Sequence record: OR699282.2
Source: Escherichia phage BAU.Micro_ELP-22
Direction: 5' to 3' (one strand)
Length of the DNA stretch: 64,000 nucleotides
Within the stretch, counting starts at the first letter, position 1. Each line of letters opens with the position of its first letter. This document shows positions 1 through 64,000 of this stretch, in pieces. Under the pieces are notes generated by a model. The model was not told where the DNA came from. It saw nothing but the letters and a program-made list of their open reading frames with translations, and ran no database searches. A program made the position numbers and the translations under genes.

Positions 1-1
1 T

Positions 2-1792
2 GCAATTCTTACTGCTACACGTGAAATTATTGATAACAGCTTAGATGAATTTAAAAAAGCTGGAACCAAAGAACCTGTTTTGAAAGTTGATTTCAATGAA
101 GAAGAACTATCATTTGAAATTAGTGACAATGGACGTGGTATTCCAATTGATTATGTTCCAGAGTATCAGAAAAACTTGTGTACTATGGTAATGACTGAAA
201 CAAAAACAGGCCGTAACTTTGACGATTCAAAACGTGATGAAACGATTGGTCAGAATGGTTTAGGTGGTTCTGTTGCAATGATTGTCAGTTCTAAGGCAGA
301 GTTAGAAATTCATCGCCAAGGTCGTCCGTATAAAACACAAAGTAGTAATGATGGTTATGATGGGTTTTATAAGTTCAATCAGAAGTTTGAGGAAGGAACT
401 ATTATGTTCCCTGAGCTTCATGTACACGAACCTACTATTAGAAAGGTACAAACCGATAAAACTGGAACAACAATTCGTTTTACTTTGAGTAAAGAAGTTT
501 TTCCAAACAGAAAACTACCAACCGAATTACTTTATAGTATTCTTAAAGAAATGGCAGCAGCTAACCCAACTTATAAAATCTTTCTGAACGGGAAACGTAT
601 TGCTATTAAAGGAAACACTGAAAAAGCACTCTTCAATGCATCTAAATTAATGCAGTTGAATGTTAAAGATGATTCATTCAATTTTAACAGTACTTTTTAT
701 ATTGTTCCTAATGCAGTAGCTGGCATGAACACGAATTTCCATATGCATGGGTTGGTTAACAATGCTCCTGCATTTGATGGTGGTACACATCTTGATACAT
801 TCAAGAAATTCTTCTCACTCGGTGTAGGAACTGCACTAGAGAAAGAATCTAAGAAACGTAGGATGAAACCAAATCGTTCTGATATTGAAGAAGGTTTGTT
901 GATTTATAATGTCACAACTATGAAAGCACCTTCATTCAACTCACAGATTAAATCTAAACTAACTAATGAAAACGTAATCCGTCCAATTCAACAAGCTATG
1001 AGTACCGAATGGTTTGATGAATTAGTTAAGAAGAACAAAGAATGGGTTGATGAAATCTTCGAACGTTGTGCTGCCCGTACAAATAAGAAAGATGCAGAAG
1101 AAGATCGTCGCCTAGCAAAGAAACTTCTAAAAGGTAAAGTTGCAAAACTATTGGATAGTACTGGAACAGACCGTTCACAGTGTATTCTATTGATTGCAGA
1201 AGGTGACTCTGCAATTTCCAACATGGCTAGTGCTCGTATACCAAGTATTCATGGTATTCTACCATTGCGTGGGAAAATTATGAACGTCAGTGGTACTGAG
1301 AAAACCAAAGAATTAATGGATTCAATGGCTTTACATGATATAATGGCTAGTATCAACTTAGTTCCAGGTGTCAAAGCAGAACGTTCTGAACTAAACTATG
1401 GTAAGCTTTACATCTGTGCTGATGAAGATGAAGATGGGAAGAACATTGGTGCTCTAGTGTGTAACTTCTTATTTAAATTCTGGCCTGAATTGTTTCAAGA
1501 CCCAGAAAATCCATTTGTGTATGTATTCAAAACACCATTTATCATTCTTGAGAAAGGTAAAGAATCAAAATACTACTATGGTCATAATGTGCATGAATAT
1601 AACCCAGATGATTGGAAAGGCTGGAAAGCAACGCGTGCAAAAGGTTTAGGAACTTTAGAAAAAGCAAACTTCCGTGATGCATTCACTAATAGTGTTGCAG
1701 TAGCGATCACCGATGATGGCCGTCTTGGTGAAACTCTTGATTTGATTTTCAACAAGAAACGTGCAGATGATCGTAAGAACTGGATGGAATAA
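2..1792 (+). CDS. 39: DNA topoisomerase II large subunit, 5' partial (GyrB-like ATPase plus Toprim in one ORF)
   Basis: Frame open to window edge; GHKL N-box-like EIIDNSLDE at N-terminus, GQNGLGGS, Toprim ILLIAEGDSA and acidic ADEDEDG motif. Confidence 0.85.
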   Translation, partial: AILTATREIIDNSLDEFKKAGTKEPVLKVDFNEEELSFEISDNGRGIPIDYVPEYQKNLCTMVMTETKTGRNFDDSKRDETIGQNGLGGSVAMIVSSKAELEIHRQGRPYKTQSSNDGYDGFYKFNQKFEEGTIMFPELHVHEPTIRKVQTDKTGTTIRFTLSKEVFPNRKLPTELLYSILKEMAAANPTYKIFLNGKRIAIKGNTEKALFNASKLMQLNVKDDSFNFNSTFYIVPNAVAGMNTNFHMHGLVNNAPAFDGGTHLDTFKKFFSLGVGTALEKESKKRRMKPNRSDIEEGLLIYNVTTMKAPSFNSQIKSKLTNENVIRPIQQAMSTEWFDELVKKNKEWVDEIFERCAARTNKKDAEEDRRLAKKLLKGKVAKLLDSTGTDRSQCILLIAEGDSAISNMASARIPSIHGILPLRGKIMNVSGTEKTKELMDSMALHDIMASINLVPGVKAERSELNYGKLYICADEDEDGKNIGALVCNFLFKFWPELFQDPENPFVYVFKTPFIILEKGKESKYYYGHNVHEYNPDDWKGWKATRAKGLGTLEKANFRDAFTNSVAVAITDDGRLGETLDLIFNKKRADDRKNWME

Positions 1793-1842
1793 TATAGACT
1801 AATGGGGAACATGGTGTTCCCCTTTTACCAAGAGACAATGGA

Positions 1843-3255
1843 ATGGCTAAAAGTAAAAAAACAGAAAATCATAATATCGATAACCAAACACTAACTCTAC
1901 TAGATTATAACAGTTCTGATTATGTGAATACAACATCACTAGAATATTCGATGTATACACTAGACCGTGCTATTCCTGGAATTGATGGTCTAAAGAGTTC
2001 ACAACGTAAAGCAATCTTCACATTATCTAAAATTAGTGGGGAAATTAAAACAGTATCATGTGCTGGAAAAATGATTAGTGATGGTATCTATCTTCATGGG
2101 GACACGTCAGCATCAGGAACACTTCAAAATCTAGCATCTCCAGTAGCTAACAACTATCCTCTTATTGGAAAACGTGGTGGTTTTGGTACACAAGTAAACA
2201 GTACACCAGCATCTGCTCGTTACACTTATGTTAAAAAGAATAAGAGTACTGAGATGCTTGTTTTGCGTGATGCTGATATTATACCAATGAAAGAGAACTA
2301 TGACGGGACAACATATGAACCTGTTCATTTCTTGCCTATTATTCCATTATCATTGTTTGGTAATGATAGTATGTCAGTTGGTTATAAGAGTACAATTCTA
2401 CCACATAAAATTGAAGATATTATTGATAATTGTATTCGTGCTATTGATAAAAAACCACTAAAAGAAATGACCCCATATTATGTTTCATGTGGTGCAAGTG
2501 ATGTTGTGACTAAGCTTGATGAAAATAAGTATGAATTCTATGGTAAAGCTGAGGTTATTGATGCAAGCACTGTTAAAGTAACAGGCTTACCACCTAATTA
2601 CAGTATTGAGAAATTCATCGAAAAACTAATCAAAATGAGTGATGATGGTGAGATTCGTGATTATGACAATGATAGTACTGATGTAATTGATATTACCATT
2701 AAACTTCCACGTGGAACGTCAGCTAAATGGACAGAGATGGATGTTATTGAGTATTTTGGCATTAACAAAAAAATGACTCAACATTTAACTGTTCTAGGTG
2801 AAAATGGCAAAGTGAAAGTTTACGATACGACAATGGATTTGATTAAAGACTTCGTTGATTTCCGTTTCAAATATTACATCAAGCGTTATGAAAAGAAACT
2901 TGATGATTGTGCTGCTGAAGTTCGTTATAAAATTCTAATTAAAGAATGTTTCGATAATGATATGATTGCTAAGGTAAAAGGATTTGCAAACCGTGCTGAA
3001 ATGGTTGAATTCGTTAAATCGTTAAATACCGAAATTGAAGCAACGGAAGAGAATATTCAAAGCATTGTAAACTTCCCTTCATATCGCTGGACGCAAGATA
3101 ATTATCAATCAGTACTACAAGATATTCAAGATAATCTTGATTTGATGGATAAGTACAATGAACTGTTATCTAATCATGACTTAATTTGGGACATTTATAA
3201 ATCTGAACTAAAAGAACTAAGAAAGATTGACTTTACTCCTAAATCAGACAATTGA
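1843..3255 (+). CDS. 52: DNA topoisomerase II medium subunit (GyrA-like breakage-reunion domain)
   Basis: 470 aa; LDRAIPGIDGLKSSQRKAIF resembles GyrA/ParC N-terminal signature; immediately follows the large subunit. Confidence 0.8.
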   Translation: MAKSKKTENHNIDNQTLTLLDYNSSDYVNTTSLEYSMYTLDRAIPGIDGLKSSQRKAIFTLSKISGEIKTVSCAGKMISDGIYLHGDTSASGTLQNLASPVANNYPLIGKRGGFGTQVNSTPASARYTYVKKNKSTEMLVLRDADIIPMKENYDGTTYEPVHFLPIIPLSLFGNDSMSVGYKSTILPHKIEDIIDNCIRAIDKKPLKEMTPYYVSCGASDVVTKLDENKYEFYGKAEVIDASTVKVTGLPPNYSIEKFIEKLIKMSDDGEIRDYDNDSTDVIDITIKLPRGTSAKWTEMDVIEYFGINKKMTQHLTVLGENGKVKVYDTTMDLIKDFVDFRFKYYIKRYEKKLDDCAAEVRYKILIKECFDNDMIAKVKGFANRAEMVEFVKSLNTEIEATEENIQSIVNFPSYRWTQDNYQSVLQDIQDNLDLMDKYNELLSNHDLIWDIYKSELKELRKIDFTPKSDN

Positions 3256-3265
3256 TATATTTAAT

Positions 3266-3290
3266 GGAAGACCTTATGGGTCTTCCTTGT
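3266..3290 (+). terminator. Candidate hairpin terminator after topoisomerase genes
   Basis: ggaagacc-ttat-gggtcttcc stem-loop followed by T-rich tract. Confidence 0.45.
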
Positions 3291-3296
3291 CCTTTA

Positions 3297-3304
3297 TATA
3301 AATA
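3297..3304 (+). promoter_or_regulatory. T4-type late promoter box TATAAATA
   Basis: Exact TATAAATA about 40 nt upstream of the 3343 start. Confidence 0.5.
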
Positions 3305-3342
3305 ATCTATAGATAATGGCAGCTTGGCTATGGAGAATTATA

Positions 3343-5736
3343 ATGACAACTTTTACCCCACGATGGGATATAAAAGCCGATGCTCGATATATACAAGAAG
3401 GACAAGACATTCTTGTGCGTTTGAGTATCAATAAAGAAAGCACAACGGATGATAGCTATGTATTAAATGAAGATGAATACTTAGAAATGATTCTTAACAT
3501 ACAATGCTTGGATAGTTCAGGTGCTGTATTTGATCCAGAACCACATTATACTTTTTATGTTGGTAATGACGAAAATACTTTTGTTCCTATTTCAGATGGT
3601 ACAACTGGTAATAAATTAGTAAATGGTAAGCATAAGTGTAAAATCAGCAAAAATGAATTTAACTTATCTGCAAGTACTAATAGTGAAGATGTTTATTTTA
3701 TAAAAATTCATTGTAAAAATGATGGAACCTATAATAATACAGAAATTATAAATTTTTATTTACAAGCAGTAAATGTTATGTATTTTGGAAATATTTCACC
3801 AAGTGGTGTTCTAGGATTAACTGATACATCAATAACATATGATAGTCAAGAAGTTTGGGTTACACCCGGAGTTGAGATTGGTGATGACAAAAAGCTTTAT
3901 TGTATTGGTGATGTTGAGTATGGCTCCAACAGTACATTGTTCGTTCAAGGATTTGGAAGAAGACGACCTTTCATTTTGGGTACTGACATGACTACTGATA
4001 TTACACCTCGTGTCTTTTTTCCAGCATATCGTTTGATTGACATGGATATTTCTGAAGTTCCAGATAAACATATTACGAATGATTTCGCAGTATTCAAGCC
4101 AGCACAATCAACATGGCCTATTTCTGGTATAAACAAAGAAGTAAAAGTTAATATTCAAAATAGAAATGGTAATTTAATTGACACTGGAATGGTGTTCAAC
4201 CCAAATGGGCAATTATTGCAAACATTTTTATATGACTCAGATGCTTGTGATGCATATTTTAAAGTTGAGATTGTTGATATATTAAGTACATACACCGAAG
4301 AAAGTGAAAGGTTTGCTATCAATCAACGATATAAAGCATATCAAATGTGGGTTTGTCCTGAAGACATAGATACTATATATTCTATTTCAGAAAAACCACT
4401 ACCCAATCATTTATATCAATTAAAAGATAATGTTGTGTATCCATACGTAATTAGTGGTGAATACGATAATGGAACAATTAAGCCCGTTTATGATAGTAGT
4501 GATTGGATTGATTTAGGATATTATGACTCTACTCTTGGTGATAATATCATTGGTATGCAAAAAATGTTCAGGGTTTTGATAAACGCAGAAGAAGGTAATA
4601 ATATAAACTTTATTACTGATAGTGATTTAGGAACCATACATGTTGGTGAATATTTTGGAGACAGTATATATCCTAAAATTGAAACTGATAGCTCTAATCA
4701 AGTTTCGTATGTTTTAGATGGTGGTGATGACATTAGAAAGTATGGGATAGATTTGACACCAGATGGATATCTTGTAGGAACTGCATATGCCAAAAGTATT
4801 GATTTTAGTGAAAATGATGATATTAAATTATCGTTTTATGTTAAAGCATTTAGTACTGAAGGTGGTGAAGCAAGAAAAATATTTAACCTTAAGATTGTAA
4901 GAGGATTCGGACAGAATTATTTGAGTGCACATGTATTACCTTCGGTTGCATTTGAGAGAGAATGGTTTAAATGTATAAGTACTTCATCATTCACTAATCA
5001 ACTATTTTTCCGACAATCTGACAATAGATATGGTCTTCAGAAAATACCGAAGATGTTATTGAAAGAAAACTTCCTAAGTCAAACGTATCCATATACTAAC
5101 CTTTCTGATATCAAGAAAGTATTGAGAAATAGTATAATTAACCCAAATGGAACTACTATTCCAAATGGAAAATTTAAAATGGTAATGGGTAATTATAAAA
5201 TAATATCAGCACTTGACAATCAAGGTAACTTACAATATGATCTATTATATAGAGAGGTTTTACCTGAAGGTTCTTTAGTATCTGTATCCAAAAATCCACG
5301 TCAATATACTCAAATCGACAACGGTCAGCTTGGTGAATTATTTGGTTTACGACAAAATATTTTTCAGGCTATTGGTGAAGACACAACCAACTTAGTAAAA
5401 GACCCAACCGATTTACAAAATCGTGGTCTATACGTTGATGCGATACCAAGTATCAGTGATGAAATGCTTGATACGGTTCCAAGATTTATGAATCACCCAT
5501 ACATTGAAGATGGTATACAGAAAAAATTCATGCCTATCATTCCAGTTGCATATTGTCAACCAGGCAAAGGTGAAGCATTTTTCAACACTTTACTTCAGAA
5601 CAATGAACATGGTACAATGGTAGGTGTAGAGTTCGAAATCACATCGGTTGAATTCGGATACTTTTCGCATGAATCAGTGAATTATGTTTCAGATACATTT
5701 TTGATTACATTGCAAAACAATAACATAGGAGGTTAA
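3343..5736 (+). CDS. Large hypothetical protein (797 aa), possibly late/structural
   Basis: Long ORF; GGAG RBS before ATG 3343 (track start 3316 lacks RBS); late promoter box upstream; no motif recognised. Confidence 0.6.
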   Translation: MTTFTPRWDIKADARYIQEGQDILVRLSINKESTTDDSYVLNEDEYLEMILNIQCLDSSGAVFDPEPHYTFYVGNDENTFVPISDGTTGNKLVNGKHKCKISKNEFNLSASTNSEDVYFIKIHCKNDGTYNNTEIINFYLQAVNVMYFGNISPSGVLGLTDTSITYDSQEVWVTPGVEIGDDKKLYCIGDVEYGSNSTLFVQGFGRRRPFILGTDMTTDITPRVFFPAYRLIDMDISEVPDKHITNDFAVFKPAQSTWPISGINKEVKVNIQNRNGNLIDTGMVFNPNGQLLQTFLYDSDACDAYFKVEIVDILSTYTEESERFAINQRYKAYQMWVCPEDIDTIYSISEKPLPNHLYQLKDNVVYPYVISGEYDNGTIKPVYDSSDWIDLGYYDSTLGDNIIGMQKMFRVLINAEEGNNINFITDSDLGTIHVGEYFGDSIYPKIETDSSNQVSYVLDGGDDIRKYGIDLTPDGYLVGTAYAKSIDFSENDDIKLSFYVKAFSTEGGEARKIFNLKIVRGFGQNYLSAHVLPSVAFEREWFKCISTSSFTNQLFFRQSDNRYGLQKIPKMLLKENFLSQTYPYTNLSDIKKVLRNSIINPNGTTIPNGKFKMVMGNYKIISALDNQGNLQYDLLYREVLPEGSLVSVSKNPRQYTQIDNGQLGELFGLRQNIFQAIGEDTTNLVKDPTDLQNRGLYVDAIPSISDEMLDTVPRFMNHPYIEDGIQKKFMPIIPVAYCQPGKGEAFFNTLLQNNEHGTMVGVEFEITSVEFGYFSHESVNYVSDTFLITLQNNNIGG

Positions 5737-5737
5737 T

Positions 5738-6049
5738 ATGTTTAATCCGTTTTTTGACCCGTCTGGAATGACGGAAAAAGAACTACAGTTAAAAATTAAT
5801 GAACAGTCAATGCGTTTAACTTCTGCTCGTGCTGCTGGCCTAAGCGACATGATTATTGGTAATATGCAAACTGTCTTAAATCAATGTTATGCTGAACTAG
5901 AACTTCGCCAAGGACAAAAAGAAAAAACTGTTTATGACGAAGAAGACCCATGTATCTTCGATATGGATTCATATCTAACTGACAACGAAGAGGCCCAGAA
6001 GAAGAAAAATGAAAGTACAAGGAAACAGATTTATAAGTCCCAATGGTGA
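5738..6049 (+). CDS. Hypothetical protein
   Basis: 103 aa; GGAGG RBS directly upstream; start 1 nt after preceding stop. Confidence 0.6.
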   Translation: MFNPFFDPSGMTEKELQLKINEQSMRLTSARAAGLSDMIIGNMQTVLNQCYAELELRQGQKEKTVYDEEDPCIFDMDSYLTDNEEAQKKKNESTRKQIYKSQW

Positions 6050-6527
6050 TGTGAAATGTAATCTTAACGCAGTTGTTTATGCAATCAATTGCGGTGCAGA
6101 TATCCAGTACTTACAATTGCAGGAAATTGATGAACCTGAAAGGTTGAAATTCAATGATAACTGTAAAAAATTTGGCTTAGAACAACGTATGCTGGATTAT
6201 ACAATTGAGCATGATAAAAATCATGAACTGTGGCGATATGATCCAGTATACGACAATATAAATCTGCGTGACTTTTTCTTACAAAAATGCACATCCGATG
6301 AAGCACGAAAACGTGTTGAGTATGAACTTGATTTATATGAATATTATAATATGACAAAGCTACTAAGATGTATGATATGGCTTGTTGATTATATGGAAGA
6401 AAATGAGATCTTTTGGGGTCTAGGTCGTGGAAGCTCTGTTGCATCATACTGTTTGTTTTTGATTGGACTACATATGGTAGATTCATTGAAGTACGAACTT
6501 GATGTTAACGAATTTTTGAAATGGTAG
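6009..6527 (+). CDS. Hypothetical protein
   Basis: 172 aa ORF; overlaps previous gene by 41 nt; weak RBS. Confidence 0.45.
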   Translation: MKVQGNRFISPNGDVKCNLNAVVYAINCGADIQYLQLQEIDEPERLKFNDNCKKFGLEQRMLDYTIEHDKNHELWRYDPVYDNINLRDFFLQKCTSDEARKRVEYELDLYEYYNMTKLLRCMIWLVDYMEENEIFWGLGRGSSVASYCLFLIGLHMVDSLKYELDVNEFLKW

Positions 6528-6545
6528 AAAAACATGTGATATAAT
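6516..6545 (+). promoter_or_regulatory. Sigma70-type early promoter
   Basis: TTGAAA, 18 nt spacer, GATATAAT extended -10. Confidence 0.5.
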
Positions 6546-6590
6546 GTTTATTGTAGGCTTATATCACACATACAATAAAAGGATTTTGAT

Positions 6591-6935
6591 ATGTCTAAAC
6601 ATACAACTTATCGTGGTACAACAATTGACATGGATATGCTCAAGTACCAAAATCAACATCAGGTAGCATTAGGTAATGCTAATTTAAACGCACGTGGTGA
6701 TAAAATCGGTTCAGGTGGAACAATTATTAAAACTCGTGAAGAGTTGATTCAAGAAAAAGAACGAGAAATGCAAATTCCTGATTATATCCCTGAACATCAA
6801 CTTCATAGTACTGAACATGGTACGGATGAAGTATGGGATGATGAGAGTTTTGAAGTTAAGCCCGAAGAACAAGAAGCTGAGGTTTCTGAAGAGAAGAAAG
6901 CACCACGTCGAGCTAGAACCAAAGATCAGGAGTAA
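6591..6935 (+). CDS. Hypothetical acidic protein
   Basis: 114 aa; AAGGA RBS. Confidence 0.55.
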   Translation: MSKHTTYRGTTIDMDMLKYQNQHQVALGNANLNARGDKIGSGGTIIKTREELIQEKEREMQIPDYIPEHQLHSTEHGTDEVWDDESFEVKPEEQEAEVSEEKKAPRRARTKDQE

Positions 6936-6943
6936 TATATTAA

Positions 6944-7270
6944 ATGACTAATAAAGTAATGACTGCATGTAAAGGTAAAGTACTGGTAACTGAACTGGAA
7001 CATGGTGAACGCAAAACAGCAGGTGGTATCGTTTTAACAAACGATGACGGTAAAATTAGAGGTATTCGTTCTCGCTGGGCAAAAGTTTATTCTGTAGGCG
7101 AAGACATTACTGATATTAAAGAAGGTCAATGGATTTTAATTGATCATGGTCGATGGTCAAGAACTATTGAAGTTGATGGTATTGAATTAAACTTGGTTGA
7201 TTATCCAGCCGCAGTTAGTTTAGTTTCAGATGAAGATCCACGAACTAAAATGCTAACCTTTGGTCGTTAA
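6944..7270 (+). CDS. GroES-like cochaperonin (functional analogue of T4 gp31 / CocO-like)
   Basis: 108 aa; KTAGGIVLT matches GroES KSAGGIVLT; GGAG RBS. Confidence 0.55.
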   Translation: MTNKVMTACKGKVLVTELEHGERKTAGGIVLTNDDGKIRGIRSRWAKVYSVGEDITDIKEGQWILIDHGRWSRTIEVDGIELNLVDYPAAVSLVSDEDPRTKMLTFGR

Positions 7271-7323
7271 TAAAATATAATTAAAGCTCGGATGAATATC
7301 TGGGCTTTTTATTTGGACAGATT

Positions 7324-7596
7324 TTGATGATAACTGATGATGGAAAATTTAGTTTCAAGGATGTAACATTAGTATCTAAAAACGGAAGATTCATGTTTGA
7401 AGATAGAAAAAATACCAAATATGTATATGAAGTTTCACATGATATGTTTAAAGTTTTATTAGTTGCATCAGCCCAAGCTGAAAGTACTGGGATTAAAAAT
7501 AAGGCAAATTCTTTTAATTTTTTATTAAATCAATTGGAAATGACAGAAGAACTTTTCACGGCTTTATTATATAATTCAGCCGATTGGATTCTATAA
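7324..7596 (+). CDS. Hypothetical protein
   Basis: 90 aa ORF. Confidence 0.4.
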   Translation: MMITDDGKFSFKDVTLVSKNGRFMFEDRKNTKYVYEVSHDMFKVLLVASAQAESTGIKNKANSFNFLLNQLEMTEELFTALLYNSADWIL

Positions 7597-7619
7597 CACG
7601 TACACATAAGGAAATACAA

Positions 7620-8573
7620 ATGACCACACTATGGACTGAAAAATATCGCCCACAATCAATGGAAGATTATGTATCAAAAAACGATGCACTACGCCAGAAA
7701 ATGGAAGAATGGATTAAGACTGGTGACATTCCACATATTGGGTTTTTTGGCCCAGCAGGAACTGGTAAAACATCTGCGATCAAAGTACTAATTAATGGAC
7801 TAGTTCAAAATGGACACCTTGATCCAAGTGATGTGACCACGCTTAACATGTCCGATGAAGGCATTGATGCTGTTCGTGACAAAATCGATGCCGCAGCAAA
7901 GCTATCATGTTTTGGTAGATATCGTATTTTTGTTCTTGAAGAAATGGAGCAGATGAACCACAAAGCACAAGGTAGTTTGAAACGTGTAATGGAAGACTAT
8001 CATGAAAATGCTCGCTTTATTTTAACAAGTAACGAACCACATAAAATTCAAAAACCTATCATTTCTCGTGTTCAAGTTATTACAATCGAAAAGCATGATA
8101 TGGAACAATTCATGACTCGAATTTATAATATTCTTCTAGCAGAAGGTGTTGATTTGAGTAGTGATGATAGTGTTGAACAAGTTCAAAAGTACATCAATGC
8201 TTCCTATCCTGATTTCCGTAAAACACTAAACGTATTGCAAAGTTCAGTTGTTGATGGTAAGCTAGTAAAACTTGAAGATAGTATTGAAAATTCAGCAGGG
8301 TATCGTACTGCAATTGTTGAAGCATTAAAGGCAGGCAACATTCGCCAAATGCGTGAACAAATTGTACAAAATATCCCTGATGATGAGATGGATGCATTTT
8401 TCTCTTACTTGTACAGAAATGCTGAAATGTTCAGTACTGATGAAATCACACTGATGAAGATTAAAGTTAAAATTCGTGATGCAGTTGTTAAGCAAGCAAC
8501 CGTATCAGATCGTGAAATGAATCTTAGTGCTTTACTGTGTGAAATTGACCTAATTTGTTCGGGGAACATGTAA
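7620..8573 (+). CDS. 44: Clamp loader large subunit (RFC-like AAA+ ATPase)
   Basis: WTEKYRP motif, Walker A GPAGTGKTS, Walker B VLEEME; AGGA RBS at internal ATG 7620. Confidence 0.85.
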   Translation: MTTLWTEKYRPQSMEDYVSKNDALRQKMEEWIKTGDIPHIGFFGPAGTGKTSAIKVLINGLVQNGHLDPSDVTTLNMSDEGIDAVRDKIDAAAKLSCFGRYRIFVLEEMEQMNHKAQGSLKRVMEDYHENARFILTSNEPHKIQKPIISRVQVITIEKHDMEQFMTRIYNILLAEGVDLSSDDSVEQVQKYINASYPDFRKTLNVLQSSVVDGKLVKLEDSIENSAGYRTAIVEALKAGNIRQMREQIVQNIPDDEMDAFFSYLYRNAEMFSTDEITLMKIKVKIRDAVVKQATVSDREMNLSALLCEIDLICSGNM

Positions 8574-9199
8574 TGAAGCCACGTTGTATAGTTTTTGATT
8601 GTGATGAAGTTCTATTGGACCATATGGGTATGCTTTCTGAGTTTGTAAAACAAACTTATAATATCACACCATCAACACCATACCCATTAGAATATGATTT
8701 ATCAGACTGGTTGGGTGTTCCTCAACCTGAAGTTAAAAAGATTCTTGAACAGTTCAACCAACAATCATATTTGTTTGGGTTGTTAAAGCCAGTCGAACCA
8801 AATACAGTTGATATTGTACAAGAGCTACGTGATCGTTTTCATAAAGAAAAATTCGTAGTACTCACAAAATGTGGTAAAAAAGGCTATGGTGAAGTTTTAC
8901 GAAATGTAAATCTAATGCGTGAATTTGGTGAAAACTGCTTTGATGAGATTATTATCATAGAAATGAATGAATCAAAGAAAGAAGCATTAGAGGATTTACA
9001 AACACGATATGATGTAAAACTAATGATTGATGATTATATCAATAATATTGAAACTGCTATGGGTCTTGGTATTCCATCAGTTATGATGGGATGTTCTCAT
9101 AATACTATGTATAAGAATCATAGTGGTTTTGAATATATCGAAAACTGGACAGAACTTAGACTGAAAATTTATTCAGTACTAGGTAAATATTACAAATAA
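8573..9199 (+). CDS. Protein translationally coupled to clamp loader; HAD-like hydrolase motifs (or divergent clamp loader small subunit)
   Basis: TAATG overlap with gene 44; FDCDEVLLD resembles HAD motif I, KLMIDDY resembles motif IV. Confidence 0.5.
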   Translation: MKPRCIVFDCDEVLLDHMGMLSEFVKQTYNITPSTPYPLEYDLSDWLGVPQPEVKKILEQFNQQSYLFGLLKPVEPNTVDIVQELRDRFHKEKFVVLTKCGKKGYGEVLRNVNLMREFGENCFDEIIIIEMNESKKEALEDLQTRYDVKLMIDDYINNIETAMGLGIPSVMMGCSHNTMYKNHSGFEYIENWTELRLKIYSVLGKYYK

Positions 9200-9211
9200 A
9201 ACTTTTAAATT

Positions 9212-9238
9212 GGGGTTTGATTCAAACCCCTTTTGTTG
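9212..9238 (+). terminator. Rho-independent terminator
   Basis: ggggtttga/tcaaacccc hairpin followed by TTTT. Confidence 0.7.
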
Positions 9239-9295
9239 TATTTTAAAAGTAGTAAATAGTATTATATGTGCTAGTTTTTAAGGATAATATAAAAT

Positions 9296-9859
9296 ATGGA
9301 CGATTTAGATTATACAGATAATGCTATTCAGCAGTTGTATGATAACAGTGGTATGTTAGATATACTTCTTGCTGTAGAGAAATATTTCGATGATAATGAT
9401 TTATATGCGTATAAAGGAATTATTGAGGGTGAGTTGGTAGAGGGGCCAATTGTAAGTAAGTATTGGTGTACTGTTACATTTAAATACTATCGTGAAAATT
9501 TTCCCGATCCTACCGCATTCTCTATTTTAGAGAAACATGGAACTAAAGTATATGTTAAAGCTGATTATGAAATAACTCCTATTAAAGAACCAAATCGTCA
9601 AGCTGACATGAAAAGTGTAGCGACACAATCTGGCTCTGTACGTATACCAAAAAATGAAAGAATCCCAGTACTATTGGTTAGAGTGCAGATTCCACGAAAC
9701 TTGATTAATCCAGAAAGTTTTGATGAATATAAACTAATGGCAGCAGAATTCAATAGTAATCCAATGAATTCTCCTGAGAATATTGAAGAACCTGTAACTG
9801 GTGATGATGTGGATTTAGATGTAGAAGTAACGGATGAGACACAAGAAGGTGGAATGTAA
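9296..9859 (+). CDS. Hypothetical protein
   Basis: 187 aa ORF. Confidence 0.5.
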   Translation: MDDLDYTDNAIQQLYDNSGMLDILLAVEKYFDDNDLYAYKGIIEGELVEGPIVSKYWCTVTFKYYRENFPDPTAFSILEKHGTKVYVKADYEITPIKEPNRQADMKSVATQSGSVRIPKNERIPVLLVRVQIPRNLINPESFDEYKLMAAEFNSNPMNSPENIEEPVTGDDVDLDVEVTDETQEGGM

Positions 9860-10539
9860 TGAAAAAGAAATTAAATGAACAAGGCTTACGTCCGCAAGTT
9901 CTCAAAGATTTGATTCATCCTATCATTAGTGTTGATGAATATACTCCTAAAATTGAAGATAGTAATATTGTTATTATGTTTCAGGTACTTAACAATTTTG
10001 ATGCAGCATATGATTTATCTTCTTTTATTGAAAAATCACCTATTGATGTAGCTGATACAGAAGCAGCAGAAACACCAAATTTAGATGGTCGATATCAAGT
10101 TTATGTTGAAATGGAACGAAATGCTGAATTCCCTGAAAAACTTTTACGTTTAATTAAAACTATTGAAAATATTTGTCCAGACCCAGGTTGGAAAATACAA
10201 CTATATGGTGTTAATGACCCAATCGATGTTGATTTTGAAGAAATACAGCAGAGAATTGATTTGGGTATTCCTAGTTCAATTAGTGAGTTCCTTGATTATG
10301 CTGGTGTTTCAGTAATCAAAGAAGGAAACATGTTGACATTAAAAACAGCATATGGTAAATTACATTACAGTACTGGAAGCGGTTTTGTTTCAGAAACATA
10401 TGTGAAAAAGTTATTAAAGAATGATACACAATTAGACACTTCTCGTCTTAGTTCCATACTAGGGGAAAGCTATACAGTACTACGAAGTGGTGATCAATAT
10501 GTAATTGGAAGAAACGGGAAATATTTGGTGTTGCGATGA
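9859..10539 (+). CDS. Hypothetical protein
   Basis: 226 aa; TAATG start overlap. Confidence 0.55.
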   Translation: MKKKLNEQGLRPQVLKDLIHPIISVDEYTPKIEDSNIVIMFQVLNNFDAAYDLSSFIEKSPIDVADTEAAETPNLDGRYQVYVEMERNAEFPEKLLRLIKTIENICPDPGWKIQLYGVNDPIDVDFEEIQQRIDLGIPSSISEFLDYAGVSVIKEGNMLTLKTAYGKLHYSTGSGFVSETYVKKLLKNDTQLDTSRLSSILGESYTVLRSGDQYVIGRNGKYLVLR

Positions 10540-11354
10540 GAATTTTAAATATGCTTAAATCTCTTCACGAAACAACCAAATTACATCAGGATGAAAAGTA
10601 TCGTCGCAGCCTTACTAAAGATTTAGCATGTCGTATGTATATGCGTAGATTTGAAATTTCAAGAATTGGTAAAGGCTGGGATGATGTAAATCGTGAAGAC
10701 ATTGATCCAGATGCAATTTTTAAAGCATACATGGCTAGAAAAGTTTTCATAAATGAAAAAACTTTTTATATTGATAGTGATAGAGAATTAGAAAATAAAT
10801 TTACAAAAGGTTTATGGAAGATATGGTGTGTTGAAGTATTCGGTGAAGTATTACCTGAGCCACCTGTTCCAGAAACTTATAAAGATTTAAAAAGTATTTT
10901 TGATAATGAACATATACATTCAAATTTCTCATTATATGATACTGTGTCAGAAGCTGTATTTTATGGTGAGTTACATGGTCATAACAAATACTTTGATAGT
11001 ATGGTTAGTTTTGATTTGTTTTGTCACTTGCCTGGTGTATCAAGTTGGACATGTGATCAACACAGAGCAAGTAAGATTGATAAGCGAAAATTCTCGGCCC
11101 AAAGATTTATGCAAGTTGCTATGAGTATGTATAAACTTGATTATCTTGGTTGTCCAGAACCATATAAACATTTTTGGAAAGAAAGAGCACAAAAATGTTT
11201 AAACTATTGTATAATCCGTTTAATGGACACATACATTCTTAAGTTTAGAAATGCAACTGTATACGACATGCCTGAACCACCAAAGAATGAAAAATATCCA
11301 CCTGTCAAGACATTTGTATGGTACAAGGATAAAAGTAACAAAAGGATGCACTAA
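10536..11354 (+). CDS. Hypothetical protein
   Basis: 272 aa; ATGA overlap with upstream gene. Confidence 0.55.
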   Translation: MRILNMLKSLHETTKLHQDEKYRRSLTKDLACRMYMRRFEISRIGKGWDDVNREDIDPDAIFKAYMARKVFINEKTFYIDSDRELENKFTKGLWKIWCVEVFGEVLPEPPVPETYKDLKSIFDNEHIHSNFSLYDTVSEAVFYGELHGHNKYFDSMVSFDLFCHLPGVSSWTCDQHRASKIDKRKFSAQRFMQVAMSMYKLDYLGCPEPYKHFWKERAQKCLNYCIIRLMDTYILKFRNATVYDMPEPPKNEKYPPVKTFVWYKDKSNKRMH

Positions 11355-11370
11355 GGTGCGTCCTTTTTTC
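11343..11370 (+). terminator. Rho-independent terminator
   Basis: ggatgcac/gtgcgtcc hairpin plus TTTTTT, overlaps stop codon. Confidence 0.6.
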
Positions 11371-11379
11371 TTTTCAGGT

Positions 11380-11408
11380 GTTGACATGTGCAGTCGAAGT
11401 ATGTACAA
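11380..11408 (+). promoter_or_regulatory. Sigma70-type promoter
   Basis: TTGACA, 17 nt spacer, TACAAT. Confidence 0.55.
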
Positions 11409-11450
11409 TATCACCATCGCGTAAATTTTAATTGATTATGAGGTTTTATA

Positions 11451-12578
11451 ATGAAAGGTAAATATTTTTTCATTGAAAATGGCAAAGAAGTTGAGATTCA
11501 AGAATTTAACTATAATTATGTACTGAACTCTTTATTGAAACAATATGACCGTTCATCAAACAAAAAATACATTTATAATGTAATTGTTCGCCGCACCTAT
11601 GACTCATTGGGTAATCCGTTATTTGATGTAAAAACTCTGTCATTAGATGAAATCTATTTTGATAATAAACGTCTGAAAGTTCTTGATTTAATGAAGGATA
11701 AAATTCATTTTAGTAATATTAGAATTGATCCTAACATGCCAGTACCGCCATTAGAGTGTGAATATCGTGAATGGAAAGAAGGTCGTGCCAAACCACGTTT
11801 AGACTTGGTACAAACATCACCAGATGTACCTGCACCTATTGTTCTTAAGAAAAAACCTATCAACCCAGACGATAGCAGAATTGATGACATTGAAAGATGG
11901 GTTGAATTCCCTAGTACTATTGAAAAGAATTCAGTAAAAGTACTAGACTGGTTTGTAAACTTACCAGTTTGTGCACAAGAAATTGGAACTAAGATTCAAC
12001 AAATTTCAGAACGTCAATTGGATCTTAACTCAGCATTACAACAGCATAGTGATTATATTAGAATGCTTATGAATAACCTTACTGTTGCGTTGGAAACGTT
12101 GTTCCCATTGAAGCCGACCTTTACACAGAAATTGTTTGGTAAAACTGATATCAAAGTGCAACCATCAGATTTGCCAAAAGTGATGAAAGCACTAAATGAA
12201 GCAGTTAAGTATGACACTAATAAGTTTAGTGGTCTTAGTACGATGTTTTCAGAACTTAGAAACGAAGTTAATGAAATCAAAAATGAACTTGAATATGGTA
12301 AGTTGGGTTGTGAATACGCACTACGTTGTGTGGATGATGCGTTTGAATATGAATTAACATTAGAACGTATTATGAAAATGGGAATCACCACCTCCATGAC
12401 TGAAACGAGCATTATTGCAACAAGTAAGCAATATCAAGTTGATATGAATCGTATGGTAGATATTCAAACTATTACTATTCCTTTGATTATCAATCGTTTA
12501 CAATCACAGACAGGTAAAGCTGTGGATGAGAGTACTGTAGAAATTATTCGTAATCTGGCATATGGTAACAAAGAGTAA
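11451..12578 (+). CDS. Hypothetical protein
   Basis: 375 aa ORF. Confidence 0.55.
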   Translation: MKGKYFFIENGKEVEIQEFNYNYVLNSLLKQYDRSSNKKYIYNVIVRRTYDSLGNPLFDVKTLSLDEIYFDNKRLKVLDLMKDKIHFSNIRIDPNMPVPPLECEYREWKEGRAKPRLDLVQTSPDVPAPIVLKKKPINPDDSRIDDIERWVEFPSTIEKNSVKVLDWFVNLPVCAQEIGTKIQQISERQLDLNSALQQHSDYIRMLMNNLTVALETLFPLKPTFTQKLFGKTDIKVQPSDLPKVMKALNEAVKYDTNKFSGLSTMFSELRNEVNEIKNELEYGKLGCEYALRCVDDAFEYELTLERIMKMGITTSMTETSIIATSKQYQVDMNRMVDIQTITIPLIINRLQSQTGKAVDESTVEIIRNLAYGNKE

Positions 12579-12588
12579 AAAAAAATAC

Positions 12589-12617
12589 TTGACTATCATA
12601 CGTGCTGCCCGTATAAT
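12589..12617 (+). promoter_or_regulatory. Sigma70-type early promoter
   Basis: TTGACT, 17 nt spacer, TATAAT; inverted repeat gtgctgc/gcagcac flanks the -10. Confidence 0.65.
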
Positions 12618-12665
12618 GTTTATCACAGAGCAGCACATCATATTAAATTAAACGAGGAATACTAA

Positions 12666-13802
12666 ATGTCCGAGAAAGAAATCAATCCTAAAAAAGCATC
12701 CACCGCAGCTAAATCAGCAAAACGCACTACTAAAACTGCGTCTAAAGGTCATACAATTGATGCAAGTGATATTTTTAACCAAACTACAAAATCACTACCA
12801 GTACTGAAAGATGTTAAGGGAAATACTATGTCTCTAACAGTTCAAAACATCAATACTGTTGGTACAACTGCTGGTGCTGCTGTTGGGCGTTTGGCTGATG
12901 AAATTATGTCTAAAGTTAATGTAACGGATGACAATACCGAGTTTGGTAAATCAATCACCACAATTCTTACGTTGACTCGTGCAGTTGATATTGACAGTCT
13001 TCAAGAAGATAAATCAATTGTTGGTCGTATTAAGAAATTCTTTGTTAATGCTCAACAGAAAGTAGGTGATCAGTACAAAAACAGTAAAGAGCAAATTGAC
13101 GAAATTATGAAAACTCTTCAAACTGGTATTAATCGCCAGCACGGAGAATGTGAATGGCTTGATAAAGCATATAATGAAAACAAAGAATATTTGTTTGAAT
13201 TACGTGATACATTAGTTGGTTTAGAAGAAGTAACTAAAACACAAGATGCATTATTATTAGAAATGCAAGCAGACAAAAATGTAGACTCTTTTGCTATTCA
13301 AGAGCAAAAGATGATTTGTGAAGCACTTTCTAAACAAGAAGATAAGATTCGTCGTCTTATCATGATGTGCGAGCTAAGTGGTCCACGTTTGATGAGTATG
13401 AAAAAAGTAAACTTGAACACTGTTTCTAAGTTTGAAGATTTAAAATCTGTTGTTATTCCAGCATGGAAGTCTCAATTGGCTGAACAGTTAATTTCCGAGC
13501 GTCAACGTAAGGATAATGAACTAGGCAATCTAATTGATAATGAGACAAACCGTCTTTTGGAAACTAACTCTAAAATGGTTGCAGCAAATATGTTGGACGC
13601 AGCAAAGGCAAACAACCGTGGTATTGTGGATATTAAAACCTTGCGTAATGTACATAAAACGATGATTGACAGTATTGAAGCAGTTATTGAAGAAGAGAAA
13701 AAAGGTAAATTGGAACGTGAACGTGCTAAACAGGAAATTGCACAACTTTCCTATGAACTGGAAGACACTCTTCGTGAAATTGCCGAAAAAGCTAACAAGT
13801 AA
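12666..13802 (+). CDS. Hypothetical coiled-coil-rich protein (possibly TelA-like, unverified)
   Basis: 378 aa; lysine-rich N-terminus; family assignment is weak recall only. Confidence 0.55.
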   Translation: MSEKEINPKKASTAAKSAKRTTKTASKGHTIDASDIFNQTTKSLPVLKDVKGNTMSLTVQNINTVGTTAGAAVGRLADEIMSKVNVTDDNTEFGKSITTILTLTRAVDIDSLQEDKSIVGRIKKFFVNAQQKVGDQYKNSKEQIDEIMKTLQTGINRQHGECEWLDKAYNENKEYLFELRDTLVGLEEVTKTQDALLLEMQADKNVDSFAIQEQKMICEALSKQEDKIRRLIMMCELSGPRLMSMKKVNLNTVSKFEDLKSVVIPAWKSQLAEQLISERQRKDNELGNLIDNETNRLLETNSKMVAANMLDAAKANNRGIVDIKTLRNVHKTMIDSIEAVIEEEKKGKLERERAKQEIAQLSYELEDTLREIAEKANK

Positions 13803-13805
13803 TAG

Positions 13806-13834
13806 TTGACATATGAGTGCGTTTTTAATATAAT
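13806..13834 (+). promoter_or_regulatory. Sigma70-type early promoter
   Basis: TTGACA, 17 nt spacer, TATAAT. Confidence 0.6.
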
Positions 13835-13858
13835 CTTATTGAAAACGCACTCTTTTTA
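13815..13858 (+). terminator. Terminator hairpin whose loop contains the -10 of the next promoter
   Basis: gagtgcgtttt / aaaacgcactc 11-bp stem followed by TTTTT. Confidence 0.55.
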
Positions 13859-13881
13859 ATGTACAGATAAGGAACTAACTT

Positions 13882-14571
13882 ATGAAACGTCGTCATATTA
13901 GTGTTGATATTGAAGCTCTTGGAACACCTGAACTTTCCGGTTATGATATTATTATCCCAAATTACGCAGCAGTAGTAGTTCCAAGTAAACCTGAAAATGA
14001 CATTCGTCAGTTCTTATATATTAAATTACCATACCAGGATCAAGTTGCAACTGGTTTAAAATCAGACGCAGGTGCAATGGATTTTTGGATGAATACATGT
14101 CAGAAAGAATACCCTAATGCATATGCTGAAGTTGCCAGTACTATGAAACTCAAAGCACCTGAACTGTATGGACCTAATGGTCAATCACGACGTTTTTTTG
14201 CATACAGTAGTATTGTTGATTTCTGGAAAGAATTACGTTACAATGATTATGGTGAAGAAGTTCCTCATTCAGTCTGGGGCAACGGATGTAACTTCGATTG
14301 TAGTATTTTACAAGCAAACCATTTAAAACTAATGAACGCTGGTGAGTTGTGGAAGTATGATGCACCTGAAAATGCACGCACATTGAAACGTTTATTGAAT
14401 GAAGAAGCTCGTATTGAAATGGATGAAATCGTTTCGGTACAGTTGGATAAATTTATCAGATATGCAAATACGTGTGGGATTAATGGGTTGGAGTTACATC
14501 ACCCACTGTTTGATGCAGCACGTGAAGCAATCCAGATTTCATTCTGTCTAAACAAGCTTAAAATGGATTAA
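13882..14571 (+). CDS. dexA: DexA-like 3'-5' exonuclease (DEDDh family)
   Basis: 229 aa; Exo I motif SVDIEALG, Exo III-like HHPLFDAAREA; size and layout like T4 DexA. Confidence 0.65.
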   Translation: MKRRHISVDIEALGTPELSGYDIIIPNYAAVVVPSKPENDIRQFLYIKLPYQDQVATGLKSDAGAMDFWMNTCQKEYPNAYAEVASTMKLKAPELYGPNGQSRRFFAYSSIVDFWKELRYNDYGEEVPHSVWGNGCNFDCSILQANHLKLMNAGELWKYDAPENARTLKRLLNEEARIEMDEIVSVQLDKFIRYANTCGINGLELHHPLFDAAREAIQISFCLNKLKMD

Positions 14572-14574
14572 TAC

Positions 14575-15669
14575 ATGAATTTCATTATTCTGTTAATACC
14601 TGCTCTTATCGTTGTATTCGTTATGAAATACATGTACGATAAGCATATCAGTACTAAAGAACTATTGATTCATATTGGTTGTTGTCTGGTTGGTGCGGCT
14701 CTTGTTCTTGGTATTTCATACGCAATCAACTATAGCCAGCTTTATGATGTTGAGATTCTGAATGGTCAAGTAACTTCAAAATACAGCCACAAAGAATATT
14801 GCACACAATCTAGTTCATGTAAGCACTATACATGGCATGAGAAGTGCCATACGCGATATGATAGTAAAGGTAAATCACATCGTGAGTGTGAATCATATAA
14901 GGTTTTTGATTACTCATATGAAGTTGATTGGTATGTGAAAAGTACAGTAGGTGAGTTTGAGATTGAACGTGTGAACCGTCAAGGTACAATGACACCACCA
15001 CGTTGGCAGCAAGTTATGATTGGTGACTATGCCGCCGCAGAGAGTTCATATATCAACTATCTATTTGCTGATAAGAACTCATTGTTTAGTCCTGAAGAAC
15101 TACACAACATGTATGATGAAAAGTATCTTAGTACTATTCCAGAATACCCAAGTGTAGTTGATTATTACAAAATACATCACGTAATTAACACTACAAATTA
15201 CAACGTTGATGGTTACGATGAATACCTTCGTAATGAGCTAAAAACGATGGGTGCAAGAAAGCAGGTAAACATCCAAGTACTAGTTTATGATTACAAAGAT
15301 GTGGATTTTGTTGATGCTACCCTTGCATCGTGGCGTGGTGGTAAGAAGAATGATGTTATTATGTTCTTTGGTATTGACAATGATGGTAACGTTGTCAAAT
15401 TTTACAGTACATCATTTGCACAAGGAATGAAGAATGAAGAGTTACATGCAAAGATGCGTATTGATGCATTAAATGAAAAATTAACTCTTGACTTACTAGT
15501 TAAAGAAGTACATAATATTGACAAACATTTTGAGAGACTCTCTAATAAAGAGTTTGAGTACTTGTCAGTAAAAATGGAACCTAGAAAAGATGTTCTTATC
15601 GGTGCTTCCATTGTGTTGTTGATTCTGTCTATTTTCATTGGCCTTTATATGAGGGATAACGATTTATGA
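14575..15669 (+). CDS. Membrane protein, Cys/His-rich central region
   Basis: 364 aa; hydrophobic segments at both termini. Confidence 0.55.
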   Translation: MNFIILLIPALIVVFVMKYMYDKHISTKELLIHIGCCLVGAALVLGISYAINYSQLYDVEILNGQVTSKYSHKEYCTQSSSCKHYTWHEKCHTRYDSKGKSHRECESYKVFDYSYEVDWYVKSTVGEFEIERVNRQGTMTPPRWQQVMIGDYAAAESSYINYLFADKNSLFSPEELHNMYDEKYLSTIPEYPSVVDYYKIHHVINTTNYNVDGYDEYLRNELKTMGARKQVNIQVLVYDYKDVDFVDATLASWRGGKKNDVIMFFGIDNDGNVVKFYSTSFAQGMKNEELHAKMRIDALNEKLTLDLLVKEVHNIDKHFERLSNKEFEYLSVKMEPRKDVLIGASIVLLILSIFIGLYMRDNDL

Positions 15670-16220
15670 ATGGTAAACTCCTTGCGTTAATTGGTATTTT
15701 GGTAGTTATCGTACTAATGGTGTTTGGTTCTATTAGTATGTATGTTGGTGCACATGATCGTGCAGTTGAGTTTGAAGGAAACATTAAAAAGTACTATGAT
15801 GCATCAGAAAGTCAACTTAGCAATTATACTCTTACTATTCAAGATAAGGTTCAAGTAGCCGATAAGTATAAAGATGCGTTGAAAGAAACGATTGAATCAT
15901 ACTTTAAAGGGCGTGAAGGTGTTGACCAGAAGTTTGTAATGTCACAGATTCAACAACAGGTTCCAAATCTTGATCCTAAAATTTATCAGGAATTGATGGT
16001 GACAATTGAAACAGGACGTACAAAGTTCAACAATCTTCAGAAAATGAAAATTGACCAGTGTACTGATTATGCTAAGTTCCGCAAAGGCTTCTGGAATTCC
16101 AAAATTCTTGATTCGAATACGTTTCCAAGTGAAAATATTGAACACCTTTGTACAGTAGTATCTGATACGCGTACCAAGAAAGCAATGGATACTGGTATTC
16201 AAGAATCAATTAAACTATAA
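15666..16220 (+). CDS. Membrane-anchored hypothetical protein
   Basis: 184 aa; N-terminal TM helix; ATGA overlap. Confidence 0.55.
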   Translation: MNGKLLALIGILVVIVLMVFGSISMYVGAHDRAVEFEGNIKKYYDASESQLSNYTLTIQDKVQVADKYKDALKETIESYFKGREGVDQKFVMSQIQQQVPNLDPKIYQELMVTIETGRTKFNNLQKMKIDQCTDYAKFRKGFWNSKILDSNTFPSENIEHLCTVVSDTRTKKAMDTGIQESIKL

Positions 16221-16229
16221 TTAAATGTT

Positions 16230-16255
16230 GGGAGTACTTTGTACTCCCCTTTTCT
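16230..16255 (+). terminator. Rho-independent terminator
   Basis: gggagtac-ttt-gtactccc hairpin followed by CTTTTCT. Confidence 0.7.
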
Positions 16256-16267
16256 ATGGGGTGTACT

Positions 16268-16855
16268 ATGTTTTTAAAAAATACTTATGAATTAATTAAA
16301 ATGCTTCAAAATATGAATTCCGGTGGCTTGTTTCCCTATTACTCTGAGGATGAAACTCATCGTTTAGTCCTTAAATTGGATGAAACTGGACGTATTATAT
16401 CACTAAGAACAACAGTCCCCAGTGTAGAACCAGTAATTACCAAATCAACTCAAAATTCAGGAACTGCTGTTAAAACACCACAAACATACAACTCTAATTA
16501 CCAACAACCACAAATGTACACGATTAGCACTCCACCTATTAAACGAGTTGCTTGTATTGTGAATATAAAAGTATCTAAGGACTATCGCGACTTAATATCA
16601 GTTGAATGGTCAGAACTAACATCATCATTAGCAACAAATGGATTTGTAGTAACAAATACAGGTCTAGCACAAAATGTGAAAGAAGGACAACAGATCATGA
16701 GTGCATTGTATCTTAGTAATGGTTGTGTTATCATCAATGGTAAGTTGTATAGCGATGCCGACCCCACTGCATTCACTGAAGATTTGATTGGTGATAAAGA
16801 ATACAGCATTCTTGAAATTATGAATTTGAAAAAGGTATATGAAAACCATGACTAG
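16268..16855 (+). CDS. Hypothetical protein
   Basis: 195 aa from ATG 16268 with GGGGTG RBS. Confidence 0.5.
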   Translation: MFLKNTYELIKMLQNMNSGGLFPYYSEDETHRLVLKLDETGRIISLRTTVPSVEPVITKSTQNSGTAVKTPQTYNSNYQQPQMYTISTPPIKRVACIVNIKVSKDYRDLISVEWSELTSSLATNGFVVTNTGLAQNVKEGQQIMSALYLSNGCVIINGKLYSDADPTAFTEDLIGDKEYSILEIMNLKKVYENHD

Positions 16856-17420
16856 ATTTCATCAAGATGATTTGCCATTTATCCAAGAACTAGAAGAACT
16901 GGTGATAAGTATTATGGATGAAATTAGTACTTGGGATATAACAGTTTTTCGAAATGTATATGATAAAGTGGTGAATTTTAAAAATGTTAATATTGAAGTA
17001 AAACATAATAATTTTTACTTAACAAAACAATTCATTCTAACTCGACCAGGATCAAAGCCAGTTAAACGTAATTTATCATTCGGACACCTGATTGGTGCAG
17101 AAAATGTACATGATGAATGGGTTGATTCAATCTATTCGTATACAAAAGAACTTATTCCTGATATTGAGAAAAAATATTATCTTAGTATCACATTAGATGA
17201 AAACGGTAATCTTAATGCATATTCAATAAATTCTTCTTCAAATGTTCCATTACATTCACTGACGATTGGTGATAAAAAAATGCTAATAAATTCTGAAACA
17301 TGGTATAATAGAGAAAATTTCGCAGCAGAATCATTTCAGTACTCAGTATCTGAACCAAAGTCACCTTTTGATTTAGTGTTTGTTAATAATATTATTTTAC
17401 GTTTTGGTGTAGGAGTGTAA
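16839..17420 (+). CDS. Hypothetical protein
   Basis: 193 aa ORF. Confidence 0.5.
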   Translation: MKTMTRFHQDDLPFIQELEELVISIMDEISTWDITVFRNVYDKVVNFKNVNIEVKHNNFYLTKQFILTRPGSKPVKRNLSFGHLIGAENVHDEWVDSIYSYTKELIPDIEKKYYLSITLDENGNLNAYSINSSSNVPLHSLTIGDKKMLINSETWYNRENFAAESFQYSVSEPKSPFDLVFVNNIILRFGVGV

Positions 17421-17423
17421 TTT

Positions 17424-17777
17424 ATGCTAATTTATTTAAGTGTTATTGTAATTTCATTACTGGTATCATTCGCTGTTCTTAAAATTGTTGCTATTTGTAG
17501 AAGTAAGATTGATAGTTCTGAAACTAGTTCAGTACTTGACTTGATTATGGACCATCCTAAAATCTGTGGTATTATTGTATTATTCGTTGTACTGATTAAT
17601 ACATATATTGTCAGGGAACATTTATATAATATGTATGATTGTAGTGTTAGATCTATATCACAAGGTGTTGAAACAGACTATAGTTGGTACTATGAGAAAT
17701 GTCGATTTAAAAACCAGCATGGTATTTGGGTTGATTTTGATAAACTACGTGGAACACCTTCAGGAGAAGAAGAATAA
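17424..17777 (+). CDS. Small membrane protein
   Basis: 117 aa; two hydrophobic helices. Confidence 0.5.
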   Translation: MLIYLSVIVISLLVSFAVLKIVAICRSKIDSSETSSVLDLIMDHPKICGIIVLFVVLINTYIVREHLYNMYDCSVRSISQGVETDYSWYYEKCRFKNQHGIWVDFDKLRGTPSGEEE

Positions 17778-17779
17778 TT

Positions 17780-18271
17780 ATGTTTGAATTCCCAGAAGAG
17801 TCATTTAACTTCATTGACCCTACTGATGATGGATACCGACATATTAACATTTATAGTAAAGCCAGAACGAAGTTAGGTAGAGATCTATCTAACTTTTCTT
17901 CGCATAGCTTCACACTTGAACCATATGGTTGGTTCCCTTCAGTTGAAACATTTTACTTTTGGTTTTTAACTGGGCAAAAACATGATGACCTTAGAAAAGT
18001 ATCTGGTGCAGCAGCAAAAGCAGCCGCTAACAAATATATGCATGATCGAATTGAAATGACGGATGATTGTATTTCTATTATTCAAGATGCTATTTGTGCT
18101 AAGATAATTCAAAATCCAGAGTTAGCCGAAAGATTAAGAAAAAGCAAGTTGCCTTTTTACCATTACTATGTATATGGTGGTAAAGTTGTAGATGTATCCG
18201 ACGAACATGATTGGTTTGTTAAAACATTCGAATATATAAGAACGGTGTTAAAGGAAAACTATAATGGGTAA
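17780..18271 (+). CDS. YbiA/NADAR-like protein
   Basis: 163 aa; INIYS, LSNFS, FPSVETFYF and AKIIQNPELAERL segments parallel E. coli YbiA blocks as recalled. Confidence 0.5.
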   Translation: MFEFPEESFNFIDPTDDGYRHINIYSKARTKLGRDLSNFSSHSFTLEPYGWFPSVETFYFWFLTGQKHDDLRKVSGAAAKAAANKYMHDRIEMTDDCISIIQDAICAKIIQNPELAERLRKSKLPFYHYYVYGGKVVDVSDEHDWFVKTFEYIRTVLKENYNG

Positions 18272-18542
18272 ATGTTGGGTATGCTTCAAGGTGTTTGATG
18301 AAGAATATGAAATAATATTAGATGTATTGCCACAGCAGTACATGGTGTGTAATGAAAAATACAAATTGGACACCTACCCGACCCCCAAGTACATGGGAAT
18401 ATGTCCTTTGTGTGATGCAAATGGCGTGTCCAATAGTGAGATTTCATTCACTAACCAAGCCACAACTAACTGTGTATCTGGGTATATAAGAGAGAATCGA
18501 GAATATTTTATTAGGAGATTATATGAACGACAAAATCTTTGA
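18264..18542 (+). CDS. Zinc-ribbon protein
   Basis: 92 aa; CWVC and CPLC pairs. Confidence 0.45.
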   Translation: MGKCWVCFKVFDEEYEIILDVLPQQYMVCNEKYKLDTYPTPKYMGICPLCDANGVSNSEISFTNQATTNCVSGYIRENREYFIRRLYERQNL

Positions 18543-18753
18543 TACATATGACATCGATACTTTACTAACACCATCTGATAACAGTACTGTTAAAATGGAC
18601 ATGTACTGGATTGTCGTTGATAAAAAAGTATTTAGACATAAAATTACTAAAGTTTGGCAATGTAATAAAAACAAATCTATTGTTGAAGGATTGGCACAAT
18701 GCATTCCTAATGCAGAGGTTTTATTTTTACCATATGCATATACAAAGGAATAA
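18523..18753 (+). CDS. Hypothetical protein
   Basis: 76 aa ORF. Confidence 0.4.
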   Translation: MNDKIFDTYDIDTLLTPSDNSTVKMDMYWIVVDKKVFRHKITKVWQCNKNKSIVEGLAQCIPNAEVLFLPYAYTKE

Positions 18754-18754
18754 A

Positions 18755-18916
18755 ATGAAAAAAACTTGGAAAATATTCACAATACCTGCTATAATGTTGT
18801 TATTGGCACTTTTCACACCGCAGAGTCATGTATTGTCTCTTAATATTGTGGAAATAATTCTTCTTGTAATTCACTGTGTCGTGTGTTATAATTATGTAAA
18901 AGGTGATAAAGAATGA
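18755..18916 (+). CDS. Small membrane protein
   Basis: 53 aa from internal ATG with AAGGAA RBS; hydrophobic core. Confidence 0.4.
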   Translation: MKKTWKIFTIPAIMLLLALFTPQSHVLSLNIVEIILLVIHCVVCYNYVKGDKE

Positions 18917-19335
18917 AGTTCTTTAAAATTCGAATTGGTGTAAGTTCTGGTTTATCTCATTGGGTATTTTATGATTTACCTGATAGTTATACTATTGATG
19001 ATGTAATTGATTTATATACCGAAGATCAACAATGGGTGTTAGATACCGAAACACATAGAATTGATTGTCAAGAGATTAGTGAAGAAGATTACAAGCACGG
19101 AAAGCAAGCCATGAAGTATTTTGAAACAAATATCAAAATGCTGACTGAAAACGTATTTCCAGTAAAAGAATGGGCAATTTTACTTGCTAATCCTAAAAAA
19201 CCTGTTAGAATTGGTTATCCAAATTTTCATATGGTGTATCGTATGAATGATAAGCGAGAGCTTAACTATCAATACGATTACGATTCATCTAAGTTTGGAG
19301 TTCTTAAACAATTTTTAAAGGCTTATCCAGTATGA
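18913..19335 (+). CDS. Hypothetical protein
   Basis: 140 aa; ATGA overlap. Confidence 0.5.
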   Translation: MKFFKIRIGVSSGLSHWVFYDLPDSYTIDDVIDLYTEDQQWVLDTETHRIDCQEISEEDYKHGKQAMKYFETNIKMLTENVFPVKEWAILLANPKKPVRIGYPNFHMVYRMNDKRELNYQYDYDSSKFGVLKQFLKAYPV

Positions 19336-19667
19336 GTGAAGATAGTAAAGAGTATATTTTACGTTGTTCTTGTGGCGATAAAATGGAGCATTGCGTTCAC
19401 ATTGCACAATTTGACTTGACAGAGGAATATGGAGATGATAAACTTGGTCAATGTCTGATAAGTATGCGTTTAAATCCTTTTTTAAAATGGTATAACCGTG
19501 TATGGGTTGCAGTAAAGTATGTTTTTGGTGTAAACGACTATCAATATGTAGAAGCAACAATTGATGTTGACATTCTAAAAGAAGTTGTGTTACAATTAGA
19601 AGATACTAGAACTGATGAGGTTAAAAAAGAACAAAGAGAAAAACGTACTGATGTGAAGGTTTTATGA
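19332..19667 (+). CDS. Hypothetical protein
   Basis: 111 aa; ATGA overlap. Confidence 0.5.
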   Translation: MSEDSKEYILRCSCGDKMEHCVHIAQFDLTEEYGDDKLGQCLISMRLNPFLKWYNRVWVAVKYVFGVNDYQYVEATIDVDILKEVVLQLEDTRTDEVKKEQREKRTDVKVL

Positions 19668-19858
19668 GTACTGAACTTTATGAAAAAAAGTACTGTACAA
19701 ATTGCTCAACTGAGTATACAATACAAGGTATGTTGATTTGTACAATATGTCAGTCAAAGAAATCAGCAACTTTCATCGTTGATGATAGATTTGGTGATTT
19801 GAAACAGTTTAAAGCAAACCGCAATCTTCGTATTTTTAGCAATCTAAATAAGGAATAA
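19664..19858 (+). CDS. Zinc-ribbon protein
   Basis: 64 aa; CTNC and CTIC pairs. Confidence 0.45.
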   Translation: MSTELYEKKYCTNCSTEYTIQGMLICTICQSKKSATFIVDDRFGDLKQFKANRNLRIFSNLNKE

Positions 19859-19861
19859 TAT

Positions 19862-20290
19862 ATGAATATCGAACAAACTATCCGTGAACATTCTTTCTTC
19901 GCTCCAGAAACTGGTCGTGTTATTGAGAGCGTCAAAATTGAAGAACTAATGGTCAATGTTAAATACAAAGAACCAAATGATGAGATTAGCAGTACTTTTT
20001 GTGCTCTACGTGCACCATTCCGTAATGAAAAAGCTAAGAAACCAGCATATGTTCTTGCCATTGCACTGGGTTGTGTTGTAAAACTTGCAGTTGATGAAAA
20101 TCTTCTGAATATTAAAGTTGCACCAAGCAATGACGATGAAAACATTGATTTGAACTTTGATGGTTCTCTTGATGAAGATGTATTTTTCCAACAGTCACTT
20201 GTTTACGACTTCCGTACAGTGACACATTCTCACATCAAGTTCATTAATGAAATGGTTGGGATTGTTGCTGAATACGAAGAATCTCTCTAA
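19862..20290 (+). CDS. C-terminal FFQ-x-S motif family member
   Basis: 142 aa; C-terminal DEDVFFQQSLVYD. Confidence 0.55.
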   Translation: MNIEQTIREHSFFAPETGRVIESVKIEELMVNVKYKEPNDEISSTFCALRAPFRNEKAKKPAYVLAIALGCVVKLAVDENLLNIKVAPSNDDENIDLNFDGSLDEDVFFQQSLVYDFRTVTHSHIKFINEMVGIVAEYEESL

Positions 20291-20301
20291 GTAAATACAA
20301 A

Positions 20302-20324
20302 AGCCTCCATTATGGAGGCTTTTA
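20302..20324 (+). terminator. Rho-independent terminator
   Basis: agcctcca/tggaggct hairpin followed by TTTT. Confidence 0.7.
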
Positions 20325-20343
20325 TCACATAAGGAAATGAAAT

Positions 20344-20895
20344 ATGATAGACCAAATTAAAATCCTTACAAAGCAAATCACTGATTTTCTTTCTGATAAA
20401 GATGGATTTAATACAGAAGTAAAAATGCACGGTGTTAGTGTTGATGTAATTGCACCAAATGGTAATGTAACAAGTTACGACATGTATGAATTACTTCTTT
20501 ATACTCTAGCAGTACGTAAACTAGGTAGTGATATTGAACTCAATATCAATACTGATGAAAGTGGGAATAAAATTTTTGCAATCAACACCAGTGCTAAATT
20601 CGATATCAGTACTGAAATTAAAAAAATAAATGAAAGTTTTATTGGCTTTAAGCATGAATCAATTCAAAGTGTTTTTATTGGAAAGCAAACTTCTAATAGT
20701 GAATGCCCATATTGTGTAATGACTTTATATAAAGATGGAAACTGGATGCGTCAAGATTTAGTATTTGCTGAACTTCTGTATGCATTTACACATGAACTTA
20801 AAATCGAATTGGACGATAGTGTTTATTGCTTTAAGAAAATTCGAAATATAACTAAAGATATACAAACCCAACTTAAAGAATTAAATGATAAATAA
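20344..20895 (+). CDS. Hypothetical protein
   Basis: 183 aa; AGGAAA RBS. Confidence 0.55.
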   Translation: MIDQIKILTKQITDFLSDKDGFNTEVKMHGVSVDVIAPNGNVTSYDMYELLLYTLAVRKLGSDIELNINTDESGNKIFAINTSAKFDISTEIKKINESFIGFKHESIQSVFIGKQTSNSECPYCVMTLYKDGNWMRQDLVFAELLYAFTHELKIELDDSVYCFKKIRNITKDIQTQLKELNDK

Positions 20896-21010
20896 ATATA
20901 CCAGAAATGGTTAACATATCATGTTACTTTCCTCCCTTACATAATAATGATGCGTTATTATATTTTCATTTTGTTCTTATTCCCCTTTTGGTACAAAATC
21001 ATTTTAGTAC

Positions 21011-21036
21011 TGCCCCGATCTTCGGGGCATTTTTCT
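21011..21036 (+). terminator. Rho-independent terminator
   Basis: tgccccg-atctt-cggggca hairpin followed by TTTTT. Confidence 0.7.
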
Positions 21037-21055
21037 TATCTAAAATTGAGGATAT

Positions 21056-21451
21056 ATGAAGAACAATATTGGAACTTCAATAATTAAACCACTTTCTTAT
21101 TACCTTGAAAAATTTAGAAGCACAAATGGTAATAAATTTAATAATATATTTCAGTTCTCTCATAAAGAATATATTACAATTGATCATTTTTCAAAGAAAC
21201 TAATGTATGTAAATGATAATAGTCATATTATTAAATTATCATTCGATATTGAGTTAGATAAATTAACATTTACGGAATACATTAATCAAAAAACTTCTTT
21301 TTTATGTCAATACAATAGGAAAGTATATAGTAATATTTCTATGTATCTAAATGATGAATATCACTTTCAACAATCTACAATAGAAGAAGTATTGTTCAGT
21401 ACTGAAGAATTAAAAGAACTATATTACTGGTATAATTATTTCACATCTTGA
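21056..21451 (+). CDS. C-terminal FFQ-x-S motif family member
   Basis: 131 aa; NDEYHFQQSTIEE; GAGGA RBS. Confidence 0.55.
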   Translation: MKNNIGTSIIKPLSYYLEKFRSTNGNKFNNIFQFSHKEYITIDHFSKKLMYVNDNSHIIKLSFDIELDKLTFTEYINQKTSFLCQYNRKVYSNISMYLNDEYHFQQSTIEEVLFSTEELKELYYWYNYFTS

Positions 21452-21506
21452 CATTATTGTGGGTTTATCCTACAATACATGATGATGCTGCATTGAGGAT
21501 AAATTT

Positions 21507-21917
21507 ATGAGTTTAGATTTACACAATGAACTAAAATATTTTTTAGATTTGGACATATCAGAATTGAACCACCACGTCAATCATATGACTAGTACTGTAT
21601 GGTGGTCTAATGATCAAGACGACCCAATTATCCAACTAAGTGATGAATCGTCAATTATGCGATTTTATAAGATTAATTATAAAACGAACATCAAGATCAC
21701 ATATGTACCATACAAAAACATACTACTAGTCGAAACACTTAATCCAAGTTCTTTATTAAAAATCACCGATTTAGATACATTACAAACAAGTGAATCTTTA
21801 TTCCAACGTTCATTAGTTGATGATCTTGGTGGTATTACTTTTGAAGATATATTACAATTGAAGAATATGTATAGTGAATTGTTGGAGATTAAAAACACTT
21901 TAGTAATGGGGAATTGA
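21507..21917 (+). CDS. C-terminal FFQ-x-S motif family member
   Basis: 136 aa; TSESLFQRSLVDD. Confidence 0.55.
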   Translation: MSLDLHNELKYFLDLDISELNHHVNHMTSTVWWSNDQDDPIIQLSDESSIMRFYKINYKTNIKITYVPYKNILLVETLNPSSLLKITDLDTLQTSESLFQRSLVDDLGGITFEDILQLKNMYSELLEIKNTLVMGN

Positions 21918-21918
21918 T

Positions 21919-22323
21919 ATGGTAAGTTTACTAGATATTGATAATACCAGTTTAGTGCTGGTGAAAAAAGGTTTAATTCCAAATTCTAAAAAAATTGATT
22001 ATGCTGTTATTGAAACAAATATTGGAAATATCTGGTACGACTCTGAAAGGGATATTGTGTTTAGCTGTGTAGACAGTGATCGTTCTGAATGTTGTAGAGT
22101 CGGTCATGACGGACAATTTGTTTTTGAATTTCGTTATTGGAAGGACGCAAAATTTCACCAAGAACTGGTTGCTTTGTCAAATGAACTATATACAGAAGAA
22201 TCGTTCTTCATGGCTAGTACTATTAATGATTTTGGTTCAGTTACATTTGAGTACTATAAAAAAATATACGCACTATCCAGAGAAGTTATGAAAATTATCA
22301 GAACTGCTGAAGGTAAAGAATAA
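21919..22323 (+). CDS. C-terminal FFQ-x-S motif family member
   Basis: 134 aa; TEESFFMASTIND. Confidence 0.55.
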   Translation: MVSLLDIDNTSLVLVKKGLIPNSKKIDYAVIETNIGNIWYDSERDIVFSCVDSDRSECCRVGHDGQFVFEFRYWKDAKFHQELVALSNELYTEESFFMASTINDFGSVTFEYYKKIYALSREVMKIIRTAEGKE

Positions 22324-22324
22324 C

Positions 22325-22702
22325 ATGACTACTATATATGATATTTTGGGTGTTCTGAGTAGAAATATAGATGATGATTTTGTTATTGTTCAAGATACTA
22401 GAAATACATTTCAACTACCAATAGGTTCACCAGATAGGTTAATTTTTAATAGATACTCAAATGAACTAACTTACATCCATGATGGGATTGCAATTGTATC
22501 AGTTTCTATAAACGACTATACAATACGATATGTATATGACTTCAACGATTATTGTACAAGAATCCACAGTATTGATATTTCCGAAGAGGAACTATTCCAA
22601 TTGTCATTGATTGAGAAAAATGTAATAGGAATTACAGAAATTGGTATTATTAAAAAAGCATTAAACTATACAAATATAAGAATTAATGGTGGGTGCGGAT
22701 GA
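22325..22702 (+). CDS. C-terminal FFQ-x-S motif family member
   Basis: 125 aa; SEEELFQLSLIEK. Confidence 0.55.
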   Translation: MTTIYDILGVLSRNIDDDFVIVQDTRNTFQLPIGSPDRLIFNRYSNELTYIHDGIAIVSVSINDYTIRYVYDFNDYCTRIHSIDISEEELFQLSLIEKNVIGITEIGIIKKALNYTNIRINGGCG

Positions 22703-23154
22703 ATGTTGACGAAATAAAAAATCATTTTGAAATTGCAATGTCATGTGAATTTGACACACAACGTGTTCATGACCCGAAAGAACATATACGAATTTGTTGT
22801 GAATTGTCAGATGATTGTAATATTTTTATTGGAAAAACCTATGACATGATCGATCTTTCATGTATAGATCCATTGGAAAGAAAAACAAAATATTTATATC
22901 TGTACAACACAACATCAGATACGATTGCAATACAACTAATATCAACCACAACATCCCAAAGTTATTATAACATAACTGAGGTTAGTAGTTTAACGTTAAC
23001 CGAAGAAGGATTCTTTCAACAATCGCTTATTCGTGAAATTGGTGTTAGTTATGATGAGTTAAATGTATTAGTAGATTGTTTCGAAAAATTAAGTACTTTT
23101 GTATTATCCCTTTTTAATATACAGTCGCAAAATCCAATGGTGGTGAAATGCTAA
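22693..23154 (+). CDS. C-terminal FFQ-x-S motif family member
   Basis: 153 aa; TEEGFFQQSLIRE. Confidence 0.55.
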   Translation: MRMNVDEIKNHFEIAMSCEFDTQRVHDPKEHIRICCELSDDCNIFIGKTYDMIDLSCIDPLERKTKYLYLYNTTSDTIAIQLISTTTSQSYYNITEVSSLTLTEEGFFQQSLIREIGVSYDELNVLVDCFEKLSTFVLSLFNIQSQNPMVVKC

Positions 23155-23588
23155 ATCCAAGTAAATTTCTCCACTTACTTTCGATAACATCAATACCGGA
23201 TCTTACCAGTGAAACTAATGAATATCGTGAAGCTGGGGTGGTGTCTATGGAACTCGATACATTTGACCACAAATGCTATGTGACATATGACCCACCGCGT
23301 TATGGTAAAGAACATTCTTCTTTTATTTTTGTATTCGTATACACTGTATATGATAATACAACACTTGATGATGTTTGTATTGACACTTACGAAATTTGTG
23401 ATAATATCATAACTGATGACAACAATAACTCATTTGATATGTCACTATATAACACAGAAGAATCGTTGTTTCAACTTAGTACTGTTATTGATGCACCATC
23501 ATTAGAAGATATAAAACAATTTCAAGAACATCTTGACGCAGTTCGTGAGATGTTCTATAATCATTATCCAGAAGTAGAGTTCAATTAA
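23148..23588 (+). CDS. C-terminal FFQ-x-S motif family member
   Basis: 146 aa; TEESLFQLSTVID. Confidence 0.55.
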   Translation: MLNPSKFLHLLSITSIPDLTSETNEYREAGVVSMELDTFDHKCYVTYDPPRYGKEHSSFIFVFVYTVYDNTTLDDVCIDTYEICDNIITDDNNNSFDMSLYNTEESLFQLSTVIDAPSLEDIKQFQEHLDAVREMFYNHYPEVEFN

Positions 23589-23602
23589 CTAAAGGTAATA
23601 AG

Positions 23603-23863
23603 ATGACTAAAGTAGTTCGTAAACGCCACATGATGAACATGGATGAATTTCGCACATTTGACAAATATCGTACTATGTTTCGTATGCTTTCACAGGGCCG
23701 TCCAATCGTCATTGTAACAGAGAATTACATGTCACCTGAGATTATGTTTGGTAATTATGAAAAGGTCTTCATGTTGTACGTGAAGCGTGGATTACTTACA
23801 ATCAAGACATTAGCTGAAGCAACTGATGAAGATATGGATGGTGATAATACCTTTACCATGTGA
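23603..23863 (+). CDS. Hypothetical protein
   Basis: 86 aa; AAGG RBS. Confidence 0.5.
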   Translation: MTKVVRKRHMMNMDEFRTFDKYRTMFRMLSQGRPIVIVTENYMSPEIMFGNYEKVFMLYVKRGLLTIKTLAEATDEDMDGDNTFTM

Positions 23864-23938
23864 GGAAATATATGTCTGAAAAGCCAAAAGAACCATTAGA
23901 TCGTGATGATGATTTTTATGACGAACGATATGGAGATG

Positions 23939-24193
23939 ATGATGAGTGAACATAGTGCTGTGCTTAAAAAGATTTTAAAGGAACTTGATGGTGAATTTAA
24001 TGTCACAGAAGAAGAATATCAGCATTGGAAGAAAGGTTTTGAACAACTAACCGAGTATGATAAAGTGTTCAATATGATTGGCGTAATTAGCCAGTATTTA
24101 CTCGGTGGAGGACGTGCAAGTGCTTCAATTCTGGCATCTGCAATCATCTGTACATCACGATGGTGTGATGAAAAAAGTTTGGAAGATTTCTAA
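23939..24193 (+). CDS. Hypothetical protein
   Basis: about 84 aa; start ambiguous among a run of ATGs 23930-23942 after GGAG. Confidence 0.45.
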   Translation: MMSEHSAVLKKILKELDGEFNVTEEEYQHWKKGFEQLTEYDKVFNMIGVISQYLLGGGRASASILASAIICTSRWCDEKSLEDF

Positions 24194-24245
24194 ATAAGAT
24201 GCTATAATATATTATAGTACCTTAACAATATAAAAAGGATTTTAT

Positions 24246-25106
24246 ATGAAACCTATCCGAATACTTTCTCTTTTTAATGGAATGAGTGTGGGATATATGG
24301 CATTGCAAGATGCGGGTATCCCAGTTGAAAAATATTATTCATCCGAAATTGATAAGTACGCAATAGCTGAATCTCAATCTAACTTTCCTGATATTATCCA
24401 ATTGGGTGATATAACTAAGTGGAGAGAATGGGATATTGAGTGGGACAAAATAGATTTATTAATGGGTGGTTTCCCATGCCAAGCCTGGTCAGTTGCAGGT
24501 AAACAGGGTGGTTTAAATGATATACGTGGGCAGTTATTTTTAGTAATGGTTGAAATTTTTGATCATATCAAAAGTCTCAATCCTAACTTGAAATTTCTGT
24601 TTGAAAATGTTAAAATGAAGGAAGATTTCAAAGAATACATTAATAGTATTTTAGGAATCACGCCAGTACTGATAAACTCCCAGCATTATACGCCTCACTT
24701 CAGGCAGAGATATTACTGGTACAGTACTGATAAGCTTTTTATACCACCTGCATTATCCAATGCACCTAAACTTCAAGATATTATTGAAGATGGTTGGTAC
24801 ACTGACAGAACCGCTTCGTACTGTATAGATGCTAACTATTTTAAAGGTGGTGATTGTAACCAGTACTTTAATAAATCCAGACGACAATTGGTGTTTCGTG
24901 ACCCAGTGATCAGTCGTCAATATCTATTAGAGAATGGCAAAAGAAATATTGACTATAGACACTTAAGTGTAGTAGAATGTTGTAAATTACAGGGTGTTCC
25001 TGAAGATTTCTTTAAAGTGTCTAGTAAGACACAAGCATACAAAATGCTTGGGAATGGATGGACTATGCCAGTTATATCACATTTACTAAGAGAGATATTC
25101 TTTTGA
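24246..25106 (+). CDS. DNA cytosine-5 methyltransferase
   Basis: 286 aa; motif I LSLFNGMSVG, motif IV GFPCQAWS, motif VI LFENV, C-terminal LGNGWTMPV. Confidence 0.8.
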   Translation: MKPIRILSLFNGMSVGYMALQDAGIPVEKYYSSEIDKYAIAESQSNFPDIIQLGDITKWREWDIEWDKIDLLMGGFPCQAWSVAGKQGGLNDIRGQLFLVMVEIFDHIKSLNPNLKFLFENVKMKEDFKEYINSILGITPVLINSQHYTPHFRQRYYWYSTDKLFIPPALSNAPKLQDIIEDGWYTDRTASYCIDANYFKGGDCNQYFNKSRRQLVFRDPVISRQYLLENGKRNIDYRHLSVVECCKLQGVPEDFFKVSSKTQAYKMLGNGWTMPVISHLLREIFF

Positions 25107-25588
25107 ACATAAACAAATACCAAACTTATATAAAACGTACAGAAAGTTTCAAACGGCTGGCTGTAAAATCTGAATTAGAATTTAATTTGTATTATCCTAA
25201 TATTGGTGATGAGGTATTTTATTGCTCTCATTCAAAGAATGGAACTTTACTTAAATCGGGTAAAGGAACTATTGTTGATATGACCGCAAATTTCAGAGGT
25301 AAACTTAATGTAATGTACAAAGTACAAGATTCAAGTACTGAGTGTATTCATGAAGTGATGCATAACATACCTGCATATCCAAAAGATTTTGTTCAGCTAA
25401 TATCTCGAAGGGAGAAACCTATGTTTTATTGTGGTTACGACAAATTAACCAAACAAATTATTCCTAATACTATGGGAAAATTTAAAAGTGATGTGAAATC
25501 TGAACTTGAAAAGAAATTTGGCACGTCATGGGAAACTGAAAACGAGTTTATCGAAATTCGTTTAATTGAAATTACTATACTTGAATAA
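25058..25588 (+). CDS. Hypothetical protein
   Basis: 176 aa; overlaps MTase 3' end by 49 nt, start uncertain. Confidence 0.45.
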   Translation: MDYASYITFTKRDILLNINKYQTYIKRTESFKRLAVKSELEFNLYYPNIGDEVFYCSHSKNGTLLKSGKGTIVDMTANFRGKLNVMYKVQDSSTECIHEVMHNIPAYPKDFVQLISRREKPMFYCGYDKLTKQIIPNTMGKFKSDVKSELEKKFGTSWETENEFIEIRLIEITILE

Positions 25589-25593
25589 TTACA

Positions 25594-25618
25594 AATCCAC
25601 GCATTGCGTGGATTTTTC
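25594..25618 (+). terminator. Rho-independent terminator
   Basis: atccacgc/gcgtggat hairpin followed by TTTT. Confidence 0.65.
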
Positions 25619-25630
25619 ATAGGTGCATAT

Positions 25631-26146
25631 ATGCCAATTCCTTATGTTAAAATTATTAATAATATTCTCGATTCATGGGAAGATGTTATTACTGGTAAAA
25701 AGCAACCATCACCAGTACATGCTTTATCTGGGAAACTTCAATTCAGAATGTCAAACCAAACTGAAACATTTAATAATCATGATATTTGCATTACATTAAA
25801 AACACCTATTAGTATTGTAATTAAAAAAAATAAAGATGATGAATTGACATTATCTATTGGTCGTGATAAAATCATTTTAAGTAATTTGTCTGAAGAAGAA
25901 TTCTTTCAAAGAAGTACTATTATCGATATGAAAGATTTCACATATGAATCATTGGTTGAACTCAATACACGTTTTAACGATATTCAGGAACGATTGCGAC
26001 CAATTCTTCGTATCGAAGAAGAAGCCTGGATTGAAAGTATTAGGAAGATGCAAGAAATGTTGAAAGAAAATATTAACAATCTGGGTAAAGCTACAATGGA
26101 ATTTGGTAAAACTTTTAAACTGAACTTTTCAAAGGATCGTAAATGA
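25631..26146 (+). CDS. C-terminal FFQ-x-S motif family member
   Basis: 171 aa from ATG 25631 (track start 25604 lies in the terminator); SEEEFFQRSTIID. Confidence 0.55.
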   Translation: MPIPYVKIINNILDSWEDVITGKKQPSPVHALSGKLQFRMSNQTETFNNHDICITLKTPISIVIKKNKDDELTLSIGRDKIILSNLSEEEFFQRSTIIDMKDFTYESLVELNTRFNDIQERLRPILRIEEEAWIESIRKMQEMLKENINNLGKATMEFGKTFKLNFSKDRK

Positions 26147-26598
26147 AAATTGATAATTTGATTCATGTTTTAGGATCTTTACATAAAATATTATCACATC
26201 TACATGAGATAAAGAAACTGGGATTTAACATCTCAAATTCAATTGAAACTACATTTAAATATCAATCAATTACTGGTGATGGTTATTACATAATCGAATA
26301 TACTTATGAAACCGATCCAGACTTCTATCCTCTTACGTTGAGAATTTATCCAACAAATCCGAGAGGAATTCACGACATATCATCAATTTCACTTGATCCA
26401 GATGGTGAAACGAGTATTGAATACAATAATGATTCAAAACCAGAATTTTACATTGATGATATTAAAATGATGTTCAACGATGAATATGTGTTCCAGCAAA
26501 GTACAGTGCATGATGTTGGAAGTACTAATGGACAATTTTGGAATACATGTTATTATCATATGATTGAAATTTGTAAATTACTAAAAGGTGATGATTAA
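26143..26598 (+). CDS. C-terminal FFQ-x-S motif family member
   Basis: 151 aa; NDEYVFQQSTVHD; ATGA overlap. Confidence 0.55.
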   Translation: MKIDNLIHVLGSLHKILSHLHEIKKLGFNISNSIETTFKYQSITGDGYYIIEYTYETDPDFYPLTLRIYPTNPRGIHDISSISLDPDGETSIEYNNDSKPEFYIDDIKMMFNDEYVFQQSTVHDVGSTNGQFWNTCYYHMIEICKLLKGDD

Positions 26599-26981
26599 TG
26601 AAATACAGCATTGAAGTACATTACACTACAGGGGACACTGAAACTGAAGATTCAGTTACCAATACATTGGATGTTCAATGGGAATCAAAGGATGAGGCAG
26701 TTGTAGCATTACAGTCTTTGAAAGAGCATTGGGTATTCTTTAAGAAACTCGATGATGCATATAGTAACGAACGTGCGACAATAATCGATGAAGCCAAACA
26801 TAAAGAATGGTTTGATCCAATGTCATGTGAATTCTCTTTCTTTGTAAAAATTGGAGATAAAAAAATTCCAGTACGAACACCGTGGAACGGCTACTTTGAA
26901 ACTCTTCATAATGCACGAGTTGTCGCTGTTGATAATCCTGAGCAAATCGATTTCGATTCATTGGACTGGAAAAAACTATGA
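26598..26981 (+). CDS. Hypothetical protein
   Basis: 127 aa; TAATG overlap. Confidence 0.5.
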   Translation: MKYSIEVHYTTGDTETEDSVTNTLDVQWESKDEAVVALQSLKEHWVFFKKLDDAYSNERATIIDEAKHKEWFDPMSCEFSFFVKIGDKKIPVRTPWNGYFETLHNARVVAVDNPEQIDFDSLDWKKL

Positions 26982-27421
26982 CAGTACTGCACCAATTGAA
27001 GAAGGTTAAGCATCCAGTTGTATACGAGGATTGGAAACGACAGAAGTTGATGGGTGATTTTTATTTCCCAAAATCTAAAGTTCTTGCGAATTCAAGATGT
27101 ACATATTTCAAACATAATGATAAAGATACAGTATTTGTTGAAATGGGTTTCAATCCATCAAATACAATGTTCAGTACTAACCAAACATTTTACAAATTTC
27201 ATATCCAAAAAGATTCATTTTCTATCATGATTTTAAAACTTTTCGTTGAAGATCTGCTATACCGTGGTGAAAGTGTTCCTTTATCATTAGTGGATATTCC
27301 TTATAATAATTTAGAGGAAATGTACTTCCAACAGTTGACAGTGCAAGAAAACTTCGGTATGATAGGACTTCAAGAGTTAGAGATGATTAAACAAATTCGT
27401 GATATCTACTTTAAGGAGTAA
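26978..27421 (+). CDS. C-terminal FFQ-x-S motif family member
   Basis: 147 aa; NLEEMYFQQLTVQE. Confidence 0.55.
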   Translation: MTVLHQLKKVKHPVVYEDWKRQKLMGDFYFPKSKVLANSRCTYFKHNDKDTVFVEMGFNPSNTMFSTNQTFYKFHIQKDSFSIMILKLFVEDLLYRGESVPLSLVDIPYNNLEEMYFQQLTVQENFGMIGLQELEMIKQIRDIYFKE

Positions 27422-27423
27422 CT

Positions 27424-27567
27424 ATGCCAGTACGTAACAGTACTTCACGCTTTACGCTTCAACAGAAAGCAGATCTTTTGAATATGGCAAACAAAGATTC
27501 TAATTTTCACTATCTAGTGCTCGGTGGGTCAGTAGAAAAGATTGACCTACGTGAGTGTATGAAATAA
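27424..27567 (+). CDS. Small hypothetical protein
   Basis: 47 aa; GGAG RBS; below ORF-track threshold. Confidence 0.35.
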   Translation: MPVRNSTSRFTLQQKADLLNMANKDSNFHYLVLGGSVEKIDLRECMK

Positions 27568-27581
27568 CAAAAGGGGCTAAA

Positions 27582-27752
27582 ATGAGTTTACGTGAATCAT
27601 GGGAACAATTTAAAGAAGAGATTGGTTATCGTGGTGTTAAGATTGAACCAATCAATCGTACTGAAAGCATCAAAGCTAGTACTAATGGTACTACCTATGA
27701 TCGTTATGATGAAAAGTATGGTTTACATTCTAAACCAAAGGATACTGAGTAA
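27582..27752 (+). CDS. Small hypothetical protein
   Basis: 56 aa from ATG with AAGGGG RBS (track start 27555 is GTG). Confidence 0.4.
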   Translation: MSLRESWEQFKEEIGYRGVKIEPINRTESIKASTNGTTYDRYDEKYGLHSKPKDTE

Positions 27753-27895
27753 TGGTGTATACTAATATTTTTACTGGTATTATGCGTAAATTTATTAATG
27801 GTACTGGATACGTATCTAATGACAACGGTAGTACATGGGTAAAAAATAATACGTCTGAATCTTTAGTAAAAAGTCTTCCGTATTATAAAGCTTGA
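27752..27895 (+). CDS. Small hypothetical protein
   Basis: 47 aa; TAATG coupling; below ORF-track threshold. Confidence 0.3.
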   Translation: MVYTNIFTGIMRKFINGTGYVSNDNGSTWVKNNTSESLVKSLPYYKA

Positions 27896-27920
27896 CACAT
27901 GAAAATGGAGTATGTATAAT
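27892..27920 (+). promoter_or_regulatory. Sigma70-type early promoter
   Basis: TTGACA, 17 nt spacer, TATAAT. Confidence 0.65.
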
Positions 27921-27952
27921 ACTCCTATATTAATTAAACGAGGATATACGAA

Positions 27953-28525
27953 ATGGCTGGTGTTGATAAAATTTGTGAATTCAGTTCAGATTATGAAGGT
28001 TACGAAATGTACAAGTCCAAGCGTAATCACATCCAAGTACTGTCAAAGTACCGTAAAGAATTCAGAGGCCACAAAGCAACATTGTATGTTTTTGAGAATG
28101 GATATTCTGAAGTTTTCACAAGTGGTGGGTACAGTACAGCTAACATGGCACATATCAACCCAAACCCAACTGAAGATGATTGGAATAGTGGTAACGCTTT
28201 TCGTATTTCAATTTTGAATAAAATGAATCGTTACGACCGTTATTGTACATTCTTTGAAAATATTTCAGAATACAAGCAAGCATTAAAGAAATATAATCAA
28301 CGCTTACTAATGAATTATGATTACATTCTTCATGTGCCAACTGTTCCAGGTCAGGTTAATGGTCTGTATACGAATAGTACACATGATTTAACTGCGGTGA
28401 AGCGTCGCCTCAAACGTATGTTGGGTTGTCGTAATTTAACAATCAAGGTTGTGCGTAATGAATCAATGTATAACTTTTTAGATGTACTACACTACACATT
28501 GAAGGATAATAATGGAAACGATTAA
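27953..28525 (+). CDS. Hypothetical protein
   Basis: 190 aa; GAGGA RBS. Confidence 0.55.
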   Translation: MAGVDKICEFSSDYEGYEMYKSKRNHIQVLSKYRKEFRGHKATLYVFENGYSEVFTSGGYSTANMAHINPNPTEDDWNSGNAFRISILNKMNRYDRYCTFFENISEYKQALKKYNQRLLMNYDYILHVPTVPGQVNGLYTNSTHDLTAVKRRLKRMLGCRNLTIKVVRNESMYNFLDVLHYTLKDNNGND

Positions 28526-28709
28526 GTTTATGTTTGAGGTGTTTGTTGCATTCATCTTATGTGCTGTGTCTATTACTATTGCTTTAATCCCAGTAATCGT
28601 TTACCAAGTTAATGGTGGGACAGATCCAACAATTGATATTTTACTTCGTTGTTTCGGGTTTTTTATATGGTTGGCGATGTTTATGTACTACATGCATCTT
28701 GAGGATTGA
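28512..28709 (+). CDS. Small membrane protein
   Basis: 65 aa; two hydrophobic helices. Confidence 0.45.
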   Translation: METIKFMFEVFVAFILCAVSITIALIPVIVYQVNGGTDPTIDILLRCFGFFIWLAMFMYYMHLED

Positions 28710-29542
28710 TTATGTCATTAGAAAAAATAATCATTTCTGAATTCCGAAAGTATATCATGGATTGTGATAGAGATGTACAGCGTAAGTTCAATGAGTACCT
28801 TGACAAATATCCGTATTTGATGTTTAATCCGTTTGAAACTGATGATGATTTATATCTTGGTTTTTACATAGGATTTACTCAACGAATTCTTCATAAAGAT
28901 GAAATGAAACAATCTGAGATTTGGGTAGAAACTGACTCATCAGAGTCTAATGTTTTTTATCTTTATACATATTATGCCGAAATTGTTAGAGATACGACAC
29001 CTGATGGTTGTCTATTTGTACAATCTTCTGATATTGAAAGAATATATATCGAACCTGTATCTTTGGATATGGTGGCACAGCTTCCAACTATCCAAGAACT
29101 AGGTGCAGACGAATTAACTTATTCTGTATTTGAATATCTAAATAGAGATGATTTGACTCAAGAAATTGATAAAATGGTTTCTAGATATACTTCATCACTT
29201 ATTTCGAATGGTAAACTTAAATTAGAATTAATTTTTGAAGATACTAGTATTAATCCAGTAAGAGGGGTTACAATTGGAAAAGTTACCATACGTGTTGTTT
29301 ACGATAATGAAGTACTAGGATATATTTCAAAACGTGGACATGATTTATGTATAATTAGTACATTCGTTATTTCTCGTAAAAAATGGAATGATTTAATGCA
29401 AAAAATCGTGGACGGCAGTAAAATTCGTGATATAATATGTAATGACATGGTAATTATGAATCCTGATGTTGACTGTGATGTATATTTTCCAGTTCCTGGA
29501 TTTACACGAGAAAACTTTAGTAAATTGAAGGATACGAAATGA
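28706..29542 (+). CDS. Hypothetical protein
   Basis: 278 aa; ATGA overlap. Confidence 0.55.
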   Translation: MIMSLEKIIISEFRKYIMDCDRDVQRKFNEYLDKYPYLMFNPFETDDDLYLGFYIGFTQRILHKDEMKQSEIWVETDSSESNVFYLYTYYAEIVRDTTPDGCLFVQSSDIERIYIEPVSLDMVAQLPTIQELGADELTYSVFEYLNRDDLTQEIDKMVSRYTSSLISNGKLKLELIFEDTSINPVRGVTIGKVTIRVVYDNEVLGYISKRGHDLCIISTFVISRKKWNDLMQKIVDGSKIRDIICNDMVIMNPDVDCDVYFPVPGFTRENFSKLKDTK

Positions 29543-29829
29543 AAATTTTAGAAGTCTTGCTAGAAAAAGATGCATCTGGTACTCTTTATGTTGGTAATGA
29601 GTTTAGTCCAGATCCAATTGATATGTTACAGAGAATTCAAACACTGACTCAAAACATCTCGGTTAAAAAACCGTTTCAGAAAGAATTGGAAATCTTTTGT
29701 GATAAAGATATTGAACAGCATGATAATGTGATTTCAGATATTAAAAGTCTATTGACAAAAAATGGTTATGTAGAGTATAATCCTCCTATCGTAATCGTTA
29801 TTCCAGACTTCATGAAAGGAACAATCTAA
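29539..29829 (+). CDS. Hypothetical protein
   Basis: 96 aa; ATGA overlap. Confidence 0.5.
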   Translation: MKILEVLLEKDASGTLYVGNEFSPDPIDMLQRIQTLTQNISVKKPFQKELEIFCDKDIEQHDNVISDIKSLLTKNGYVEYNPPIVIVIPDFMKGTI

Positions 29830-30098
29830 TGACTAAAGACGAAATGAAATCTCGCTTAAGCGAACTGAAGAAAGAACGTAAACTAGTACGTTTAGACTGG
29901 GATATCCTTAACAGGAAAGATGAGCAATCATATGCTAACTGGAGTTCTGATAAAGTACGAAATGACCGTTCTAAAGAAGATGCAAAGCAATTCATGGCAT
30001 TATCGAAGCGACTATCATCTTTGAACAGTGAAATTACTGGCCTTCAGAAAGAGATCATTTCCATTCTTAAAGCGGAGATTGAATCACTCTATGAATAA
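29829..30098 (+). CDS. Hypothetical protein
   Basis: 89 aa; TAATG overlap. Confidence 0.5.
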   Translation: MTKDEMKSRLSELKKERKLVRLDWDILNRKDEQSYANWSSDKVRNDRSKEDAKQFMALSKRLSSLNSEITGLQKEIISILKAEIESLYE

Positions 30099-30387
30099 AC
30101 ATGAAGTAATTCATTTTGATGATAAGATCTATATTCCAAATATTGATAGTACTGAAACATATTACCTAATCAATAAGATTATGGCTGAAACAAATACGTG
30201 TTGTCGTCAACAGCCAGGAAAATATGAGTTCAGTCAGACTATTGGTTATTACCGATATGATATGTTAGAATCATTTACAATTGATAAGTCTAAAGTTATT
30301 GACATTCTTGTACAGAATGGATATAATGAACAACGTGTAAATGATACAGATTTACCAGTTTCAAAAATTGTTCTTTCTAATAATTAA
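30091..30387 (+). CDS. Hypothetical protein
   Basis: 98 aa from ATG 30091 (track start 30028 overlaps upstream gene by 70 nt). Confidence 0.45.
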   Translation: MNKHEVIHFDDKIYIPNIDSTETYYLINKIMAETNTCCRQQPGKYEFSQTIGYYRYDMLESFTIDKSKVIDILVQNGYNEQRVNDTDLPVSKIVLSNN

Positions 30388-30390
30388 AAA

Positions 30391-30419
30391 TTGGACAAGA
30401 ACAGATATTGTGATATAAT
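30391..30419 (+). promoter_or_regulatory. Sigma70-type early promoter
   Basis: TTGGAC, 17 nt spacer, GATATAAT. Confidence 0.55.
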
Positions 30420-30502
30420 GTTTGTTATCGGCAGATATTAAAATGCAAACCATTCCTCAATGATGAGGGTTTTTCATAAAAAAGAAATAAAAGGGTATTA
30501 AA

Positions 30503-30712
30503 ATGGCTAAAGAAACTAACGCACAAGTACTAGATATCACCGACTTCGACCGCACTGTGAACTACATTCAATTCCAGATTCATCAAGCAGAAGAAGCTCT
30601 AGCAGTATTCCACGGTACTGGTGCAAGGCCAATCCGTTTTGCTCACTTGATTGCATGGAAGAAAAGTCTTCAAGAAGAACTATCTGAACTGCGTAAAGCA
30701 AATCGTAAGTAA
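30503..30712 (+). CDS. Hypothetical protein
   Basis: 69 aa; AAGGG RBS. Confidence 0.5.
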   Translation: MAKETNAQVLDITDFDRTVNYIQFQIHQAEEALAVFHGTGARPIRFAHLIAWKKSLQEELSELRKANRK

Positions 30713-30723
30713 TTTATCTTACC

Positions 30724-30751
30724 GCCTCATCATTTTTGATGGGGCATTTTA
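30724..30751 (+). terminator. Rho-independent terminator
   Basis: gcctcatca/tgatggggc hairpin with one G-U pair, followed by TTTT. Confidence 0.55.
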
Positions 30752-30777
30752 ATCATATAAAGTAAGAGGATTTATAA

Positions 30778-31284
30778 ATGAGTGTTGAATATTGGTTTTT
30801 GTTTGTGTGTATTGGTACACTTGCATTAATCACCATTGGATTGATTTTCAATACCATGATTAGTGGAAGTAAGTACTTTAAGACATTCCAACTTTTAATG
30901 TCTGCTATGCCATATAGTGCTGATGCCGAAAAAACAATTTCTCTAATTTTAGATAAGTTCGATGCAAATCTTTTGGTGGCTAAAATTTCAGCATGTGATA
31001 CAAATATTTCATTCTACTCGGTTGACACGGATCTAGATGGAATTGATACACAATACTCAAATCCAGTAGTTGCTGAAATTTTCATTGGTTCAAAATATTA
31101 TGCCTATGGATATGTAAGAAAATATTATTCAGAAGCAAAAGCTGAGTTGACGAAGAAGCGACCATCAATAAAAACTTTAAAACGCATCATTGCGTTGGAA
31201 AAATCACTTCGTGGTCAAACAAGCGTTAATGAGCCACCATCAGTGATTAAATCCAAAAAAAGTAATGTTGTGGAGTTGGAGTAA
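30778..31284 (+). CDS. Membrane-anchored protein
   Basis: 168 aa; N-terminal TM helix; AGAGGA RBS. Confidence 0.55.
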   Translation: MSVEYWFLFVCIGTLALITIGLIFNTMISGSKYFKTFQLLMSAMPYSADAEKTISLILDKFDANLLVAKISACDTNISFYSVDTDLDGIDTQYSNPVVAEIFIGSKYYAYGYVRKYYSEAKAELTKKRPSIKTLKRIIALEKSLRGQTSVNEPPSVIKSKKSNVVELE

Positions 31285-31574
31285 TGGAACCAGAAAAATC
31301 AAGAAAAATTCTTATTGATGTCCAAACTAAATTACTAGATATTATGGAAATCATCAATGAGTTACCACAGGGTTATCAGTACAAAGTTCGTGAAATGTTA
31401 TCTTGTGCCGAAACCGTTGTTTCTATGTACGATGATATTCAACATGGTATTATCCCTGATATTCTCAAAGATGACGTAAATATTAACACTGAGGTAAAAG
31501 AAACTAAATTAGAATCAGAAACAGTATCTAATAAAAAAGTTCTAGACCTTAGTGGTATAAAAATTAATATCTAA
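31284..31574 (+). CDS. Hypothetical protein
   Basis: 96 aa; TAATG overlap. Confidence 0.5.
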   Translation: MEPEKSRKILIDVQTKLLDIMEIINELPQGYQYKVREMLSCAETVVSMYDDIQHGIIPDILKDDVNINTEVKETKLESETVSNKKVLDLSGIKINI

Positions 31575-31596
31575 AAAACATCCAATAGGAGAAGTA

Positions 31597-31746
31597 ATGA
31601 GTAATCAAAAAATCGACTTAGTAGTAAAACTTCAAGAGATTCAAGCACTAGCTAAAGACCTTGATAACACACGTGCATCAGTAGTTGATTCACTATGTGC
31701 AACAATCCTGACTGTTTTTACAGATTACGAAAAGAAATCTGATTAA
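31597..31746 (+). CDS. Small hypothetical protein
   Basis: 49 aa; strong AGGAGAAG RBS; below ORF-track threshold. Confidence 0.45.
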   Translation: MSNQKIDLVVKLQEIQALAKDLDNTRASVVDSLCATILTVFTDYEKKSD

Positions 31747-31761
31747 ACGTTACTTTGTAAA

Positions 31762-31789
31762 TACCCAGTACTTGACTGGGTATTTTTTT
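31762..31789 (+). terminator. Rho-independent terminator
   Basis: taccca/tgggta stem, 9-nt loop containing TTGAC, followed by TTTTTTT. Confidence 0.65.
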
Positions 31790-31800
31790 AAGGAAATAAA

Positions 31801-32193
31801 ATGACTGAATCAGAACTACACGAAATGATAGATTTCATTTATGAAATGGTACAAGATAAAAATAACATCAATACAATTGCATCAGGCCCAAGACAAATTG
31901 GTAACCAAATAACATATTCTTTGTCCTTATGGTTACACCCGTGCATTAAGGTTGATTGTTTGTATTTCCGTCCTGATATTGATGCTTATTATTTTGTCAA
32001 TCATGATGCATTAATGAAACCACATAATCGTCCATTTGATGATACCTTTGTGACACACCCATTTTACCTGGCTGATTCCGAAGAAGATGAGTTTCAAAAG
32101 AACACAACGTTAAGCCCAGGTGAAATTTGCATCCCTTACGTACTTAAAGATAAAATGAATCACATCACAGAAGTTATGAAAACATGCTGGTAG
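31801..32193 (+). CDS. Hypothetical protein, divergent FFQ-family-like C-terminus
   Basis: 130 aa; SEEDEFQKNTTL. Confidence 0.5.
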   Translation: MTESELHEMIDFIYEMVQDKNNINTIASGPRQIGNQITYSLSLWLHPCIKVDCLYFRPDIDAYYFVNHDALMKPHNRPFDDTFVTHPFYLADSEEDEFQKNTTLSPGEICIPYVLKDKMNHITEVMKTCW

Positions 32194-32241
32194 ATGCAAT
32201 GAAACTTTGATATAATACAAATAATGATAATAGGAGGATAT

Positions 32242-32460
32242 ATGAAATTTATTGATTTTGATATTTCTAAGGCCAAAGAATTATTTGTAAGAAATGAAGT
32301 TTATGATATCATGTTACATAACGGCACTGTACAAGAAGATGTTGTGTTGTTTTCGTTTGATGGTGAAAATCTCGAAACTATATATAAATTCAGCAACTTA
32401 GATGGTGACTTTTGGGAAACCAGTGCTGTTAAAATGTATAGAATTAAAAAGGAGCATTAA
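32242..32460 (+). CDS. Hypothetical protein
   Basis: 72 aa from ATG with AGGAGG RBS. Confidence 0.5.
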   Translation: MKFIDFDISKAKELFVRNEVYDIMLHNGTVQEDVVLFSFDGENLETIYKFSNLDGDFWETSAVKMYRIKKEH

Positions 32461-32461
32461 C

Positions 32462-32950
32462 ATGCCAATTCGTGGTGTACCAGAACCATTAATGGAAGTT
32501 ATTAAGCATGTTCGCATTGGAGATCGAGAAGTTAATCTTCGCCGTAATAACATTTATTACTTTAAAACTTCAGAAATGAGTTCTGTACAGATTGTCATTG
32601 GTACATCTATTAAGATCACTCGCGTACTTGATGGTAGTACTGACTTCGTTGAATATAATGTACTTACTAATAAAGTAACGCATATATATAAATGGAGTGG
32701 GTATAAAACTATTAAGTATGAATTTGACTTAGCTAGAACTGAAGAAGAACGATTTATGCTGAGTACTATCAATCCAGCAAACTATCCCGATCTTGATGCA
32801 TTTTTGCTAATTTTAAAATTGTATAATGAAGCAAATCAGAAAGCTAAAGAGTATGATAGAATCATGTATGAACGCCGAAAAGAACGTGCACAAAAAAGTT
32901 ATGATCTGTATGATAGCCCATACGTAAAATATAGTAAGGGATCGAAATGA
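32462..32950 (+). CDS. C-terminal FFQ-x-S motif family member (variant FM-x-S)
   Basis: 162 aa from ATG 32462 with AGGAG RBS; TEEERFMLSTINP. Confidence 0.5.
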   Translation: MPIRGVPEPLMEVIKHVRIGDREVNLRRNNIYYFKTSEMSSVQIVIGTSIKITRVLDGSTDFVEYNVLTNKVTHIYKWSGYKTIKYEFDLARTEEERFMLSTINPANYPDLDAFLLILKLYNEANQKAKEYDRIMYERRKERAQKSYDLYDSPYVKYSKGSK

Positions 32951-33351
32951 ATAAAGAAGTTCAAATTATCATAACTCCACCTATACAAAGTCTGGATGTA
33001 TCCATTAGTGATTTTTTGGAAAAATACTATGAATGGTTTAATGAAGATTCAGTAATTTATAACCATTCATTGCCTGATGGTTTCGTTGAGCTTATTGAAT
33101 TAAATGCCAAATCACTATACTTCTGTGTTGAATACAATGATTATATGACAGATGAAGCATATCGTTTTCGTTGTACATTGTATCCTAACCATTTTTCCAT
33201 TGGTTATAAAGATTACCAGTACTGTACCACTAACTATAGTGTTGAGGAAGAATTTCAGTACAATTTACTTTATCCTGATTTAGATTATACGATTGCAGTA
33301 CTGTTGACTAAAATCATGGATTTTTATAAAGATAAATATAATGCAGCCTAA
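32947..33351 (+). CDS. Hypothetical protein, divergent family-like C-terminus
   Basis: 134 aa; VEEEFQYNLLYPD. Confidence 0.45.
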   Translation: MNKEVQIIITPPIQSLDVSISDFLEKYYEWFNEDSVIYNHSLPDGFVELIELNAKSLYFCVEYNDYMTDEAYRFRCTLYPNHFSIGYKDYQYCTTNYSVEEEFQYNLLYPDLDYTIAVLLTKIMDFYKDKYNAA

Positions 33352-33526
33352 GACATTTGATGAGTGGTTTAATCTACACTATAATATAAATGCAGCAGAT
33401 ATATACTATTTTAAGCTTGAATTGTATATATCATTGCGTAACCCAATTGAGTACTATAACAACATTATCAATTGTGATGATTTTGGTACATATTTTAGTA
33501 TAGCCGTTATGGATATTAAGAGATGA
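33341..33526 (+). CDS. Hypothetical protein
   Basis: 61 aa ORF. Confidence 0.35.
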   Translation: MQPKTFDEWFNLHYNINAADIYYFKLELYISLRNPIEYYNNIINCDDFGTYFSIAVMDIKR

Positions 33527-33702
33527 CACATGAAGAATGGATGACAATGATGAAAAAACGTTATGACCAGTTTGGAAATGGATTTATTGATGGTCATTTC
33601 GATATTTTACGAGACAAATATAAGTTCGAATCATATGTACTAGATGAGAATGGAAATCGTTGGTTCATCTATGAGCTTGCGGTTAGAGACAAAAAAATAT
33701 AA
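33523..33702 (+). CDS. MTHEEW mini-protein family member 1
   Basis: 59 aa; MTHEEWM N-terminus, WFIYELAVRDKK C-terminus; ATGA overlap. Confidence 0.5.
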   Translation: MTHEEWMTMMKKRYDQFGNGFIDGHFDILRDKYKFESYVLDENGNRWFIYELAVRDKKI

Positions 33703-33755
33703 TAATCTTTTCCATTGTCCATTGCAATGCTTTCTTTACAGAAGAATAAATGAAA

Positions 33756-33800
33756 CACTTAATTGAACTGGATACATAAAATGACACATGAAGAATGGAT
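33756..33800 (+). repeat. 45-bp direct repeat, copy 1 (junction preceding an MTHEEW gene)
   Basis: cacttaattgaactggatacataaaatgacacatgaagaatggat; copy 2 at 34276-34319 with 2 mismatches; partial third copy near 35418. Confidence 0.7.
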
Positions 33801-33957
33801 AGAGTCACTAAAATATAAACATGATCATTTTGGATTTGGTATACGCCAAGGCCATTATGATGTTTTGAACGATAAAAAAACGTTCGAATCATTGGTTTTG
33901 AACGAAGATTCCAACCACTGGTTCATCTACGAGCTTGCTATTAGAGATAAAAAATAG
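33781..33957 (+). CDS. MTHEEW mini-protein family member 2
   Basis: 58 aa; MTHEEWI...WFIYELAIRDKK. Confidence 0.5.
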   Translation: MTHEEWIESLKYKHDHFGFGIRQGHYDVLNDKKTFESLVLNEDSNHWFIYELAIRDKK

Positions 33958-33962
33958 TAAGA

Positions 33963-34298
<336 letters not shown>

Positions 34299-34299
34299 A

Positions 34300-34482
34300 A
34301 TGACACACGAAGAATGGATGTCCAAACAGCATAAAGAACATGACTGCTTTGGGAATGGCATTCGTCAGGTACATTATGATATATTAAGAGATGAAAATCT
34401 TTTCAGGTCATATGTTTTGGATACCAGAAAACCCTGGTTTATATGCGAACTGGCATTTAGAAAGTCAAATAATCAAAACTAA
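34300..34482 (+). CDS. MTHEEW mini-protein family member 3
   Basis: 60 aa; MTHEEWM...WFICELAFRK. Confidence 0.5.
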   Translation: MTHEEWMSKQHKEHDCFGNGIRQVHYDILRDENLFRSYVLDTRKPWFICELAFRKSNNQN

Positions 34483-34498
34483 ACAAGGAATACAAAAA

Positions 34499-34717
34499 AT
34501 GGAAACAACTTTATTAGAAGTTATTCAATCATTAAAACCTGAAGATGAGGTTCAAGTACTACTACATGGTTATCGTGTAAAAGGTACTGTGGTTTTAGTC
34601 AATGATACAACATTGGTTATTACAGAAACAAACCCATATGATAGTAATCAACTTGCCAATATCCATATCGATATCACTGGAATTATTGGTGTCGGTGTAT
34701 CTAAAACACTTGCATAA
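34499..34717 (+). CDS. Hypothetical protein
   Basis: 72 aa from ATG with AGGAA RBS. Confidence 0.45.
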   Translation: METTLLEVIQSLKPEDEVQVLLHGYRVKGTVVLVNDTTLVITETNPYDSNQLANIHIDITGIIGVGVSKTLA

Positions 34718-34770
34718 ATCATTAATTCATTATATAATGATTATCACTGGTTCTAGATGAGGATAATATT

Positions 34771-35043
34771 ATGCATTTTGAAAAATTCAACGTAAATCGT
34801 AACACACGCATTGAAGTTCTTTATGAAACTCAAGACACCATTAGTATTCGTACAAGTAGTGGGGATGTATATCATGACTGTACGATTGGCTGGGAACAGG
34901 GAAGAACGCGTAGTGCAGTATTTGATAATTATCGCTTTTATCAAGGAGACACTACGATTTGGCCTGAATACGTAGAAGATATTGCGTTTGAAGATGAACA
35001 TAAAGATGAATTTATCAAATTTAATCCTCAAACTGAATCATAA
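34771..35043 (+). CDS. Hypothetical protein
   Basis: 90 aa; GAGGA RBS. Confidence 0.5.
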   Translation: MHFEKFNVNRNTRIEVLYETQDTISIRTSSGDVYHDCTIGWEQGRTRSAVFDNYRFYQGDTTIWPEYVEDIAFEDEHKDEFIKFNPQTES

Positions 35044-35048
35044 ATAAT

Positions 35049-35176
<128 letters not shown>

Positions 35177-35180
35177 AAAT

Positions 35181-35282
<102 letters not shown>

Positions 35283-35287
35283 AAACC

Positions 35288-35448
35288 ATGACGCATGAAG
35301 AATGGATGAATGACATTAATTTTAGATATTCGGGTATCGGTAAATGGCTAAAGTATCATTGGGAATTCATTTCAGAGCCACATATGTATGATAAACTTAT
35401 CAACGATCCAGCATATGAAATGTACTTAATTGAACTACTGGTACGAAT

Positions 35449-35452
<4 letters not shown>
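35288..35452 (+). CDS. MTHEEW mini-protein family member 4
   Basis: 54 aa; MTHEEWMNDINF...; below ORF-track threshold. Confidence 0.4.
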
Positions 35453-35614
<162 letters not shown>

Positions 35615-35624
35615 AAAAAAAAGA

Positions 35625-36033
<409 letters not shown>

Positions 36034-36037
<4 letters not shown>

Positions 36038-36061
36038 CTAAATAATTCAGTACTGTATAAT
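36034..36061 (+). promoter_or_regulatory. Early promoter, conserved-spacer family
   Basis: TTGACT-aaataattcagtactg-TATAAT; drives tRNA-Gly. Confidence 0.7.
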
Positions 36062-36063
36062 GC

Positions 36064-36147
<84 letters not shown>

Positions 36148-36167
36148 TTAATAATTCAAAGGTGAAT

Positions 36168-36344
36168 ATGATGCTATCACACAAAACAGCAACTGTTGAA
36201 AATATTGAATCATTATCTGCACAAGAATTGGTTGACAAAATTAAAGAAGTATGTGATAATAATGGCATTGATATGAATGATACATTTATTAGTGTAGGTT
36301 ATGGTGATTTAGAAATTCAATCTAAAACACTATATTATACTTGA
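36168..36344 (+). CDS. Small hypothetical protein
   Basis: 58 aa from ATG with AAGGTGA RBS. Confidence 0.45.
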   Translation: MMLSHKTATVENIESLSAQELVDKIKEVCDNNGIDMNDTFISVGYGDLEIQSKTLYYT

Positions 36345-36362
36345 CTAAATAGTTCAGTACCG
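36341..36362 (+). repeat. Degenerate copy of conserved-spacer promoter (has -35 and spacer, lacks -10)
   Basis: TTGACTaaatagttcagtacc followed by GAAGGAG rather than TATAAT. Confidence 0.5.
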
Positions 36363-36400
36363 AAGGAGATTAATATGTTTAAAGATGAACGTCCAGATTT

Positions 36401-36441
<41 letters not shown>

Positions 36442-36448
36442 GAATTCC

Positions 36449-36788
36449 ACAATCAGACGTATATGGTGTAAGTTACGTCGATGCAATCCAGAACAAGATC
36501 TCTGGTACTCTAGGAAGTGGTGAATGTTAACCTAGACGGGTTTGATAATTGGACGATAGGCAATTATTACTTGACTAGCAGGTTGAAACTAGAGGTGACA
36601 GTCCTTCACCAAACTGGAAAACCGGATGGACTTTTATTTAAAAGGGTAAGGCGTGGAAATATGTTTACAGAAGTTGCTTTTAGTAGCCTGTACGCCCCAC
36701 GTCAAGGTAGCCGAAAGGCAAGTTAAAACGGATGGTTATAAAGCTGAATTAACAGCGGCGTTTAAAAGCGTCACCATCCATTTTTTTT
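36449..36788 (+). ncRNA. Candidate structured non-coding RNA (about 340 nt) within the tRNA island
   Basis: Starts at predicted TSS of promoter 36413; GC-enriched versus flanks; ends in ggatggt...caccatcc stem plus T8; only internal ORF has GTG start. Confidence 0.35.
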
Positions 36789-36804
36789 AATTAAAGTTGG
36801 TGAT

Positions 36805-37194
<390 letters not shown>

Positions 37195-37210
37195 TATTAA
37201 GTATTGATAT

Positions 37211-37456
<246 letters not shown>

Positions 37457-37461
37457 CTAAA

Positions 37462-37626
<165 letters not shown>

Positions 37627-37650
37627 ACGAAATTACAATAGGAAATTAAA

Positions 37651-37836
37651 ATGCAACTTTTAATTCTTTCAATATTGTATATTATTATAATGGTTCCGAT
37701 ATCAATACGTTTAATTACAGTTGAACGATTTTTATCGAAACATGGAAATAGATCTATGATCTTTGTACCAATCGGGTTGATATTGTTTGGTATATTTTCA
37801 TTTATAATGGGAATTAACGCTACATTCATTTCATAG
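37651..37836 (+). CDS. Small membrane protein
   Basis: 61 aa; two hydrophobic helices; AGGAAA RBS. Confidence 0.45.
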   Translation: MQLLILSILYIIIMVPISIRLITVERFLSKHGNRSMIFVPIGLILFGIFSFIMGINATFIS

Positions 37837-37845
37837 GAAACAAAT

Positions 37846-38103
<258 letters not shown>

Positions 38104-38111
38104 GAATTTAA

Positions 38112-38513
38112 ATGAAAAAGAATGACTTGATCAAAATGCTTCAAGAGATTGACGGCAATCCAGAGATTGTTATTTGGAATGGATATGTCGATGATTATAT
38201 GAACATCGAAAAAGGCTTGACTAAAATCACTCTAGTCAAAGAAACTGAACAGTTCCTTCTGGAAGCATTAGTGCACGAATGGTGCAAACGTAACAATACA
38301 TTCGACATTCCAGAAGATCAACGAACTAAGATTGCAGAACGTGCTAAAGAACTGCATAAGAAACGCGAATACGATTTCCAGAACCCACATGTTACTGAAG
38401 ACGAATTCAATCACTGGTACGGTAAAAAGAAATTGACAAAGTATGTCCTTTCACCTAAACTACGTGGTAAGACTTCACTTGGTGTATTCAACGCCGCAGA
38501 CTTAAACTACTAG
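38112..38513 (+). CDS. Hypothetical protein (paralogue of next gene)
   Basis: 133 aa; N-terminus MKKNDLIKMLQEIDGNPEIV parallels next ORF. Confidence 0.55.
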   Translation: MKKNDLIKMLQEIDGNPEIVIWNGYVDDYMNIEKGLTKITLVKETEQFLLEALVHEWCKRNNTFDIPEDQRTKIAERAKELHKKREYDFQNPHVTEDEFNHWYGKKKLTKYVLSPKLRGKTSLGVFNAADLNY

Positions 38514-38522
38514 CGGGTATTA

Positions 38523-39071
<549 letters not shown>

Positions 39072-39073
39072 TA

Positions 39074-39130
<57 letters not shown>

Positions 39131-39143
39131 AGTAAGAGTAAAA

Positions 39144-39316
<173 letters not shown>

Positions 39317-39328
39317 TATCTTACTTCT

Positions 39329-39407
<79 letters not shown>

Positions 39408-39424
39408 CAAAATAAAGGTACACT

Positions 39425-39850
39425 ATGAAATACAACATTGTTAAAATGGTGAACTATGTATTAAAAAACAACGCATGGTCACTGCATGATGTACATATAG
39501 AAGATATTGGTGAAGTTAGAGTATTTTGCTATGATCCAGATTTGAATCAAACCACAGATTTGAGTAAATGTTTTAATATTTTTCTTGGTTATGAATTCAA
39601 TAATCATTTTTATTCATTTGATGTGTATTTTGAAAAAGTTATATTCAGAAGTTATGAATGTGATAATGAAGATTATGATTATGATGATGAATCAATTGAA
39701 TTGAATGTTAACGATATTGATACTGAAGAAAAATTCTTCCAGTACTGCCTCGTTAACAACACATTAGGATTAACATTTGATGACATTAGTGCTATCCTTA
39801 AAGTTCAAAAATTGATTCCAGAAGAGGTATTAAATCCGTTAAATGACTAG
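39425..39850 (+). CDS. C-terminal FFQ-x-S motif family member
   Basis: 141 aa; TEEKFFQYCLVNN. Confidence 0.55.
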   Translation: MKYNIVKMVNYVLKNNAWSLHDVHIEDIGEVRVFCYDPDLNQTTDLSKCFNIFLGYEFNNHFYSFDVYFEKVIFRSYECDNEDYDYDDESIELNVNDIDTEEKFFQYCLVNNTLGLTFDDISAILKVQKLIPEEVLNPLND

Positions 39851-40058
39851 AACAGTTTACAAGCACAATGGTGTGGTGTATCTAGCAGATAATACTGGAA
39901 CTTGGATTGTTAATCAAGGTAATCCACCAAATCCATATTCAGTTGGAAGTGAGTTTTCACTTAAAAGAACATGGCTATCAACTGATAATATGTGTAAGTA
40001 TGGGGATTTTGATACATATGAAGATGCTATGAATCGTGTTCGTTCTATAATTGATTAA
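39843..40058 (+). CDS. Hypothetical protein
   Basis: 71 aa ORF. Confidence 0.45.
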   Translation: MTRTVYKHNGVVYLADNTGTWIVNQGNPPNPYSVGSEFSLKRTWLSTDNMCKYGDFDTYEDAMNRVRSIID

Positions 40059-40428
40059 AAGGTACTTGATGGATAGTCTAATAGTACGTATAATGCAAGA
40101 TGTTCGTAAGAATCTTTATACTGGTAATTTTGATGATCATAACATAAAAATATTATGTTATGATGGTTTCACACTGACACATCCATCAGAATCTAATAAT
40201 ATATACATAGCATATACTTCTCCTAATATTTTGTATCAATTTGATTTATATAGTACAATGGCTAAGATAACCTTAGATGTTTCTAATGAGCCGATTTTTA
40301 TAGCAGTACGTGATGTTGAGTACACAGAAGAGTCATTATTCCAGTACTCAATGATAAATGACATTGGTGACTTGACATTAGAAGAAATAAATGTTATAGT
40401 TGGTATGTGTCGTTTGATTAATCCATAA
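40051..40428 (+). CDS. C-terminal FFQ-x-S motif family member
   Basis: 125 aa; TEESLFQYSMIND. Confidence 0.55.
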   Translation: MIKRYLMDSLIVRIMQDVRKNLYTGNFDDHNIKILCYDGFTLTHPSESNNIYIAYTSPNILYQFDLYSTMAKITLDVSNEPIFIAVRDVEYTEESLFQYSMINDIGDLTLEEINVIVGMCRLINP

Positions 40429-40441
40429 CTCGGAGCTTAAT

Positions 40442-40633
40442 ATGTTTTGGAATTTGTTATGCTTATTTGGTCGTACATTGGTTCTTGCTATTATTCATAC
40501 ACCTGGTATTCGTAATTATGTTTCTTATGAATTTAAGAAAAATTATCATAACAATACTGAAGTTCGTACAACTAAGATGTGCAAAGACTTCAAGGTAGAT
40601 GTTCCACCATTCAAGAAGTACGAGGATGAATAA
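40442..40633 (+). CDS. Small membrane protein
   Basis: 63 aa; hydrophobic N-terminus. Confidence 0.45.
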   Translation: MFWNLLCLFGRTLVLAIIHTPGIRNYVSYEFKKNYHNNTEVRTTKMCKDFKVDVPPFKKYEDE

Positions 40634-40917
40634 TGGAATTCATTGTTGCACCTGATGAACTTAAAACATTTACGTTCAGAGATAATAACAATTATCCTTA
40701 TACAAATCATTCATTGAATTCATTGCATGTTATTTCAATCATTGCATCTGAATACAGAGATAATCCATGTATTGATTTTAAAACCACTGATGGTGAATAT
40801 ACATGGGTGTTCCCAAAAGATAAATATAGTTATCAAGGGGCAGTAGAAATTCGTGACTCGATTCTAAAACAAATCGAAGATGGAAATACTCATCCTAAAC
40901 TAAACACTCAGTACTGA
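40633..40917 (+). CDS. Hypothetical protein
   Basis: 94 aa; TAATG overlap. Confidence 0.5.
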   Translation: MEFIVAPDELKTFTFRDNNNYPYTNHSLNSLHVISIIASEYRDNPCIDFKTTDGEYTWVFPKDKYSYQGAVEIRDSILKQIEDGNTHPKLNTQY

Positions 40918-40931
40918 AATCGTTTAACCCG

Positions 40932-41135
40932 ATAGCTTCTAGTCAGTACTGATTCCTCCTTATGTATAGAAGCTATCACTTTTTTACGTATAATGATATT
41001 ACCCTCAAATTCATTATATTCGTTACCCTCTAACAGTATCTTTTTATTCCTCTTGGATGCTGTAATTTAGAAGTTGACTTTTTAACTTCTACTGTGTTAT
41101 ACTTAAGGCTGATTCGATGAATCGGCCTTTTTTCT
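40932..41135 (+). terminator. Cluster of three hairpins, the last a probable terminator
   Basis: gatagcttcta...tagaagctatc (11-bp stem) plus T6; tagaagtt/aacttcta; ggctgattc/gaatcggcc plus T6. Confidence 0.5.
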
Positions 41136-41151
41136 TATATAGGTGAATGCA

Positions 41152-41571
41152 ATGAGTTATTTGTTTACTTTAATTGATAAGTATGTTGACATTGTATACC
41201 GTCAAGTTTGTAGTGATACGTTTGAAACAAAAAACCCAATTAGAGATGGCATTTTTGATGTTGTCGTTGGATCATTTTTGAATGGATACACCGAGACATT
41301 ATACAACAGTAATAATATTTTTATTTCAGTTCAATCCAGACATACATCAGACTATGCTGTTAGCATTGATATTTGGGAAAATAATATAGAAATAGATATA
41401 ACGGAACATACTAACATTCATGTTGATGATACATTTAATCAATTAACTGAAGAAATGTACTTGCAGTTGAATTTTGTACATGATCTTACAAATATCAGTT
41501 ATGATACATTAAGGAAAATATGTTTTCTTAGTGGGGTGATCCGTAGTAATATGAGTAAGGATGGGAAGTGA
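41152..41571 (+). CDS. C-terminal FFQ-x-S motif family member (variant)
   Basis: 139 aa from ATG with GGTGA RBS; TEEMYLQLNFVHD. Confidence 0.5.
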   Translation: MSYLFTLIDKYVDIVYRQVCSDTFETKNPIRDGIFDVVVGSFLNGYTETLYNSNNIFISVQSRHTSDYAVSIDIWENNIEIDITEHTNIHVDDTFNQLTEEMYLQLNFVHDLTNISYDTLRKICFLSGVIRSNMSKDGK

Positions 41572-41572
41572 A

Positions 41573-41989
41573 ATGTTAAAAATTCCACCTAAGTCGTTAA
41601 CACATCTTATTGAATGTGGTGTAATATTTTCCGAAGGTGATACCTCATCATACACATCGGTCGATGAACCTTATAATTTTTCATACCAATCTTATAAAAA
41701 TAATTCTAAAATTTCTTGTAGATATGCTGAAAACATATTAATAGATGTTTCGTTACATAATGTTCCGAAATTTTACATTGATATCTTTGGTGATTCTTTG
41801 ACAATTCGAACATATGATTATTTTATTAATAACGACCTCTTGAGTCTTCCAATTGAACATGATACTATAGATTCAGAGATGTTCTTTCAACTATCAACAG
41901 TTTACGATTTACAGGGTTTAACTGTTGAGCAGTTGAATGGAATATTTGAGATTTCACGAAACATACGAAGCAGGAATAAAAATGTCTAA
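41573..41989 (+). CDS. C-terminal FFQ-x-S motif family member
   Basis: 138 aa; DSEMFFQLSTVYD. Confidence 0.55.
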   Translation: MLKIPPKSLTHLIECGVIFSEGDTSSYTSVDEPYNFSYQSYKNNSKISCRYAENILIDVSLHNVPKFYIDIFGDSLTIRTYDYFINNDLLSLPIEHDTIDSEMFFQLSTVYDLQGLTVEQLNGIFEISRNIRSRNKNV

Positions 41990-42392
41990 TATTTTAAATG
42001 AAAAAACAGTTGATGTTGTTATTGGTGTTCTTAACACCGCAACTTCATTTCAGAAGAAACACAGTGTTGTATACTTCGGTGAAGATTGTTGGCTGAACTA
42101 TACTAATAATTCGTTTATAATTCGTGTAGAGGCTGATGATATTGGATTAACCGTTCAGGTAGGATGTGCCAAAACTGACAAACAAATCACTGTCATTGTT
42201 GATAAACTTACGTCTTCTTTTTATGATAGTATAGATGATTGTGAACACTATAGTTCAACATTTTATGATACAGAAGAAGAACATTTTATGGAAAGTACTG
42301 TTCAAGAGTTAGCTATTCCATATAAGCTAATGAAAGCAGTGAGTGATTTAATTTTAAAATATAAAAAAATAGGAGTTACTAATGCAATTTAA
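41982..42392 (+). CDS. C-terminal FFQ-x-S motif family member (variant FM-x-S)
   Basis: 136 aa from ATG with AGGAA RBS; TEEEHFMESTVQE. Confidence 0.5.
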   Translation: MSNILNEKTVDVVIGVLNTATSFQKKHSVVYFGEDCWLNYTNNSFIIRVEADDIGLTVQVGCAKTDKQITVIVDKLTSSFYDSIDDCEHYSSTFYDTEEEHFMESTVQELAIPYKLMKAVSDLILKYKKIGVTNAI

Positions 42393-42828
42393 TGGTAAAG
42401 TTTCCAAAGTAGGTTTGGTTTTTGAAAACTGTGAATTTGTTGATATTGATGTAAAGAATGTTTTATGGATGCATATTGCTGATGAGAAGACTCTTTGTAG
42501 CCGTTTTTCAAACGGACTGACAATTAGTACTGTTATCGGTGAGTTCGGTATTGCATTACGCAGCAATACACCATCGGATTTCATGGACAACTCTACACTG
42601 TTAGACCGTTTAAAAATGCGTGACGTTACACACGTTTATCTATATGATACTAACGGTGTTGAACAGCGTTATGTAGTTGAATGGGCTAATTATAACCTTA
42701 GTGATCAATATTCAGTAAACCAGCGTGTTCAAATCACCCCTGGTGGTAATATTGTGTTTGTTAGTTCAACTGGTAAATTAATCAGTGTAGATGATAAAAA
42801 CATTGACCTATTCACAGCATATAACTAA
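42382..42828 (+). CDS. Hypothetical protein
   Basis: 148 aa ORF. Confidence 0.5.
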   Translation: MQFNGKVSKVGLVFENCEFVDIDVKNVLWMHIADEKTLCSRFSNGLTISTVIGEFGIALRSNTPSDFMDNSTLLDRLKMRDVTHVYLYDTNGVEQRYVVEWANYNLSDQYSVNQRVQITPGGNIVFVSSTGKLISVDDKNIDLFTAYN

Positions 42829-42839
42829 TACGAGCTTCC

Positions 42840-43259
42840 ATGAAAACAATCAAAATTCATTTCAAAGACACTTGGACAGAAGTAAGTACTGGTAATATTC
42901 AGGATATTTTATATAGTACTGAAACTATTCATGTTTATGATGAAGAGACTGCTTCCGAGCAGTTAAAAGTTTTGCATCGTAGTGTTGGTGTGCACACTGA
43001 ATATGGCATTAAACATACTCGTGAATTACTTAATACTAATCACATTGAAACCCGTAAAGCAAACTTATCAAAAGAAGAAATGTTCGATTTCATCCTGAAC
43101 CATAAAGTTCATATTGAGCCTGATGGGTCTATATGGGAGAACACTGCTGGACAAAAAGTGCTGAAAAAATATCATGTTTCAATTGATAATGTAAAAATGT
43201 CAGGGTATGATTTGGAAGATGCAATTAATGAATATGTATCTAGGCAGAGGGCAAATTGA
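42840..43259 (+). CDS. Hypothetical protein
   Basis: 139 aa ORF. Confidence 0.5.
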   Translation: MKTIKIHFKDTWTEVSTGNIQDILYSTETIHVYDEETASEQLKVLHRSVGVHTEYGIKHTRELLNTNHIETRKANLSKEEMFDFILNHKVHIEPDGSIWENTAGQKVLKKYHVSIDNVKMSGYDLEDAINEYVSRQRAN

Positions 43260-43630
43260 TGAGCTTGATAACATTTACAATTATTTGTTGCATTACTATT
43301 GTACTTTGTCGCCTGATTCATGTATACTCATATCATAAAGCGTTGCGAATCGAACAAGAGATTTACAACGAAAACCGAGAACCAGAACCAGTCAAGAAGC
43401 CACCATCACCTTATGGGTTGAAACGTGAGATGCATTCTCAAAGTAAAAAGTGGGGTTATGCAATTACTAAAAATGGCTACATCTATACTGCAAGTAATGG
43501 TTATTTTCAAATTCACCACGAATTAGAAGTGGCAGTTCAAATTTTGTGGGAGATGGAGGACATTGGTGGTTATGAGCGTACTAAGTTTGAATTCATATCA
43601 AATGATCCAGGAACTTCACGAGAAACATGA
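43256..43630 (+). CDS. Membrane-anchored protein
   Basis: 124 aa; N-terminal TM; ATGA overlap. Confidence 0.5.
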   Translation: MMSLITFTIICCITIVLCRLIHVYSYHKALRIEQEIYNENREPEPVKKPPSPYGLKREMHSQSKKWGYAITKNGYIYTASNGYFQIHHELEVAVQILWEMEDIGGYERTKFEFISNDPGTSRET

Positions 43631-43775
43631 TATAATTGTTGATGTGGAGAAGAAGGAAGTCGTTATGAAAAAGCAAGCATATAGAATTTTAGAAGACTTC
43701 CATCTAAAAGCATTTATAATGAAGTTCTGTACAGATGAACATCTTACCGGACGAGTAATACGTAAGGAGTTGTAA
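43602..43775 (+). CDS. Small hypothetical protein
   Basis: 57 aa; start uncertain (alternatives 43563 or 43665). Confidence 0.3.
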   Translation: MIQELHEKHDIIVDVEKKEVVMKKQAYRILEDFHLKAFIMKFCTDEHLTGRVIRKEL

Positions 43776-44117
43776 ATGAACTTAAGTTCAACAATTCAGT
43801 ACTTGAGCAGTAACTTCGAGAAAATTATTTCTCGCGGTGGGATGATTGTACACCCAGAAACAGAGGAAATGTACATCATTGGATTTGATAAAAATTCTTA
43901 TGATCAAGTACTTGTAATTTCCAAGTTAGAAAGTTATAATGAAGTTGTTCAGTTTTGCTGTACCGAATTTGGTATCTATATTAAAGACGCTGAAACTAAT
44001 ACAATTTCGCATTATTTTTACCACACACTGATGGGTACTAAAGACTTCGGCTTGAAGTTCGATGATTTAGTACAATGTCACTATATGTTTAAAACCTTCC
44101 CAGCTAGTGGGCATTAA
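43776..44117 (+). CDS. Hypothetical protein
   Basis: 113 aa ORF. Confidence 0.5.
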   Translation: MNLSSTIQYLSSNFEKIISRGGMIVHPETEEMYIIGFDKNSYDQVLVISKLESYNEVVQFCCTEFGIYIKDAETNTISHYFYHTLMGTKDFGLKFDDLVQCHYMFKTFPASGH

Positions 44118-44130
44118 GGAGTATATCAAT

Positions 44131-44919
44131 ATGAGCAACATTTTCTTCAAAACTATTTCTTTCAAAAAAGCATCTTACTCCTACGCCTACGTTGATGGTA
44201 AAGTGCTTAATATTGTACTGGATGGTGTTGACGTACCAGTTGAATTTAAAACACATGAAGAAGCAGTTGAAGGTGCTAAAGAATTGAATTCAATTCTTAA
44301 TGGTGAAGTAAGTCAAAAACAACATGTAAAATCTGATTTAGATGTACTTTTGGAAAAAATCAAAACTGGTGAAGTATTAGAAATTTTAGACAACTGTAAT
44401 GAAAAACTTCGTAATGTAGTTAATAATGTTCGTGACCAGATTCAAGAAAAAGCACTAGAGCAAGCATTCAAACATGTATCCAAGAATGCTGAATCTCGTA
44501 TTGACGGTATGGTTAAAAATCTTGATGATGTACTATCCCATCTCTTTACTAAAGAATACGAACAAGAAGTTGAAGAAGAACCAGTAAAAGAAACTAAAAA
44601 AGAAAAACGTAGCTTTGGCTCAGGTGATGATGTGTTTGGTTTTACGAATGTCAGAACAAGTGCAGATGAACCAAAAGAAATTAGTGAGATGCTCATTGGT
44701 GACATGACAACTAAGCAGCTTCGTAATGAAATTGACAAGTTTGTAACTAGTTGTATCAAATCAGAACGTGCACAAAGTATGTTTAAAAGCATTAGTGAGA
44801 ACTTTGGTCCAGAAGCAACTGAGCAGGCACTAACTGCATTTAAAGAATTGATTTATAATGTAGCCATTAGCAATCCAGATAAAACACTTGAAGAAGTTCT
44901 ACGTGACAATTTCAAATAA
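44131..44919 (+). CDS. Hypothetical acidic protein
   Basis: 262 aa from ATG with GGAG RBS. Confidence 0.55.
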   Translation: MSNIFFKTISFKKASYSYAYVDGKVLNIVLDGVDVPVEFKTHEEAVEGAKELNSILNGEVSQKQHVKSDLDVLLEKIKTGEVLEILDNCNEKLRNVVNNVRDQIQEKALEQAFKHVSKNAESRIDGMVKNLDDVLSHLFTKEYEQEVEEEPVKETKKEKRSFGSGDDVFGFTNVRTSADEPKEISEMLIGDMTTKQLRNEIDKFVTSCIKSERAQSMFKSISENFGPEATEQALTAFKELIYNVAISNPDKTLEEVLRDNFK

Positions 44920-44931
44920 TTAGATAAAATT

Positions 44932-44961
44932 AAAGCCACTACAATGTAGTGGCTTTTTTTA
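44932..44961. terminator. Bidirectional terminator between convergent genes
   Basis: agccactac/gtagtggct hairpin flanked by A-run upstream and T7 downstream. Confidence 0.7.
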
Positions 44962-46116
44962 TTATGCGTTGTAACCAACTATTACGACTGAGCAGTCAAG
45001 CGGTTCTACTACTTTAAGAATTACATTATCATCTTCATCCACTTGTATTTCACTATGAACTACATGATTGTCTGAAGAATATAATTGAACTTGTGGTAGT
45101 GCTTTACCATGTTCAGTTACTGGAACTGAGATAGAGTACATAGAGTCTTCACCGAGAACCCACTCACTTAAAGTATATTCTTTATGGAAAGGAGTAGTAT
45201 GCAGTGTTTTTCCGATTATACTCAAAGAAACAGGTAAATTATCAGTTTGATACACAGTAATATTACCTTCTGCGTCTACAGAAAGATCTACACCAACTTG
45301 ATATAAGTCACCACTGTATGCTTGAAGTGCTAAGTACTGTCCACGATCATGAACATCAAATGGAACAACCGCAGAAAATACACCTTCCGAAACAGGTTCA
45401 AATTGGGATAGAAGAACTGATGTAACAAAATCAATATCCTCACCACTTTCAAGAACATCAAATTCCACCACTTTAGTGTTATAATATGGAGAAGTGAGTG
45501 TAGCAGTACCTTTCCCTGATTGTGTGATAACATCAACTGGAATTGTAAATGCATCATTAACAAATTGGGTAGTAAAGTATTCTGTCCCGTCTGGTAATAC
45601 GATTGTTATTACCATACCGTTAGTATCAATTTCTGAACCAGTGTTGAATAATTTACCACTAATTGAGTCATTACCAACAAATACTGGTGAAATGAGAATA
45701 TTATCTATATCACGATCTATAATACCACATTCAGGTGTATACATATGATACAAGGTTTGTGAACTACCTAAAATTGTTTTATGTAGCATGAATTTATATA
45801 CAAATCCAGTATCAGTTTCTTGTGGCTCTTCAGAATATCCACGAACAAAGAAACAATTTTTATTAATTTCACTTAATAGTTGGTCATTAGTTTTATTGTA
45901 ATTTAATAGATAACCTTTATTATCTTTAGTTGTTATTTGTACTTTACGATATATTATATTAGTTCTTGGATCAACTAAATCATATAATCTATGGCTTCTT
46001 TGGCGATAGATTCTAATATTTTTTAGTCTAGTTCCATCATTGAGGATTGCACCATCAACAACATAACCACATTCACCAAACTTATAGCGTCCAGCCGCAG
46101 CAATTGACCTTGACAT
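44962..46116 (-). CDS. Hypothetical protein (only minus-strand gene in window)
   Basis: 384 aa; GGAGGG RBS on minus strand upstream of start; no motif recognised. Confidence 0.6.
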   Translation of the reverse strand: MSRSIAAAGRYKFGECGYVVDGAILNDGTRLKNIRIYRQRSHRLYDLVDPRTNIIYRKVQITTKDNKGYLLNYNKTNDQLLSEINKNCFFVRGYSEEPQETDTGFVYKFMLHKTILGSSQTLYHMYTPECGIIDRDIDNILISPVFVGNDSISGKLFNTGSEIDTNGMVITIVLPDGTEYFTTQFVNDAFTIPVDVITQSGKGTATLTSPYYNTKVVEFDVLESGEDIDFVTSVLLSQFEPVSEGVFSAVVPFDVHDRGQYLALQAYSGDLYQVGVDLSVDAEGNITVYQTDNLPVSLSIIGKTLHTTPFHKEYTLSEWVLGEDSMYSISVPVTEHGKALPQVQLYSSDNHVVHSEIQVDEDDNVILKVVEPLDCSVVIVGYNA

Positions 46117-46232
46117 TTATCCCTCCATTGGTATAATTATTATAACGTATTTATTATGCATATCCAAAAAATGAGCTTGACTGGTGTATGATTTGGTGTT
46201 ATCATGTAGTGAATGAATAATGAGGTGTTTTT

Positions 46233-46817
46233 ATGAATGTTATTGATAATAGATTAGTACTGAAAAATGGAAAAATGACTGTTAAGTTATATAAAGATGA
46301 AGCTGATTCCTTTATGGCAAAAGCGATTGAAAAATCAGAAAGATATAAACTTTTGGCTCCAGCAAGTAAATCGCCATATGGTTTTAATCATGCACATAGT
46401 CATTTTGTTGGTATGGTGTGTGAGCACGCATCTTTAGTACTTTTTAATGAAATTGAAAACAATACTGGTATTAAACTTAATATCGATCCAGCATTCCAAA
46501 ATGAAGCACGTGACGGTGAATGTGATATTAAGGTAAACAACCTTCGTATTGAAGTAAAAGGTATCAAGTATAAATCATGGACTGACTTTGGACCATGTGT
46601 TAGTACTCGACAGTTAAAAAATATCCAGAAAAAAGCTGACGTAATACTATGGGTATTGTATAATGAGAAAAAACAAGAGTTCACGTTTGAGGGATTCAAC
46701 TATGTAAAAGATATTAGTTCTATCCCAGTTGTCCTCACTGGTGTACCAGGGCGACCAATGATTGAAAATCACCCAGTACTCGGTATTATGAAACCACTAC
46801 AGGAGTTACCATTGTGA
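46233..46817 (+). CDS. Hypothetical protein; weak PD-(D/E)xK-like D...EVK motif
   Basis: 194 aa; GAGG RBS; RDGECDIKVNNLRIEVKG segment. Confidence 0.5.
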   Translation: MNVIDNRLVLKNGKMTVKLYKDEADSFMAKAIEKSERYKLLAPASKSPYGFNHAHSHFVGMVCEHASLVLFNEIENNTGIKLNIDPAFQNEARDGECDIKVNNLRIEVKGIKYKSWTDFGPCVSTRQLKNIQKKADVILWVLYNEKKQEFTFEGFNYVKDISSIPVVLTGVPGRPMIENHPVLGIMKPLQELPL

Positions 46818-47041
46818 TTACTGCAACTGTATATCAAGATATCAATGAAGAATTTCATTCTAAAATTGCGTTCTTATCATTTCCTGTACTCCCAGTAGTT
46901 GGGTCAACGTTGAATCTTACCATTTGTGGGTTTGAGAAATATTATAAAGTTCTAGATATTGAGTACTGTGCTGATGTGTATTCATGTAATAGTGAAATTG
47001 CAATTCCAGTATCAATCGATATTATTGTAAAAGAGGTTTGA
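46814..47041 (+). CDS. Hypothetical protein
   Basis: 75 aa; overlap coupling. Confidence 0.45.
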   Translation: MITATVYQDINEEFHSKIAFLSFPVLPVVGSTLNLTICGFEKYYKVLDIEYCADVYSCNSEIAIPVSIDIIVKEV

Positions 47042-47499
47042 TTATGTTTAAGAATTTTATGGTTATCGTAGCAGTACTGTTTGGCACATCATGTTTTATT
47101 TCCCCAGTACACGCAGAAGAACAACGTCAAACTATTAAAACTATTGGGACTGGTAAAACTCCCCCTAAACGTACTGCTGACGAATACATGCCTGAAATGC
47201 GTGAACGTTATCGTCAGACATACAGGGAAAAACATGCTAATGATAAACCCATCAAGAAGCATAAATGGGAAGTTGTTAAATCTCCTTCATTTTGTGCTGG
47301 ATATGCTAAAGTAAAGATTGAGCAGCACAAAAACCAGTACTATAAAGATATGTATTCCTTCTATGACTCCAGAATTTCTGACACAGATATGATGGCAGGG
47401 AAGGTTGATAAAGAAGAATTTCTACAAGGCTATGATATGATGGACGATGACAAAATCATGGAATGCGTTGAAGTGTATGAAAAATACAGAGGCTTCTGA
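47038..47499 (+). CDS. Secreted protein
   Basis: 153 aa; N-terminal signal peptide ending VHA-EE. Confidence 0.55.
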   Translation: MIMFKNFMVIVAVLFGTSCFISPVHAEEQRQTIKTIGTGKTPPKRTADEYMPEMRERYRQTYREKHANDKPIKKHKWEVVKSPSFCAGYAKVKIEQHKNQYYKDMYSFYDSRISDTDMMAGKVDKEEFLQGYDMMDDDKIMECVEVYEKYRGF

Positions 47500-47975
47500 T
47501 GTTAACAATAGTGTTGTTGGTAAGTCCATTTGTGTATTTTGTGCTGTATAATATTTTTAGTAATGCTAATCATTTTAAATATGCACAAACAATTGCAAAA
47601 CATGAAGGATTTTGGAATTTTTTCCCAGCGTTACTATGCTCATATCTATACCATGAACGCTATTTCATTTTTCCTGAATATAAAAATTATGGTTATGATT
47701 CTAAAGTAAATGGTATAATTGAGTACTGTATAAGAAATTATCTTAATAATAATGATAACGTCCAAGTAAGAATAGGAAATGGTAATATATCAAGAATAGT
47801 TTTCATACCTGATATACAAGACCCAATATACTTATATCCATATGATTATAGTATTAGTGTAGGTTGTTCGATACATGGTAGTAAATCTATGTACGATTAC
47901 TTTATCTTACCACCAACACAAATTAAATTAATAGAAAAATATTTGAGGGAAAAGTTTGACAACAAAGATTCTTAG
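47499..47975 (+). CDS. Membrane-anchored protein
   Basis: 158 aa; N-terminal TM. Confidence 0.5.
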   Translation: MLTIVLLVSPFVYFVLYNIFSNANHFKYAQTIAKHEGFWNFFPALLCSYLYHERYFIFPEYKNYGYDSKVNGIIEYCIRNYLNNNDNVQVRIGNGNISRIVFIPDIQDPIYLYPYDYSISVGCSIHGSKSMYDYFILPPTQIKLIEKYLREKFDNKDS

Positions 47976-48016
47976 TATTATAATTAACACACCAAGTAAC
48001 CCAAGGGGGATGGAAA

Positions 48017-48475
48017 ATGGATGTATTAGCTACAAATTTCAAACGTAATGTTGAAGAGCGTGAAGGTTATTTTAGTATTAGTGAAGTTGTCGATGACAAT
48101 TTTAAACAATACATTTTTAATAGTGCAATTAAATTAAAATGCACAAAAGATTCACCTGATCGTAGCTTTACTAAATGGATTGCGTATTGGGAAGATTCAC
48201 CAGTTGCAATTGAAATGACTGTGATTACAACAGTACTTGAAACTGGTTACATCAAAGCCATTATAGTTGATAAGAAAGTCCGTACTCTTGATGAAATTAA
48301 TCCATATCCAGCCCGAAATTCTAAAGTTTTTGGTGTGTTGGTTGATGGTAAATTTATGATAGAAAAAGATGCAAAGGAATATGTAATTAATAAACTTCAA
48401 ACTACATCAGAAAAAAAGGAAGTAGTGGACCAAAACTCTGTTGATGCAATCAAAAAAGCATGGGGACTAAAGTAA
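48017..48475 (+). CDS. Hypothetical protein
   Basis: 152 aa; AAGGGGGA RBS. Confidence 0.55.
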   Translation: MDVLATNFKRNVEEREGYFSISEVVDDNFKQYIFNSAIKLKCTKDSPDRSFTKWIAYWEDSPVAIEMTVITTVLETGYIKAIIVDKKVRTLDEINPYPARNSKVFGVLVDGKFMIEKDAKEYVINKLQTTSEKKEVVDQNSVDAIKKAWGLK

Positions 48476-48476
48476 T

Positions 48477-48899
48477 ATGTTCACACTAAGTAATGCAAAA
48501 TATCTTTTTCTTATTAGTATTATTGGTTGGGTTATGGCTCCAGTGCTAAATGCACTGGGGTTTTCCGATGAACATAAACTTTTAAATGTTTCAGGTTTAA
48601 TTCAGGGTATTTCATGGTATACATTAATTACATTTTCAGTGTGCATCAATACATTTGCCCGTGATTATCGACGTTTGTTATATCTGAAAGTATTTGGAAC
48701 TACACGATATAGTTTTGTTTACACTTTCATTTTAGTACCGTGTATGTTATATGCATTTGTATTTGATTACTATACATATCTATGGGTATGTGGAACTATG
48801 TTTGTTATGTTGGAATACATCAGAACTGTTCAAAACTCATATGCCGATGAGTTTCATGATCTAGAAGTTAAACGAAAATTAACGGAGCTAAACAAATGA
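48477..48899 (+). CDS. Polytopic membrane protein
   Basis: 140 aa; about 4 hydrophobic helices. Confidence 0.5.
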   Translation: MFTLSNAKYLFLISIIGWVMAPVLNALGFSDEHKLLNVSGLIQGISWYTLITFSVCINTFARDYRRLLYLKVFGTTRYSFVYTFILVPCMLYAFVFDYYTYLWVCGTMFVMLEYIRTVQNSYADEFHDLEVKRKLTELNK

Positions 48900-49321
48900 G
48901 AGGCTATAATAAGATTTGTATTTTTGTATTTTTAGTTTGTGCATTCAATTCGTTTGGTTACTACTGTACAGAAAATAATATTTCATATGGTTTAAATCCT
49001 TTGTGGTTTACAATTTCCAATGTAGCACAAATTGGTATTGCTCTTATGTCTGCACTTATGTTCTGTCCAATTGTCACTATGGATACTGATCATGAAAGGC
49101 TTGGATTTCTCCGTGATACTGGAGACGAACCTTACAGTAGATTGATTGTGTTGTATCCATTTATTGTTATTTTAGGTACTAACATCCAACTTGGGTCATT
49201 ATCTAATAGTGTTACATCAGCAGCTATTGCTATATTTGCATTCACATTTTTTATGGTACACAAATCAGTACTTAATTGGTATATCACAAAAATGGCAGAA
49301 GAAGGTACTAAAAATACTTGA
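48896..49321 (+). CDS. Polytopic membrane protein
   Basis: 141 aa; several hydrophobic helices; ATGA overlap. Confidence 0.5.
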   Translation: MRGYNKICIFVFLVCAFNSFGYYCTENNISYGLNPLWFTISNVAQIGIALMSALMFCPIVTMDTDHERLGFLRDTGDEPYSRLIVLYPFIVILGTNIQLGSLSNSVTSAAIAIFAFTFFMVHKSVLNWYITKMAEEGTKNT

Positions 49322-49346
49322 CATAATTTAGTATGTTATATATAAT
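49318..49346 (+). promoter_or_regulatory. Sigma70-type early promoter
   Basis: TTGACA, 17 nt spacer, TATAAT. Confidence 0.6.
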
Positions 49347-49380
49347 TATTTTGTTAAAAACAAATTAGAGTAAGGAACTT

Positions 49381-49632
49381 ATGAACATCGATAAGGTCAA
49401 AGAACTTAGTGCTGCACTAATTAAGAATGAAGAAGTTTGTGAAGAACTTCGCAGTACTATCAAAGTTGAGTACGCACGACTCCAAGGTATGCTTCAAGAA
49501 TCAGAATGGGTAGTAACTAAATCTATCGAAGCAATCTATAAGGATATCGAATCCCTTTTCAACAAGAAAAGTAAGATTGAATCTGATTCATATAACAAAC
49601 GTAAAGAGTTATCTACTGCACTTGGTATCTAA
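49381..49632 (+). CDS. Hypothetical protein
   Basis: 83 aa; AAGGAA RBS. Confidence 0.5.
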   Translation: MNIDKVKELSAALIKNEEVCEELRSTIKVEYARLQGMLQESEWVVTKSIEAIYKDIESLFNKKSKIESDSYNKRKELSTALGI

Positions 49633-49706
49633 AAGTATTTGAGATAACAAATAATATGGAGTACAATGTGCTCCTAATTTAATTATCAGCTAAAAAGGAA
49701 AACATT

Positions 49707-49967
49707 ATGAAATCTATTCTCGTTGCAGTTAACCTGGTTGCTTCCCCATCTTTCAACTTCAAACAAGTTGTTGCTGATAATCTGAAGAAGATCTGTCCAA
49801 ACGCTGAATTAACTTTCTGTGTGTTTGATTCAGAAAAAGTAACTAAAGTTGATCTAAACTATCTTTTGAACGAAGTAAAAAGCGTTTCTGGTGAAAGTAA
49901 CTTAAAAGTTCTTCATGATATTGCAGAAGATTATGATGACACTCTAGTAATTTCGGAGAAATTCTAA
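49707..49967 (+). CDS. Hypothetical protein
   Basis: 86 aa; AAGGAAA RBS. Confidence 0.5.
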   Translation: MKSILVAVNLVASPSFNFKQVVADNLKKICPNAELTFCVFDSEKVTKVDLNYLLNEVKSVSGESNLKVLHDIAEDYDDTLVISEKF

Positions 49968-49972
49968 ATCAA

Positions 49973-50392
49973 ATGATTACATTCATTCAGTACTTAATCA
50001 TTAAATTTTTTGGCTATCATACGATTGAAGGCAAAGCTACACTCGCACATAAAATCTTTGTAGCATTATGTACGGGTGATTATGACGTATTGAATAAGTA
50101 CTGTAAATCTAAAGCATGTATTGATATAATGGCACTTCGTATCTATGAGTGCCGTTCCAATAGATACAATTTTTACCAATACAGATTTGATGAAAAAGAA
50201 TTTGATAGCATCAAAATGCTTAAGAATTTATGTAACAATAAAAAGAATATGCATATATCAGAATTTGTTGCTTTGTATTTTTATTTAAAAAGTTCATTGT
50301 ATATGAACACAATGCAAAGATTCGATACTAGAATTAATGTATTCACCGATAAAGAATTTTATATATACGATAAATTCTTAGATAAGGTTTAA
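49973..50392 (+). CDS. Hypothetical protein
   Basis: 139 aa ORF. Confidence 0.5.
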   Translation: MITFIQYLIIKFFGYHTIEGKATLAHKIFVALCTGDYDVLNKYCKSKACIDIMALRIYECRSNRYNFYQYRFDEKEFDSIKMLKNLCNNKKNMHISEFVALYFYLKSSLYMNTMQRFDTRINVFTDKEFYIYDKFLDKV

Positions 50393-50393
50393 T

Positions 50394-50891
50394 ATGACAA
50401 CTGTTTATATTGATAAACGATTAAATTTATTGATTACCGATTCTAGAGTTACGTCAACTATACCACGAAACTTATTTGGTTTTTTCCCACTAAGACCAAA
50501 ATATCAATATGGAGTTGTTAATCAAAAAACTTTATATGTACATGACCGTTTATTCAGTGCTAGTGGGGTAGTAAGTGAAATTGATAAAGTACTGGATTGG
50601 TTAATTAATAAAGTACCAGTTATACCTGACAGAAAGTTAAGTTGCCATTGTGTGCTTCTTTCTAAAGATTATGTTATTCATATGATTTTAACTAAAGGAA
50701 AGTTTATTAAAAAACTTGAATATCTACATGAAGACTACACTTTCTTTATGGGAAGTGGTGGAGAATACATGCTAGATGCTGCTATTCATGAAGAACATAC
50801 AACTTTATATGATAAAGTGTTTAGTACTTTCATGGATGTGCACAACCATGATTGTTTCACAGATGATAATATTAATGTATATCGATTTTGA
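50394..50891 (+). CDS. HslV-like N-terminal-nucleophile peptidase (proteasome beta-type)
   Basis: 165 aa; starts MTT (Thr nucleophile position as in HslV MTTIVSV); FMGSGGEYMLDAA parallels HslV IGSGGPYAQAA. Confidence 0.55.
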   Translation: MTTVYIDKRLNLLITDSRVTSTIPRNLFGFFPLRPKYQYGVVNQKTLYVHDRLFSASGVVSEIDKVLDWLINKVPVIPDRKLSCHCVLLSKDYVIHMILTKGKFIKKLEYLHEDYTFFMGSGGEYMLDAAIHEEHTTLYDKVFSTFMDVHNHDCFTDDNINVYRF

Positions 50892-50912
50892 TTTCGTCAT
50901 TAGGAGATGTAA

Positions 50913-51878
50913 GTGAAAAAGCTTGATTTAAATACAATTGCCGAAGAAGTTCTGGATGAATGTTTTGCTAATGAAGAAGTCAACACACTAGAAGCCTTAG
51001 ATTTCGTTGAAGATAAAGATGAAAATGAAGGTAAAGTACAAAGCAGTTTCAAATATAATATTACACTTAAGCGACCACCAAATGTTTCCAATGAAGATCT
51101 AATTCGTGATATTCAAGCTGGTATCAATGTAAAGAAAAACACTGAACTGTTAGTTCGTTACAATTATGGACTGATTATTGATGTAGCAAGTAAATGTACT
51201 TGTTATATCCCATTTGAAGATAAGATTTCATATGGTGTTGAGGGGTTCATGAGAGCACTAAAAACCTTTGATCTTAATAAGAATGTTAAGTTCATTACCT
51301 ATGCTTCTTCTAGTATTTACATGACAGTCTATAACGAAAGTTCTGACGCTAACTATATGGTACACTTCCCACGTTATATGAGTGTTCATAAGATCAAAGT
51401 AAAAAGATTCTGTCAGGAATATATGCGTAAACATGGTGTTCGCCCAACTCCTGAAATAATCTCAGAGGGTACTGGGATTGAGATTCAGCATGTTAATAAT
51501 TGTTTGTTATTTCAAAGCGAATACACTTCGCTGGATGCACCATTAGACGGTGTTACAGATGGTACATTAGGTGACATTATTCATTCACCTGCTTCTGATT
51601 TTAACCTCAATGTTGATAGTATCCGTGCACCTTTACGTTATGCTATCAATGAACTGACTAACGAATTGAGTACTAAAGAACGTGAGATTATCCAGCGTGT
51701 TCATGGTCTAGGTGAATATGAACCTGAAACGCTTCGTGAGATTGCTGATAATGGTTTTGTTGATGATAATGGAAAATATGTTAAATCCCGTTCATCAATA
51801 CACCGAAAGTACAGTGAAGCTATGCAAAAGCTTAAGAAGTTAGTACTTGCAAAAGGGTACGAATACGAAGATTTCTAA
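50913..51878 (+). CDS. Sigma-70 family RNA polymerase sigma factor
   Basis: 321 aa, GTG start after AGGAG; region 2-like GVEGFMRALKTFDLNKNVKFITYASSSI and HFPRYM; region 4-like TLREIAD... Confidence 0.65.
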   Translation: MKKLDLNTIAEEVLDECFANEEVNTLEALDFVEDKDENEGKVQSSFKYNITLKRPPNVSNEDLIRDIQAGINVKKNTELLVRYNYGLIIDVASKCTCYIPFEDKISYGVEGFMRALKTFDLNKNVKFITYASSSIYMTVYNESSDANYMVHFPRYMSVHKIKVKRFCQEYMRKHGVRPTPEIISEGTGIEIQHVNNCLLFQSEYTSLDAPLDGVTDGTLGDIIHSPASDFNLNVDSIRAPLRYAINELTNELSTKEREIIQRVHGLGEYEPETLREIADNGFVDDNGKYVKSRSSIHRKYSEAMQKLKKLVLAKGYEYEDF

Positions 51879-51885
51879 AGAACAA

Positions 51886-51911
51886 GGGTTGGCTTATGCC
51901 AACCTTTTTTT
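51886..51911 (+). terminator. Rho-independent terminator
   Basis: ggttggc-ttat-gccaacc hairpin followed by T7. Confidence 0.75.
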
Positions 51912-51914
51912 ATG

Positions 51915-51941
51915 GGATGAAGTAAAAGTTTGTGATATAAT
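51915..51941 (+). promoter_or_regulatory. Probable early promoter (strong extended -10, weak -35)
   Basis: TGTGATATAAT. Confidence 0.4.
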
Positions 51942-51944
51942 TAT

Positions 51945-52430
51945 CTTGTACAATTCTGTTGGCATGATATTCATGTACCTGATCCACTCGAAAACGTAGA
52001 GGGCAGTTGAGCAGTCCGACAGTGCGAACAGCAAAAGAAACCCGTTAGATGTGGGCATAGTTTGAACCCCTCACGGCAATGCGGCTGTATAAAGAACCAC
52101 GTTAGGATAGCTGGTGGTTCCTTGATAGACATATAAGGATAACACCTTACGAATTATCTAAGGGAGAGTTATCGAATTTTGTACAGGAAAGTTGCGTCCA
52201 AAATTTGAGTACTCACATTAAGTATTTGATTGCATAGATACTTAATGAAGATACACTATGTTTAAAAGTGTAGACCGTCATATGAAACTGAAGTAGAGAG
52301 AAACAGGATGACCCGCTTTCGCACTCGTTATGAGTAATCTTCAATGCAATAGCTCTGATACCATCAGCGTCAAATTTCCCTCCTTGTGGGGGGAAGAAAA
52401 ATCCCTTCCTCAAATCCCGTCAATATTAAA
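51945..52430 (+). ncRNA. ORF-free, partly GC-enriched block; candidate structured RNA
   Basis: No + strand ORF of 60 aa or more; first ~150 nt markedly more GC-rich than genome; ends with 8-bp hairpin ttccctcc/ggggggaa. Confidence 0.3.
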
Positions 52431-52435
52431 AGTCC

Positions 52436-52464
52436 TTGACAGTTATTAATCATTCGCGTAGAAT
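52436..52464 (+). promoter_or_regulatory. Sigma70-type promoter
   Basis: TTGACA, 17 nt spacer, TAGAAT. Confidence 0.55.
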
Positions 52465-52528
52465 ACGTAGTATTAGAAGCGAACAGACATCTCGAAGAGA
52501 TGGATGATTAACCATTAAGGAATATCCA

Positions 52529-52738
52529 ATGAATTCAGTAATCTTTTTAGTAGTCGCTTTTTCTGTTAATTCCGGTGTACAAATAACCCCAATGAATTCC
52601 ATGAATCAATGTATAGCAGTACGTGATAGTACATACGAACAAGTAAACAAAGATATTTGGATTACAGTTAATAAAGAACAAATGTGGTGTTACAATAGTA
52701 ATACTAACACAAAGCTTATTGTAGGACAAACTCAATGA
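52529..52738 (+). CDS. Small secreted protein
   Basis: 69 aa; hydrophobic N-terminus; AAGGAA RBS. Confidence 0.5.
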   Translation: MNSVIFLVVAFSVNSGVQITPMNSMNQCIAVRDSTYEQVNKDIWITVNKEQMWCYNSNTNTKLIVGQTQ

Positions 52739-52965
52739 GTTATGGTGTTCGTTTTGAGATTCGTTCTATTGTCATCGATGCAGAGAAACAAGTATCGTTA
52801 GATGGTGATATACGTGAAATTTATCTATCATGTATACGTGCGAAATCTGAAGCAGATGCCTTAGTACAAATGTATAGTTTTAACTTTTCAAATGGATTCT
52901 ATTTGGTACGAGTTATTGAAGTGAAAAAAGTACTTATTGGTTGTAGCATAGAAGGATTAATGTAA
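52735..52965 (+). CDS. Hypothetical protein
   Basis: 76 aa; ATGA overlap. Confidence 0.45.
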   Translation: MSYGVRFEIRSIVIDAEKQVSLDGDIREIYLSCIRAKSEADALVQMYSFNFSNGFYLVRVIEVKKVLIGCSIEGLM

Positions 52966-52966
52966 A

Positions 52967-53755
52967 ATGAGCACTATAGATGAACTGATTCGACGGAATT
53001 CAAAATATTACCAACCATCAGAAATTGTAGGTAACATTACCAAATCAGAGTTTGGTCCAAATACTCGAAAACTCATTCATGTAATGTCACGTGATGGCTT
53101 TAAATGTGATTGTTGTGGTGAATCAAATGTAGTATTCACTTTACACAAGCACAGTACTAAAGAACGTTATAAATTCAGACCTTATGTACTTAAAGGGAAA
53201 CGCCTTGTACGCATGACGTTAGACCATAATGTACTGGACTGTCTTCAGGGCGGTAATGATAAAGAGAACATGACTGCACTGTGTGAAGATTGTAACGCAT
53301 TACGCCAGCATAAGTTTGCTGAATACAGTGAGTTTAAACACTGGTATCATAACGCGGATCGTTCAATCGAGCCTGACGTTAACTACTGCTTCATTGAGTA
53401 CATTAAGAATGCCAAAGATACATACATTCTTAAATCAATGTCACCTATTACCGTGTTTCCTGAGAACCTATTCACTACATTAAAGAATAGTTTTATTGTA
53501 GGTGATATTGATGCATTCAAGTATTTTGACAAAGGTGCAAAACATTTTGAAATTCAATGTCTTAGTACTGCACTATGTGAACTCATTAAAATTTACATAA
53601 AAGAGTATTTGGGTATTGACAATGTACGTGTACCAGAGTATACTTTTTCTATTGAATTCGATTGTGAATCAATCAAAGAGTTTGGAATTCTTTTCAATAA
53701 ACAAATAGAACTTGCAATTCAAAACGAAATCAAGTACTATACTACTAACATTTAA
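52967..53755 (+). CDS. HNH endonuclease (probable free-standing homing endonuclease)
   Basis: 262 aa; Cys cluster FKCDCCGE; HNH core TLDHNVLDCLQGGNDKENMTALCEDCNALRQH. Confidence 0.7.
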   Translation: MSTIDELIRRNSKYYQPSEIVGNITKSEFGPNTRKLIHVMSRDGFKCDCCGESNVVFTLHKHSTKERYKFRPYVLKGKRLVRMTLDHNVLDCLQGGNDKENMTALCEDCNALRQHKFAEYSEFKHWYHNADRSIEPDVNYCFIEYIKNAKDTYILKSMSPITVFPENLFTTLKNSFIVGDIDAFKYFDKGAKHFEIQCLSTALCELIKIYIKEYLGIDNVRVPEYTFSIEFDCESIKEFGILFNKQIELAIQNEIKYYTTNI

Positions 53756-53770
53756 TCAGAGGAAATTATC

Positions 53771-53953
53771 ATGCAAATTATCATTCTTATCGTTGGCATC
53801 ATGCTGGGTGTTTACGGTCACTCCTGGATGAACGAGAAGTTTCCTAATACGCGTCCTGAGTATTGCAGTACTAATGTATTCCAGAATGGTGAGAAACCAA
53901 AGGAAAGCATTGGTAAAAAGCTGGATAAAGTACTTGATGTGATCAATGAATAA
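53771..53953 (+). CDS. Small membrane protein
   Basis: 60 aa; hydrophobic N-terminus; GAGGAAA RBS. Confidence 0.45.
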   Translation: MQIIILIVGIMLGVYGHSWMNEKFPNTRPEYCSTNVFQNGEKPKESIGKKLDKVLDVINE

Positions 53954-53963
53954 GGGCCATAAA

Positions 53964-54164
53964 ATGTTTAAACCGAATTCCAATGTTGGTAAGAAAGTTC
54001 AATTACTTGAAGATGTATCCACCATGAGTGGAATTTTCCCAAGAGGTCACATCATGACTATTATTGCCGAAACATCCCGTGGGTGGGATTTGGAAGATGC
54101 TGATGGTAATCGCATCCTTGAGGCTGGATTCTATGGTCATCGTGAATATAAAATCATTGATTAA
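53964..54164 (+). CDS. Hypothetical protein
   Basis: 66 aa from ATG with AAGGG RBS. Confidence 0.45.
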   Translation: MFKPNSNVGKKVQLLEDVSTMSGIFPRGHIMTIIAETSRGWDLEDADGNRILEAGFYGHREYKIID

Positions 54165-54173
54165 GGATACAAC

Positions 54174-54257
54174 ATGACTTTAGAGATTGTCTTTGGTATT
54201 GTTAGCTTAGTCGTCTGTGTGGGTTGGTTTGGGTATCTGATGATTTTTGGTGATTAA
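54174..54257 (+). CDS. Possible hydrophobic micro-protein
   Basis: 27 aa; AAGGA RBS; almost entirely hydrophobic. Confidence 0.25.
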   Translation: MTLEIVFGIVSLVVCVGWFGYLMIFGD

Positions 54258-54260
54258 TAC

Positions 54261-54288
54261 TTGACATAAGATATCAGTACTGTATAAT
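54261..54288 (+). promoter_or_regulatory. Early promoter, conserved-spacer family
   Basis: TTGACA-taagatatcagtactg-TATAAT. Confidence 0.7.
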
Positions 54289-54301
54289 GTTTATATCAAA
54301 G

Positions 54302-54351
54302 GGAATGCAGTGAAAGGAAAGACAGCATAATCGTACTCGTCACTGCGTTCC
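54302..54351 (+). promoter_or_regulatory. 5' leader hairpin, possible regulatory structure
   Basis: gggaatgcagtga ... tcactgcgttccc 13-bp stem (one G-U), 24-nt loop, 30 nt upstream of the 54382 start. Confidence 0.45.
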
Positions 54352-54381
54352 CGCCCTTTTAAATTAAATGAGGAATTAACT

Positions 54382-54690
54382 ATGTTTCAAACTAACACTC
54401 AAGGTTTTGTAATCATCGATTTGAATCAAAACAGCGGTTATTGGATGAAACCTACTGACGCATGTATGCAGTTTGATTTTTTAGGTTACAGGATTAGTGT
54501 AAGTACTGGTGCTTCTGTACTGCGTGGTGGTTGTATCGTTGAACATCTGGTAACTGATCCAGAAGGTCGTGAGTATGAAATCGCAGGTTCGGTACAAGAT
54601 GCCATTATGTTTGTATGTCAGCGTGAAATGAATAGTTCGAATTCAAATGCACTGACTCATGCTCTTTCTCAAGAAGTGGAGGTTCGTTAA
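54382..54690 (+). CDS. Hypothetical protein
   Basis: 102 aa; GAGGAA RBS. Confidence 0.55.
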   Translation: MFQTNTQGFVIIDLNQNSGYWMKPTDACMQFDFLGYRISVSTGASVLRGGCIVEHLVTDPEGREYEIAGSVQDAIMFVCQREMNSSNSNALTHALSQEVEVR

Positions 54691-54941
54691 TGAAATATAT
54701 CGTAGCAGTACTCGTTGCATTTTTACTCACTGCATGTGACGCTTCAACAAAAGAACGCACAAGTGATTTTATTCTCCCTATTGAATTACAAGAAGCAGGA
54801 TGTAAGATTTATCGTATGCAAAAGGACGGTGCTGGCGTAACCTTGTATACAGTTTATTGCCCTAATGCAAATACCAGTACTGGATACAGCAGCGGTAAAA
54901 CACGAATCAATACTTCAGTGATTAATGGAGTACAACAATGA
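54690..54941 (+). CDS. Small lipoprotein
   Basis: 83 aa; signal peptide with lipobox LTAC. Confidence 0.55.
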   Translation: MKYIVAVLVAFLLTACDASTKERTSDFILPIELQEAGCKIYRMQKDGAGVTLYTVYCPNANTSTGYSSGKTRINTSVINGVQQ

Positions 54942-55306
54942 GCCTTGATACAACCCGTGCAACAGATTTATTAACTCGTATGAATAATGAAGAATTTCTT
55001 GCTGAAATAAAGTACAAGCTTGAAAAACTGGCACGAAGTGCTGAAGTAATTGAAGTTGAAGGTCACTTACCAATGGACCAATTCAATACGTTCAACGAAG
55101 ATATGGTTTATTATCCAAATGAAATTTGGATTGAGTGGGAGTCATGGACTAACAAAACTCTACGCATTGAAGGTTATTGTGTGAATTATGAATCTGAACC
55201 TGGTGATGTTACAAAAACTCTCTCCATTTGGTGTACAAAAACACATGAACTCGTTGAGGTGAATTTGAATTATATGAAAGGTTTCCGTTGGGGTGATGTT
55301 CAATGA
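54938..55306 (+). CDS. Hypothetical protein
   Basis: 122 aa; ATGA overlap. Confidence 0.5.
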   Translation: MSLDTTRATDLLTRMNNEEFLAEIKYKLEKLARSAEVIEVEGHLPMDQFNTFNEDMVYYPNEIWIEWESWTNKTLRIEGYCVNYESEPGDVTKTLSIWCTKTHELVEVNLNYMKGFRWGDVQ

Positions 55307-55578
55307 TTAAAAAACTATTGACAGTTGTCTTTGTATTCTGTACAATGTTTCTTACAGCATGTAATGATGACGGCAGGTTTAGTGCAAAAGACTTAGTTCG
55401 TCAGGATTGTACATTCACAGGTAAGTCTTTTATTAACGAGTATGAGGTATGTACACAATCAGGCCGTATCTGTGGTGGTTGGGAAAAACGACAGGAGCGA
55501 TTGTATGTATATGAATGCCCTGGACATCACAACAAAGTACTAAGCACACACAAACTTGTTTATGATAAGGTTGAATAA
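55303..55578 (+). CDS. Small lipoprotein
   Basis: 91 aa; signal peptide with lipobox LTAC; 4 further Cys. Confidence 0.55.
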   Translation: MIKKLLTVVFVFCTMFLTACNDDGRFSAKDLVRQDCTFTGKSFINEYEVCTQSGRICGGWEKRQERLYVYECPGHHNKVLSTHKLVYDKVE

Positions 55579-55793
55579 TGACTACCAATGAAATGATGCA
55601 GGTTATTTGGGATAAAGGTTGTGATATTAAAATCACTAGTACTGATGTTCGTGTATTCAAAACTGAATATATGGAGTACTTGGACCTTGATACTTATAAT
55701 AATATTGTATCAATTGAACACAAAGGTGCAGTACTGGAAACCATTGACGTAGTACTCAAGAAAGCTACCGACCTATTAGGAGTGGCAGTGTGA
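55578..55793 (+). CDS. Hypothetical protein
   Basis: 71 aa; TAATG overlap. Confidence 0.5.
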   Translation: MTTNEMMQVIWDKGCDIKITSTDVRVFKTEYMEYLDLDTYNNIVSIEHKGAVLETIDVVLKKATDLLGVAV

Positions 55794-55936
55794 ATAACAA
55801 AGAGTGGGAAGATTACCGCAAGAAGTGCAGGGAGTTTGATAAAGAACTTACTGGTACAGTGAATGCAGTAATGTGGGTATCTGTAATTATTGCAGTTCTT
55901 GCGTTGGGTGCTATTATTATTAATAAATTATTCTAA
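55790..55936 (+). CDS. Small C-terminally anchored membrane protein
   Basis: 48 aa, GTG start overlapping upstream stop, AGGAG RBS. Confidence 0.35.
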   Translation: MNNKEWEDYRKKCREFDKELTGTVNAVMWVSVIIAVLALGAIIINKLF

Positions 55937-55944
55937 GGACTAAT

Positions 55945-56145
55945 ATGTTTACTTTATATCTTGCAGTAGTACTAACTAATGGTGAAATCACTCGCACCGT
56001 TGGTGAAGGTGTATATAAAACACCTGATCAGTGTTACTCTGCAACTCATTGGCCTCGTGATGCTGGTGATGAATCTCGCACTGAATACAAATGTATGAAG
56101 GTTAAAGGTGACTTTGTAAATCTAAAGGTTATTGAGACTAAGTAA
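55945..56145 (+). CDS. Small secreted or membrane protein
   Basis: 66 aa; hydrophobic N-terminus. Confidence 0.45.
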   Translation: MFTLYLAVVLTNGEITRTVGEGVYKTPDQCYSATHWPRDAGDESRTEYKCMKVKGDFVNLKVIETK

Positions 56146-56663
56146 TGGATATTAATGAGTTGTTGAAATTAGTGTTTAATCGTGAACGCCGCGATACAAG
56201 ACCAATTGAATATCAAGATGTGATACGCATTGAAACTGATTTCTGTTATGGTAAAACAACTCATGACCTTTTGAATCTCTCTGGAAAACGCTATGCTGAT
56301 GTTTGTTTTTCAGAGAGAAGTGATGGTTCAGAAATAACGAGTACTGATATTGTTTGTTACGCACGCAGTGCTGATAAATCTTATGAAATAGAACTTATAT
56401 ATTCCCCTAGTTCTAAAACAAATCATCACCGCCATATTTTATATGATGTTTACACACCACCTGGTATTGCTGAATATTTTGTTATTGATTATAGTACTGA
56501 AGAAAATGTGTTTCAACAAAGTTTGATTCATAACTTTGAGGTTAATGATCCATTAGTGCCAAAGTTATTCAAACTACTTGACACCATCGATGTTGATTTT
56601 GAATTTGTTATGTGTATTAGAACTTCTTTATTCAATGAATTCATGGAACTTTTTAATATATGA
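56145..56663 (+). CDS. C-terminal FFQ-x-S motif family member
   Basis: 172 aa; TEENVFQQSLIHN. Confidence 0.55.
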   Translation: MDINELLKLVFNRERRDTRPIEYQDVIRIETDFCYGKTTHDLLNLSGKRYADVCFSERSDGSEITSTDIVCYARSADKSYEIELIYSPSSKTNHHRHILYDVYTPPGIAEYFVIDYSTEENVFQQSLIHNFEVNDPLVPKLFKLLDTIDVDFEFVMCIRTSLFNEFMELFNI

Positions 56664-56881
56664 ATAGATACTATGTTGTGTATGAACACGTCTCTGAATT
56701 TAATAACATACGAGGTTATTCCAGAGTTGTCACAAAGATGGATGTATTCATTCGTGCTCTTAGTGAAGTGGATGCACTGTTTAAATTGTTTGATGAAATT
56801 ACAAAGTATAACACACCCAAAACACACCGCTATGTGGAAACTGTACATAGCATTATACTAACTGAAAGTGATGAGGAATGA
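56660..56881 (+). CDS. Hypothetical protein
   Basis: 73 aa; ATGA overlap. Confidence 0.45.
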   Translation: MNRYYVVYEHVSEFNNIRGYSRVVTKMDVFIRALSEVDALFKLFDEITKYNTPKTHRYVETVHSIILTESDEE

Positions 56882-56884
56882 TAA

Positions 56885-57103
56885 ATGAATTTATATCTAG
56901 TTGAAGGTTTAGTACAAGTCTATAAACCAGAAGGTGAAGGTCAACGTTTTTCACACGTAGAAGAATTTAAGTACGTTGTACAGGCTGATGGTCAGTACGA
57001 TGCGGAAATTCAAGTAGATGAATCATTCCGTAAGAAAAATGAAATTGGTAAATTTCAATACCAGAACTTACAATATAAAGTATGGCCTAGTATAAATGAC
57101 TAA
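56885..57103 (+). CDS. Hypothetical protein
   Basis: 72 aa ORF. Confidence 0.45.
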   Translation: MNLYLVEGLVQVYKPEGEGQRFSHVEEFKYVVQADGQYDAEIQVDESFRKKNEIGKFQYQNLQYKVWPSIND

Positions 57104-57311
57104 GATGTGGTGGTGTCATGGTGTATATAACGTGTATGTAAATGGTAGATATAAAATGTCTAGTACCTATGCAAGACGTGTTAATGCGAACAACCAAGTT
57201 GATGCTGCTTGTGAGATCATTGAGTGGTATGCTGAGTTCAATGCACCTGACTATATGTACGAAATAGTTACAATAAATGTTGTACAAATCGATACATCTT
57301 TGATACAATAA
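57096..57311 (+). CDS. Hypothetical protein
   Basis: 71 aa ORF. Confidence 0.45.
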   Translation: MTKMWWCHGVYNVYVNGRYKMSSTYARRVNANNQVDAACEIIEWYAEFNAPDYMYEIVTINVVQIDTSLIQ

Positions 57312-57343
57312 CCACATCAAAAAAATTGCATCTGAGGATACTT

Positions 57344-58006
57344 ATGTTAGTTAATCTTAATTTCATCACTTCACCTGACTGGGCATTACGTGGAGTTTCT
57401 TTAAACTTCAAGGAAACTATGTTTGACTACATTGGTGAGTGTACATTGGTAAATGCAACTTTTGATCCAAATCATCCGTTTTGGGCTGAAATTCATGATC
57501 CAAATGTAAACAACAATACATCTGTTATGACTATTGTCCAGACTAAACATGCAGGTATCCTTGCAGGTTATCGACCTGCACATGCAATTGAACACTTCAC
57601 TGATTACGATGTCGTGGATGAATACCCAATGATCCATGAAGATGGAAGTCTATACACATCTGAAGACTTCCGTGCTATCTTTAATAGTACTGATGATATT
57701 CTACCAAGTGGACGTCCACGTCCTGAGTCTTATCTTATGCATCCATCTTATGGTGTAGCAGATACGCTTGAACAGATTATGAATAAGTACAAGAACCTAA
57801 TTGAAGGTCCAGAAGAAATTGTCCTGTGCTATCACCCAGTACTGAAGTCTGAACAACCAAAGGATGGTGGATGGCGTTGGCATAAGAATGGTGAGTATAT
57901 CGGTACTAAACGAAGTAAAGAACGTTTTGAGTACTTGTATGATGAGCCAGATGTTGATGTGGTTTTGTGTTATAATTTTATTAAGGTGAAAAAGAAATGT
58001 ATCTAG
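57344..58006 (+). CDS. Hypothetical protein
   Basis: 220 aa from ATG with GAGGA RBS (track start 57326 is TTG). Confidence 0.55.
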   Translation: MLVNLNFITSPDWALRGVSLNFKETMFDYIGECTLVNATFDPNHPFWAEIHDPNVNNNTSVMTIVQTKHAGILAGYRPAHAIEHFTDYDVVDEYPMIHEDGSLYTSEDFRAIFNSTDDILPSGRPRPESYLMHPSYGVADTLEQIMNKYKNLIEGPEEIVLCYHPVLKSEQPKDGGWRWHKNGEYIGTKRSKERFEYLYDEPDVDVVLCYNFIKVKKKCI

Positions 58007-58239
58007 TACTAAGTTTTGTTGTTGCACTATTGTTTATGTTCTATCCTACACTAGTGGCATTAGCCACTAGGCGAACGATGGTAGATCTCACTACTGTATT
58101 CTTGCTAAACGTGGCATTAGTACTGGTGTCTATTATCATTCCAGTGAGCTTTACAGTTATTGATATTATTTCGGTATTACTCTTCGTGTTAAGTTATCTT
58201 ATGCTTATTGAAGAAACAAATGTTGACAAACGTTCGTAG
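57997..58239 (+). CDS. Small membrane protein
   Basis: 80 aa; two or three hydrophobic helices. Confidence 0.5.
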   Translation: MYLVLSFVVALLFMFYPTLVALATRRTMVDLTTVFLLNVALVLVSIIIPVSFTVIDIISVLLFVLSYLMLIEETNVDKRS

Positions 58240-58250
58240 TACTGTATAAT
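58223..58250 (+). promoter_or_regulatory. Early promoter, conserved-spacer family
   Basis: TTGACA-aacgttcgtagtactg-TATAAT, overlaps 3' end of previous gene. Confidence 0.65.
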
Positions 58251-58297
58251 GGTTCCTGTAGTCTGAAACTTAACACTTAAACTTGAGGTAAAAAAAT

Positions 58298-58624
58298 ATG
58301 CTATCAGTACTAATTTCAATTCCGTCTTTAATTCTGATTTGGCTTCTGGTTTACGAATGCTTTATTACTGATGATAATGATAAAAAAGAGTTCTCTGAGT
58401 TGTTTATGCTTGATTCACCGATTGTGCGTATTTTCTATACAGTCGTTGTGGTTTCAGTAATTGTATGGATTTTGAGTTTTATCTTCCCACTCGGTGCAGT
58501 AGTTAAAACTTTGGATTTAGTTGAGAACTTTGTTGCAATTATGTGGCTAATCAAAGCACTATTTGCAGGAAATGTTAAAATTTGGATTGATATTATCAAA
58601 TTCAAGTTCACGAATAAGATGTAA
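58298..58624 (+). CDS. Polytopic membrane protein
   Basis: 108 aa; three hydrophobic helices. Confidence 0.5.
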   Translation: MLSVLISIPSLILIWLLVYECFITDDNDKKEFSELFMLDSPIVRIFYTVVVVSVIVWILSFIFPLGAVVKTLDLVENFVAIMWLIKALFAGNVKIWIDIIKFKFTNKM

Positions 58625-58650
58625 CAGTGAAAATATCTCTATAGTATTAA

Positions 58651-58683
58651 ATACTTCTGTACATATATATAGTACAGAAGTAT
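58651..58683 (+). terminator. Long perfect hairpin, probable terminator
   Basis: atacttctgtac - atatatata - gtacagaagtat (12-bp stem) followed by TTCT. Confidence 0.5.
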
Positions 58684-58702
58684 TTCTCGTTAGAGGTTTG
58701 TT

Positions 58703-59062
58703 ATGAAGAGTTATATAAAATTAATAGCACTTGTGTGTGCATTATTTTCATGTTTTAGTTATGGTGCAGCAGCAGAAACATATTGTCGTAGTACTAAGGG
58801 AACGTGGCATGTATTGACTAACGACCCTAGAAATGGTAAAAATATAGTTGTTGATGGTGTGATTTATCGTTTTAAAGTAGAAAGTATTATCGGTAATAAA
58901 AAAATCTCGACTTATAGAGATGATTCTGGTACATTAGCAAACGTAATATTAATTGTAGACCCAAGAACTGGTAATGGTGATATCTATATAGTAATTTACT
59001 TGGACTCATCGGTACGCCGTGACCTAGATATAGATAAATTGAACTTACACTGTGAAATATAG
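58703..59062 (+). CDS. Secreted protein (paralogue of 59453 gene)
   Basis: 119 aa; signal peptide; shares C..G..H, IVVDGVIYRF pattern with 59453 ORF. Confidence 0.55.
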   Translation: MKSYIKLIALVCALFSCFSYGAAAETYCRSTKGTWHVLTNDPRNGKNIVVDGVIYRFKVESIIGNKKISTYRDDSGTLANVILIVDPRTGNGDIYIVIYLDSSVRRDLDIDKLNLHCEI

Positions 59063-59072
59063 GACTTAAAAA

Positions 59073-59450
59073 ATGGTAAACACTATTTTACTTTTGTTGT
59101 TGAATATTCCAATTATTCTGTCTTTTTTAATTTCTATTTTTATGGCAGGATATTGTTTAGTTGCAGTAATTCATTTCATTTTAACAAACAAATATGTCCT
59201 AATTTCTAAGCTTGATTCTATTTTTGCTTGCGATTCGATTGCTTATAACTTGTGGTTAATTTGTTCTTGCATTATGGGAGTAACTTTCCTTCTGTATGTA
59301 TTTGATGTCCTTGACCAAAAGTTCGTATACATCAGTACTGGATTGGCTCTTTATCCTGCTACGTGGTACTTGATTTACGTTGGTGATATATGGTATAGTA
59401 CTTATAAAGAATATCAGTACAAGAAATCACTTAACGTTGGAGGAAAATAA
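59073..59450 (+). CDS. Polytopic membrane protein
   Basis: 125 aa; about 4 hydrophobic helices. Confidence 0.5.
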   Translation: MVNTILLLLLNIPIILSFLISIFMAGYCLVAVIHFILTNKYVLISKLDSIFACDSIAYNLWLICSCIMGVTFLLYVFDVLDQKFVYISTGLALYPATWYLIYVGDIWYSTYKEYQYKKSLNVGGK

Positions 59451-59452
59451 TC

Positions 59453-59803
59453 ATGAAAATTATTTTATTTTTTGTATGTATGTTAATGTGTGGATTGTCA
59501 TATGCTGAACCATTGGAAGGTTTAGTTTGTACAGATGGTAATATTAAACATATCTATCAAGGTGATAGTGACAATCGAGATATTGTATATATTGATGGAC
59601 AATCATATACGTTTGTTAAAGAGCATACAGTAGGCGACATTAGCTTCACTGAGTTTTCTAACGACACAGACCCTAACTTCTTAGCGTTTATTGAAGTAGA
59701 TGTATATGAAGATAGTAATGGCACACAATATGCTAAATTAGTTATGATGCGTCGTGGTGCTAAAGAAACTAGTTTTGGTGGCTTGTGTAAATATAAGGAT
59801 TGA
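59453..59803 (+). CDS. Secreted protein (paralogue of 58703 gene)
   Basis: 116 aa; signal peptide SYA-EP; IVYIDGQSYTF. Confidence 0.55.
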   Translation: MKIILFFVCMLMCGLSYAEPLEGLVCTDGNIKHIYQGDSDNRDIVYIDGQSYTFVKEHTVGDISFTEFSNDTDPNFLAFIEVDVYEDSNGTQYAKLVMMRRGAKETSFGGLCKYKD

Positions 59804-59807
59804 TATT

Positions 59808-59999
59808 ATGTTGATTTATCAAAGTGATAATATTCGTGTTATGCAGCATCCCTACTTACAAATCTTTGATGTGCAGCAGTATATGGAAGGTGATGACCCA
59901 AGAACCTATGGTCGTAAGTATGATTACTTCACTGTAAAGCAGTGTAAAAATATTAACGAAGTACGACAATTAGTTCAAGAACTTCAAAACAAAGGTTGA
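59808..59999 (+). CDS. Hypothetical protein
   Basis: 63 aa from ATG with AAGGA RBS. Confidence 0.45.
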   Translation: MLIYQSDNIRVMQHPYLQIFDVQQYMEGDDPRTYGRKYDYFTVKQCKNINEVRQLVQELQNKG

Positions 60000-60025
60000 C
60001 TTCGGTCAGCCTTTTTTGTTATAAT
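59994..60025 (+). terminator. Composite terminator-promoter element, copy 1
   Basis: ggttgac-ttcg-gtcagcc hairpin plus T6; the hairpin contains TTGACT and is followed 18 nt later by TATAAT. Confidence 0.65.
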
Positions 60026-60053
60026 TCTCTTAATAAATTAGAGGATTTTAATT

Positions 60054-60494
60054 ATGTATGTATATCGTTTTGAACTTAAATTTAGTTACATTGAACCTAA
60101 CTTAGATCCTGCACGAACTGTAGGTCCGTTTGCACGGTATTCAACTAGATACAGTACTAAAAATGGATTTGACCGTTTGTGCATGACCACACCTTCGCAA
60201 TTCCAACCAGAACCAACTGAAGATGGAATCTATTCAATCAAACGTGGCTGGGTATTTGGCTGTCAAAGTTTGAAAGATTTGTTCAGATTCTTCACTATGG
60301 ACTTGGGTAAATTGCATCGTGCTGGGTTTGCTATATCTGTATATGAAGTTCCAGACCACCATGTAGACATTGGTCGTAATCAGGTTCAGTACTATTGCGG
60401 TAGTGCTAAATTAGTTCGTATCATGTCAGTTAAGGAAGCAAAGGATGAGTTCCGACAAAGTAAAAGAGAAACACATGAGGTAATATATGGATAA
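60054..60494 (+). CDS. Hypothetical protein
   Basis: 146 aa; GAGGA RBS. Confidence 0.55.
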   Translation: MYVYRFELKFSYIEPNLDPARTVGPFARYSTRYSTKNGFDRLCMTTPSQFQPEPTEDGIYSIKRGWVFGCQSLKDLFRFFTMDLGKLHRAGFAISVYEVPDHHVDIGRNQVQYYCGSAKLVRIMSVKEAKDEFRQSKRETHEVIYG

Positions 60495-60831
60495 AACTCA
60501 AATAGAATTAAAGAAATTTGTTTCATTCTATTTTCCTGATGACCCACGTAATTCACAAAAAGATATTGAATATTATAATATCCTATCTAAACAGTTAATG
60601 AGAAAGTTTCAACAGTGTTTAACTATATTCAATACAGATGGAAGACGTAGATACCGAATCGTTTCAATGAATGATGAAAACGCAAATTTCTTTGATTACG
60701 ATGTAGTTTTTAGAGCATATAATGATGATCGTATAAAATTAAATTATGATCAAATTATACTTGACCTGAATGTTATATGTGTTATAATCACTCACGTAGC
60801 CGAACTTAATGGTTTTAAAGAATGGTATTGA
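60487..60831 (+). CDS. Hypothetical protein
   Basis: 114 aa; overlap coupling. Confidence 0.5.
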   Translation: MDKTQIELKKFVSFYFPDDPRNSQKDIEYYNILSKQLMRKFQQCLTIFNTDGRRRYRIVSMNDENANFFDYDVVFRAYNDDRIKLNYDQIILDLNVICVIITHVAELNGFKEWY

Positions 60832-60845
60832 ATAGAGGATAACAT

Positions 60846-61112
60846 ATGAAGCTTAAATTACAATATAATGGATTTACTTTACGTAATGATACTGAATTTA
60901 TTAATCGTTCTCCTGGTGCTGAACTGTTTTTACGAGAGATGAACATTCCTTTCATCATTACTACAGTGGGCGACCGTGAAGTTCTACAATATGCAGAGCA
61001 TCCGATTATTGATGTTCCTTGGTACTCTGAGCATATGTACATGGATATGGCACGTCGCTACAACTGTAAGTTCGTAGTTGAAGGTGATAAAATTACAGTC
61101 GAATTTAAATAA
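60846..61112 (+). CDS. Hypothetical protein
   Basis: 88 aa; GAGGA RBS. Confidence 0.5.
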   Translation: MKLKLQYNGFTLRNDTEFINRSPGAELFLREMNIPFIITTVGDREVLQYAEHPIIDVPWYSEHMYMDMARRYNCKFVVEGDKITVEFK

Positions 61113-61124
61113 GGTAAATTAAAA

Positions 61125-61418
61125 ATGATCAGTACTTCAGTTAATGAAAGCATCGTCGCTGACGTAGAAATGGTTAAAGAATGTGCAGATGAAACTCTTC
61201 GTGATATGTACATTAATGATTTAATTACTGAATACGGTAGTCGTGGTGTACACGAATTTATTCGTTTAAGTGGAGAGTTGATGAAAAATCGAATTCGTAT
61301 GAAGCTTAACGTACATCCAAAAGCATGGGCATTTACATTAAAATACGCAGAAGATATTGTGAATTTGCGTCGAACTGAAGTATATGAACGTTTGCACAAT
61401 GGTATGTTAGATAAATGA
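61125..61418 (+). CDS. Hypothetical protein
   Basis: 97 aa ORF. Confidence 0.5.
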   Translation: MISTSVNESIVADVEMVKECADETLRDMYINDLITEYGSRGVHEFIRLSGELMKNRIRMKLNVHPKAWAFTLKYAEDIVNLRRTEVYERLHNGMLDK

Positions 61419-61427
61419 TTGTAAAAA

Positions 61428-61457
61428 AGGAATTCTTAAATGAATTCCTTTTTGTTT
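61428..61457 (+). terminator. Rho-independent terminator
   Basis: aggaattc/gaattcct hairpin followed by TTTTT. Confidence 0.7.
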
Positions 61458-61470
61458 ATAAGGTATAGTA

Positions 61471-61692
61471 ATGAAATATATAGTACTTGTACTGATATTA
61501 TTCAGTACTGTTGTAAGTGCTAAACAAAAAGAATATGTTAAATGTATAAATTATGAAGAGAAATATGTTGAAACATATAAAAAAAGTATAATTAAAAACG
61601 TTTCGATTACTAACAGAGCAACAATCATTGTACTTAAAAATGGGTTAATTATGCTATATAAACCACACGTTAAATGTGAAATTATTAATTGA
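61471..61692 (+). CDS. Small secreted protein
   Basis: 73 aa; signal peptide ending VVSA-KQ. Confidence 0.5.
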   Translation: MKYIVLVLILFSTVVSAKQKEYVKCINYEEKYVETYKKSIIKNVSITNRATIIVLKNGLIMLYKPHVKCEIIN

Positions 61693-61699
61693 GGAAATT

Positions 61700-62272
61700 A
61701 TGAATCGTAAAGGTCGTTTTAAAGTATCAAAAAAGAACAAAAGTTCTAGGTTTAAACCTATTGTTTTAACAGTTAAATCTAACAAAGATTTAACTGCACT
61801 TAGTAAAAAGATAATTTCATCTAAGATTGAAGTATCATACGTAAATTCATTAAAATATATGAATGTCAAACCACTGGACCAACTCATTTCACTTATATTT
61901 GAACGTAATGATTTTGAGATATCAGTAGATGATTATAGAGCCTATAATGCTGGTTTCATTAATGTTACTTGTAATAAAAAACTAACTGAGTTGGAAAATT
62001 TGTCATGTATAATAAATCTAGATAAAGGTGTTGTGAAGTACCATTTTGTACATTTCACTAATATCAATAATGGAATGGGTGTACAATCCAGACCTATAGT
62101 GCCTACGTGTGATGTTACTAAATTAGCAAAGCTCAATGATGAAGAATATTTTCAAGAAAGCATTGTAACTGAGCATTTAGATGATATAATAGCTACTTAC
62201 AAAGAATGCATATGGGTGTTGAATGCTATAAAACCTAAATTGTGTTTAATGAATATTGTTCGTGATTTATGA
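61700..62272 (+). CDS. C-terminal FFQ-x-S motif family member (variant)
   Basis: 190 aa from ATG with GAGGAAA RBS; DEEYFQESIVTEH. Confidence 0.5.
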   Translation: MNRKGRFKVSKKNKSSRFKPIVLTVKSNKDLTALSKKIISSKIEVSYVNSLKYMNVKPLDQLISLIFERNDFEISVDDYRAYNAGFINVTCNKKLTELENLSCIINLDKGVVKYHFVHFTNINNGMGVQSRPIVPTCDVTKLAKLNDEEYFQESIVTEHLDDIIATYKECIWVLNAIKPKLCLMNIVRDL

Positions 62273-62285
62273 ATGGGGAATCGTA

Positions 62286-62729
62286 ATGAGTTGGGTAAAT
62301 GTTAATAGTATTGAACTTAACGAACAAGATATTTTTGCATTTGTAAATTTAACTAATAACACAGTACTAAAAGGGCGTTTGTTCAGTGCTAGTGATGGGT
62401 ACAAATGGATCTCTTTGATGGATGATAGTGGTGTGATTTATAATGTAATGCAATTACCCCAATGGGTATATAGTAACACTGCTGACGATGTTCTTACCGC
62501 AGTTATGCGTGAGTTTGAAAAACTCCCAGGTGGTGATATCAAAAACAAAGTTTTTAATGCAGAACGTAAAAATTATACAGCACAGCAATTGGAATCCCTT
62601 GCCATTGCTGCTTATCAAGCTGCTATTAAGAAGCCAGAGTGCGTTATTCTTAAGTATGTACCAGACTTAAAACTTACGTTGGAAGACATGGATGCATTCA
62701 TTTTTACATCTGAACTTGATCAGTACTAA
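62286..62729 (+). CDS. Hypothetical protein
   Basis: 147 aa from ATG with GGGGAA RBS. Confidence 0.5.
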   Translation: MSWVNVNSIELNEQDIFAFVNLTNNTVLKGRLFSASDGYKWISLMDDSGVIYNVMQLPQWVYSNTADDVLTAVMREFEKLPGGDIKNKVFNAERKNYTAQQLESLAIAAYQAAIKKPECVILKYVPDLKLTLEDMDAFIFTSELDQY

Positions 62730-62738
62730 TTTAACTTT

Positions 62739-62766
62739 GGGACAACCATTCTTATTATGATATAAT
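62739..62766 (+). promoter_or_regulatory. Early-type promoter
   Basis: GGGACA -35-like, 16 nt spacer, GATATAAT. Confidence 0.5.
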
Positions 62767-62800
62767 GTTTTATGTCATTCGATATAAATGACAACGGAAC

Positions 62801-62808
62801 TATAAATA
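62801..62808 (+). promoter_or_regulatory. T4-type late promoter box TATAAATA
   Basis: Exact TATAAATA 37 nt upstream of the 62845 start. Confidence 0.5.
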
Positions 62809-62844
62809 TTATAGTAAAATTTATCTCTTATAGGAGTTATAAAA

Positions 62845-63228
62845 ATGGTTGATAAATGGAATAAGAAAGATCCATCACATGATGTTGATATTTCTGGTCT
62901 AGACAATGCACATAAGCACAAGTATCTAGATTCACTAGGTCTTCTAAAACCAGACCAAAGTCTTGCACATGATCGTCCATCCCGTGAAAAAGCATTTAGC
63001 CTAGAATCACTAGGTCATGAGCTTAATCGTGTGTTTGAGGATCACCCAATCTATGTACGTGATATTATCGAGAAACTTAAAGTAACTCCTAAAGAGCACT
63101 TTAAAGCAACTGTACACTCTGCATTCCGTGCATTACATGAATCTCTAAAGAAAACTCACAATCTTCGTAAAATTCATGATGAAATCGTGAATGCTATCGA
63201 AAGTGAAAAACATAAGTTCAAGAAGTAA
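62845..63228 (+). CDS. Hypothetical protein, probably late-expressed
   Basis: 127 aa; TAGGAG RBS; contains KYLDSLGLLKPDQ motif shared with the 63475 ORF. Confidence 0.55.
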   Translation: MVDKWNKKDPSHDVDISGLDNAHKHKYLDSLGLLKPDQSLAHDRPSREKAFSLESLGHELNRVFEDHPIYVRDIIEKLKVTPKEHFKATVHSAFRALHESLKKTHNLRKIHDEIVNAIESEKHKFKK

Positions 63229-63234
63229 TAAAAA

Positions 63235-63260
63235 GGGTTGACTAAGGTCAGCCCTTTGTT
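63235..63260 (+). terminator. Composite terminator-promoter element, copy 2
   Basis: gggttgac-taag-gtcagccc hairpin plus T-rich tail; contains TTGACT. Confidence 0.6.
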
Positions 63261-63296
63261 GTATCATAACTTCTCAATATAACTGAGGTATCATAT

Positions 63297-63410
63297 ATGC
63301 AAGGTTTAAAATTTGTAGTTGCTGCACTCATCGCCGCAGTACTGGTTGGTGGTGTATTCTATGTAGTGGATCAAAAAGTAAATCCACCTGCACAAGAACA
63401 ATCTACGTAA
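63297..63410 (+). CDS. Small membrane peptide
   Basis: 37 aa; GAGG RBS; hydrophobic core VVAALIAAVLVGGVFYVV. Confidence 0.4.
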   Translation: MQGLKFVVAALIAAVLVGGVFYVVDQKVNPPAQEQST

Positions 63411-63418
63411 CAAAATAA

Positions 63419-63440
63419 GGTTGACTTCGGTCAGCCTTTT
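63419..63440 (+). terminator. Composite terminator-promoter element, copy 3
   Basis: ggttgac-ttcg-gtcagcc hairpin plus TTTT; near-identical to copy 1. Confidence 0.65.
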
Positions 63441-63448
63441 CTTTATAC

Positions 63449-63456
63449 TATAAATA
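63449..63456 (+). promoter_or_regulatory. T4-type late promoter box TATAAATA
   Basis: Exact TATAAATA 19 nt upstream of the 63475 start. Confidence 0.5.
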
Positions 63457-63474
63457 TAGACATAGAGAAAAAAA

Positions 63475-64000
63475 ATGAAATCTATGGAGAGAAATCAAAT
63501 GCCAAGTAATTTTACTGATAAAAATGGTGGTAACATGGCTGGTCACTCTGATAAATGGAGTGAACGCAACCGCCGTCCAAATAGTTATCAAGCAGGTCAA
63601 GGTTCACGTGGGTCACGTAATCAAGGAACTGGTCTAGCTGGTAAAGCAAACGCAGAAGCAGGTGAAGTTAAGAGTACTGAGAACATGACTGAGCTAGAAA
63701 AGCTACGTTATGTTAATTCATTGGGACTTCTTAATGCTACACAAAAACAACGTCTAGCTGATATGGAACGTGAAGAAAAAGAAAAATCTGCTCCTGCTAA
63801 AGAAGAACCAAAACAAGAAGCACCAAAGGCGGTTAACCCTGTCAAAGAACTGTCGGATAAGTTAGGTAAGATTTTTGCTAATAAACCACAACTTATCCAA
63901 GGTATTGTGAAAGAATTGCAATCTGTACCTAAAGAAGAATTAAAAGTCAAAGCACAAGCTGTACTTGATGCAATGAGTGGAAATACCAGTACTGAACCAA
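63475..64000 (+). CDS. Hypothetical protein, 3' partial, probably late-expressed
   Basis: Open frame from ATG 63475 to window end (175+ codons, no stop); absent from ORF track because no stop in window; RYVNSLGLLNATQ motif. Confidence 0.55.
   Translation, partial: MKSMERNQMPSNFTDKNGGNMAGHSDKWSERNRRPNSYQAGQGSRGSRNQGTGLAGKANAEAGEVKSTENMTELEKLRYVNSLGLLNATQKQRLADMEREEKEKSAPAKEEPKQEAPKAVNPVKELSDKLGKIFANKPQLIQGIVKELQSVPKEELKVKAQAVLDAMSGNTSTEP

Follow-up and report, generated by a model that had tools for sequence, protein, structure and literature searches.

The closest described counterpart of the sequence discussed here is HIP1 (GCGATCGC), a palindromic octamer of cyanobacterial chromosomes which is tied to methylases and for which both a role in natural transformation and a 'ratchet' of the VSP/MutH type have been proposed. 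Other words that are dense in 'self' DNA, the DUS of Neisseria, the USS of Haemophilus and Chi of E. coli, are non-palindromic and orientation-dependent, and their readers are known (ComP, the uptake machinery and RecBCD). In E. coli, dense GATC sites (Dam, SeqA/MutH) are used for strand discrimination and sequestration, and the targets of restriction-modification (R-M) systems are normally avoided by phages.

The window, by which we mean the whole 64,000-bp stretch of DNA analysed here, derives from an Asteriusvirus (PBECO4/121Q-type) jumbo coliphage, and an exact count finds the hexamer AGTACT in it 152 times:

1..64000, no strand assigned: the 152 AGTACT copies, across the whole window at 6-17 per 4 kb, with a mean spacing of 419 bp

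That AGTACT is commoner than composition predicts had been an estimate by eye in an earlier, sequence-only reading, and counting against Markov expectation confirms it: models of order 1, 2 and 3 expect 16.4, 29.8 and 54.8 copies, under each of the three orders the word ranks above all other hexamers of the window (first of 4096), and 100 dinucleotide-preserving shuffles give a mean of 16.8 and a maximum of 26, none of them reaching 152. At order 4 the expectation rises to 115.7, but only because AGTACT's own pentamers feed that model. At the DNA level, AGTACT is over-represented 5-10x.

Its specificity is strictly hexameric. One-mismatch variants reach observed/expected ratios (O/E) of only 1.05-1.97 against 6-10 for AGTACT itself, and the flanks carry at most 0.37 bit of information at the ±1 positions and at most 0.04 bit farther out. 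The hexamer had been said to occur often as CAGTACTG, which holds for about one site in five (29 of 152, or 19%, against a shuffle mean of 0.59 for the longer word in the window) and not for the rest; the share is the product of two flank preferences, C at -1 (41%) and G at +1 (46%), which are symmetric and independent of each other. Its supposed occurrence in palindromes likewise applies to few sites:

38761..38774, no strand assigned: 14-bp perfect palindrome ATTCAGTACTGAAT centred on AGTACT, intergenic (tRNA region), sequence context
38881..38896, no strand assigned: 16-bp perfect palindrome TATTCAGTACTGAATA centred on AGTACT, 121 bp from the ATTCAGTACTGAAT palindrome, sequence context

Elsewhere, dyad extension is near chance, with at least one further base pair in 45 of the 152 sites at a per-bp chance of 0.28.

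The excess is not confined to the window. In the Rak2-like clade, AGTACT is the top hexamer of 14 of 14 sampled genomes, ranking first of 4096 in the window and in 13 further loci; among the hosts of the clade are Escherichia, Klebsiella, Salmonella, Cronobacter, Pectobacterium, Yersinia and Xanthomonas. Besides the window, the AGTACT-rich sample comprised E9.1, 121Q, Ec-M-J, JNE01, Sharanji (two further genome regions), RaK2, PHA46, EJP2, CBB, GAP32, fHe-Yen9-03 and XaC1 (host Xanthomonas). Pooled over 597 kb, 1561 copies were observed and 326 expected, and the clade density of 2.0-4.3 sites/kb (about one per 250-500 bp) is about 40x that of a 50-kb sample of E. coli K-12 (3 copies, 0.06 sites/kb). 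No excess was found in six outgroups, namely PA5oct, the syntenic Vibrio phage 2.275.O, Phosso, T4, XacN1 and Atu_ph07, outgroup densities being 0-0.3/kb. Since the trait is present in a Xanthomonas phage and absent from T4, which infects E. coli, and from the syntenic Vibrio phage, it is inherited with the phage lineage and not with the host. We found no published description of this excess, which offers a strong signature for spotting the Rak2-like clade in metagenomes.

The earlier reading had missed that the trait is clade-wide, and also that it is accompanied by a total loss of GCGC. The AGTACT-rich genomes contain no GCGC at all (0 observed, about 325 expected in the pooled 597 kb) and have lost most G/C-rich palindromes, among them CTGCAG (0 observed, 102 expected), CAGCTG (0 and 91) and GCATGC (0 and 81), while GATC stands at an O/E of 0.57. 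A parallel case is XacN1, which is likewise palindrome-purged and has GATATC as its top hexamer; the absence of GCGC alongside AGTACT and the GATATC of XacN1 suggest a general rule for the oligonucleotide content of jumbo phages.

Measured against same-composition, frame-matched hexamers as controls, AGTACT was conserved at 53 of 53 sites (control 0.84, P=9e-5), 35 of 53 (0.34, P=1e-6), 27 of 47 (0.19, P=9e-9) and 13 of 38 (0.12, P=3e-4). The sites are conserved above neutral expectation at 72-97% identity (P 9e-5 to 9e-9), and at about 62% identity their conservation falls to the control level while density persists. Between the window and 121Q, no substitution lies inside the motifs where 10.4 were expected. 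Orthologous AGTACT positions differ by point substitutions, and the sites turn over slowly, rank 1 being kept across the clade. Judged from these alignments, individual sites are under purifying selection, yet turning over; since they are selected but turn over, what appears to be maintained is the density (about 2-4 sites/kb) together with a mildly even spread. In the window, the coefficient of variation (CV) of the spacing is 0.81 (P=0.003) and the largest gap is 1437 bp against 2334 bp simulated (P=0.002); the CV stays under 1 in 9 of the 10 loci, significantly so in the Asteriusvirus loci only, the evenness being modest, and pair distances show no periodicity. The interpretation in the earlier reading is partly supported: its idea of a functional site at the DNA level is backed by positional conservation above matched controls, zero motif substitutions against 121Q, a first rank held despite turnover and mildly over-even spacing.

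A subset of sites had been placed in promoter spacers, correctly so, as AGTACT lies in the spacer of 5 of 25 sigma70-like promoters:

35625..35652, + strand: sigma70-type promoter TTGACTAAATAGTTCAGTACTGTATAAT, spacer AGTACT at 35640-35645, abutting the -10 hexamer
36034..36061, + strand: sigma70-type promoter TTGACTAAATAATTCAGTACTGTATAAT, spacer AGTACT at 36049-36054
36408..36441, + strand: promoter TTGACTAAATAGTTCAGTACTGATATAAT, spacer AGTACT at 36428-36433, a second AGTACT at 36408-36413 directly abutting the -35 hexamer
54261..54288, + strand: sigma70-type promoter TTGACATAAGATATCAGTACTGTATAAT, spacer AGTACT at 54276-54281
58223..58250, + strand: sigma70-type promoter TTGACAAACGTTCGTAGTACTGTATAAT, spacer AGTACT at 58238-58243

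As a sigma70 promoter element, AGTACT was rejected: only 5 of the 152 sites take this fixed position and 133 are found inside genes.

We tentatively propose, with slightly less than even confidence, that AGTACT is a lineage-specific 'highly iterated palindrome' of Rak2-like jumbo phages, a selection-maintained 6-bp dyad site for a predicted phage-encoded protein acting genome-wide. Its putative reader could be an enzyme that modifies DNA or a protein that binds as a dimer, in either case of R-M-grade specificity. The dense sites would mark phage DNA positively as 'self' or, alternatively, serve to load or anchor a process that runs along the whole genome (packaging, replication or repair, or genome organisation, for instance); through the subset just upstream of early-promoter -10 hexamers, this reader could also modulate early transcription. 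AGTACT is the recognition sequence of ScaI (AGT^ACT; PMC8919816). Some chemical protection of the sites, methylation for instance, is probable, since restriction-type palindromes are otherwise purged and more than 800 unprotected ScaI-type targets would hardly be tolerable. Against any host with a ScaI-type system, these phages should either fail completely or escape completely, a point relevant to host range in phage therapy. A clade-wide, selected 5-10x excess in phages of about 350 kb, most of whose genes are without known function, implies a sequence-specific protein acting along the entire genome.

One such protein would be an orphan phage DNA methyltransferase with AGTACT as its target, the methylated sites being functional; we consider this possible but unlikely. 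The candidate is a 173-aa Dam-family enzyme (PF05869), which is present clade-wide and whose syntenic orthologue adjoins a cytidylyltransferase gene in every AGTACT-rich genome checked; its specificity would have diverged from GATC. A strict hexameric palindrome is what type II methyltransferases typically target, the probable protection of AGTACT amid purged palindromes points the same way, HIP1 offers a parallel with DmtA/DmtC, and GATC, at the O/E given above, is not spared, a poor fit with a protective GATC methylase. However, GATC (as G6mATC) is the methylation target of M.Phi93DAM, which among characterised homologues is the closest and shares about 52% identity with the Yersinia-phage orthologue; an enzyme of 173 aa would leave little room for 6-bp recognition, and methylation alone accounts for the tolerance of AGTACT, not for its enrichment. 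An m5C version would further have to explain why C-to-T hypermutability at position 5 is not seen (O/E 1.20 for AGTATT and 1.10 for AATACT). The window does carry a cytosine methyltransferase:

24246..25106, + strand: C-5 cytosine DNA methyltransferase gene (PF00145), candidate AGTACT writer, judged unlikely

In RaK2, m5C was reported in CpG context (RaK2 paper), and as AGTACT contains no CpG, this enzyme is an unlikely writer. Neither annotated methyltransferase fits as the writer of AGTACT. Among the matches listed from Pfam screens of 256 proteins, or about 43% of an Asteriusvirus genome (25 of 50 matched families for the second protein set), there was neither a ScaI-like nuclease nor a further DNA methyltransferase, nor any obvious site-specific binder. 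DNA of fEgEco12 is cut normally by ten enzymes other than ScaI, which argues against bulk hypermodification. The sequence-only reading had offered a protein-binding, modification or recombination site, three options that sequence alone cannot separate; the two annotated methyltransferases fit poorly, and no binding protein stands out among the matches listed in these screens.

Hardly probable, in our view, is a neutral drive, in which biased repair or gene conversion (the VSP/MutH-type ratchet) would turn near-cognates into AGTACT and leave its abundance without a function of its own. Such a ratchet has its precedent in the proposal for HIP1, is compatible with turnover at constant density, and would mimic 'purifying selection' in conservation alignments; these data do not formally separate it from selection. 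Yet the one-mismatch neighbours are not depleted (18 of 18 with O/E of at least 1.05), including AGTATT and AATACT, whose depletion would be the signature of VSP-type repair; gains and losses hit all six positions about equally, unlike mismatch-specific repair, and include non-synonymous changes as often as controls. Neither the fixed early-promoter placement nor the over-even spacing is expected from a drive, and the enrichment far exceeds the effect of VSP on CCWGG in E. coli.

Very improbable, and largely refuted, is the reading that the phage accumulates sites for a host protein to titrate or recruit it. SlmA, a nucleoid-occlusion factor, would be one example, as AGTACT forms the core of its 12-bp site GTGAGTACTCAC (PMC3020112), and most clade hosts are Enterobacterales. 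The GTG...CAC flanks of an SlmA site are, however, rare around the core: of all flanks, the one in the SlmA site (G at -1, C at +1) is used least, G at -1 having a frequency of 0.07-0.11 where the background is 0.16-0.19; each locus has 0-3 copies of GAGTACTC but 6-48 of CAGTACTG, and matches to the SlmA 12-mer with at most two mismatches number 0-4 per locus. The distribution among phages, with the trait in a Xanthomonas phage but neither in T4 nor in the syntenic Vibrio phage, also speaks against a host factor.

That AGTACT could be a by-product of codon or dipeptide bias, of a dispersed repeat family or of the avoidance of other palindromes is refuted by a codon shuffle, the one-mismatch ratios and palindrome-avoidance sums, even though frame 0 (Ser-Thr, AGT ACT) has more sites than either other frame and the genome is AT-rich with many other palindromes purged. 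Frames 0, 1 and 2 hold 64, 26 and 43 sites (19 are intergenic), where a synonymous-codon shuffle keeping every protein sequence expects 16.0, 4.3 and 11.1, i.e. each frame is enriched 4-6x; the 133 genic sites, flatly distributed within genes, compare with 31.4 ± 4.8 (maximum 45). The earlier claim of several coding frames therefore stands, and its argument from frame independence against codon bias was correct and is hereby quantified. Density is equal or higher in non-coding DNA (2.75/kb against 2.33/kb in coding DNA). The nearly information-free flanks exclude a repeat family, and purged palindromes at most two changes from AGTACT sum to only about 430 expected copies in 597 kb, some of these expectations being inflated by the GTAC excess, far below the more than 1200 excess AGTACT.

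Turning back to the known systems, AGTACT as a highly iterated palindrome shares with DUS, USS and Chi that it is much denser in 'self' than in foreign DNA (2.0-4.3/kb against 0.06/kb in K-12), that it is scattered through genes and that its density matters more than its position. It is dyad-symmetric in contrast to these words, an orientation bias of their type being impossible in a sequence that is its own reverse complement, and no reader for it appears among the matches listed in the Pfam screens. Like the targets of type II R-M systems and orphan methyltransferases, AGTACT is a short, strict 6-bp palindrome with a sharp one-mismatch fall-off; unlike R-M targets, which are mostly avoided in this clade, it is enriched 5-10x.

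T4, with hmC and Alc/EndoII/EndoIV, and the chloroviruses, with R-M enzymes degrading host DNA, set phage DNA apart from host DNA, and the Rak2-like phages may resemble them in this. If a putative phage nuclease cutting GCGC lies behind the absence of this word, and AGTACT serves as a positive mark, the same self/non-self logic would apply, with the difference that T4 and chloroviruses modify all cytosines or defined methylated sites, while here the distinction would be in the primary sequence. We regard it as distinctly unlikely, but worth stating, that Rak2-like phages write 'self' in two ways, by dense, evenly spread AGTACT read by a putative phage protein and by erasing GCGC as the target of a putative nuclease that destroys host DNA, other jumbo lineages using another palindrome (GATATC in XacN1). 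If true, self/non-self discrimination in viruses would gain a new class, one encoded in the sequence and independent of modification.

The closest likeness remains that to HIP1. Both are short perfect palindromes and the most over-represented words of their length, occur in coding (here in all frames) and non-coding DNA, spread by substitution without insertion, have conserved sites under apparent purifying selection, are lineage-bound, and have a function that resists assignment. HIP1 is also quasi-evenly spaced, where AGTACT shows a modest evenness, significant in the Asteriusvirus loci only. HIP1 is an octamer of cellular chromosomes with cognate methylases, whereas AGTACT is a hexamer of virulent jumbo phage genomes and co-occurs with total GCGC loss and wholesale palindrome avoidance; the role of HIP1 proposed in natural transformation has no obvious phage counterpart. 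AGTACT extends the long-unsolved HIP1 problem from cyanobacteria to viruses, where it could become testable in an E. coli system that grows fast, is genetically tractable and comes with naturally diverged relatives in series.

An exact count gave 152 copies of AGTACT in the 64,000-bp window (GC 33.2%), where Markov models of order 1, 2 and 3 predict 16.4, 29.8 and 54.8 copies and where 100 dinucleotide-preserving shuffles averaged 16.8 and never exceeded 26. At all three orders AGTACT ranks first among the 4096 hexamers, followed by CAGTAC and GTACTG, sub-words carrying the same core, and it is present throughout the window at 6-17 copies per 4 kb; the over-abundance estimated by eye in the sequence-only reading is therefore borne out by counting against Markov expectation. 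That reading also had the hexamer occur often as CAGTACTG, an octamer which is indeed far above chance (29 copies versus a shuffle mean of 0.59), but which makes up only 19% of the sites, the product of two mirror-symmetric and mutually independent flank preferences (C at -1 in 41%, G at +1 in 46%).

The window shares 99% identity with Escherichia phage vB_EcoM_E9.1 and 98-99% with PBECO4, 121Q, phAPEC6 and SP27, all of them jumbo myoviruses of ~350 kb belonging to the genus Asteriusvirus in the Rak2-like group. It carries genes for topoisomerase II, a clamp loader and a C5 DNA methyltransferase, besides a tRNA cluster and ~100 small genes with no known function. One of 116 scanned window ORFs encodes a sigma-70-family protein matching Pfam Sigma70_r2, r3 and r4, a factor additional to the T4 gp55-like late sigma reported in the literature for the Rak2-like group. 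Sampling 25-50 kb from each relative in a graded series, we found AGTACT to be the rank-1 hexamer in every clade relative sampled.

AGTACT in clade relatives, observed versus expected (order-2 Markov model)
121Q: 84 vs 19.9
Ec-M-J: 100 vs 23.4
JNE01: 96 vs 25.2
RaK2: 112 vs 22.7
Salmonella PHA46: 98 vs 23.9
EJP2: 160 vs 34.5
Pectobacterium CBB: 118 vs 28.0
Cronobacter GAP32: 117 vs 25.6
Yersinia fHe-Yen9-03: 173 vs 24.8
Xanthomonas XaC1: 159 vs 36.9
Asteriusvirus Sharanji, two other regions: 92 vs 16.6; 100 vs 19.0

The pooled clade count is 1561 in 597 kb, and in a subset of nine loci with AGTACT masked from the background model 1037 copies were observed versus 105-182 expected. Density peaks at 3.6-4.3/kb in arrays of small early genes that look paralogous and have no known function (Sharanji 322000-350079, Yen9-03, XaC1), and is lowest, at 1.5-2/kb, in long conserved replication and structural genes. 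No enrichment was found in the outgroups, namely PA5oct of Pseudomonas (3 observed vs 14 expected), the syntenic Vibrio 2.275.O (13 vs 14), Sinorhizobium Phosso (1 vs 6), T4 (12 vs 10), Xanthomonas XacN1 (0 vs 6) and Agrobacterium Atu_ph07 (1 vs 3); in E. coli K-12, 50 kb of sampled sequence holds 3 copies (0.06/kb). High AGTACT abundance is passed down the phage lineage, and since the excess occurs in a Xanthomonas phage and is absent from the E. coli-infecting T4, its determinant is phage-borne rather than a host factor.

The same genomes are purged of other palindromes. Of the 64 palindromic hexamers, 27 do not occur in the window, and GCGC is missing from it altogether (shuffle mean 27.2), as it is from the pooled 597 kb of the clade, where ~325 copies are expected. 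Pooled observed/expected counts are 0/102 for CTGCAG, 0/91 for CAGCTG, 0/81 for GCATGC, 1/57 for TGGCCA, 2/55 for GGATCC, 5/111 for GGTACC and 9/111 for CCATGG. The palindromic hexamers purged in clade loci are the G/C-rich ones, and GATC stands at ~0.57x expectation. Outgroup samples have a normal number of zero-count palindromic hexamers (3-7 per 40-50 kb), and GCGC is present in all six outgroup phages, near expectation in five and at 48 vs 105 in XacN1. AGTACT excess and total GCGC loss coincide perfectly, both being found in 14 genomes and neither in 6. Because this total absence spans hosts as unlike as E. coli and Xanthomonas, a GCGC-specific nuclease encoded by the phages seems a likelier cause than restriction by the host. 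AGTACT is the recognition sequence of ScaI (PMC8919816), and a palindrome-purging lineage would not be expected to accumulate hundreds of copies of it unless these were protected or highly beneficial; that AGTACT serves as a sink for the purged palindromes is excluded on numbers. XacN1 shows the same pattern of a purged genome with one iterated palindrome, the word being that of another blunt cutter: 27-32 palindromic hexamers are at zero despite 50% GC, AGTACT is not in excess, and GATATC tops the hexamer ranking in two regions (100001-125000, 19 vs 3-4; 200001-250000, 37 vs 7-10).

AGTACT is a strict dyad-symmetric hexamer: its 18 one-mismatch variants have observed/expected ratios of 1.05-1.97, that of AGTACT itself being 6-10. 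Flank information beyond the adjacent positions is at most 0.04 bit, so the word is no part of a longer repeat, and a dispersed repeat family as its carrier is excluded. So sharp a fall-off, together with nearly uninformative flanks, would be the behaviour of a restriction-modification-type enzyme, unlike the degenerate sites of transcription factors. We infer that AGTACT is recognised genome-wide by a phage-encoded protein of such specificity, which could be a modifying enzyme or one that binds as a dimer.

A purely epigenetic version of this explanation, in which AGTACT is written by a Dam-family (PF05869) adenine methyltransferase, is in our view rather unlikely. The 173-aa enzyme (121Q gp417, Sharanji gp542) coincides perfectly with the AGTACT excess where checked: in each AGTACT-rich genome inspected, XaC1, CBB and GAP32 among them, its gene is conserved and syntenic and adjoins one for a cytidylyltransferase. 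The most similar enzyme to have been characterised, however, is M.Phi93DAM from the lactococcal phage phi93, which shares 51.7% identity with the orthologue of the Yersinia phage and for which SMRT sequencing and DpnI/DpnII digestion showed methylation of G6mATC; this leaves the Dam-family enzyme a weakened candidate. The C5 methyltransferase of the window (PF00145; 24246-25106) was seen in Asteriusvirus, RaK2, GAP32 and Hallingskeid and was judged an unlikely writer, since the m5C reported in the RaK2 paper lies in CpG context and AGTACT contains no CpG; likewise, no C-to-T excess exists at position 5 of AGTACT, m5C hypermutability there leaving no signal among the one-mismatch variants. In JNE01 (43943-45832 of the fetched stretch L004) the orthologue is a 629-aa ORF split by an intein with Hint and LAGLIDADG homing endonuclease domains. 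Pfam screens of 256 Asteriusvirus proteins yielded no ScaI-like nuclease, third DNA methyltransferase or evident site-specific binder among the matches listed. WNN14829, termed a methyltransferase in the Sharanji paper, lacks a methyltransferase domain, and ORF198 and ORF202 of XacN1 are methyltransferases of Hen1 and small-molecule type, unrelated to the Dam family. Nanopore-type consensus errors in the SD-15_S21 assembly do not cluster at AGTACT and are uninformative on methylation. Digestion of fEgEco12 DNA with ten enzymes matched prediction, so bulk hypermodification is absent.

Conservation of individual sites was followed over the first 30 kb in alignments guided by protein sequence, with frame-matched hexamers of equal base composition as controls. 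Window sites are kept far more often than control hexamers in six relatives; in PHA46 and CBB retention is indistinguishable from that of the controls.

Window AGTACT sites kept in relatives, with control fraction
121Q: 53/53, control 0.84, P=9e-5
Ec-M-J: 35/53, control 0.34, P=1e-6
JNE01: 27/47, control 0.19, P=9e-9
RaK2: 13/38, control 0.12, P=3e-4
EJP2: 7/31, control 0.07
GAP32: 6/28, control 0.07

None of the 853 differences between the window and 121Q falls inside AGTACT, where 10.4 would be expected. Density in the most diverged clade genomes is equal or higher, so single sites come and go at a sustained density. Along the window the sites are distributed more evenly than chance predicts (CV 0.81, P=0.003), with a largest gap of 1437 bp where simulations average 2334 (P=0.002); the CV is below 1 in nine of ten loci, individually significant in the Asteriusvirus loci only, and pair distances reveal no periodicity. 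What is preserved in the face of mutation is the density of AGTACT and, roughly, its even spread. Its production by a neutral biased-repair ratchet is quite improbable: one-mismatch neighbours are not depleted, and gains and losses affect the six positions about equally, which also led us to reject a VSP-like repair drive. Amino-acid changes at these gains and losses are as frequent as in control hexamers.

Flank preference differs among subclades, the hexamer being invariant: the symmetrised 5' C amounts to 41-51% in Asteriusvirus, RaK2 and EJP2 and to 25-30% elsewhere, the subclades with less C having 5' A at 33-41%. G at -1 (C at +1) is ~2x depleted in enterobacterial phages (0.07-0.11 vs a background of 0.16-0.19) and not depleted in the Xanthomonas phage XaC1 (0.15). 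GAGTACTC forms the core of the site of SlmA, the nucleoid-occlusion factor of E. coli, and Xanthomonas is not known to have SlmA. The depletion may reflect avoidance of SlmA binding or be mere coincidence. At 52205-52216 the intergenic 12-mer TTGAGTACTCAC departs at a single position from GTGAGTACTCAC, the consensus bound by E. coli SlmA (PMC3020112), a single match of this type being about chance level among 152 sites. That AGTACT is a host-factor site such as that of SlmA is very hard to sustain, as its flanks do not fit and the trait tracks the phage lineage into XaC1.

A coding or compositional by-product is practically inconceivable, as codon or dipeptide bias is excluded by permuting synonymous codons with all protein sequences and global codon usage held fixed. 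In a simple gene map of the window (131 ORFs, 129 on the + strand, 89% coding), 64/26/43 sites lie in frames 0/1/2 relative to codons and 19 are intergenic; the codon shuffle gave 16.0/4.3/11.1 (total 31.4 +/- 4.8, maximum 45, versus 133 observed in genes), hence a 4-6x enrichment in each frame, in agreement with the frame independence claimed beforehand. Density is 2.75/kb in non-coding and 2.33/kb in coding DNA, the distribution along genes is flat, and genes devoid of AGTACT are mostly short.

AGTACT had also been described in promoter spacers and palindromes, which is true of a few sites (five promoters, two palindromes and one hairpin) but not of the ~140 others, which are plain hexamers.

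AGTACT-bearing features in the window
35625, 36034, 36413, 54261 and 58223, + strand: promoters of sigma70-like pattern
38761-38774: intergenic 14-bp perfect palindrome with AGTACT core
38881-38896: intergenic 16-bp perfect palindrome with AGTACT core
~31757-31790: terminator-like hairpin AATACCCAGT-ACTTG-ACTGGGTATT followed by a T-run, containing AGTACT

These five of the 25 + strand sigma70-like promoters read TTGACw-N9-AGTACTG-(A)TATAAT, with AGTACT directly upstream of the -10 hexamer, and a protein bound there, or modifying the site, would be expected to affect RNA polymerase. Promoters of the form TTGACn-N16-18-TAnAAT number 25 on the + strand and 1 on the - strand. Three near-identical cassettes, TTGACTAAATA[G/A]TTCAGTACTG[A]TATAAT, lie within 800 bp in the tRNA/early region (35625-36441), and in the hairpin AGTACT covers the top of the 5' stem arm and the loop start. 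The genes downstream of the five promoters, considered as autoregulated binders, all belong to PHROGs of unknown function.

For a phage-encoded protein recognising AGTACT, the ~40-fold contrast with host DNA suggests that the word may act as a positive 'self' mark, or as dense loading or anchoring sites for packaging, replication/repair or genome organisation, and the promoter-embedded subset would link the same reader to early transcription. The finding is large, clean, clade-wide and directly testable, and it points to a genome-wide DNA transaction in jumbo phages that is not yet known. In the searchable literature, outside which papers in subscription journals such as that on the GAP32 genome fall, we found neither an earlier description of the element nor any paper on AGTACT enrichment, ScaI cleavage or methylome data in these phages. 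Its nearest known parallel is HIP1 (GCGATCGC), the highly iterated palindrome of cyanobacteria, which is the most abundant palindrome of its length in coding as well as non-coding DNA and for which substitution-driven spread, purifying selection, quasi-periodic spacing and a link to methylases have been described, its function still being debated. AGTACT fits the description of such a palindrome in its abundance, its presence in coding and non-coding DNA and the conservation of its sites, with the Dam-family enzyme at best a candidate for a cognate methylase; unlike HIP1, however, it is a hexamer, resides in virulent phage genomes and is accompanied by complete loss of GCGC. With DUS, USS and Chi it shares the character of a self-enriched word, but it differs from them in being palindromic and without a known reader.

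What the first reader, a model, noticed from the sequence alone, without database searches (positions are those of the whole stretch)
3297..5736. Large 797-aa protein with a late promoter, placed between topoisomerase and early genes
A TATAAATA box precedes this ORF, the largest in the window, with no recognisable motifs. A late-expressed large protein embedded among replication/early genes may be a structural or injected protein.
Basis: partly seen in the sequence, partly recalled or inferred. Interest (0 to 1): 0.4.

Follow-up and report, generated by a model that had tools for sequence, protein, structure and literature searches.

The report
Late-expressed jumbo-phage virion appendage protein
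The 797-aa gene is a virion protein of PBECO4/121Q-type jumbo coliphages that published mass spectrometry has already detected; it sits behind a T4-style late promoter, and structure prediction shows a string of Ig-like domains ending in a histidine-less "2H phosphoesterase" fold, so it is a fairly ordinary find with one odd domain.

Summary
TATAAATA lies at 3297-3304. The ORF at 3343-5736 encodes 797 aa and is the largest in the window.

The window is an Asteriusvirus jumbo coliphage, 100% identical to PBECO4, SHEFM2K and G17 over the finding's coordinates. The protein is identical to phAPEC6 gp158c, which was detected in purified virions by MS (9 peptides). Its RaK2 orthologue gp160 was also detected (6 peptides).

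The late-promoter reading is supported by sequence, not by transcript data:
- TATAAATA is depleted overall.
- 10 of 13 exact copies in 214 kb sit 24-75 nt upstream of genes, including the major capsid and scaffold genes.
- The phage encodes a gp55-family late sigma factor.
- An ATAAATA core precedes the orthologue in every lineage examined.

The C-terminal module (about residues 400-785) is the conserved part. The regions N-terminal to it vary: a domain insertion in some orthologues, and CBM5/12, Ig or peptidase modules in distant relatives.

Best reading: a low-copy, Hoc-like external virion appendage. Its location and function are inferred, not shown. Interest is modest.

The parts
3266..3286 (+). 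Terminator-like hairpin (9 bp stem, 5 GC pairs, loop 3, tail TTGTCCTTTA) that closes the topoisomerase transcription unit just before the promoter box
   Evidence: The same hairpin-then-box arrangement is seen at 9212-9230 and before the box at 63449. A hairpin is also present at the RaK2 orthologous site.
3297..3304 (+). TATAAATA, a T4-type late promoter -10 box, 46 nt upstream of the start codon
   Evidence: Searches show the motif is depleted; 10 of 13 exact copies in 214 kb are 24-75 nt upstream of genes, including MCP gp225c and scaffold gp226c; an ATAAATA-type core is kept before the orthologue in 121Q, the Vibrio phage, L008 and L012, and TAAATA in RaK2. Function as a promoter is inferred.
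3332..3335 (+). Shine-Dalgarno GGAG, 7 nt before ATG 3343
   Evidence: Read directly from the sequence. It supports 3343 rather than 3316 as the start.
3343..5736 (+). CDS for a 797-aa virion protein (equal to phAPEC6 gp158c, PBECO4/SHEFM2K 'virion structural protein', PHROG 13911)
3343..4902 (+). Residues 1-520: array of about 4-5 Ig-like/β-sandwich domains (cohesin-, Calx-β-, cadherin-like). Residues about 420-520 correspond to a He_PIG-type Ig domain in relatives. This is the more variable half and the site of a 215-aa insertion in the Serratia BF and Erwinia orthologues (between residues 259 and 265)
3391..3399 (+). I17-Q18-E19 followed by G20: the only conserved N-terminal match to the T4-type prohead-protease rule (L/I-x-E). 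Significance unresolved
   Evidence: conserved in 93% of homologues. The same rule applied to the capsid protein (cut after the L41-T42-E43 tripeptide) gives 37.2 kDa, matching the published 37 kDa mature 121Q capsid protein (PMC5646251).
4903..5733 (+). Residues 521-797: compact α+β domain with the 2H/LigT phosphoesterase fold (β-α-β-α-β-β twice) but no H-x-T/S motifs. Most conserved part of the protein
5738..7308 (+). Genes possibly co-transcribed from the late promoter (103-aa ORF, DnaE fragment, 114-aa ORF, GroES-like 6944-7270) up to the next strong terminator at 7283-7308
   Evidence: No strong terminator-like site lies between 5736 and 7283; only a weak 6-bp hairpin at 7194-7211, inside the GroES-like gene. 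The gene block is conserved in distant relatives. Co-transcription is inferred; a σ70-like site at 6516-6545 may also feed it.

Best explanation
The gene encodes a late-transcribed, low-copy structural component of the jumbo-phage virion, most likely an externally displayed appendage built on the plan of T4 Hoc.

**Transcription (inferred).** Transcription from the topoisomerase genes stops at the hairpin 3266-3286. Host RNA polymerase carrying the phage gp55-family late sigma factor restarts at TATAAATA 3297. The same signal drives the capsid and scaffold genes.

**Protein (predicted and inferred).** The product has a variable N-terminal string of Ig-like β-sandwich domains. It also has a conserved C-terminal module: a He_PIG-type Ig domain followed by a 2H/LigT-fold domain that has lost both catalytic His-x-Thr/Ser motifs. 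I infer that the conserved C-terminal module docks the protein on the particle. I infer that the variable N-terminal domains project outward and make weak contacts with surface carbohydrates. In distant relatives these N-terminal positions carry CBM5/12, extra Ig domains or a serine-peptidase domain.

**Shown:** the gene, its virion association (published MS on the identical protein), and the promoter motif and its genome-wide association with late or structural genes.

**Inferred:** late timing, external location, the anchor/payload polarity, and non-catalytic status of the 2H-like domain.
For: **Virion association**
- phAPEC6 gp158c is identical in amino-acid sequence and was found with 9 peptides at 17.1% coverage.
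- RaK2 gp160 was found with 6 peptides.
- 121Q gp54 is annotated 'structural protein', and the protein matches PHROG 13911.

**Copy number**
- Coverage resembles that of the portal and baseplate parts (10-24%). It is well below the 65-75% coverage of the highest-coverage small virion proteins of unknown function in Table 1.

**Promoter**
- The motif is depleted: 4 copies against 12.3 expected.
- 10 of 13 copies in 214 kb are correctly placed upstream of genes. Six of these genes encode MS-detected virion proteins, including MCP and scaffold. The others are EndoVII, a baseplate-cluster ORF, a portal-adjacent ORF and a GroES operon.
- The late sigma gp237c matches phrog_234 at E 8e-18 and sits beside the gp46/47-like genes, as gene 55 does in T4 (the T4 gene order is from memory).
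- The box is conserved at the orthologous site in five other lineages.
- The CBB paper reports ATAAATA before structural genes of CBB and GAP32 (PMC5259590).

**Architecture**
- AF2 model pLDDT 85.
- Ig, cadherin, cohesin and Calx-β matches.

**Polarity**
- Identity rises from 40% in the N-terminal region to 58% in the C-terminal region.
- A 215-aa insertion lies at residues 259/265 in some orthologues.
- Distant relatives share only residues about 400-785, with He_PIG, CBM_5_12, Big_9, Cadherin_5 or Pro-kumamolisin domains N-terminal to that region.

**Analogy and open slots on the particle**
- phAPEC6 has unassigned capsid and tail fibres (PMC7247149).
Against: - No experiment places the protein on the outside of the particle.
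- The MS data cannot tell head from tail or inside from outside.
- The CBB orthologue (inferred from gene order to be CBB_326; the locus tag was not looked up) is not in the CBB virion MS table.
- The first 40 residues are fairly conserved and carry a conserved I-x-E|G that fits the prohead-protease rule. That would suit a head-internal protein.
- The phage has an inner body of unknown composition.
- Some distant relatives have about 400 aa after the shared module, so it is not always terminal.
- Late timing rests on motif logic only.
- Absence of H-x-T/S was judged from topology and conservation, not from a residue-level superposition, because no coordinates were available.
Confidence: 0.55

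Rival explanations
1. Head-internal protein (inner-body component or ejected protein). It would be packed into the prohead via its conserved N-terminal 19 residues, trimmed after E19 by the T4-like prohead protease, and perhaps delivered into the cell with the DNA.
For: - 121Q and phAPEC6 have a φKZ-like inner body whose proteins are unknown.
- I17-x-E19|G20 is conserved in 93% of homologues. The same L/I-x-E rule reproduces the mature capsid-protein mass.
- The gene lies among DNA-metabolism genes. The neighbouring topoisomerase subunit and other DNA-handling proteins are also in the virion MS.
Against: - AF2 places residues 7-12 and 22-30 as strands of the first folded β-sandwich, not as a free propeptide.
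- From general knowledge (Fraser et al. 2006, cited in PMC5259590), Ig-like, He_PIG and CBM5/12 modules in phages are found on exposed structural proteins. Relatives of this protein carry such modules.
- A single L/I-x-E in 30 residues is expected by chance in about a quarter of proteins (my estimate).
- A 280-aa globular α+β domain could not pass the tail channel folded.
Confidence: 0.2
2. Tail or baseplate building block that is needed for assembly rather than being an accessory adhesin, for example part of the fibre rings on the sheath or of the baseplate periphery.
For: - Low-copy MS signal similar to baseplate and tail-fibre proteins.
- phAPEC6 shows fibres at three rings on the sheath and a complex baseplate with unassigned densities (Figure 5 legend).
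- The gene is strictly conserved in every relative found and keeps its gene position.
Against: - No similarity to any known baseplate or tail protein in PDB, Pfam or PHROGs.
- The gene is far from the tail and baseplate cluster (gp238-gp256).
- This rival overlaps with the best explanation and differs only in location and essentiality.
Confidence: 0.15
3. Virion-borne enzyme. The 2H-fold domain would be an active, non-canonical phosphodiesterase. It might degrade cyclic-nucleotide immune signals, process RNA ends on entry, or cut a phosphodiester-linked surface polymer.
For: - Fold match to Usb1, LigT, CPDase, Acb1 and poxvirus cGAMP PDE.
- Many invariant charged residues in the close family: R539, R557, D560, K574, E575, N576, K619, D625, R637, E638, R670, R714, H718.
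- One GenBank record labels the protein '5'-nucleotidase' (H10).
Against: - The two strands that carry H-x-T/S in 2H enzymes read MLLKENF (571-577) and IIPVAYC (732-738). The alternative strand reads MLDT (708-711). None contains a histidine.
- H718 and H756 are the only conserved histidines, and both are lost in distant relatives.
- No Pfam 2H family hit, and hhalign against LigT gave probability 0.
- Related phages encode a separate Acb1 (fHe-Yen9-04).
Confidence: 0.07
4. Not a true virion component. It would be a replication-associated or topoisomerase-associated protein that co-purifies with particles.
For: - Adjacency to the topoisomerase II genes is conserved in most of the lineage.
- Replication proteins (topoisomerase subunit, SSB, UvsX-like) also appear in the phAPEC6 'virion' list.
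- Not found in the CBB MS table.
Against: - Detected independently in two phages, with more peptides than the likely contaminants: 9 against 2 for the topoisomerase subunit.
- It has its own terminator-plus-late-promoter cassette, shared with capsid genes.
- The Ig-like architecture has no parallel in replication proteins.
- In Atu_ph07 no large ORF follows the topoisomerase genes, so the structurally related protein must lie elsewhere in that genome.
Confidence: 0.03

Closest known systems
phAPEC6 gp158c / RaK2 gp160 / 121Q gp54 (PHROG 13911, 'virion structural protein' of RaK2-like jumbo phages)
   Same: Identical (phAPEC6), 97% identical (121Q) or 54% identical (RaK2) protein. Same length and same position after the topoisomerase II genes. 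Detected in virions by MS.
   Different: Nothing differs; this is the same family. No function, location or fold had been assigned in the papers read here.
T4 Hoc (highly antigenic outer capsid protein) and Hoc-like Ig-string decoration proteins
   Same: The plan is the same: a string of variable Ig-like domains joined to a conserved C-terminal domain. Both are virion proteins, late genes and dispensable-looking appendages thought to bind surface glycans weakly.
   Different: There is no sequence relation. This protein is twice as long. Its conserved module is a He_PIG Ig plus a 280-aa 2H-fold domain rather than Hoc's small capsid-binding domain. The MS signal suggests far fewer copies than a per-hexamer decoration. 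Location is unknown.
2H phosphoesterase superfamily (LigT/ThpR, CPDase, Usb1, AKAP18 central domain, Acb1, coronavirus ns2/ORF4b)
   Different: Both H-x-T/S motifs are absent, and there is no conserved histidine across the wider family. No profile similarity. The domain is about 100 residues larger, with an extra hairpin and long helices. It is fused to Ig-like domains in a structural protein.
T4 late genes (gp55-dependent TATAAATA promoters)
   Same: Identical 8-bp box. A gp55-family sigma is encoded by the phage. The box precedes the capsid, scaffold, EndoVII and baseplate-cluster genes.
   Different: gp33 and gp45 homologues were not detected in the related phage CBB (PMC5259590). The sigma is 279 aa against 185 aa and only about 24% identical to T4 gp55. 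Orthologous sites in other genera keep only (A)TAAATA.

Membership tests
PHROG 13911 / RaK2-like 'virion structural protein' family | Full-length profile match | tested here: met
   E = 0, 1467.7 bits, residues 1-796 on profile 1-788/789. 71 homologues, nearly all full length.
PHROG 13911 / RaK2-like 'virion structural protein' family | Presence in purified virions | not testable with these tools
   Taken from the literature for the identical protein (phAPEC6 gp158c) and the RaK2 orthologue.
2H phosphoesterase superfamily | Bilobed α+β LigT-like fold | tested here: met
2H phosphoesterase superfamily | Two H-x-T/S-x motifs on the two central strands | tested here: not met
   The topologically equivalent strands 571-577 (MLLKENF) and 732-738 (IIPVAYC), or alternatively 708-711 (MLDT), contain no His. 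H718 and H756 are not conserved in distant relatives. This was judged by secondary-structure order, not by 3D superposition.
2H phosphoesterase superfamily | Sequence-profile similarity to a 2H family | tested here: not met
   No Pfam or NCBIfam 2H hit. No PDB hit with a profile. hhalign against E. coli, T. thermophilus and D. radiodurans LigT gave probability 0.04%.
2H phosphoesterase superfamily | Phosphodiesterase or ligase activity | not testable with these tools
   Needs an enzyme assay.
Hoc-type Ig-string decoration proteins | String of Ig-like domains | tested here: met
Hoc-type Ig-string decoration proteins | Conserved C-terminal virion-binding domain with variable N-terminal domains | tested here: inconclusive
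   The conservation gradient, the insertion site and the module swapping fit this. Binding itself is untested, and some relatives extend beyond the module.
Hoc-type Ig-string decoration proteins | Homology to Hoc / position at hexamer centres | tested here: not met
   No PHROG or Pfam hit other than 13911. Position cannot be tested here. So it works like Hoc at most; it is not a member.
T4-type late gene | TATAAATA box at promoter distance upstream of the gene | tested here: met
   Box at 3297-3304, 46 nt before the ATG. Same spacing (43-55 nt) as before MCP, scaffold, gp238, gp037c and gp035c.
T4-type late gene | gp55-family sigma factor in the same genome | tested here: met
   phAPEC6 gp237c matches phrog_234 'late sigma transcription factor' at E 8.4e-18. 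blastp to T4 gp55 gives 24.5% identity over 139 aa. The gene lies outside this window.
T4-type late gene | Late, replication-coupled transcription (gp33/gp45 co-activation) | not testable with these tools
   No transcriptome exists for this clade. The CBB paper reports no gp33 or gp45 homologues.
Prohead-targeted internal proteins (T4 IP/Alt type) | N-terminal targeting peptide removed at L/I-x-E by the prohead protease | tested here: inconclusive
   A conserved I17-x-E19|G20 exists. It lies within a predicted folded domain. No peptide-level MS data were available.

The most novel reading that the evidence does not exclude
The histidine-less 2H-fold domain may not be a mere anchor. It could be a neo-functionalised ligand-binding or catalytic head carried on the virion. 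For example, it could act as a sponge or hydrolase for nucleotide-based immune signals delivered at entry, or recognise or cleave a phosphodiester-containing surface polymer. That would make this the first structural-protein-borne member of the 2H fold.
Probability: 0.08. Interest if true: 0.7.

Novelty: new member of a known kind. Interest (0 to 1): 0.28.

Why it matters
The protein is in the virion, and it carries the same late signal as the capsid genes.

It also gives the first domain-level description of a protein found in every RaK2-like relative examined here. That description is a candidate identity for one of the unassigned fibres seen on phAPEC6, 121Q and CBB particles. It also provides an example of a 2H phosphoesterase fold that has lost its catalytic motifs inside a structural protein.

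The promoter analysis gives a usable rule (terminator hairpin followed by TATAAATA) for marking late units scattered through these 350-kb genomes.

None of this overturns current views, so the value is mainly for annotation.

Tried and rejected
**Searches that led nowhere**
- Sequence searches gave nothing beyond the family itself. Pfam gave only a sub-threshold DUF6656 hit at E 0.0085. NCBIfam, PDB by sequence and by profile, and hhalign against LigT gave nothing.
- The afdb50 library was not available.
- A tblastn of T4 gp55 against all phages did not surface the jumbo phages in the 60 listed rows of 2026 matching records. The sigma factor was found instead through the phAPEC6 annotation and PHROGs.
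- phAPEC6 supplementary peptide lists are not held, so the N-terminal processing question stays open.
- The RaK2 and Sharanji papers say nothing about promoters.
- The Atu_ph07 relative is not next to its topoisomerase genes, and its virion status could not be read.
- Gene neighbourhoods of distant relatives all showed the same replication-type block. They could not tell head from tail.

**Ideas considered and rejected**
- Topoisomerase accessory factor: rejected because the gene has its own terminator/promoter cassette, is found in virion MS, and has an Ig architecture.
- Abundant per-hexamer decoration protein: rejected because MS coverage is low.
- Active Acb1-like enzyme: rejected because the H-x-T/S motifs are absent.
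- The '5'-nucleotidase' label of one GenBank record: no support found.
Full report
**What is there**

The window is AT-rich (about 33% GC), and almost all genes are on the + strand. The stretch 3297-5736 is 100% identical to several Escherichia jumbo phages of the genus Asteriusvirus (PBECO4, SHEFM2K, G17, SP27, Sharanji). It is 99.8% identical to phAPEC6 and 92% identical to 121Q.

The ORF 3316..5736 has 806 codons. All database annotations, the GGAG at 3332-3335, and the invariant M1 of 41 aligned homologues put the start at ATG 3343, giving 797 aa. It is the largest ORF in the window. TATAAATA lies at 3297-3304.

**Is it in the virion?**

The protein is identical in amino-acid sequence to phAPEC6 gp158c.
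- Table 1 of Wagemans et al. 2020 (PMC7247149) lists gp158c among 62 proteins found by ESI-MS/MS in purified particles: 90.30 kDa, 9 unique peptides, 17.1% coverage.
- The RaK2 orthologue gp160 (54% identity) is in Table S3 of Šimoliūnas et al. 2013 as a putative virion protein with 6 peptides and 8.1% coverage (PMC3622015).
- 121Q gp54 is annotated 'structural protein'.
- The family is PHROG 13911, 'virion structural protein'.
- The CBB orthologue (inferred from gene order to be CBB_326; the locus tag was not looked up) is not in the CBB MS table.

Its coverage is like that of the portal, baseplate wedge and tail-fibre proteins. It is far below the 65-75% seen for the highest-coverage small virion proteins of unknown function in Table 1. 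I read this as a low copy number, which is an inference.

**Is the box a late promoter?**

- *Depletion.* TATAAATA occurs 4 times in the window against 12.3 ± 3.2 in shuffles. ATAAATA occurs 10 times on the + strand and 2 on the − strand, against 13-26 and 16-22 expected under Markov models. The word is avoided, as expected for a functional signal.
- *Placement in the window.* The three + strand copies lie 46, 44 and 50 nt before the starts of gp158c, gp037c and gp035c. All three products are in the phAPEC6 virion list. The only large minus-strand gene (gp077, also a virion protein) has ATAAATA about 30 nt upstream.
- *Placement over 214 kb.* I extended the test to the window plus phAPEC6 88-238 kb (214 kb in total). 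Of 13 exact copies, 10 are intergenic, correctly oriented and 24-75 nt upstream of a gene.
  - Those genes are the major capsid protein gp225c, scaffold gp226c, gp238, gp158c, gp037c and gp035c (all MS-positive).
  - The remaining four are EndoVII gp234, gp242 in the baseplate cluster, gp232 next to the portal region, and gp214c ahead of a GroES gene.
  - Three copies are intragenic.
  - Such upstream windows make up only about 4% of strand positions, so 10 of 13 is far beyond chance (my rough binomial estimate is about 1e-12).
- *Sigma factor.* phAPEC6 encodes gp237c, annotated 'sigma factor for late transcription'. It lies beside the gp46/47-like genes, as gene 55 does in T4 (the T4 gene order is from memory). 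It matches phrog_234 'late sigma transcription factor' at E 8e-18. It aligns with T4 gp55 at 24.5% identity over 139 aa.
- *Conservation at the orthologous site.* The box is TATAAATA in 121Q, AGTAAATA in RaK2, GATAAATA in Vibrio phage 2.275.O, GATAAATA in the metagenomic relative L008, and AATAAATA in L012.
- *Transcription-unit boundary.* A terminator-like hairpin (3266-3286) ends the topoisomerase unit just before the box. The same hairpin-then-box cassette precedes other late units.
- *Literature.* Buttimer et al. 2017 found ATAAATA before 35 structure-related genes of CBB and noted it in GAP32. They also found a gp55-like sigma but no gp33 or gp45 homologues (PMC5259590).

Late timing itself has not been measured for this phage group. 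It remains an inference.

**What is the protein?**

Sequence methods find nothing. An AlphaFold2 model built on 42 homologues is confident by domain (mean pLDDT 85) but not in the relative placement of domains (pTM 0.49).
- A model of residues 515-797 alone is compact (pTM 0.85). In the viral structure library it hits the K64-1 orthologue first. Next come several large phage proteins labelled 'Ig' or 'extracellular serine proteinase' (Atu_ph07). After those come genuine phage 2'-5' RNA ligase/CPDase proteins (E 8e-7 to 4e-4, TMt 0.56-0.64), bat coronavirus ORF4b and, weakly, Acb1.

**Is the 2H-like domain an enzyme?**

Probably not.
- The order of elements (β527-533, α535-551, β571-577, α587-597, β611-624, β630-641, then α664-694, a small hairpin, β732-738, α743-752, β763-777, β780-789) matches LigT element for element (the LigT layout is recalled from the structures found).
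- The strands that carry H-x-T/S in 2H enzymes read MLLKENF and IIPVAYC here. The alternative strand reads MLDT. None has a histidine.
- In the close family only H718 and H756 are conserved histidines.
- In distant relatives the conserved residues are Y556, R557, D560, G564, N576, G616, K619, A623, D625, G628, Y632, Y636, E638, P713, Y737, P740 and G741. No histidine is among them.
- hhalign against three LigT sequences gave no signal.

I could not superpose coordinates, so this is a topological argument.

**Which end is conserved?**

- Identity to the window protein rises from 0.40 for residues 1-150 to 0.58 for residues 421-797.
- The Serratia BF and Erwinia orthologues carry a 215-aa in-frame insertion between residues 259 and 265.
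- In Vibrio phage 2.275.O the gene is split into 273-aa and 638-aa ORFs, with the box before the first.
- A profile search of 1.8 billion representatives found 52 proteins. The distant ones share only residues about 400-785. N-terminal to that module they carry He_PIG, CBM_5_12, Big_9, Cadherin_5 or a Pro-kumamolisin (S53 peptidase) domain.

**Context**

The gene order topoisomerase II large, topoisomerase II medium, X, small ORF, about 170-aa DnaE fragment, small ORF, GroES-like, clamp loader is kept in RaK2, the Vibrio phage and L008. In the most distant relatives (L012 and the P0115 contig), the downstream part, from X to the clamp loader, is kept. So being embedded among replication genes is an old, inherited arrangement of this lineage, not a peculiarity of this phage.

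Other virion genes (gp161c/162c, gp149c/150c) are interspersed in the same way. No strong terminator lies between 5736 and 7283-7308. The late transcript may therefore also cover the GroES-like gene.

**Verdict on mechanism**

Best reading (0.55): a late, low-copy, externally displayed appendage. The conserved C-terminal He_PIG plus dead-2H module would be the docking part, and the N-terminal Ig-like domains the exposed, adhesive part.

Main rival (0.2): a head-internal or inner-body protein.
- For it: a conserved I17-x-E19|G20 fits the L/I-x-E rule of the prohead protease. The same rule applied to the capsid protein (cut after the L41-T42-E43 tripeptide) gives 37.2 kDa, equal to the published mature mass.
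- Against it: these residues lie inside a predicted folded domain, and the domain types are those of exposed proteins.

Other rivals:
- A core tail or baseplate part (0.15).
- An active non-canonical phosphodiesterase (0.07).
- A co-purifying non-structural protein (0.03).

**Novelty and interest**

The gene, its virion association and the late-type motif in this phage group are already in databases and papers. New here are:
- the genome-scale support for the promoter;
- the domain architecture, in particular a histidine-less 2H fold as the conserved core of a structural protein;
- the Hoc-like polarity.

It is a new member of a known kind (Ig-bearing virion appendages), of modest interest.

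Noticed in passing
window 3343-8573; L007, L008, L012: The block X, small ORF, about 170-aa DnaE fragment (PF07733), small ORF, Cpn10/GroES-like, clamp loader is kept even in relatives that share only E 1e-5 to 1e-37 similarity with X. The truncated DnaE fragment cannot be a polymerase. Why it travels with X and GroES is unexplained.
   Followed up: partly
window 3297-7308; L009 around 44224 (-): Both GroES-like genes of the phage lie downstream of a TATAAATA box with no strong intervening terminator (window 6944-7270; phAPEC6 gp213c). This suggests late co-expression of co-chaperonins with capsid genes.
   Followed up: partly
window 1843-3255: The topoisomerase II medium subunit (phAPEC6 gp159c), the gene just upstream, is itself in the published virion proteome (2 peptides). 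SSB, UvsX-like and thymidylate synthase are there too. These could be packaged proteins or contaminants.
   Followed up: no
whole window: TATAAATA and ATAAATA are strongly under-represented, most of all on the non-coding strand (ATAAATA 2 copies against about 16-22 expected). This is consistent with selection against spurious late promoters.
   Followed up: partly
window 33962, 35040, 39257 (+); tRNAs at 33985-39408: Seven tRNA genes cluster here: Gly ×2, Ser ×2, Met, Asn, Thr. ATAAATA boxes lie 23-78 nt upstream of tRNA-Gly (33985), tRNA-Ser (35087) and tRNA-Thr (39335). Some overlap TATAAT-like hexamers.
   Followed up: no
window 44962-46116 (-), box at about 46148-46154: The only large minus-strand gene of the window (phAPEC6 gp077, a virion protein with 10 peptides) has its own ATAAATA about 30 nt upstream on the minus strand.
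   Followed up: partly
H70-H76 (Serratia BF and Erwinia SNUABM phages); L006 2796-4505; L007 7171-9908: Lineage-specific rearrangements around the gene. There is a 215-aa in-frame domain insertion in X (1009-aa proteins). RaK2 has a Hef-like homing endonuclease inserted between the two topoisomerase genes. Vibrio phage 2.275.O has X split into two ORFs.
   Followed up: partly
L010 3122-4297 (-) (phAPEC6 gp225c): Applying the T4 L/I-x-E cleavage rule to the major capsid protein (cut after the L41-T42-E43 tripeptide) gives 37.2 kDa. This matches the published 37 kDa mature 121Q capsid protein, so the prohead protease seems to keep T4-like specificity.
   Followed up: partly
window 9212-9298: The virion gene pair at 9296-10539 (phAPEC6 gp150c/gp149c) is preceded by a terminator hairpin (9212-9230) and only a TAAATA core (9253). 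The late-promoter consensus therefore appears looser than the exact 8-mer.
   Followed up: no

What the first reader, a model, noticed from the sequence alone, without database searches (positions are those of the whole stretch)
7620..9199. Clamp loader large subunit is followed by a coupled ORF with HAD-like motifs rather than a recognisable small subunit
The ORF at 8573 starts at a TAATG overlap with gene 44, the position of T4 gene 62, but its sequence shows HAD hydrolase-like motifs (FDCDEVLLD, KLMIDDY) and no similarity to gp62 as I recall it. Either gp62 is highly divergent here or a nucleotidase-like gene occupies this slot.
Basis: partly seen in the sequence, partly recalled or inferred. 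Interest (0 to 1): 0.4.

Follow-up and report, generated by a model that had tools for sequence, protein, structure and literature searches.

The report
Phage nucleotidase-like phosphatase beside clamp loader
The gene after the clamp-loader gene in this giant E. coli phage is an ordinary HAD-type phosphatase of the deoxyribonucleotidase kind, already annotated that way in sister phages, and is not a disguised clamp-loader small subunit.

Summary
A 317-aa gp44/RFC-like clamp-loader gene (7620-8573) ends in TAATG, where a 208-aa ORF (8573-9199) starts. That ORF contains FDCDEVLLD and KLMIDDY.

The window is not T4-like. It is 99.8% identical to the jumbo coliphage PBECO4 (Asteriusvirus, Rak2-like).

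The 208-aa protein is a HAD phosphatase of the 5'(3')-deoxyribonucleotidase kind:
- It passes the Pfam NT5C threshold.
- D9, D11, K135 and D154 are invariant across 61 diverse relatives.

It shows no relation to gp62: no hit to Pfam Phage_clamp_A, hhalign probability 0.2%, and a different fold. Its T4 counterpart is the uncharacterised gp30.2 (same PHROG, phrog_420), which sits beside the ligase gene.

Sister-phage records already call it NT5C or phosphoglycolate phosphatase. The TAATG overlap is common here (11 of 121 junctions in the window) and is not conserved in relatives.

One real oddity remains, and it is already published. Profile searches find no gp62-like or gp45-like protein anywhere in the genome. 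The two downstream ORFs have the sizes of gp62 and gp45, but they are virion proteins, and the 226-aa one does not have a clamp fold.

The finding is ordinary and of low interest. The substrate is untested.

The parts
7283..7308 (+). Terminator-like hairpin followed by a T run, after the GroES-like gene; the likely upstream boundary of the transcription unit
   Evidence: Consensus scan, (11-pair stem). Prediction only.
7327..7596 (+). 89-aa ORF of unknown function (phrog_16539), first gene of the unit; conserved directly upstream of the clamp loader in RaK2, GAP32 and XbC2
   Evidence: No profile similarity to gp62. No similarity to the 120-aa ORF that PA5oct-like phages carry after the clamp loader.
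7620..8573 (+). Clamp-loader AAA+ ATPase, homologue of T4 gp44 and the RFC small subunit (317 aa). Walker A is GPAGTGKT and an SRC-like ISRV arginine finger is present.
   Evidence: phrog_168 E 1e-78; Pfam DNA_pol3_delta2, AAA, Rad17 and Gp44_lid; 29% identity to T4 gp44, E 1e-26; RFC small subunit E 2e-48.
8573..9199 (+). HAD-superfamily phosphatase of the NT5C (5'(3')-deoxyribonucleotidase) kind, 208 aa, member of the T4 gp30.2 family (phrog_420). Motif I is D9/D11, motif II T98, motif III K135, motif IV D153/D154. Residues ~15-90 form a helical cap.
9212..9240 (+). Intrinsic-terminator-like hairpin GGGGTTTGattCAAACCCC followed by TTTTGTTGT, ending the unit 13 nt after the ORF B stop
   Evidence: 8 pairs, 5 G-C. 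Prediction only.

Best explanation
ORF B (8573-9199) encodes a small soluble Mg2+-dependent phosphatase of the HAD superfamily. It belongs to a phage branch (phrog_420, the T4 gp30.2 family) of the NT5C 5'(3')-deoxyribonucleotidase family. By the mechanism established for HAD enzymes, Asp9 attacks the substrate phosphate to form an aspartyl-phosphate. Asp11 acts as general acid/base. Thr98 and Lys135 hold the phosphate, and Asp153/Asp154 together with Asp9 hold the metal. A helical cap (residues ~15-90) closes over a small-molecule substrate. The most likely substrate class is deoxynucleoside monophosphates, giving dNMP -> deoxynucleoside + Pi. This would make it one more nucleotide-pool enzyme of a phage that already encodes thymidylate synthase, dCMP deaminase, DHFR, dNMP kinase, ribonucleotide reductases, Nudix and pyrophosphohydrolase genes. 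It appears to be co-transcribed with the clamp loader in a three-gene unit bracketed by terminator-like hairpins. It is not a clamp-loader subunit. Shown here: fold, family, conserved catalytic residues and gene context. Inferred: substrate, metal dependence, co-transcription and role in infection.
Confidence: 0.65

Rival explanations
1. ORF B is a highly divergent clamp-loader small subunit (gp62 analogue, A-position subunit).
For: It lies directly after the gp44 homologue with a one-base overlap, as gene 62 follows gene 44 in T4 and relatives. Its size of 208 aa is close to gp62's 187 aa. No other gp62-like protein is detectable in the genome (PMC5259590).
Against: There is no hit to Pfam Phage_clamp_A, which T4 gp62 hits at 3.5e-77. 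BLASTP E is 0.12. hhalign of the two families gives probability 0.2%. The confident model is a HAD Rossmann-like fold with intact catalytic residues, and no clamp-loader chain appears among the fold or sequence matches. T4-like phages that have gp62 also carry a homologue of ORF B elsewhere, gp30.2.
Confidence: 0.01
2. ORF B is an active HAD phosphatase, but its physiological substrate is not a dNMP. Candidates are another small phosphoester (ribonucleotide, signalling or modified nucleotide, sugar phosphate, phosphoglycolate) or a 3'-phosphate DNA end.
For: The branch is diverged from NT5C, with 15-19% identity. R110 is invariant and N113 nearly invariant, and the aligned mdN does not have them. 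There are weak hits to the polynucleotide-kinase phosphatase PHROG: phrog_415 E 1.6e-3 here and 1.8e-6 in a Vibrio phage relative. The T4 Pnkp phosphatase appears at Foldseek rank 35. Some records call it phosphoglycolate or phosphoserine phosphatase. The gene neighbourhoods are DNA-replication and ligase genes.
Against: The best sequence-profile and fold matches are consistently deoxyribonucleotidases. The model has a helical cap of the kind found on small-molecule HAD enzymes, which the cap-less Pnkp-type DNA-end phosphatases lack (the cap rule is established HAD knowledge). The phage has its own polynucleotide kinase/phosphatase gene (gp125). The phosphoglycolate and phosphoserine names are generic automatic HAD labels.
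Confidence: 0.28
3. ORF B is a HAD enzyme that also docks physically on the clamp loader. It would be a functional stand-in for the missing small subunit, or would deliver or withdraw nucleotides at the replisome.
For: Clamp loader and HAD gene are adjacent across Asteriusvirus, Alcyoneusvirus and Mimasvirus, and lie nearby in PA5oct-like phages. They share a terminator-bracketed unit. No gp62 or gp45 is recognisable in the genome.
Against: The overlap is not conserved: the gaps are 1, 8 and 11 nt in RaK2, GAP32 and XbC2, and PA5oct-like phages have a 120-aa ORF in between. Overlapping starts are common in this genome (46 of 121 junctions). The whole 10-kb block is syntenic, so adjacency may simply be inherited. 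Family members in T4-like phages and Vibrio phage D148 are not next to clamp loaders. The protein has no collar-type helical domain of the kind that holds clamp-loader pentamers together.
Confidence: 0.03

Closest known systems
Human/mouse 5'(3')-deoxyribonucleotidases cdN (NT5C) and mdN (NT5M), and the Staphylococcus epidermidis deoxyribonucleotidase-like protein 3bwv (Pfam PF06941)
   Same: HAD core with motifs I-IV, a helical cap between motifs I and II, the HN motif after the last strand and a similar length. These are the best fold and profile matches, and the Pfam score is above threshold.
   Different: Identity is only 15-19%. R110 (invariant) and N113 (nearly invariant) in the phage branch are not shared with the aligned mdN. 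The substrate is untested.
Bacillus phage PBS1 Dtm (dTMP phosphatase, PF06941; PMC12697855)
   Same: A phage-encoded member of the same Pfam family with measured dNMP phosphatase activity. It serves as a precedent for a phage using this fold to shape dNTP pools.
   Different: PBS1 uses it to remove dT so that it can make dU-DNA. The papers consulted here describe DNA methyltransferases in these phages but no dU-DNA or base hypermodification. The sequence relationship to ORF B was not tested here.
T4 gp30.2 and its homologues in T4-like phages (phrog_420, function unknown)
   Same: Same PHROG family: T4 gp30.2 7.4e-94, ORF B 4.6e-42, nt-1 gp30.2 1.2e-42. 25% identity with aligned DxD and DD motifs.
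   Different: T4 gp30.2 has a ~70-aa C-terminal extension (278 aa) and sits beside the DNA ligase gene, not the clamp loader.
T4 gp62, clamp-loader small subunit (Pfam PF16790 Phage_clamp_A)
   Same: Only the gene position after the gp44 homologue and a similar length.
   Different: No sequence, profile or fold similarity.
T4 polynucleotide kinase/phosphatase, HAD-type 3'-phosphatase domain
   Same: Same superfamily and DxDxT chemistry. Weak hits only: phrog_415 E 1.6e-3 and Foldseek rank 35.
   Different: ORF B carries a cap domain and no kinase domain. The phage encodes a separate polynucleotide kinase.

Membership tests
T4 gp62 / Phage_clamp_A (PF16790) | Sequence match to the family profile | tested here: not met
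   T4 gp62 hits PF16790 at 3.5e-77. ORF B has no hit at E<=0.1. An HMM of 8 gp62 sequences finds nothing in 1,314 ORFs of the genome, best E 0.72.
T4 gp62 / Phage_clamp_A (PF16790) | Profile-profile similarity to gp62 homologues | tested here: not met
   hhalign of A1 (ORF B family) against A3 (gp62 family) gives probability 0.2%. BLASTP E is 0.12.
T4 gp62 / Phage_clamp_A (PF16790) | Helical clamp-loader subunit fold with a collar contribution | tested here: not met
   [not shown]
T4 gp62 / Phage_clamp_A (PF16790) | Gene immediately downstream of the gp44 gene | tested here: met
   This is not diagnostic, because the whole block is a Rak2-type arrangement, not the T4 45-44-62 order.
HAD superfamily phosphatases | Motif I DxDx(T/V), motif II S/T, motif III K, motif IV (D/E)D | tested here: met
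   D9-C-D11-E-V, T98, K135 and D153-D154 are invariant in 14 close relatives. D9, D11, K135 and D154 are invariant in 61 diverse relatives.
HAD superfamily phosphatases | Rossmann-like core with the motifs at the strand ends | tested here: met
   Model with pLDDT 95. Strands 4-8, 93-99, 125-129 and 147-153 end at the motif residues. There are hundreds of HAD structural matches.
HAD superfamily phosphatases | Mg2+-dependent phosphoryl transfer through an aspartyl-phosphate | not testable with these tools
   Requires an enzyme assay.
NT5C 5'(3')-deoxyribonucleotidase (PF06941) | Score above Pfam's gathering threshold | tested here: met
   35.9 bits against 24.8, E 9e-9, covering residues 6-195. 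28 of 61 relatives also match.
NT5C 5'(3')-deoxyribonucleotidase (PF06941) | Closest solved structures are family members, with a helical cap inserted between motifs I and II | tested here: met
   [not shown]
NT5C 5'(3')-deoxyribonucleotidase (PF06941) | Dephosphorylates 5'- and 3'-dNMPs | not testable with these tools
   No member of the phrog_420 branch has been assayed. PBS1 Dtm is the only phage PF06941 member with data that turned up here.
T4 gp30.2 family (phrog_420) | Match to the PHROG profile over most of its length | tested here: met
   ORF B scores 4.6e-42 over profile positions 11-204 of 267. T4 gp30.2 scores 7.4e-94. Pairwise BLASTP E is 2e-7.
Polynucleotide kinase-phosphatase 3'-phosphatase domain | Cap-less HAD domain, usually fused to a kinase | tested here: not met
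   Only a weak hit, phrog_415 E 1.6e-3. A cap is present and there is no kinase domain. A separate PNK gene exists in the genome.

The most novel reading that the evidence does not exclude
The gp44-like clamp loader of Rak2-like jumbo phages works without any gp62-like or gp45-like partner, and the adjacent, apparently co-transcribed HAD phosphatase is a physical accessory of that orphan loader. That would place a nucleotidase at the replisome. My evidence makes this unlikely but does not exclude an interaction.
Probability: 0.03. Interest if true: 0.6.

Novelty: already known. Interest (0 to 1): 0.12.

Why it matters
It matters little in itself. The gene is identical to one found in many published Asteriusvirus genomes, some of which already label it NT5C, and it fits a well-known enzyme family. 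The useful outcomes are corrections. The window should be read as a Rak2-like jumbo phage rather than a T4-like one. The T4 counterpart of this gene is the uncharacterised gp30.2, so a substrate assay on either protein would give a function to phrog_420, a family with about 1,500 detectable relatives at 50% clustering. The adjacent open question is already in the literature: these phages keep a gp44-type clamp loader but have no recognisable small subunit or sliding clamp.

Tried and rejected
1. Single-sequence search of ORF B against PDB sequences gave only chance hits, SRP54 at E 0.12. A 14-sequence profile was still weak. The 61-sequence profile worked.

2. I tested whether the next two ORFs (187 aa at 9296-9859, 226 aa at 9859-10539) are the missing gp62 and gp45, because their sizes match T4's 187 and 228 aa. 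This was rejected:
- They have no Pfam hits.
- hhalign probabilities are 0.08% and 0.8%.
- Both were found in phAPEC6 virions by mass spectrometry (PMC7247149).
- A terminator-like hairpin separates them from ORF B.

3. The 89-aa upstream ORF as a gp62 analogue: hhalign probability 0.2%. It is also unrelated to the 120-aa ORF inserted in PA5oct-like phages.

4. Genome-wide HMM searches for gp62, gp45 and a second HAD paralogue covered the window plus PBECO4 1-345,000. None was found.

5. Pfam scans of several unannotated ~210-280-aa proteins near the polymerase genes, as clamp candidates, gave no hits.

6. The gene after the HAD homologue in Vibrio phage D148 as a clamp loader: no similarity.

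7. Literature searches for gp30.2 and for NT5C in bacteriophages gave no papers.

8. A T4-type late promoter TATAAATA near these genes: none. There are only 4 copies in the window against 12 expected.

Full report
**What is in the sequence**

The ORF at 7620-8573 (317 aa) ends ...ATG TAA, and the A of the stop is the A of the next ATG (8573). The second ORF runs to 9199 and encodes 208 aa. It begins MKPRCIVFDCDEVLLDH and contains YDVKLMIDDYINN, so both quoted strings are present, at residues 8-16 and 149-155. Relatives all start at the same Met-Lys, which fixes ATG 8573 as the start.

**Which genome this is**

A 6-kb stretch around the finding is 99.8% identical to Escherichia phage PBECO4. 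It is >=96.6% identical to 121Q, SP27, phAPEC6 and other members of the genus Asteriusvirus. These are ~350-kb Rak2-like jumbo myoviruses, not T4-like phages.

The local gene order is: virion protein, 103-aa ORF, 172-aa DnaE fragment, 114-aa ORF, GroES-like, 89-aa ORF, clamp loader, HAD, then two virion proteins. The same order is found in RaK2, GAP32 and Xanthomonas phage XbC2. PA5oct-like Pseudomonas phages keep most of it. It is unlike the T4 order 45-44-62-regA-43. 'The position of T4 gene 62' is therefore a weak frame of reference here.

**The upstream gene**

ORF A is a gp44/RFC-type clamp-loader ATPase:
- phrog_168 E 1e-78.
- Pfam DNA_pol3_delta2, AAA, Rad17 and Gp44_lid.
- 29% identity to T4 gp44 over 253 residues, E 1e-26.
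- Best NCBIfam similarity to the archaeal RFC small subunit, 1.7e-48.

**The downstream gene is a HAD phosphatase of the deoxyribonucleotidase kind**

Family and profile evidence:
- ORF B passes Pfam's threshold for NT5C (PF06941; 35.9 bits against 24.8; E 9e-9 over residues 6-195) and touches the general HAD families.
- An exhaustive profile search finds 1,490 cluster representatives at E<=1e-3.
- In an alignment of 61 of these, including T4 gp30.2 and down to 19-30% identity, D9, D11, R110, K135 and D154 are invariant. Among 14 close relatives, T98 and D153 are invariant too. These are HAD motifs I (DxDxV), II (T), III (K) and IV (DD).
- 28 of the 61 hit PF06941, and no other specific family recurs.
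- The 61-sequence profile hits solved 5'(3')-deoxyribonucleotidases over their full length: 3bwv 1.8e-7, human mdN 4e-7, cdN 8e-4. The alignment shares the four motifs plus the HN motif and a C-terminal Trp. No clamp-loader chain appears at E<=1.

Structural evidence:
- An AlphaFold model from 14 sequences is confident (pLDDT 95.2, pTM 0.90). It shows the HAD strand order with a helical insertion (residues ~15-90) between motifs I and II. That is the cap type seen in small-molecule HAD enzymes.
- Foldseek against the PDB is topped by 3bwv, mdN and cdN.

**It is not gp62**

- T4 gp62 hits Pfam Phage_clamp_A at 3.5e-77. ORF B does not hit it.
- BLASTP between the two gives E 0.12.
- I built a gp62 family alignment from eight T4-like phages spanning 25-53% identity. 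Comparing it profile-to-profile with the ORF B family gives probability 0.2%.
- T4 has its own homologue of ORF B: gp30.2, beside the ligase gene. It is 25% identical with aligned DxD and DD motifs (E 2e-7) and belongs to the same PHROG, phrog_420 (T4 7.4e-94, ORF B 4.6e-42). The KVP40-like phage nt-1 has it in the same place.

Phages that do have gp62 therefore also have this HAD gene elsewhere.

**How special is the coupling?**

It is not special. With a simple gene model of the window, 11 of 121 same-strand junctions have the same one-base overlap, 15 have ATGA, and 46 overlap in some way. The overlap is replaced by gaps of 1, 8 and 11 nt in RaK2, GAP32 and XbC2. PA5oct-like phages have a 120-aa ORF between the two genes. 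In Vibrio phage D148 the homologue is not next to a clamp loader.

Terminator-like hairpins at 7283-7308 and 9212-9230 bracket the 89-aa ORF, the clamp loader and the HAD gene. The three are probably one transcript, but this is a pattern match only.

**Likely function**

By family, the enzyme should hydrolyse a phosphomonoester through an Asp9 phospho-intermediate, with dNMPs as the most likely substrates. A phage PF06941 member, PBS1 Dtm, has been shown to be a dTMP phosphatase (PMC12697855).

The PBECO4 genome also encodes thymidylate synthase, dNMP kinase, dCMP deaminase, DHFR, aerobic and anaerobic ribonucleotide reductases, Nudix hydrolases and a nucleotide pyrophosphohydrolase (PMC7247149). 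A nucleotidase fits that set as a pool-shaping enzyme.

The substrate is not shown. The branch is only 15-19% identical to assayed enzymes, and the aligned mdN does not share its invariant R110 or nearly invariant N113. A DNA-end phosphatase role is less likely, because of the cap and because the phage has a separate polynucleotide kinase gene.

**The missing partners**

The paper on the Rak2-like phage CBB states that these phages have gp43, gp44, gp41, gp61 and gp32 homologues but lack gp62, gp45 and gp59 (PMC5259590). I re-tested this with profile HMMs of gp62 and gp45 against all 1,314 ORFs of >=60 aa in the window plus PBECO4 positions 1-345,000. The best E-values were 0.72 and 0.18, so nothing was found. 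The HAD HMM hits only ORF B.

The two ORFs after ORF B are 187 and 226 aa, the sizes of T4 gp62 and gp45, so I tested them:
- They have no Pfam hits.
- hhalign probabilities against gp62 and gp45 are 0.08% and 0.8%.
- Both were detected in phAPEC6 virions, with 5 and 4 peptides and ~30% coverage.

They are not the missing parts. The orphan clamp loader remains an open, already published question.

**Prior knowledge and verdict**

The identical protein is present in many deposited genomes. It is labelled '5' nucleotidase, deoxy (pyrimidine), cytosolic type C (NT5C)' in slurp01 and Sharanji, 'phosphoglycolate phosphatase' in 121Q, BF and XbC2, and 'hydrolase (KVP40)' in phAPEC6.

The finding is a correct observation of an ordinary, already annotated gene. 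Interest is low.

Noticed in passing
window 7620-8573 and the whole PBECO4-type genome (L018-L023): The gp44-like clamp loader is an orphan. Profile HMMs of gp62 and gp45 find nothing in 1,314 ORFs of the genome (best E 0.72 and 0.18), in agreement with the CBB paper's statement that Rak2-like phages lack gp62, gp45 and gp59. What clamp it loads is unknown.
   Followed up: partly
window 6009-6527 (+): A 172-aa ORF carries only a piece of bacterial DNA polymerase III alpha (PF07733 positions 16-95, E 2e-9). From memory of E. coli DnaE, untested here, it seems to end just before where the catalytic PDxDxDF motif would come. It is conserved at this size and position in RaK2, GAP32, XbC2 and PA5oct-like phages, so it is a maintained gene rather than recent debris. 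It overlaps the upstream 103-aa ORF by 41 nt.
   Followed up: partly
[not shown]
   Followed up: yes
window 8573-9199, residues R110 and N113: The phrog_420 branch has an invariant Arg (R110) and a nearly invariant Asn (N113) in the helix after motif II. The aligned human mdN does not share them. This may be a substrate-specificity feature of the phage branch. Its position relative to the active site could not be measured.
   Followed up: no
L008 3134-3496 (Pseudomonas phage vB_Pa-PAC2, PA5oct-like): PA5oct-like phages have a 120-aa ORF of unknown function between the clamp loader and the HAD gene, overlapping the HAD start. It has no PHROG hit and no similarity to the 89-aa ORF that precedes the clamp loader in Rak2-like phages.
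   Followed up: partly
window 6944-7270 (+): A GroES/T4 gp31-like co-chaperonin (Cpn10 E 2e-5; phrog_931 'head morphogenesis') sits inside the replication-gene block and is followed by a terminator-like hairpin at 7283-7308. The genome has a second GroES-like gene (PBECO4 gp507).
   Followed up: no
window 3297-3304 and window-wide: The T4-type late-promoter octamer TATAAATA is under-represented, with 4 copies against 12.3 expected. One copy lies just upstream of the 806-aa virion protein gene (start 3316/3343).
   Followed up: no
window 11451-12578 and 12666-13802 (+): A 375-aa ORF with no Pfam hit lies next to a 378-aa protein that related records annotate as TelA-like or tellurite resistance. 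By eye its C-terminal half looks similar to the TelA-like neighbour, so the two may be a paralogous pair. This was not tested.
   Followed up: no
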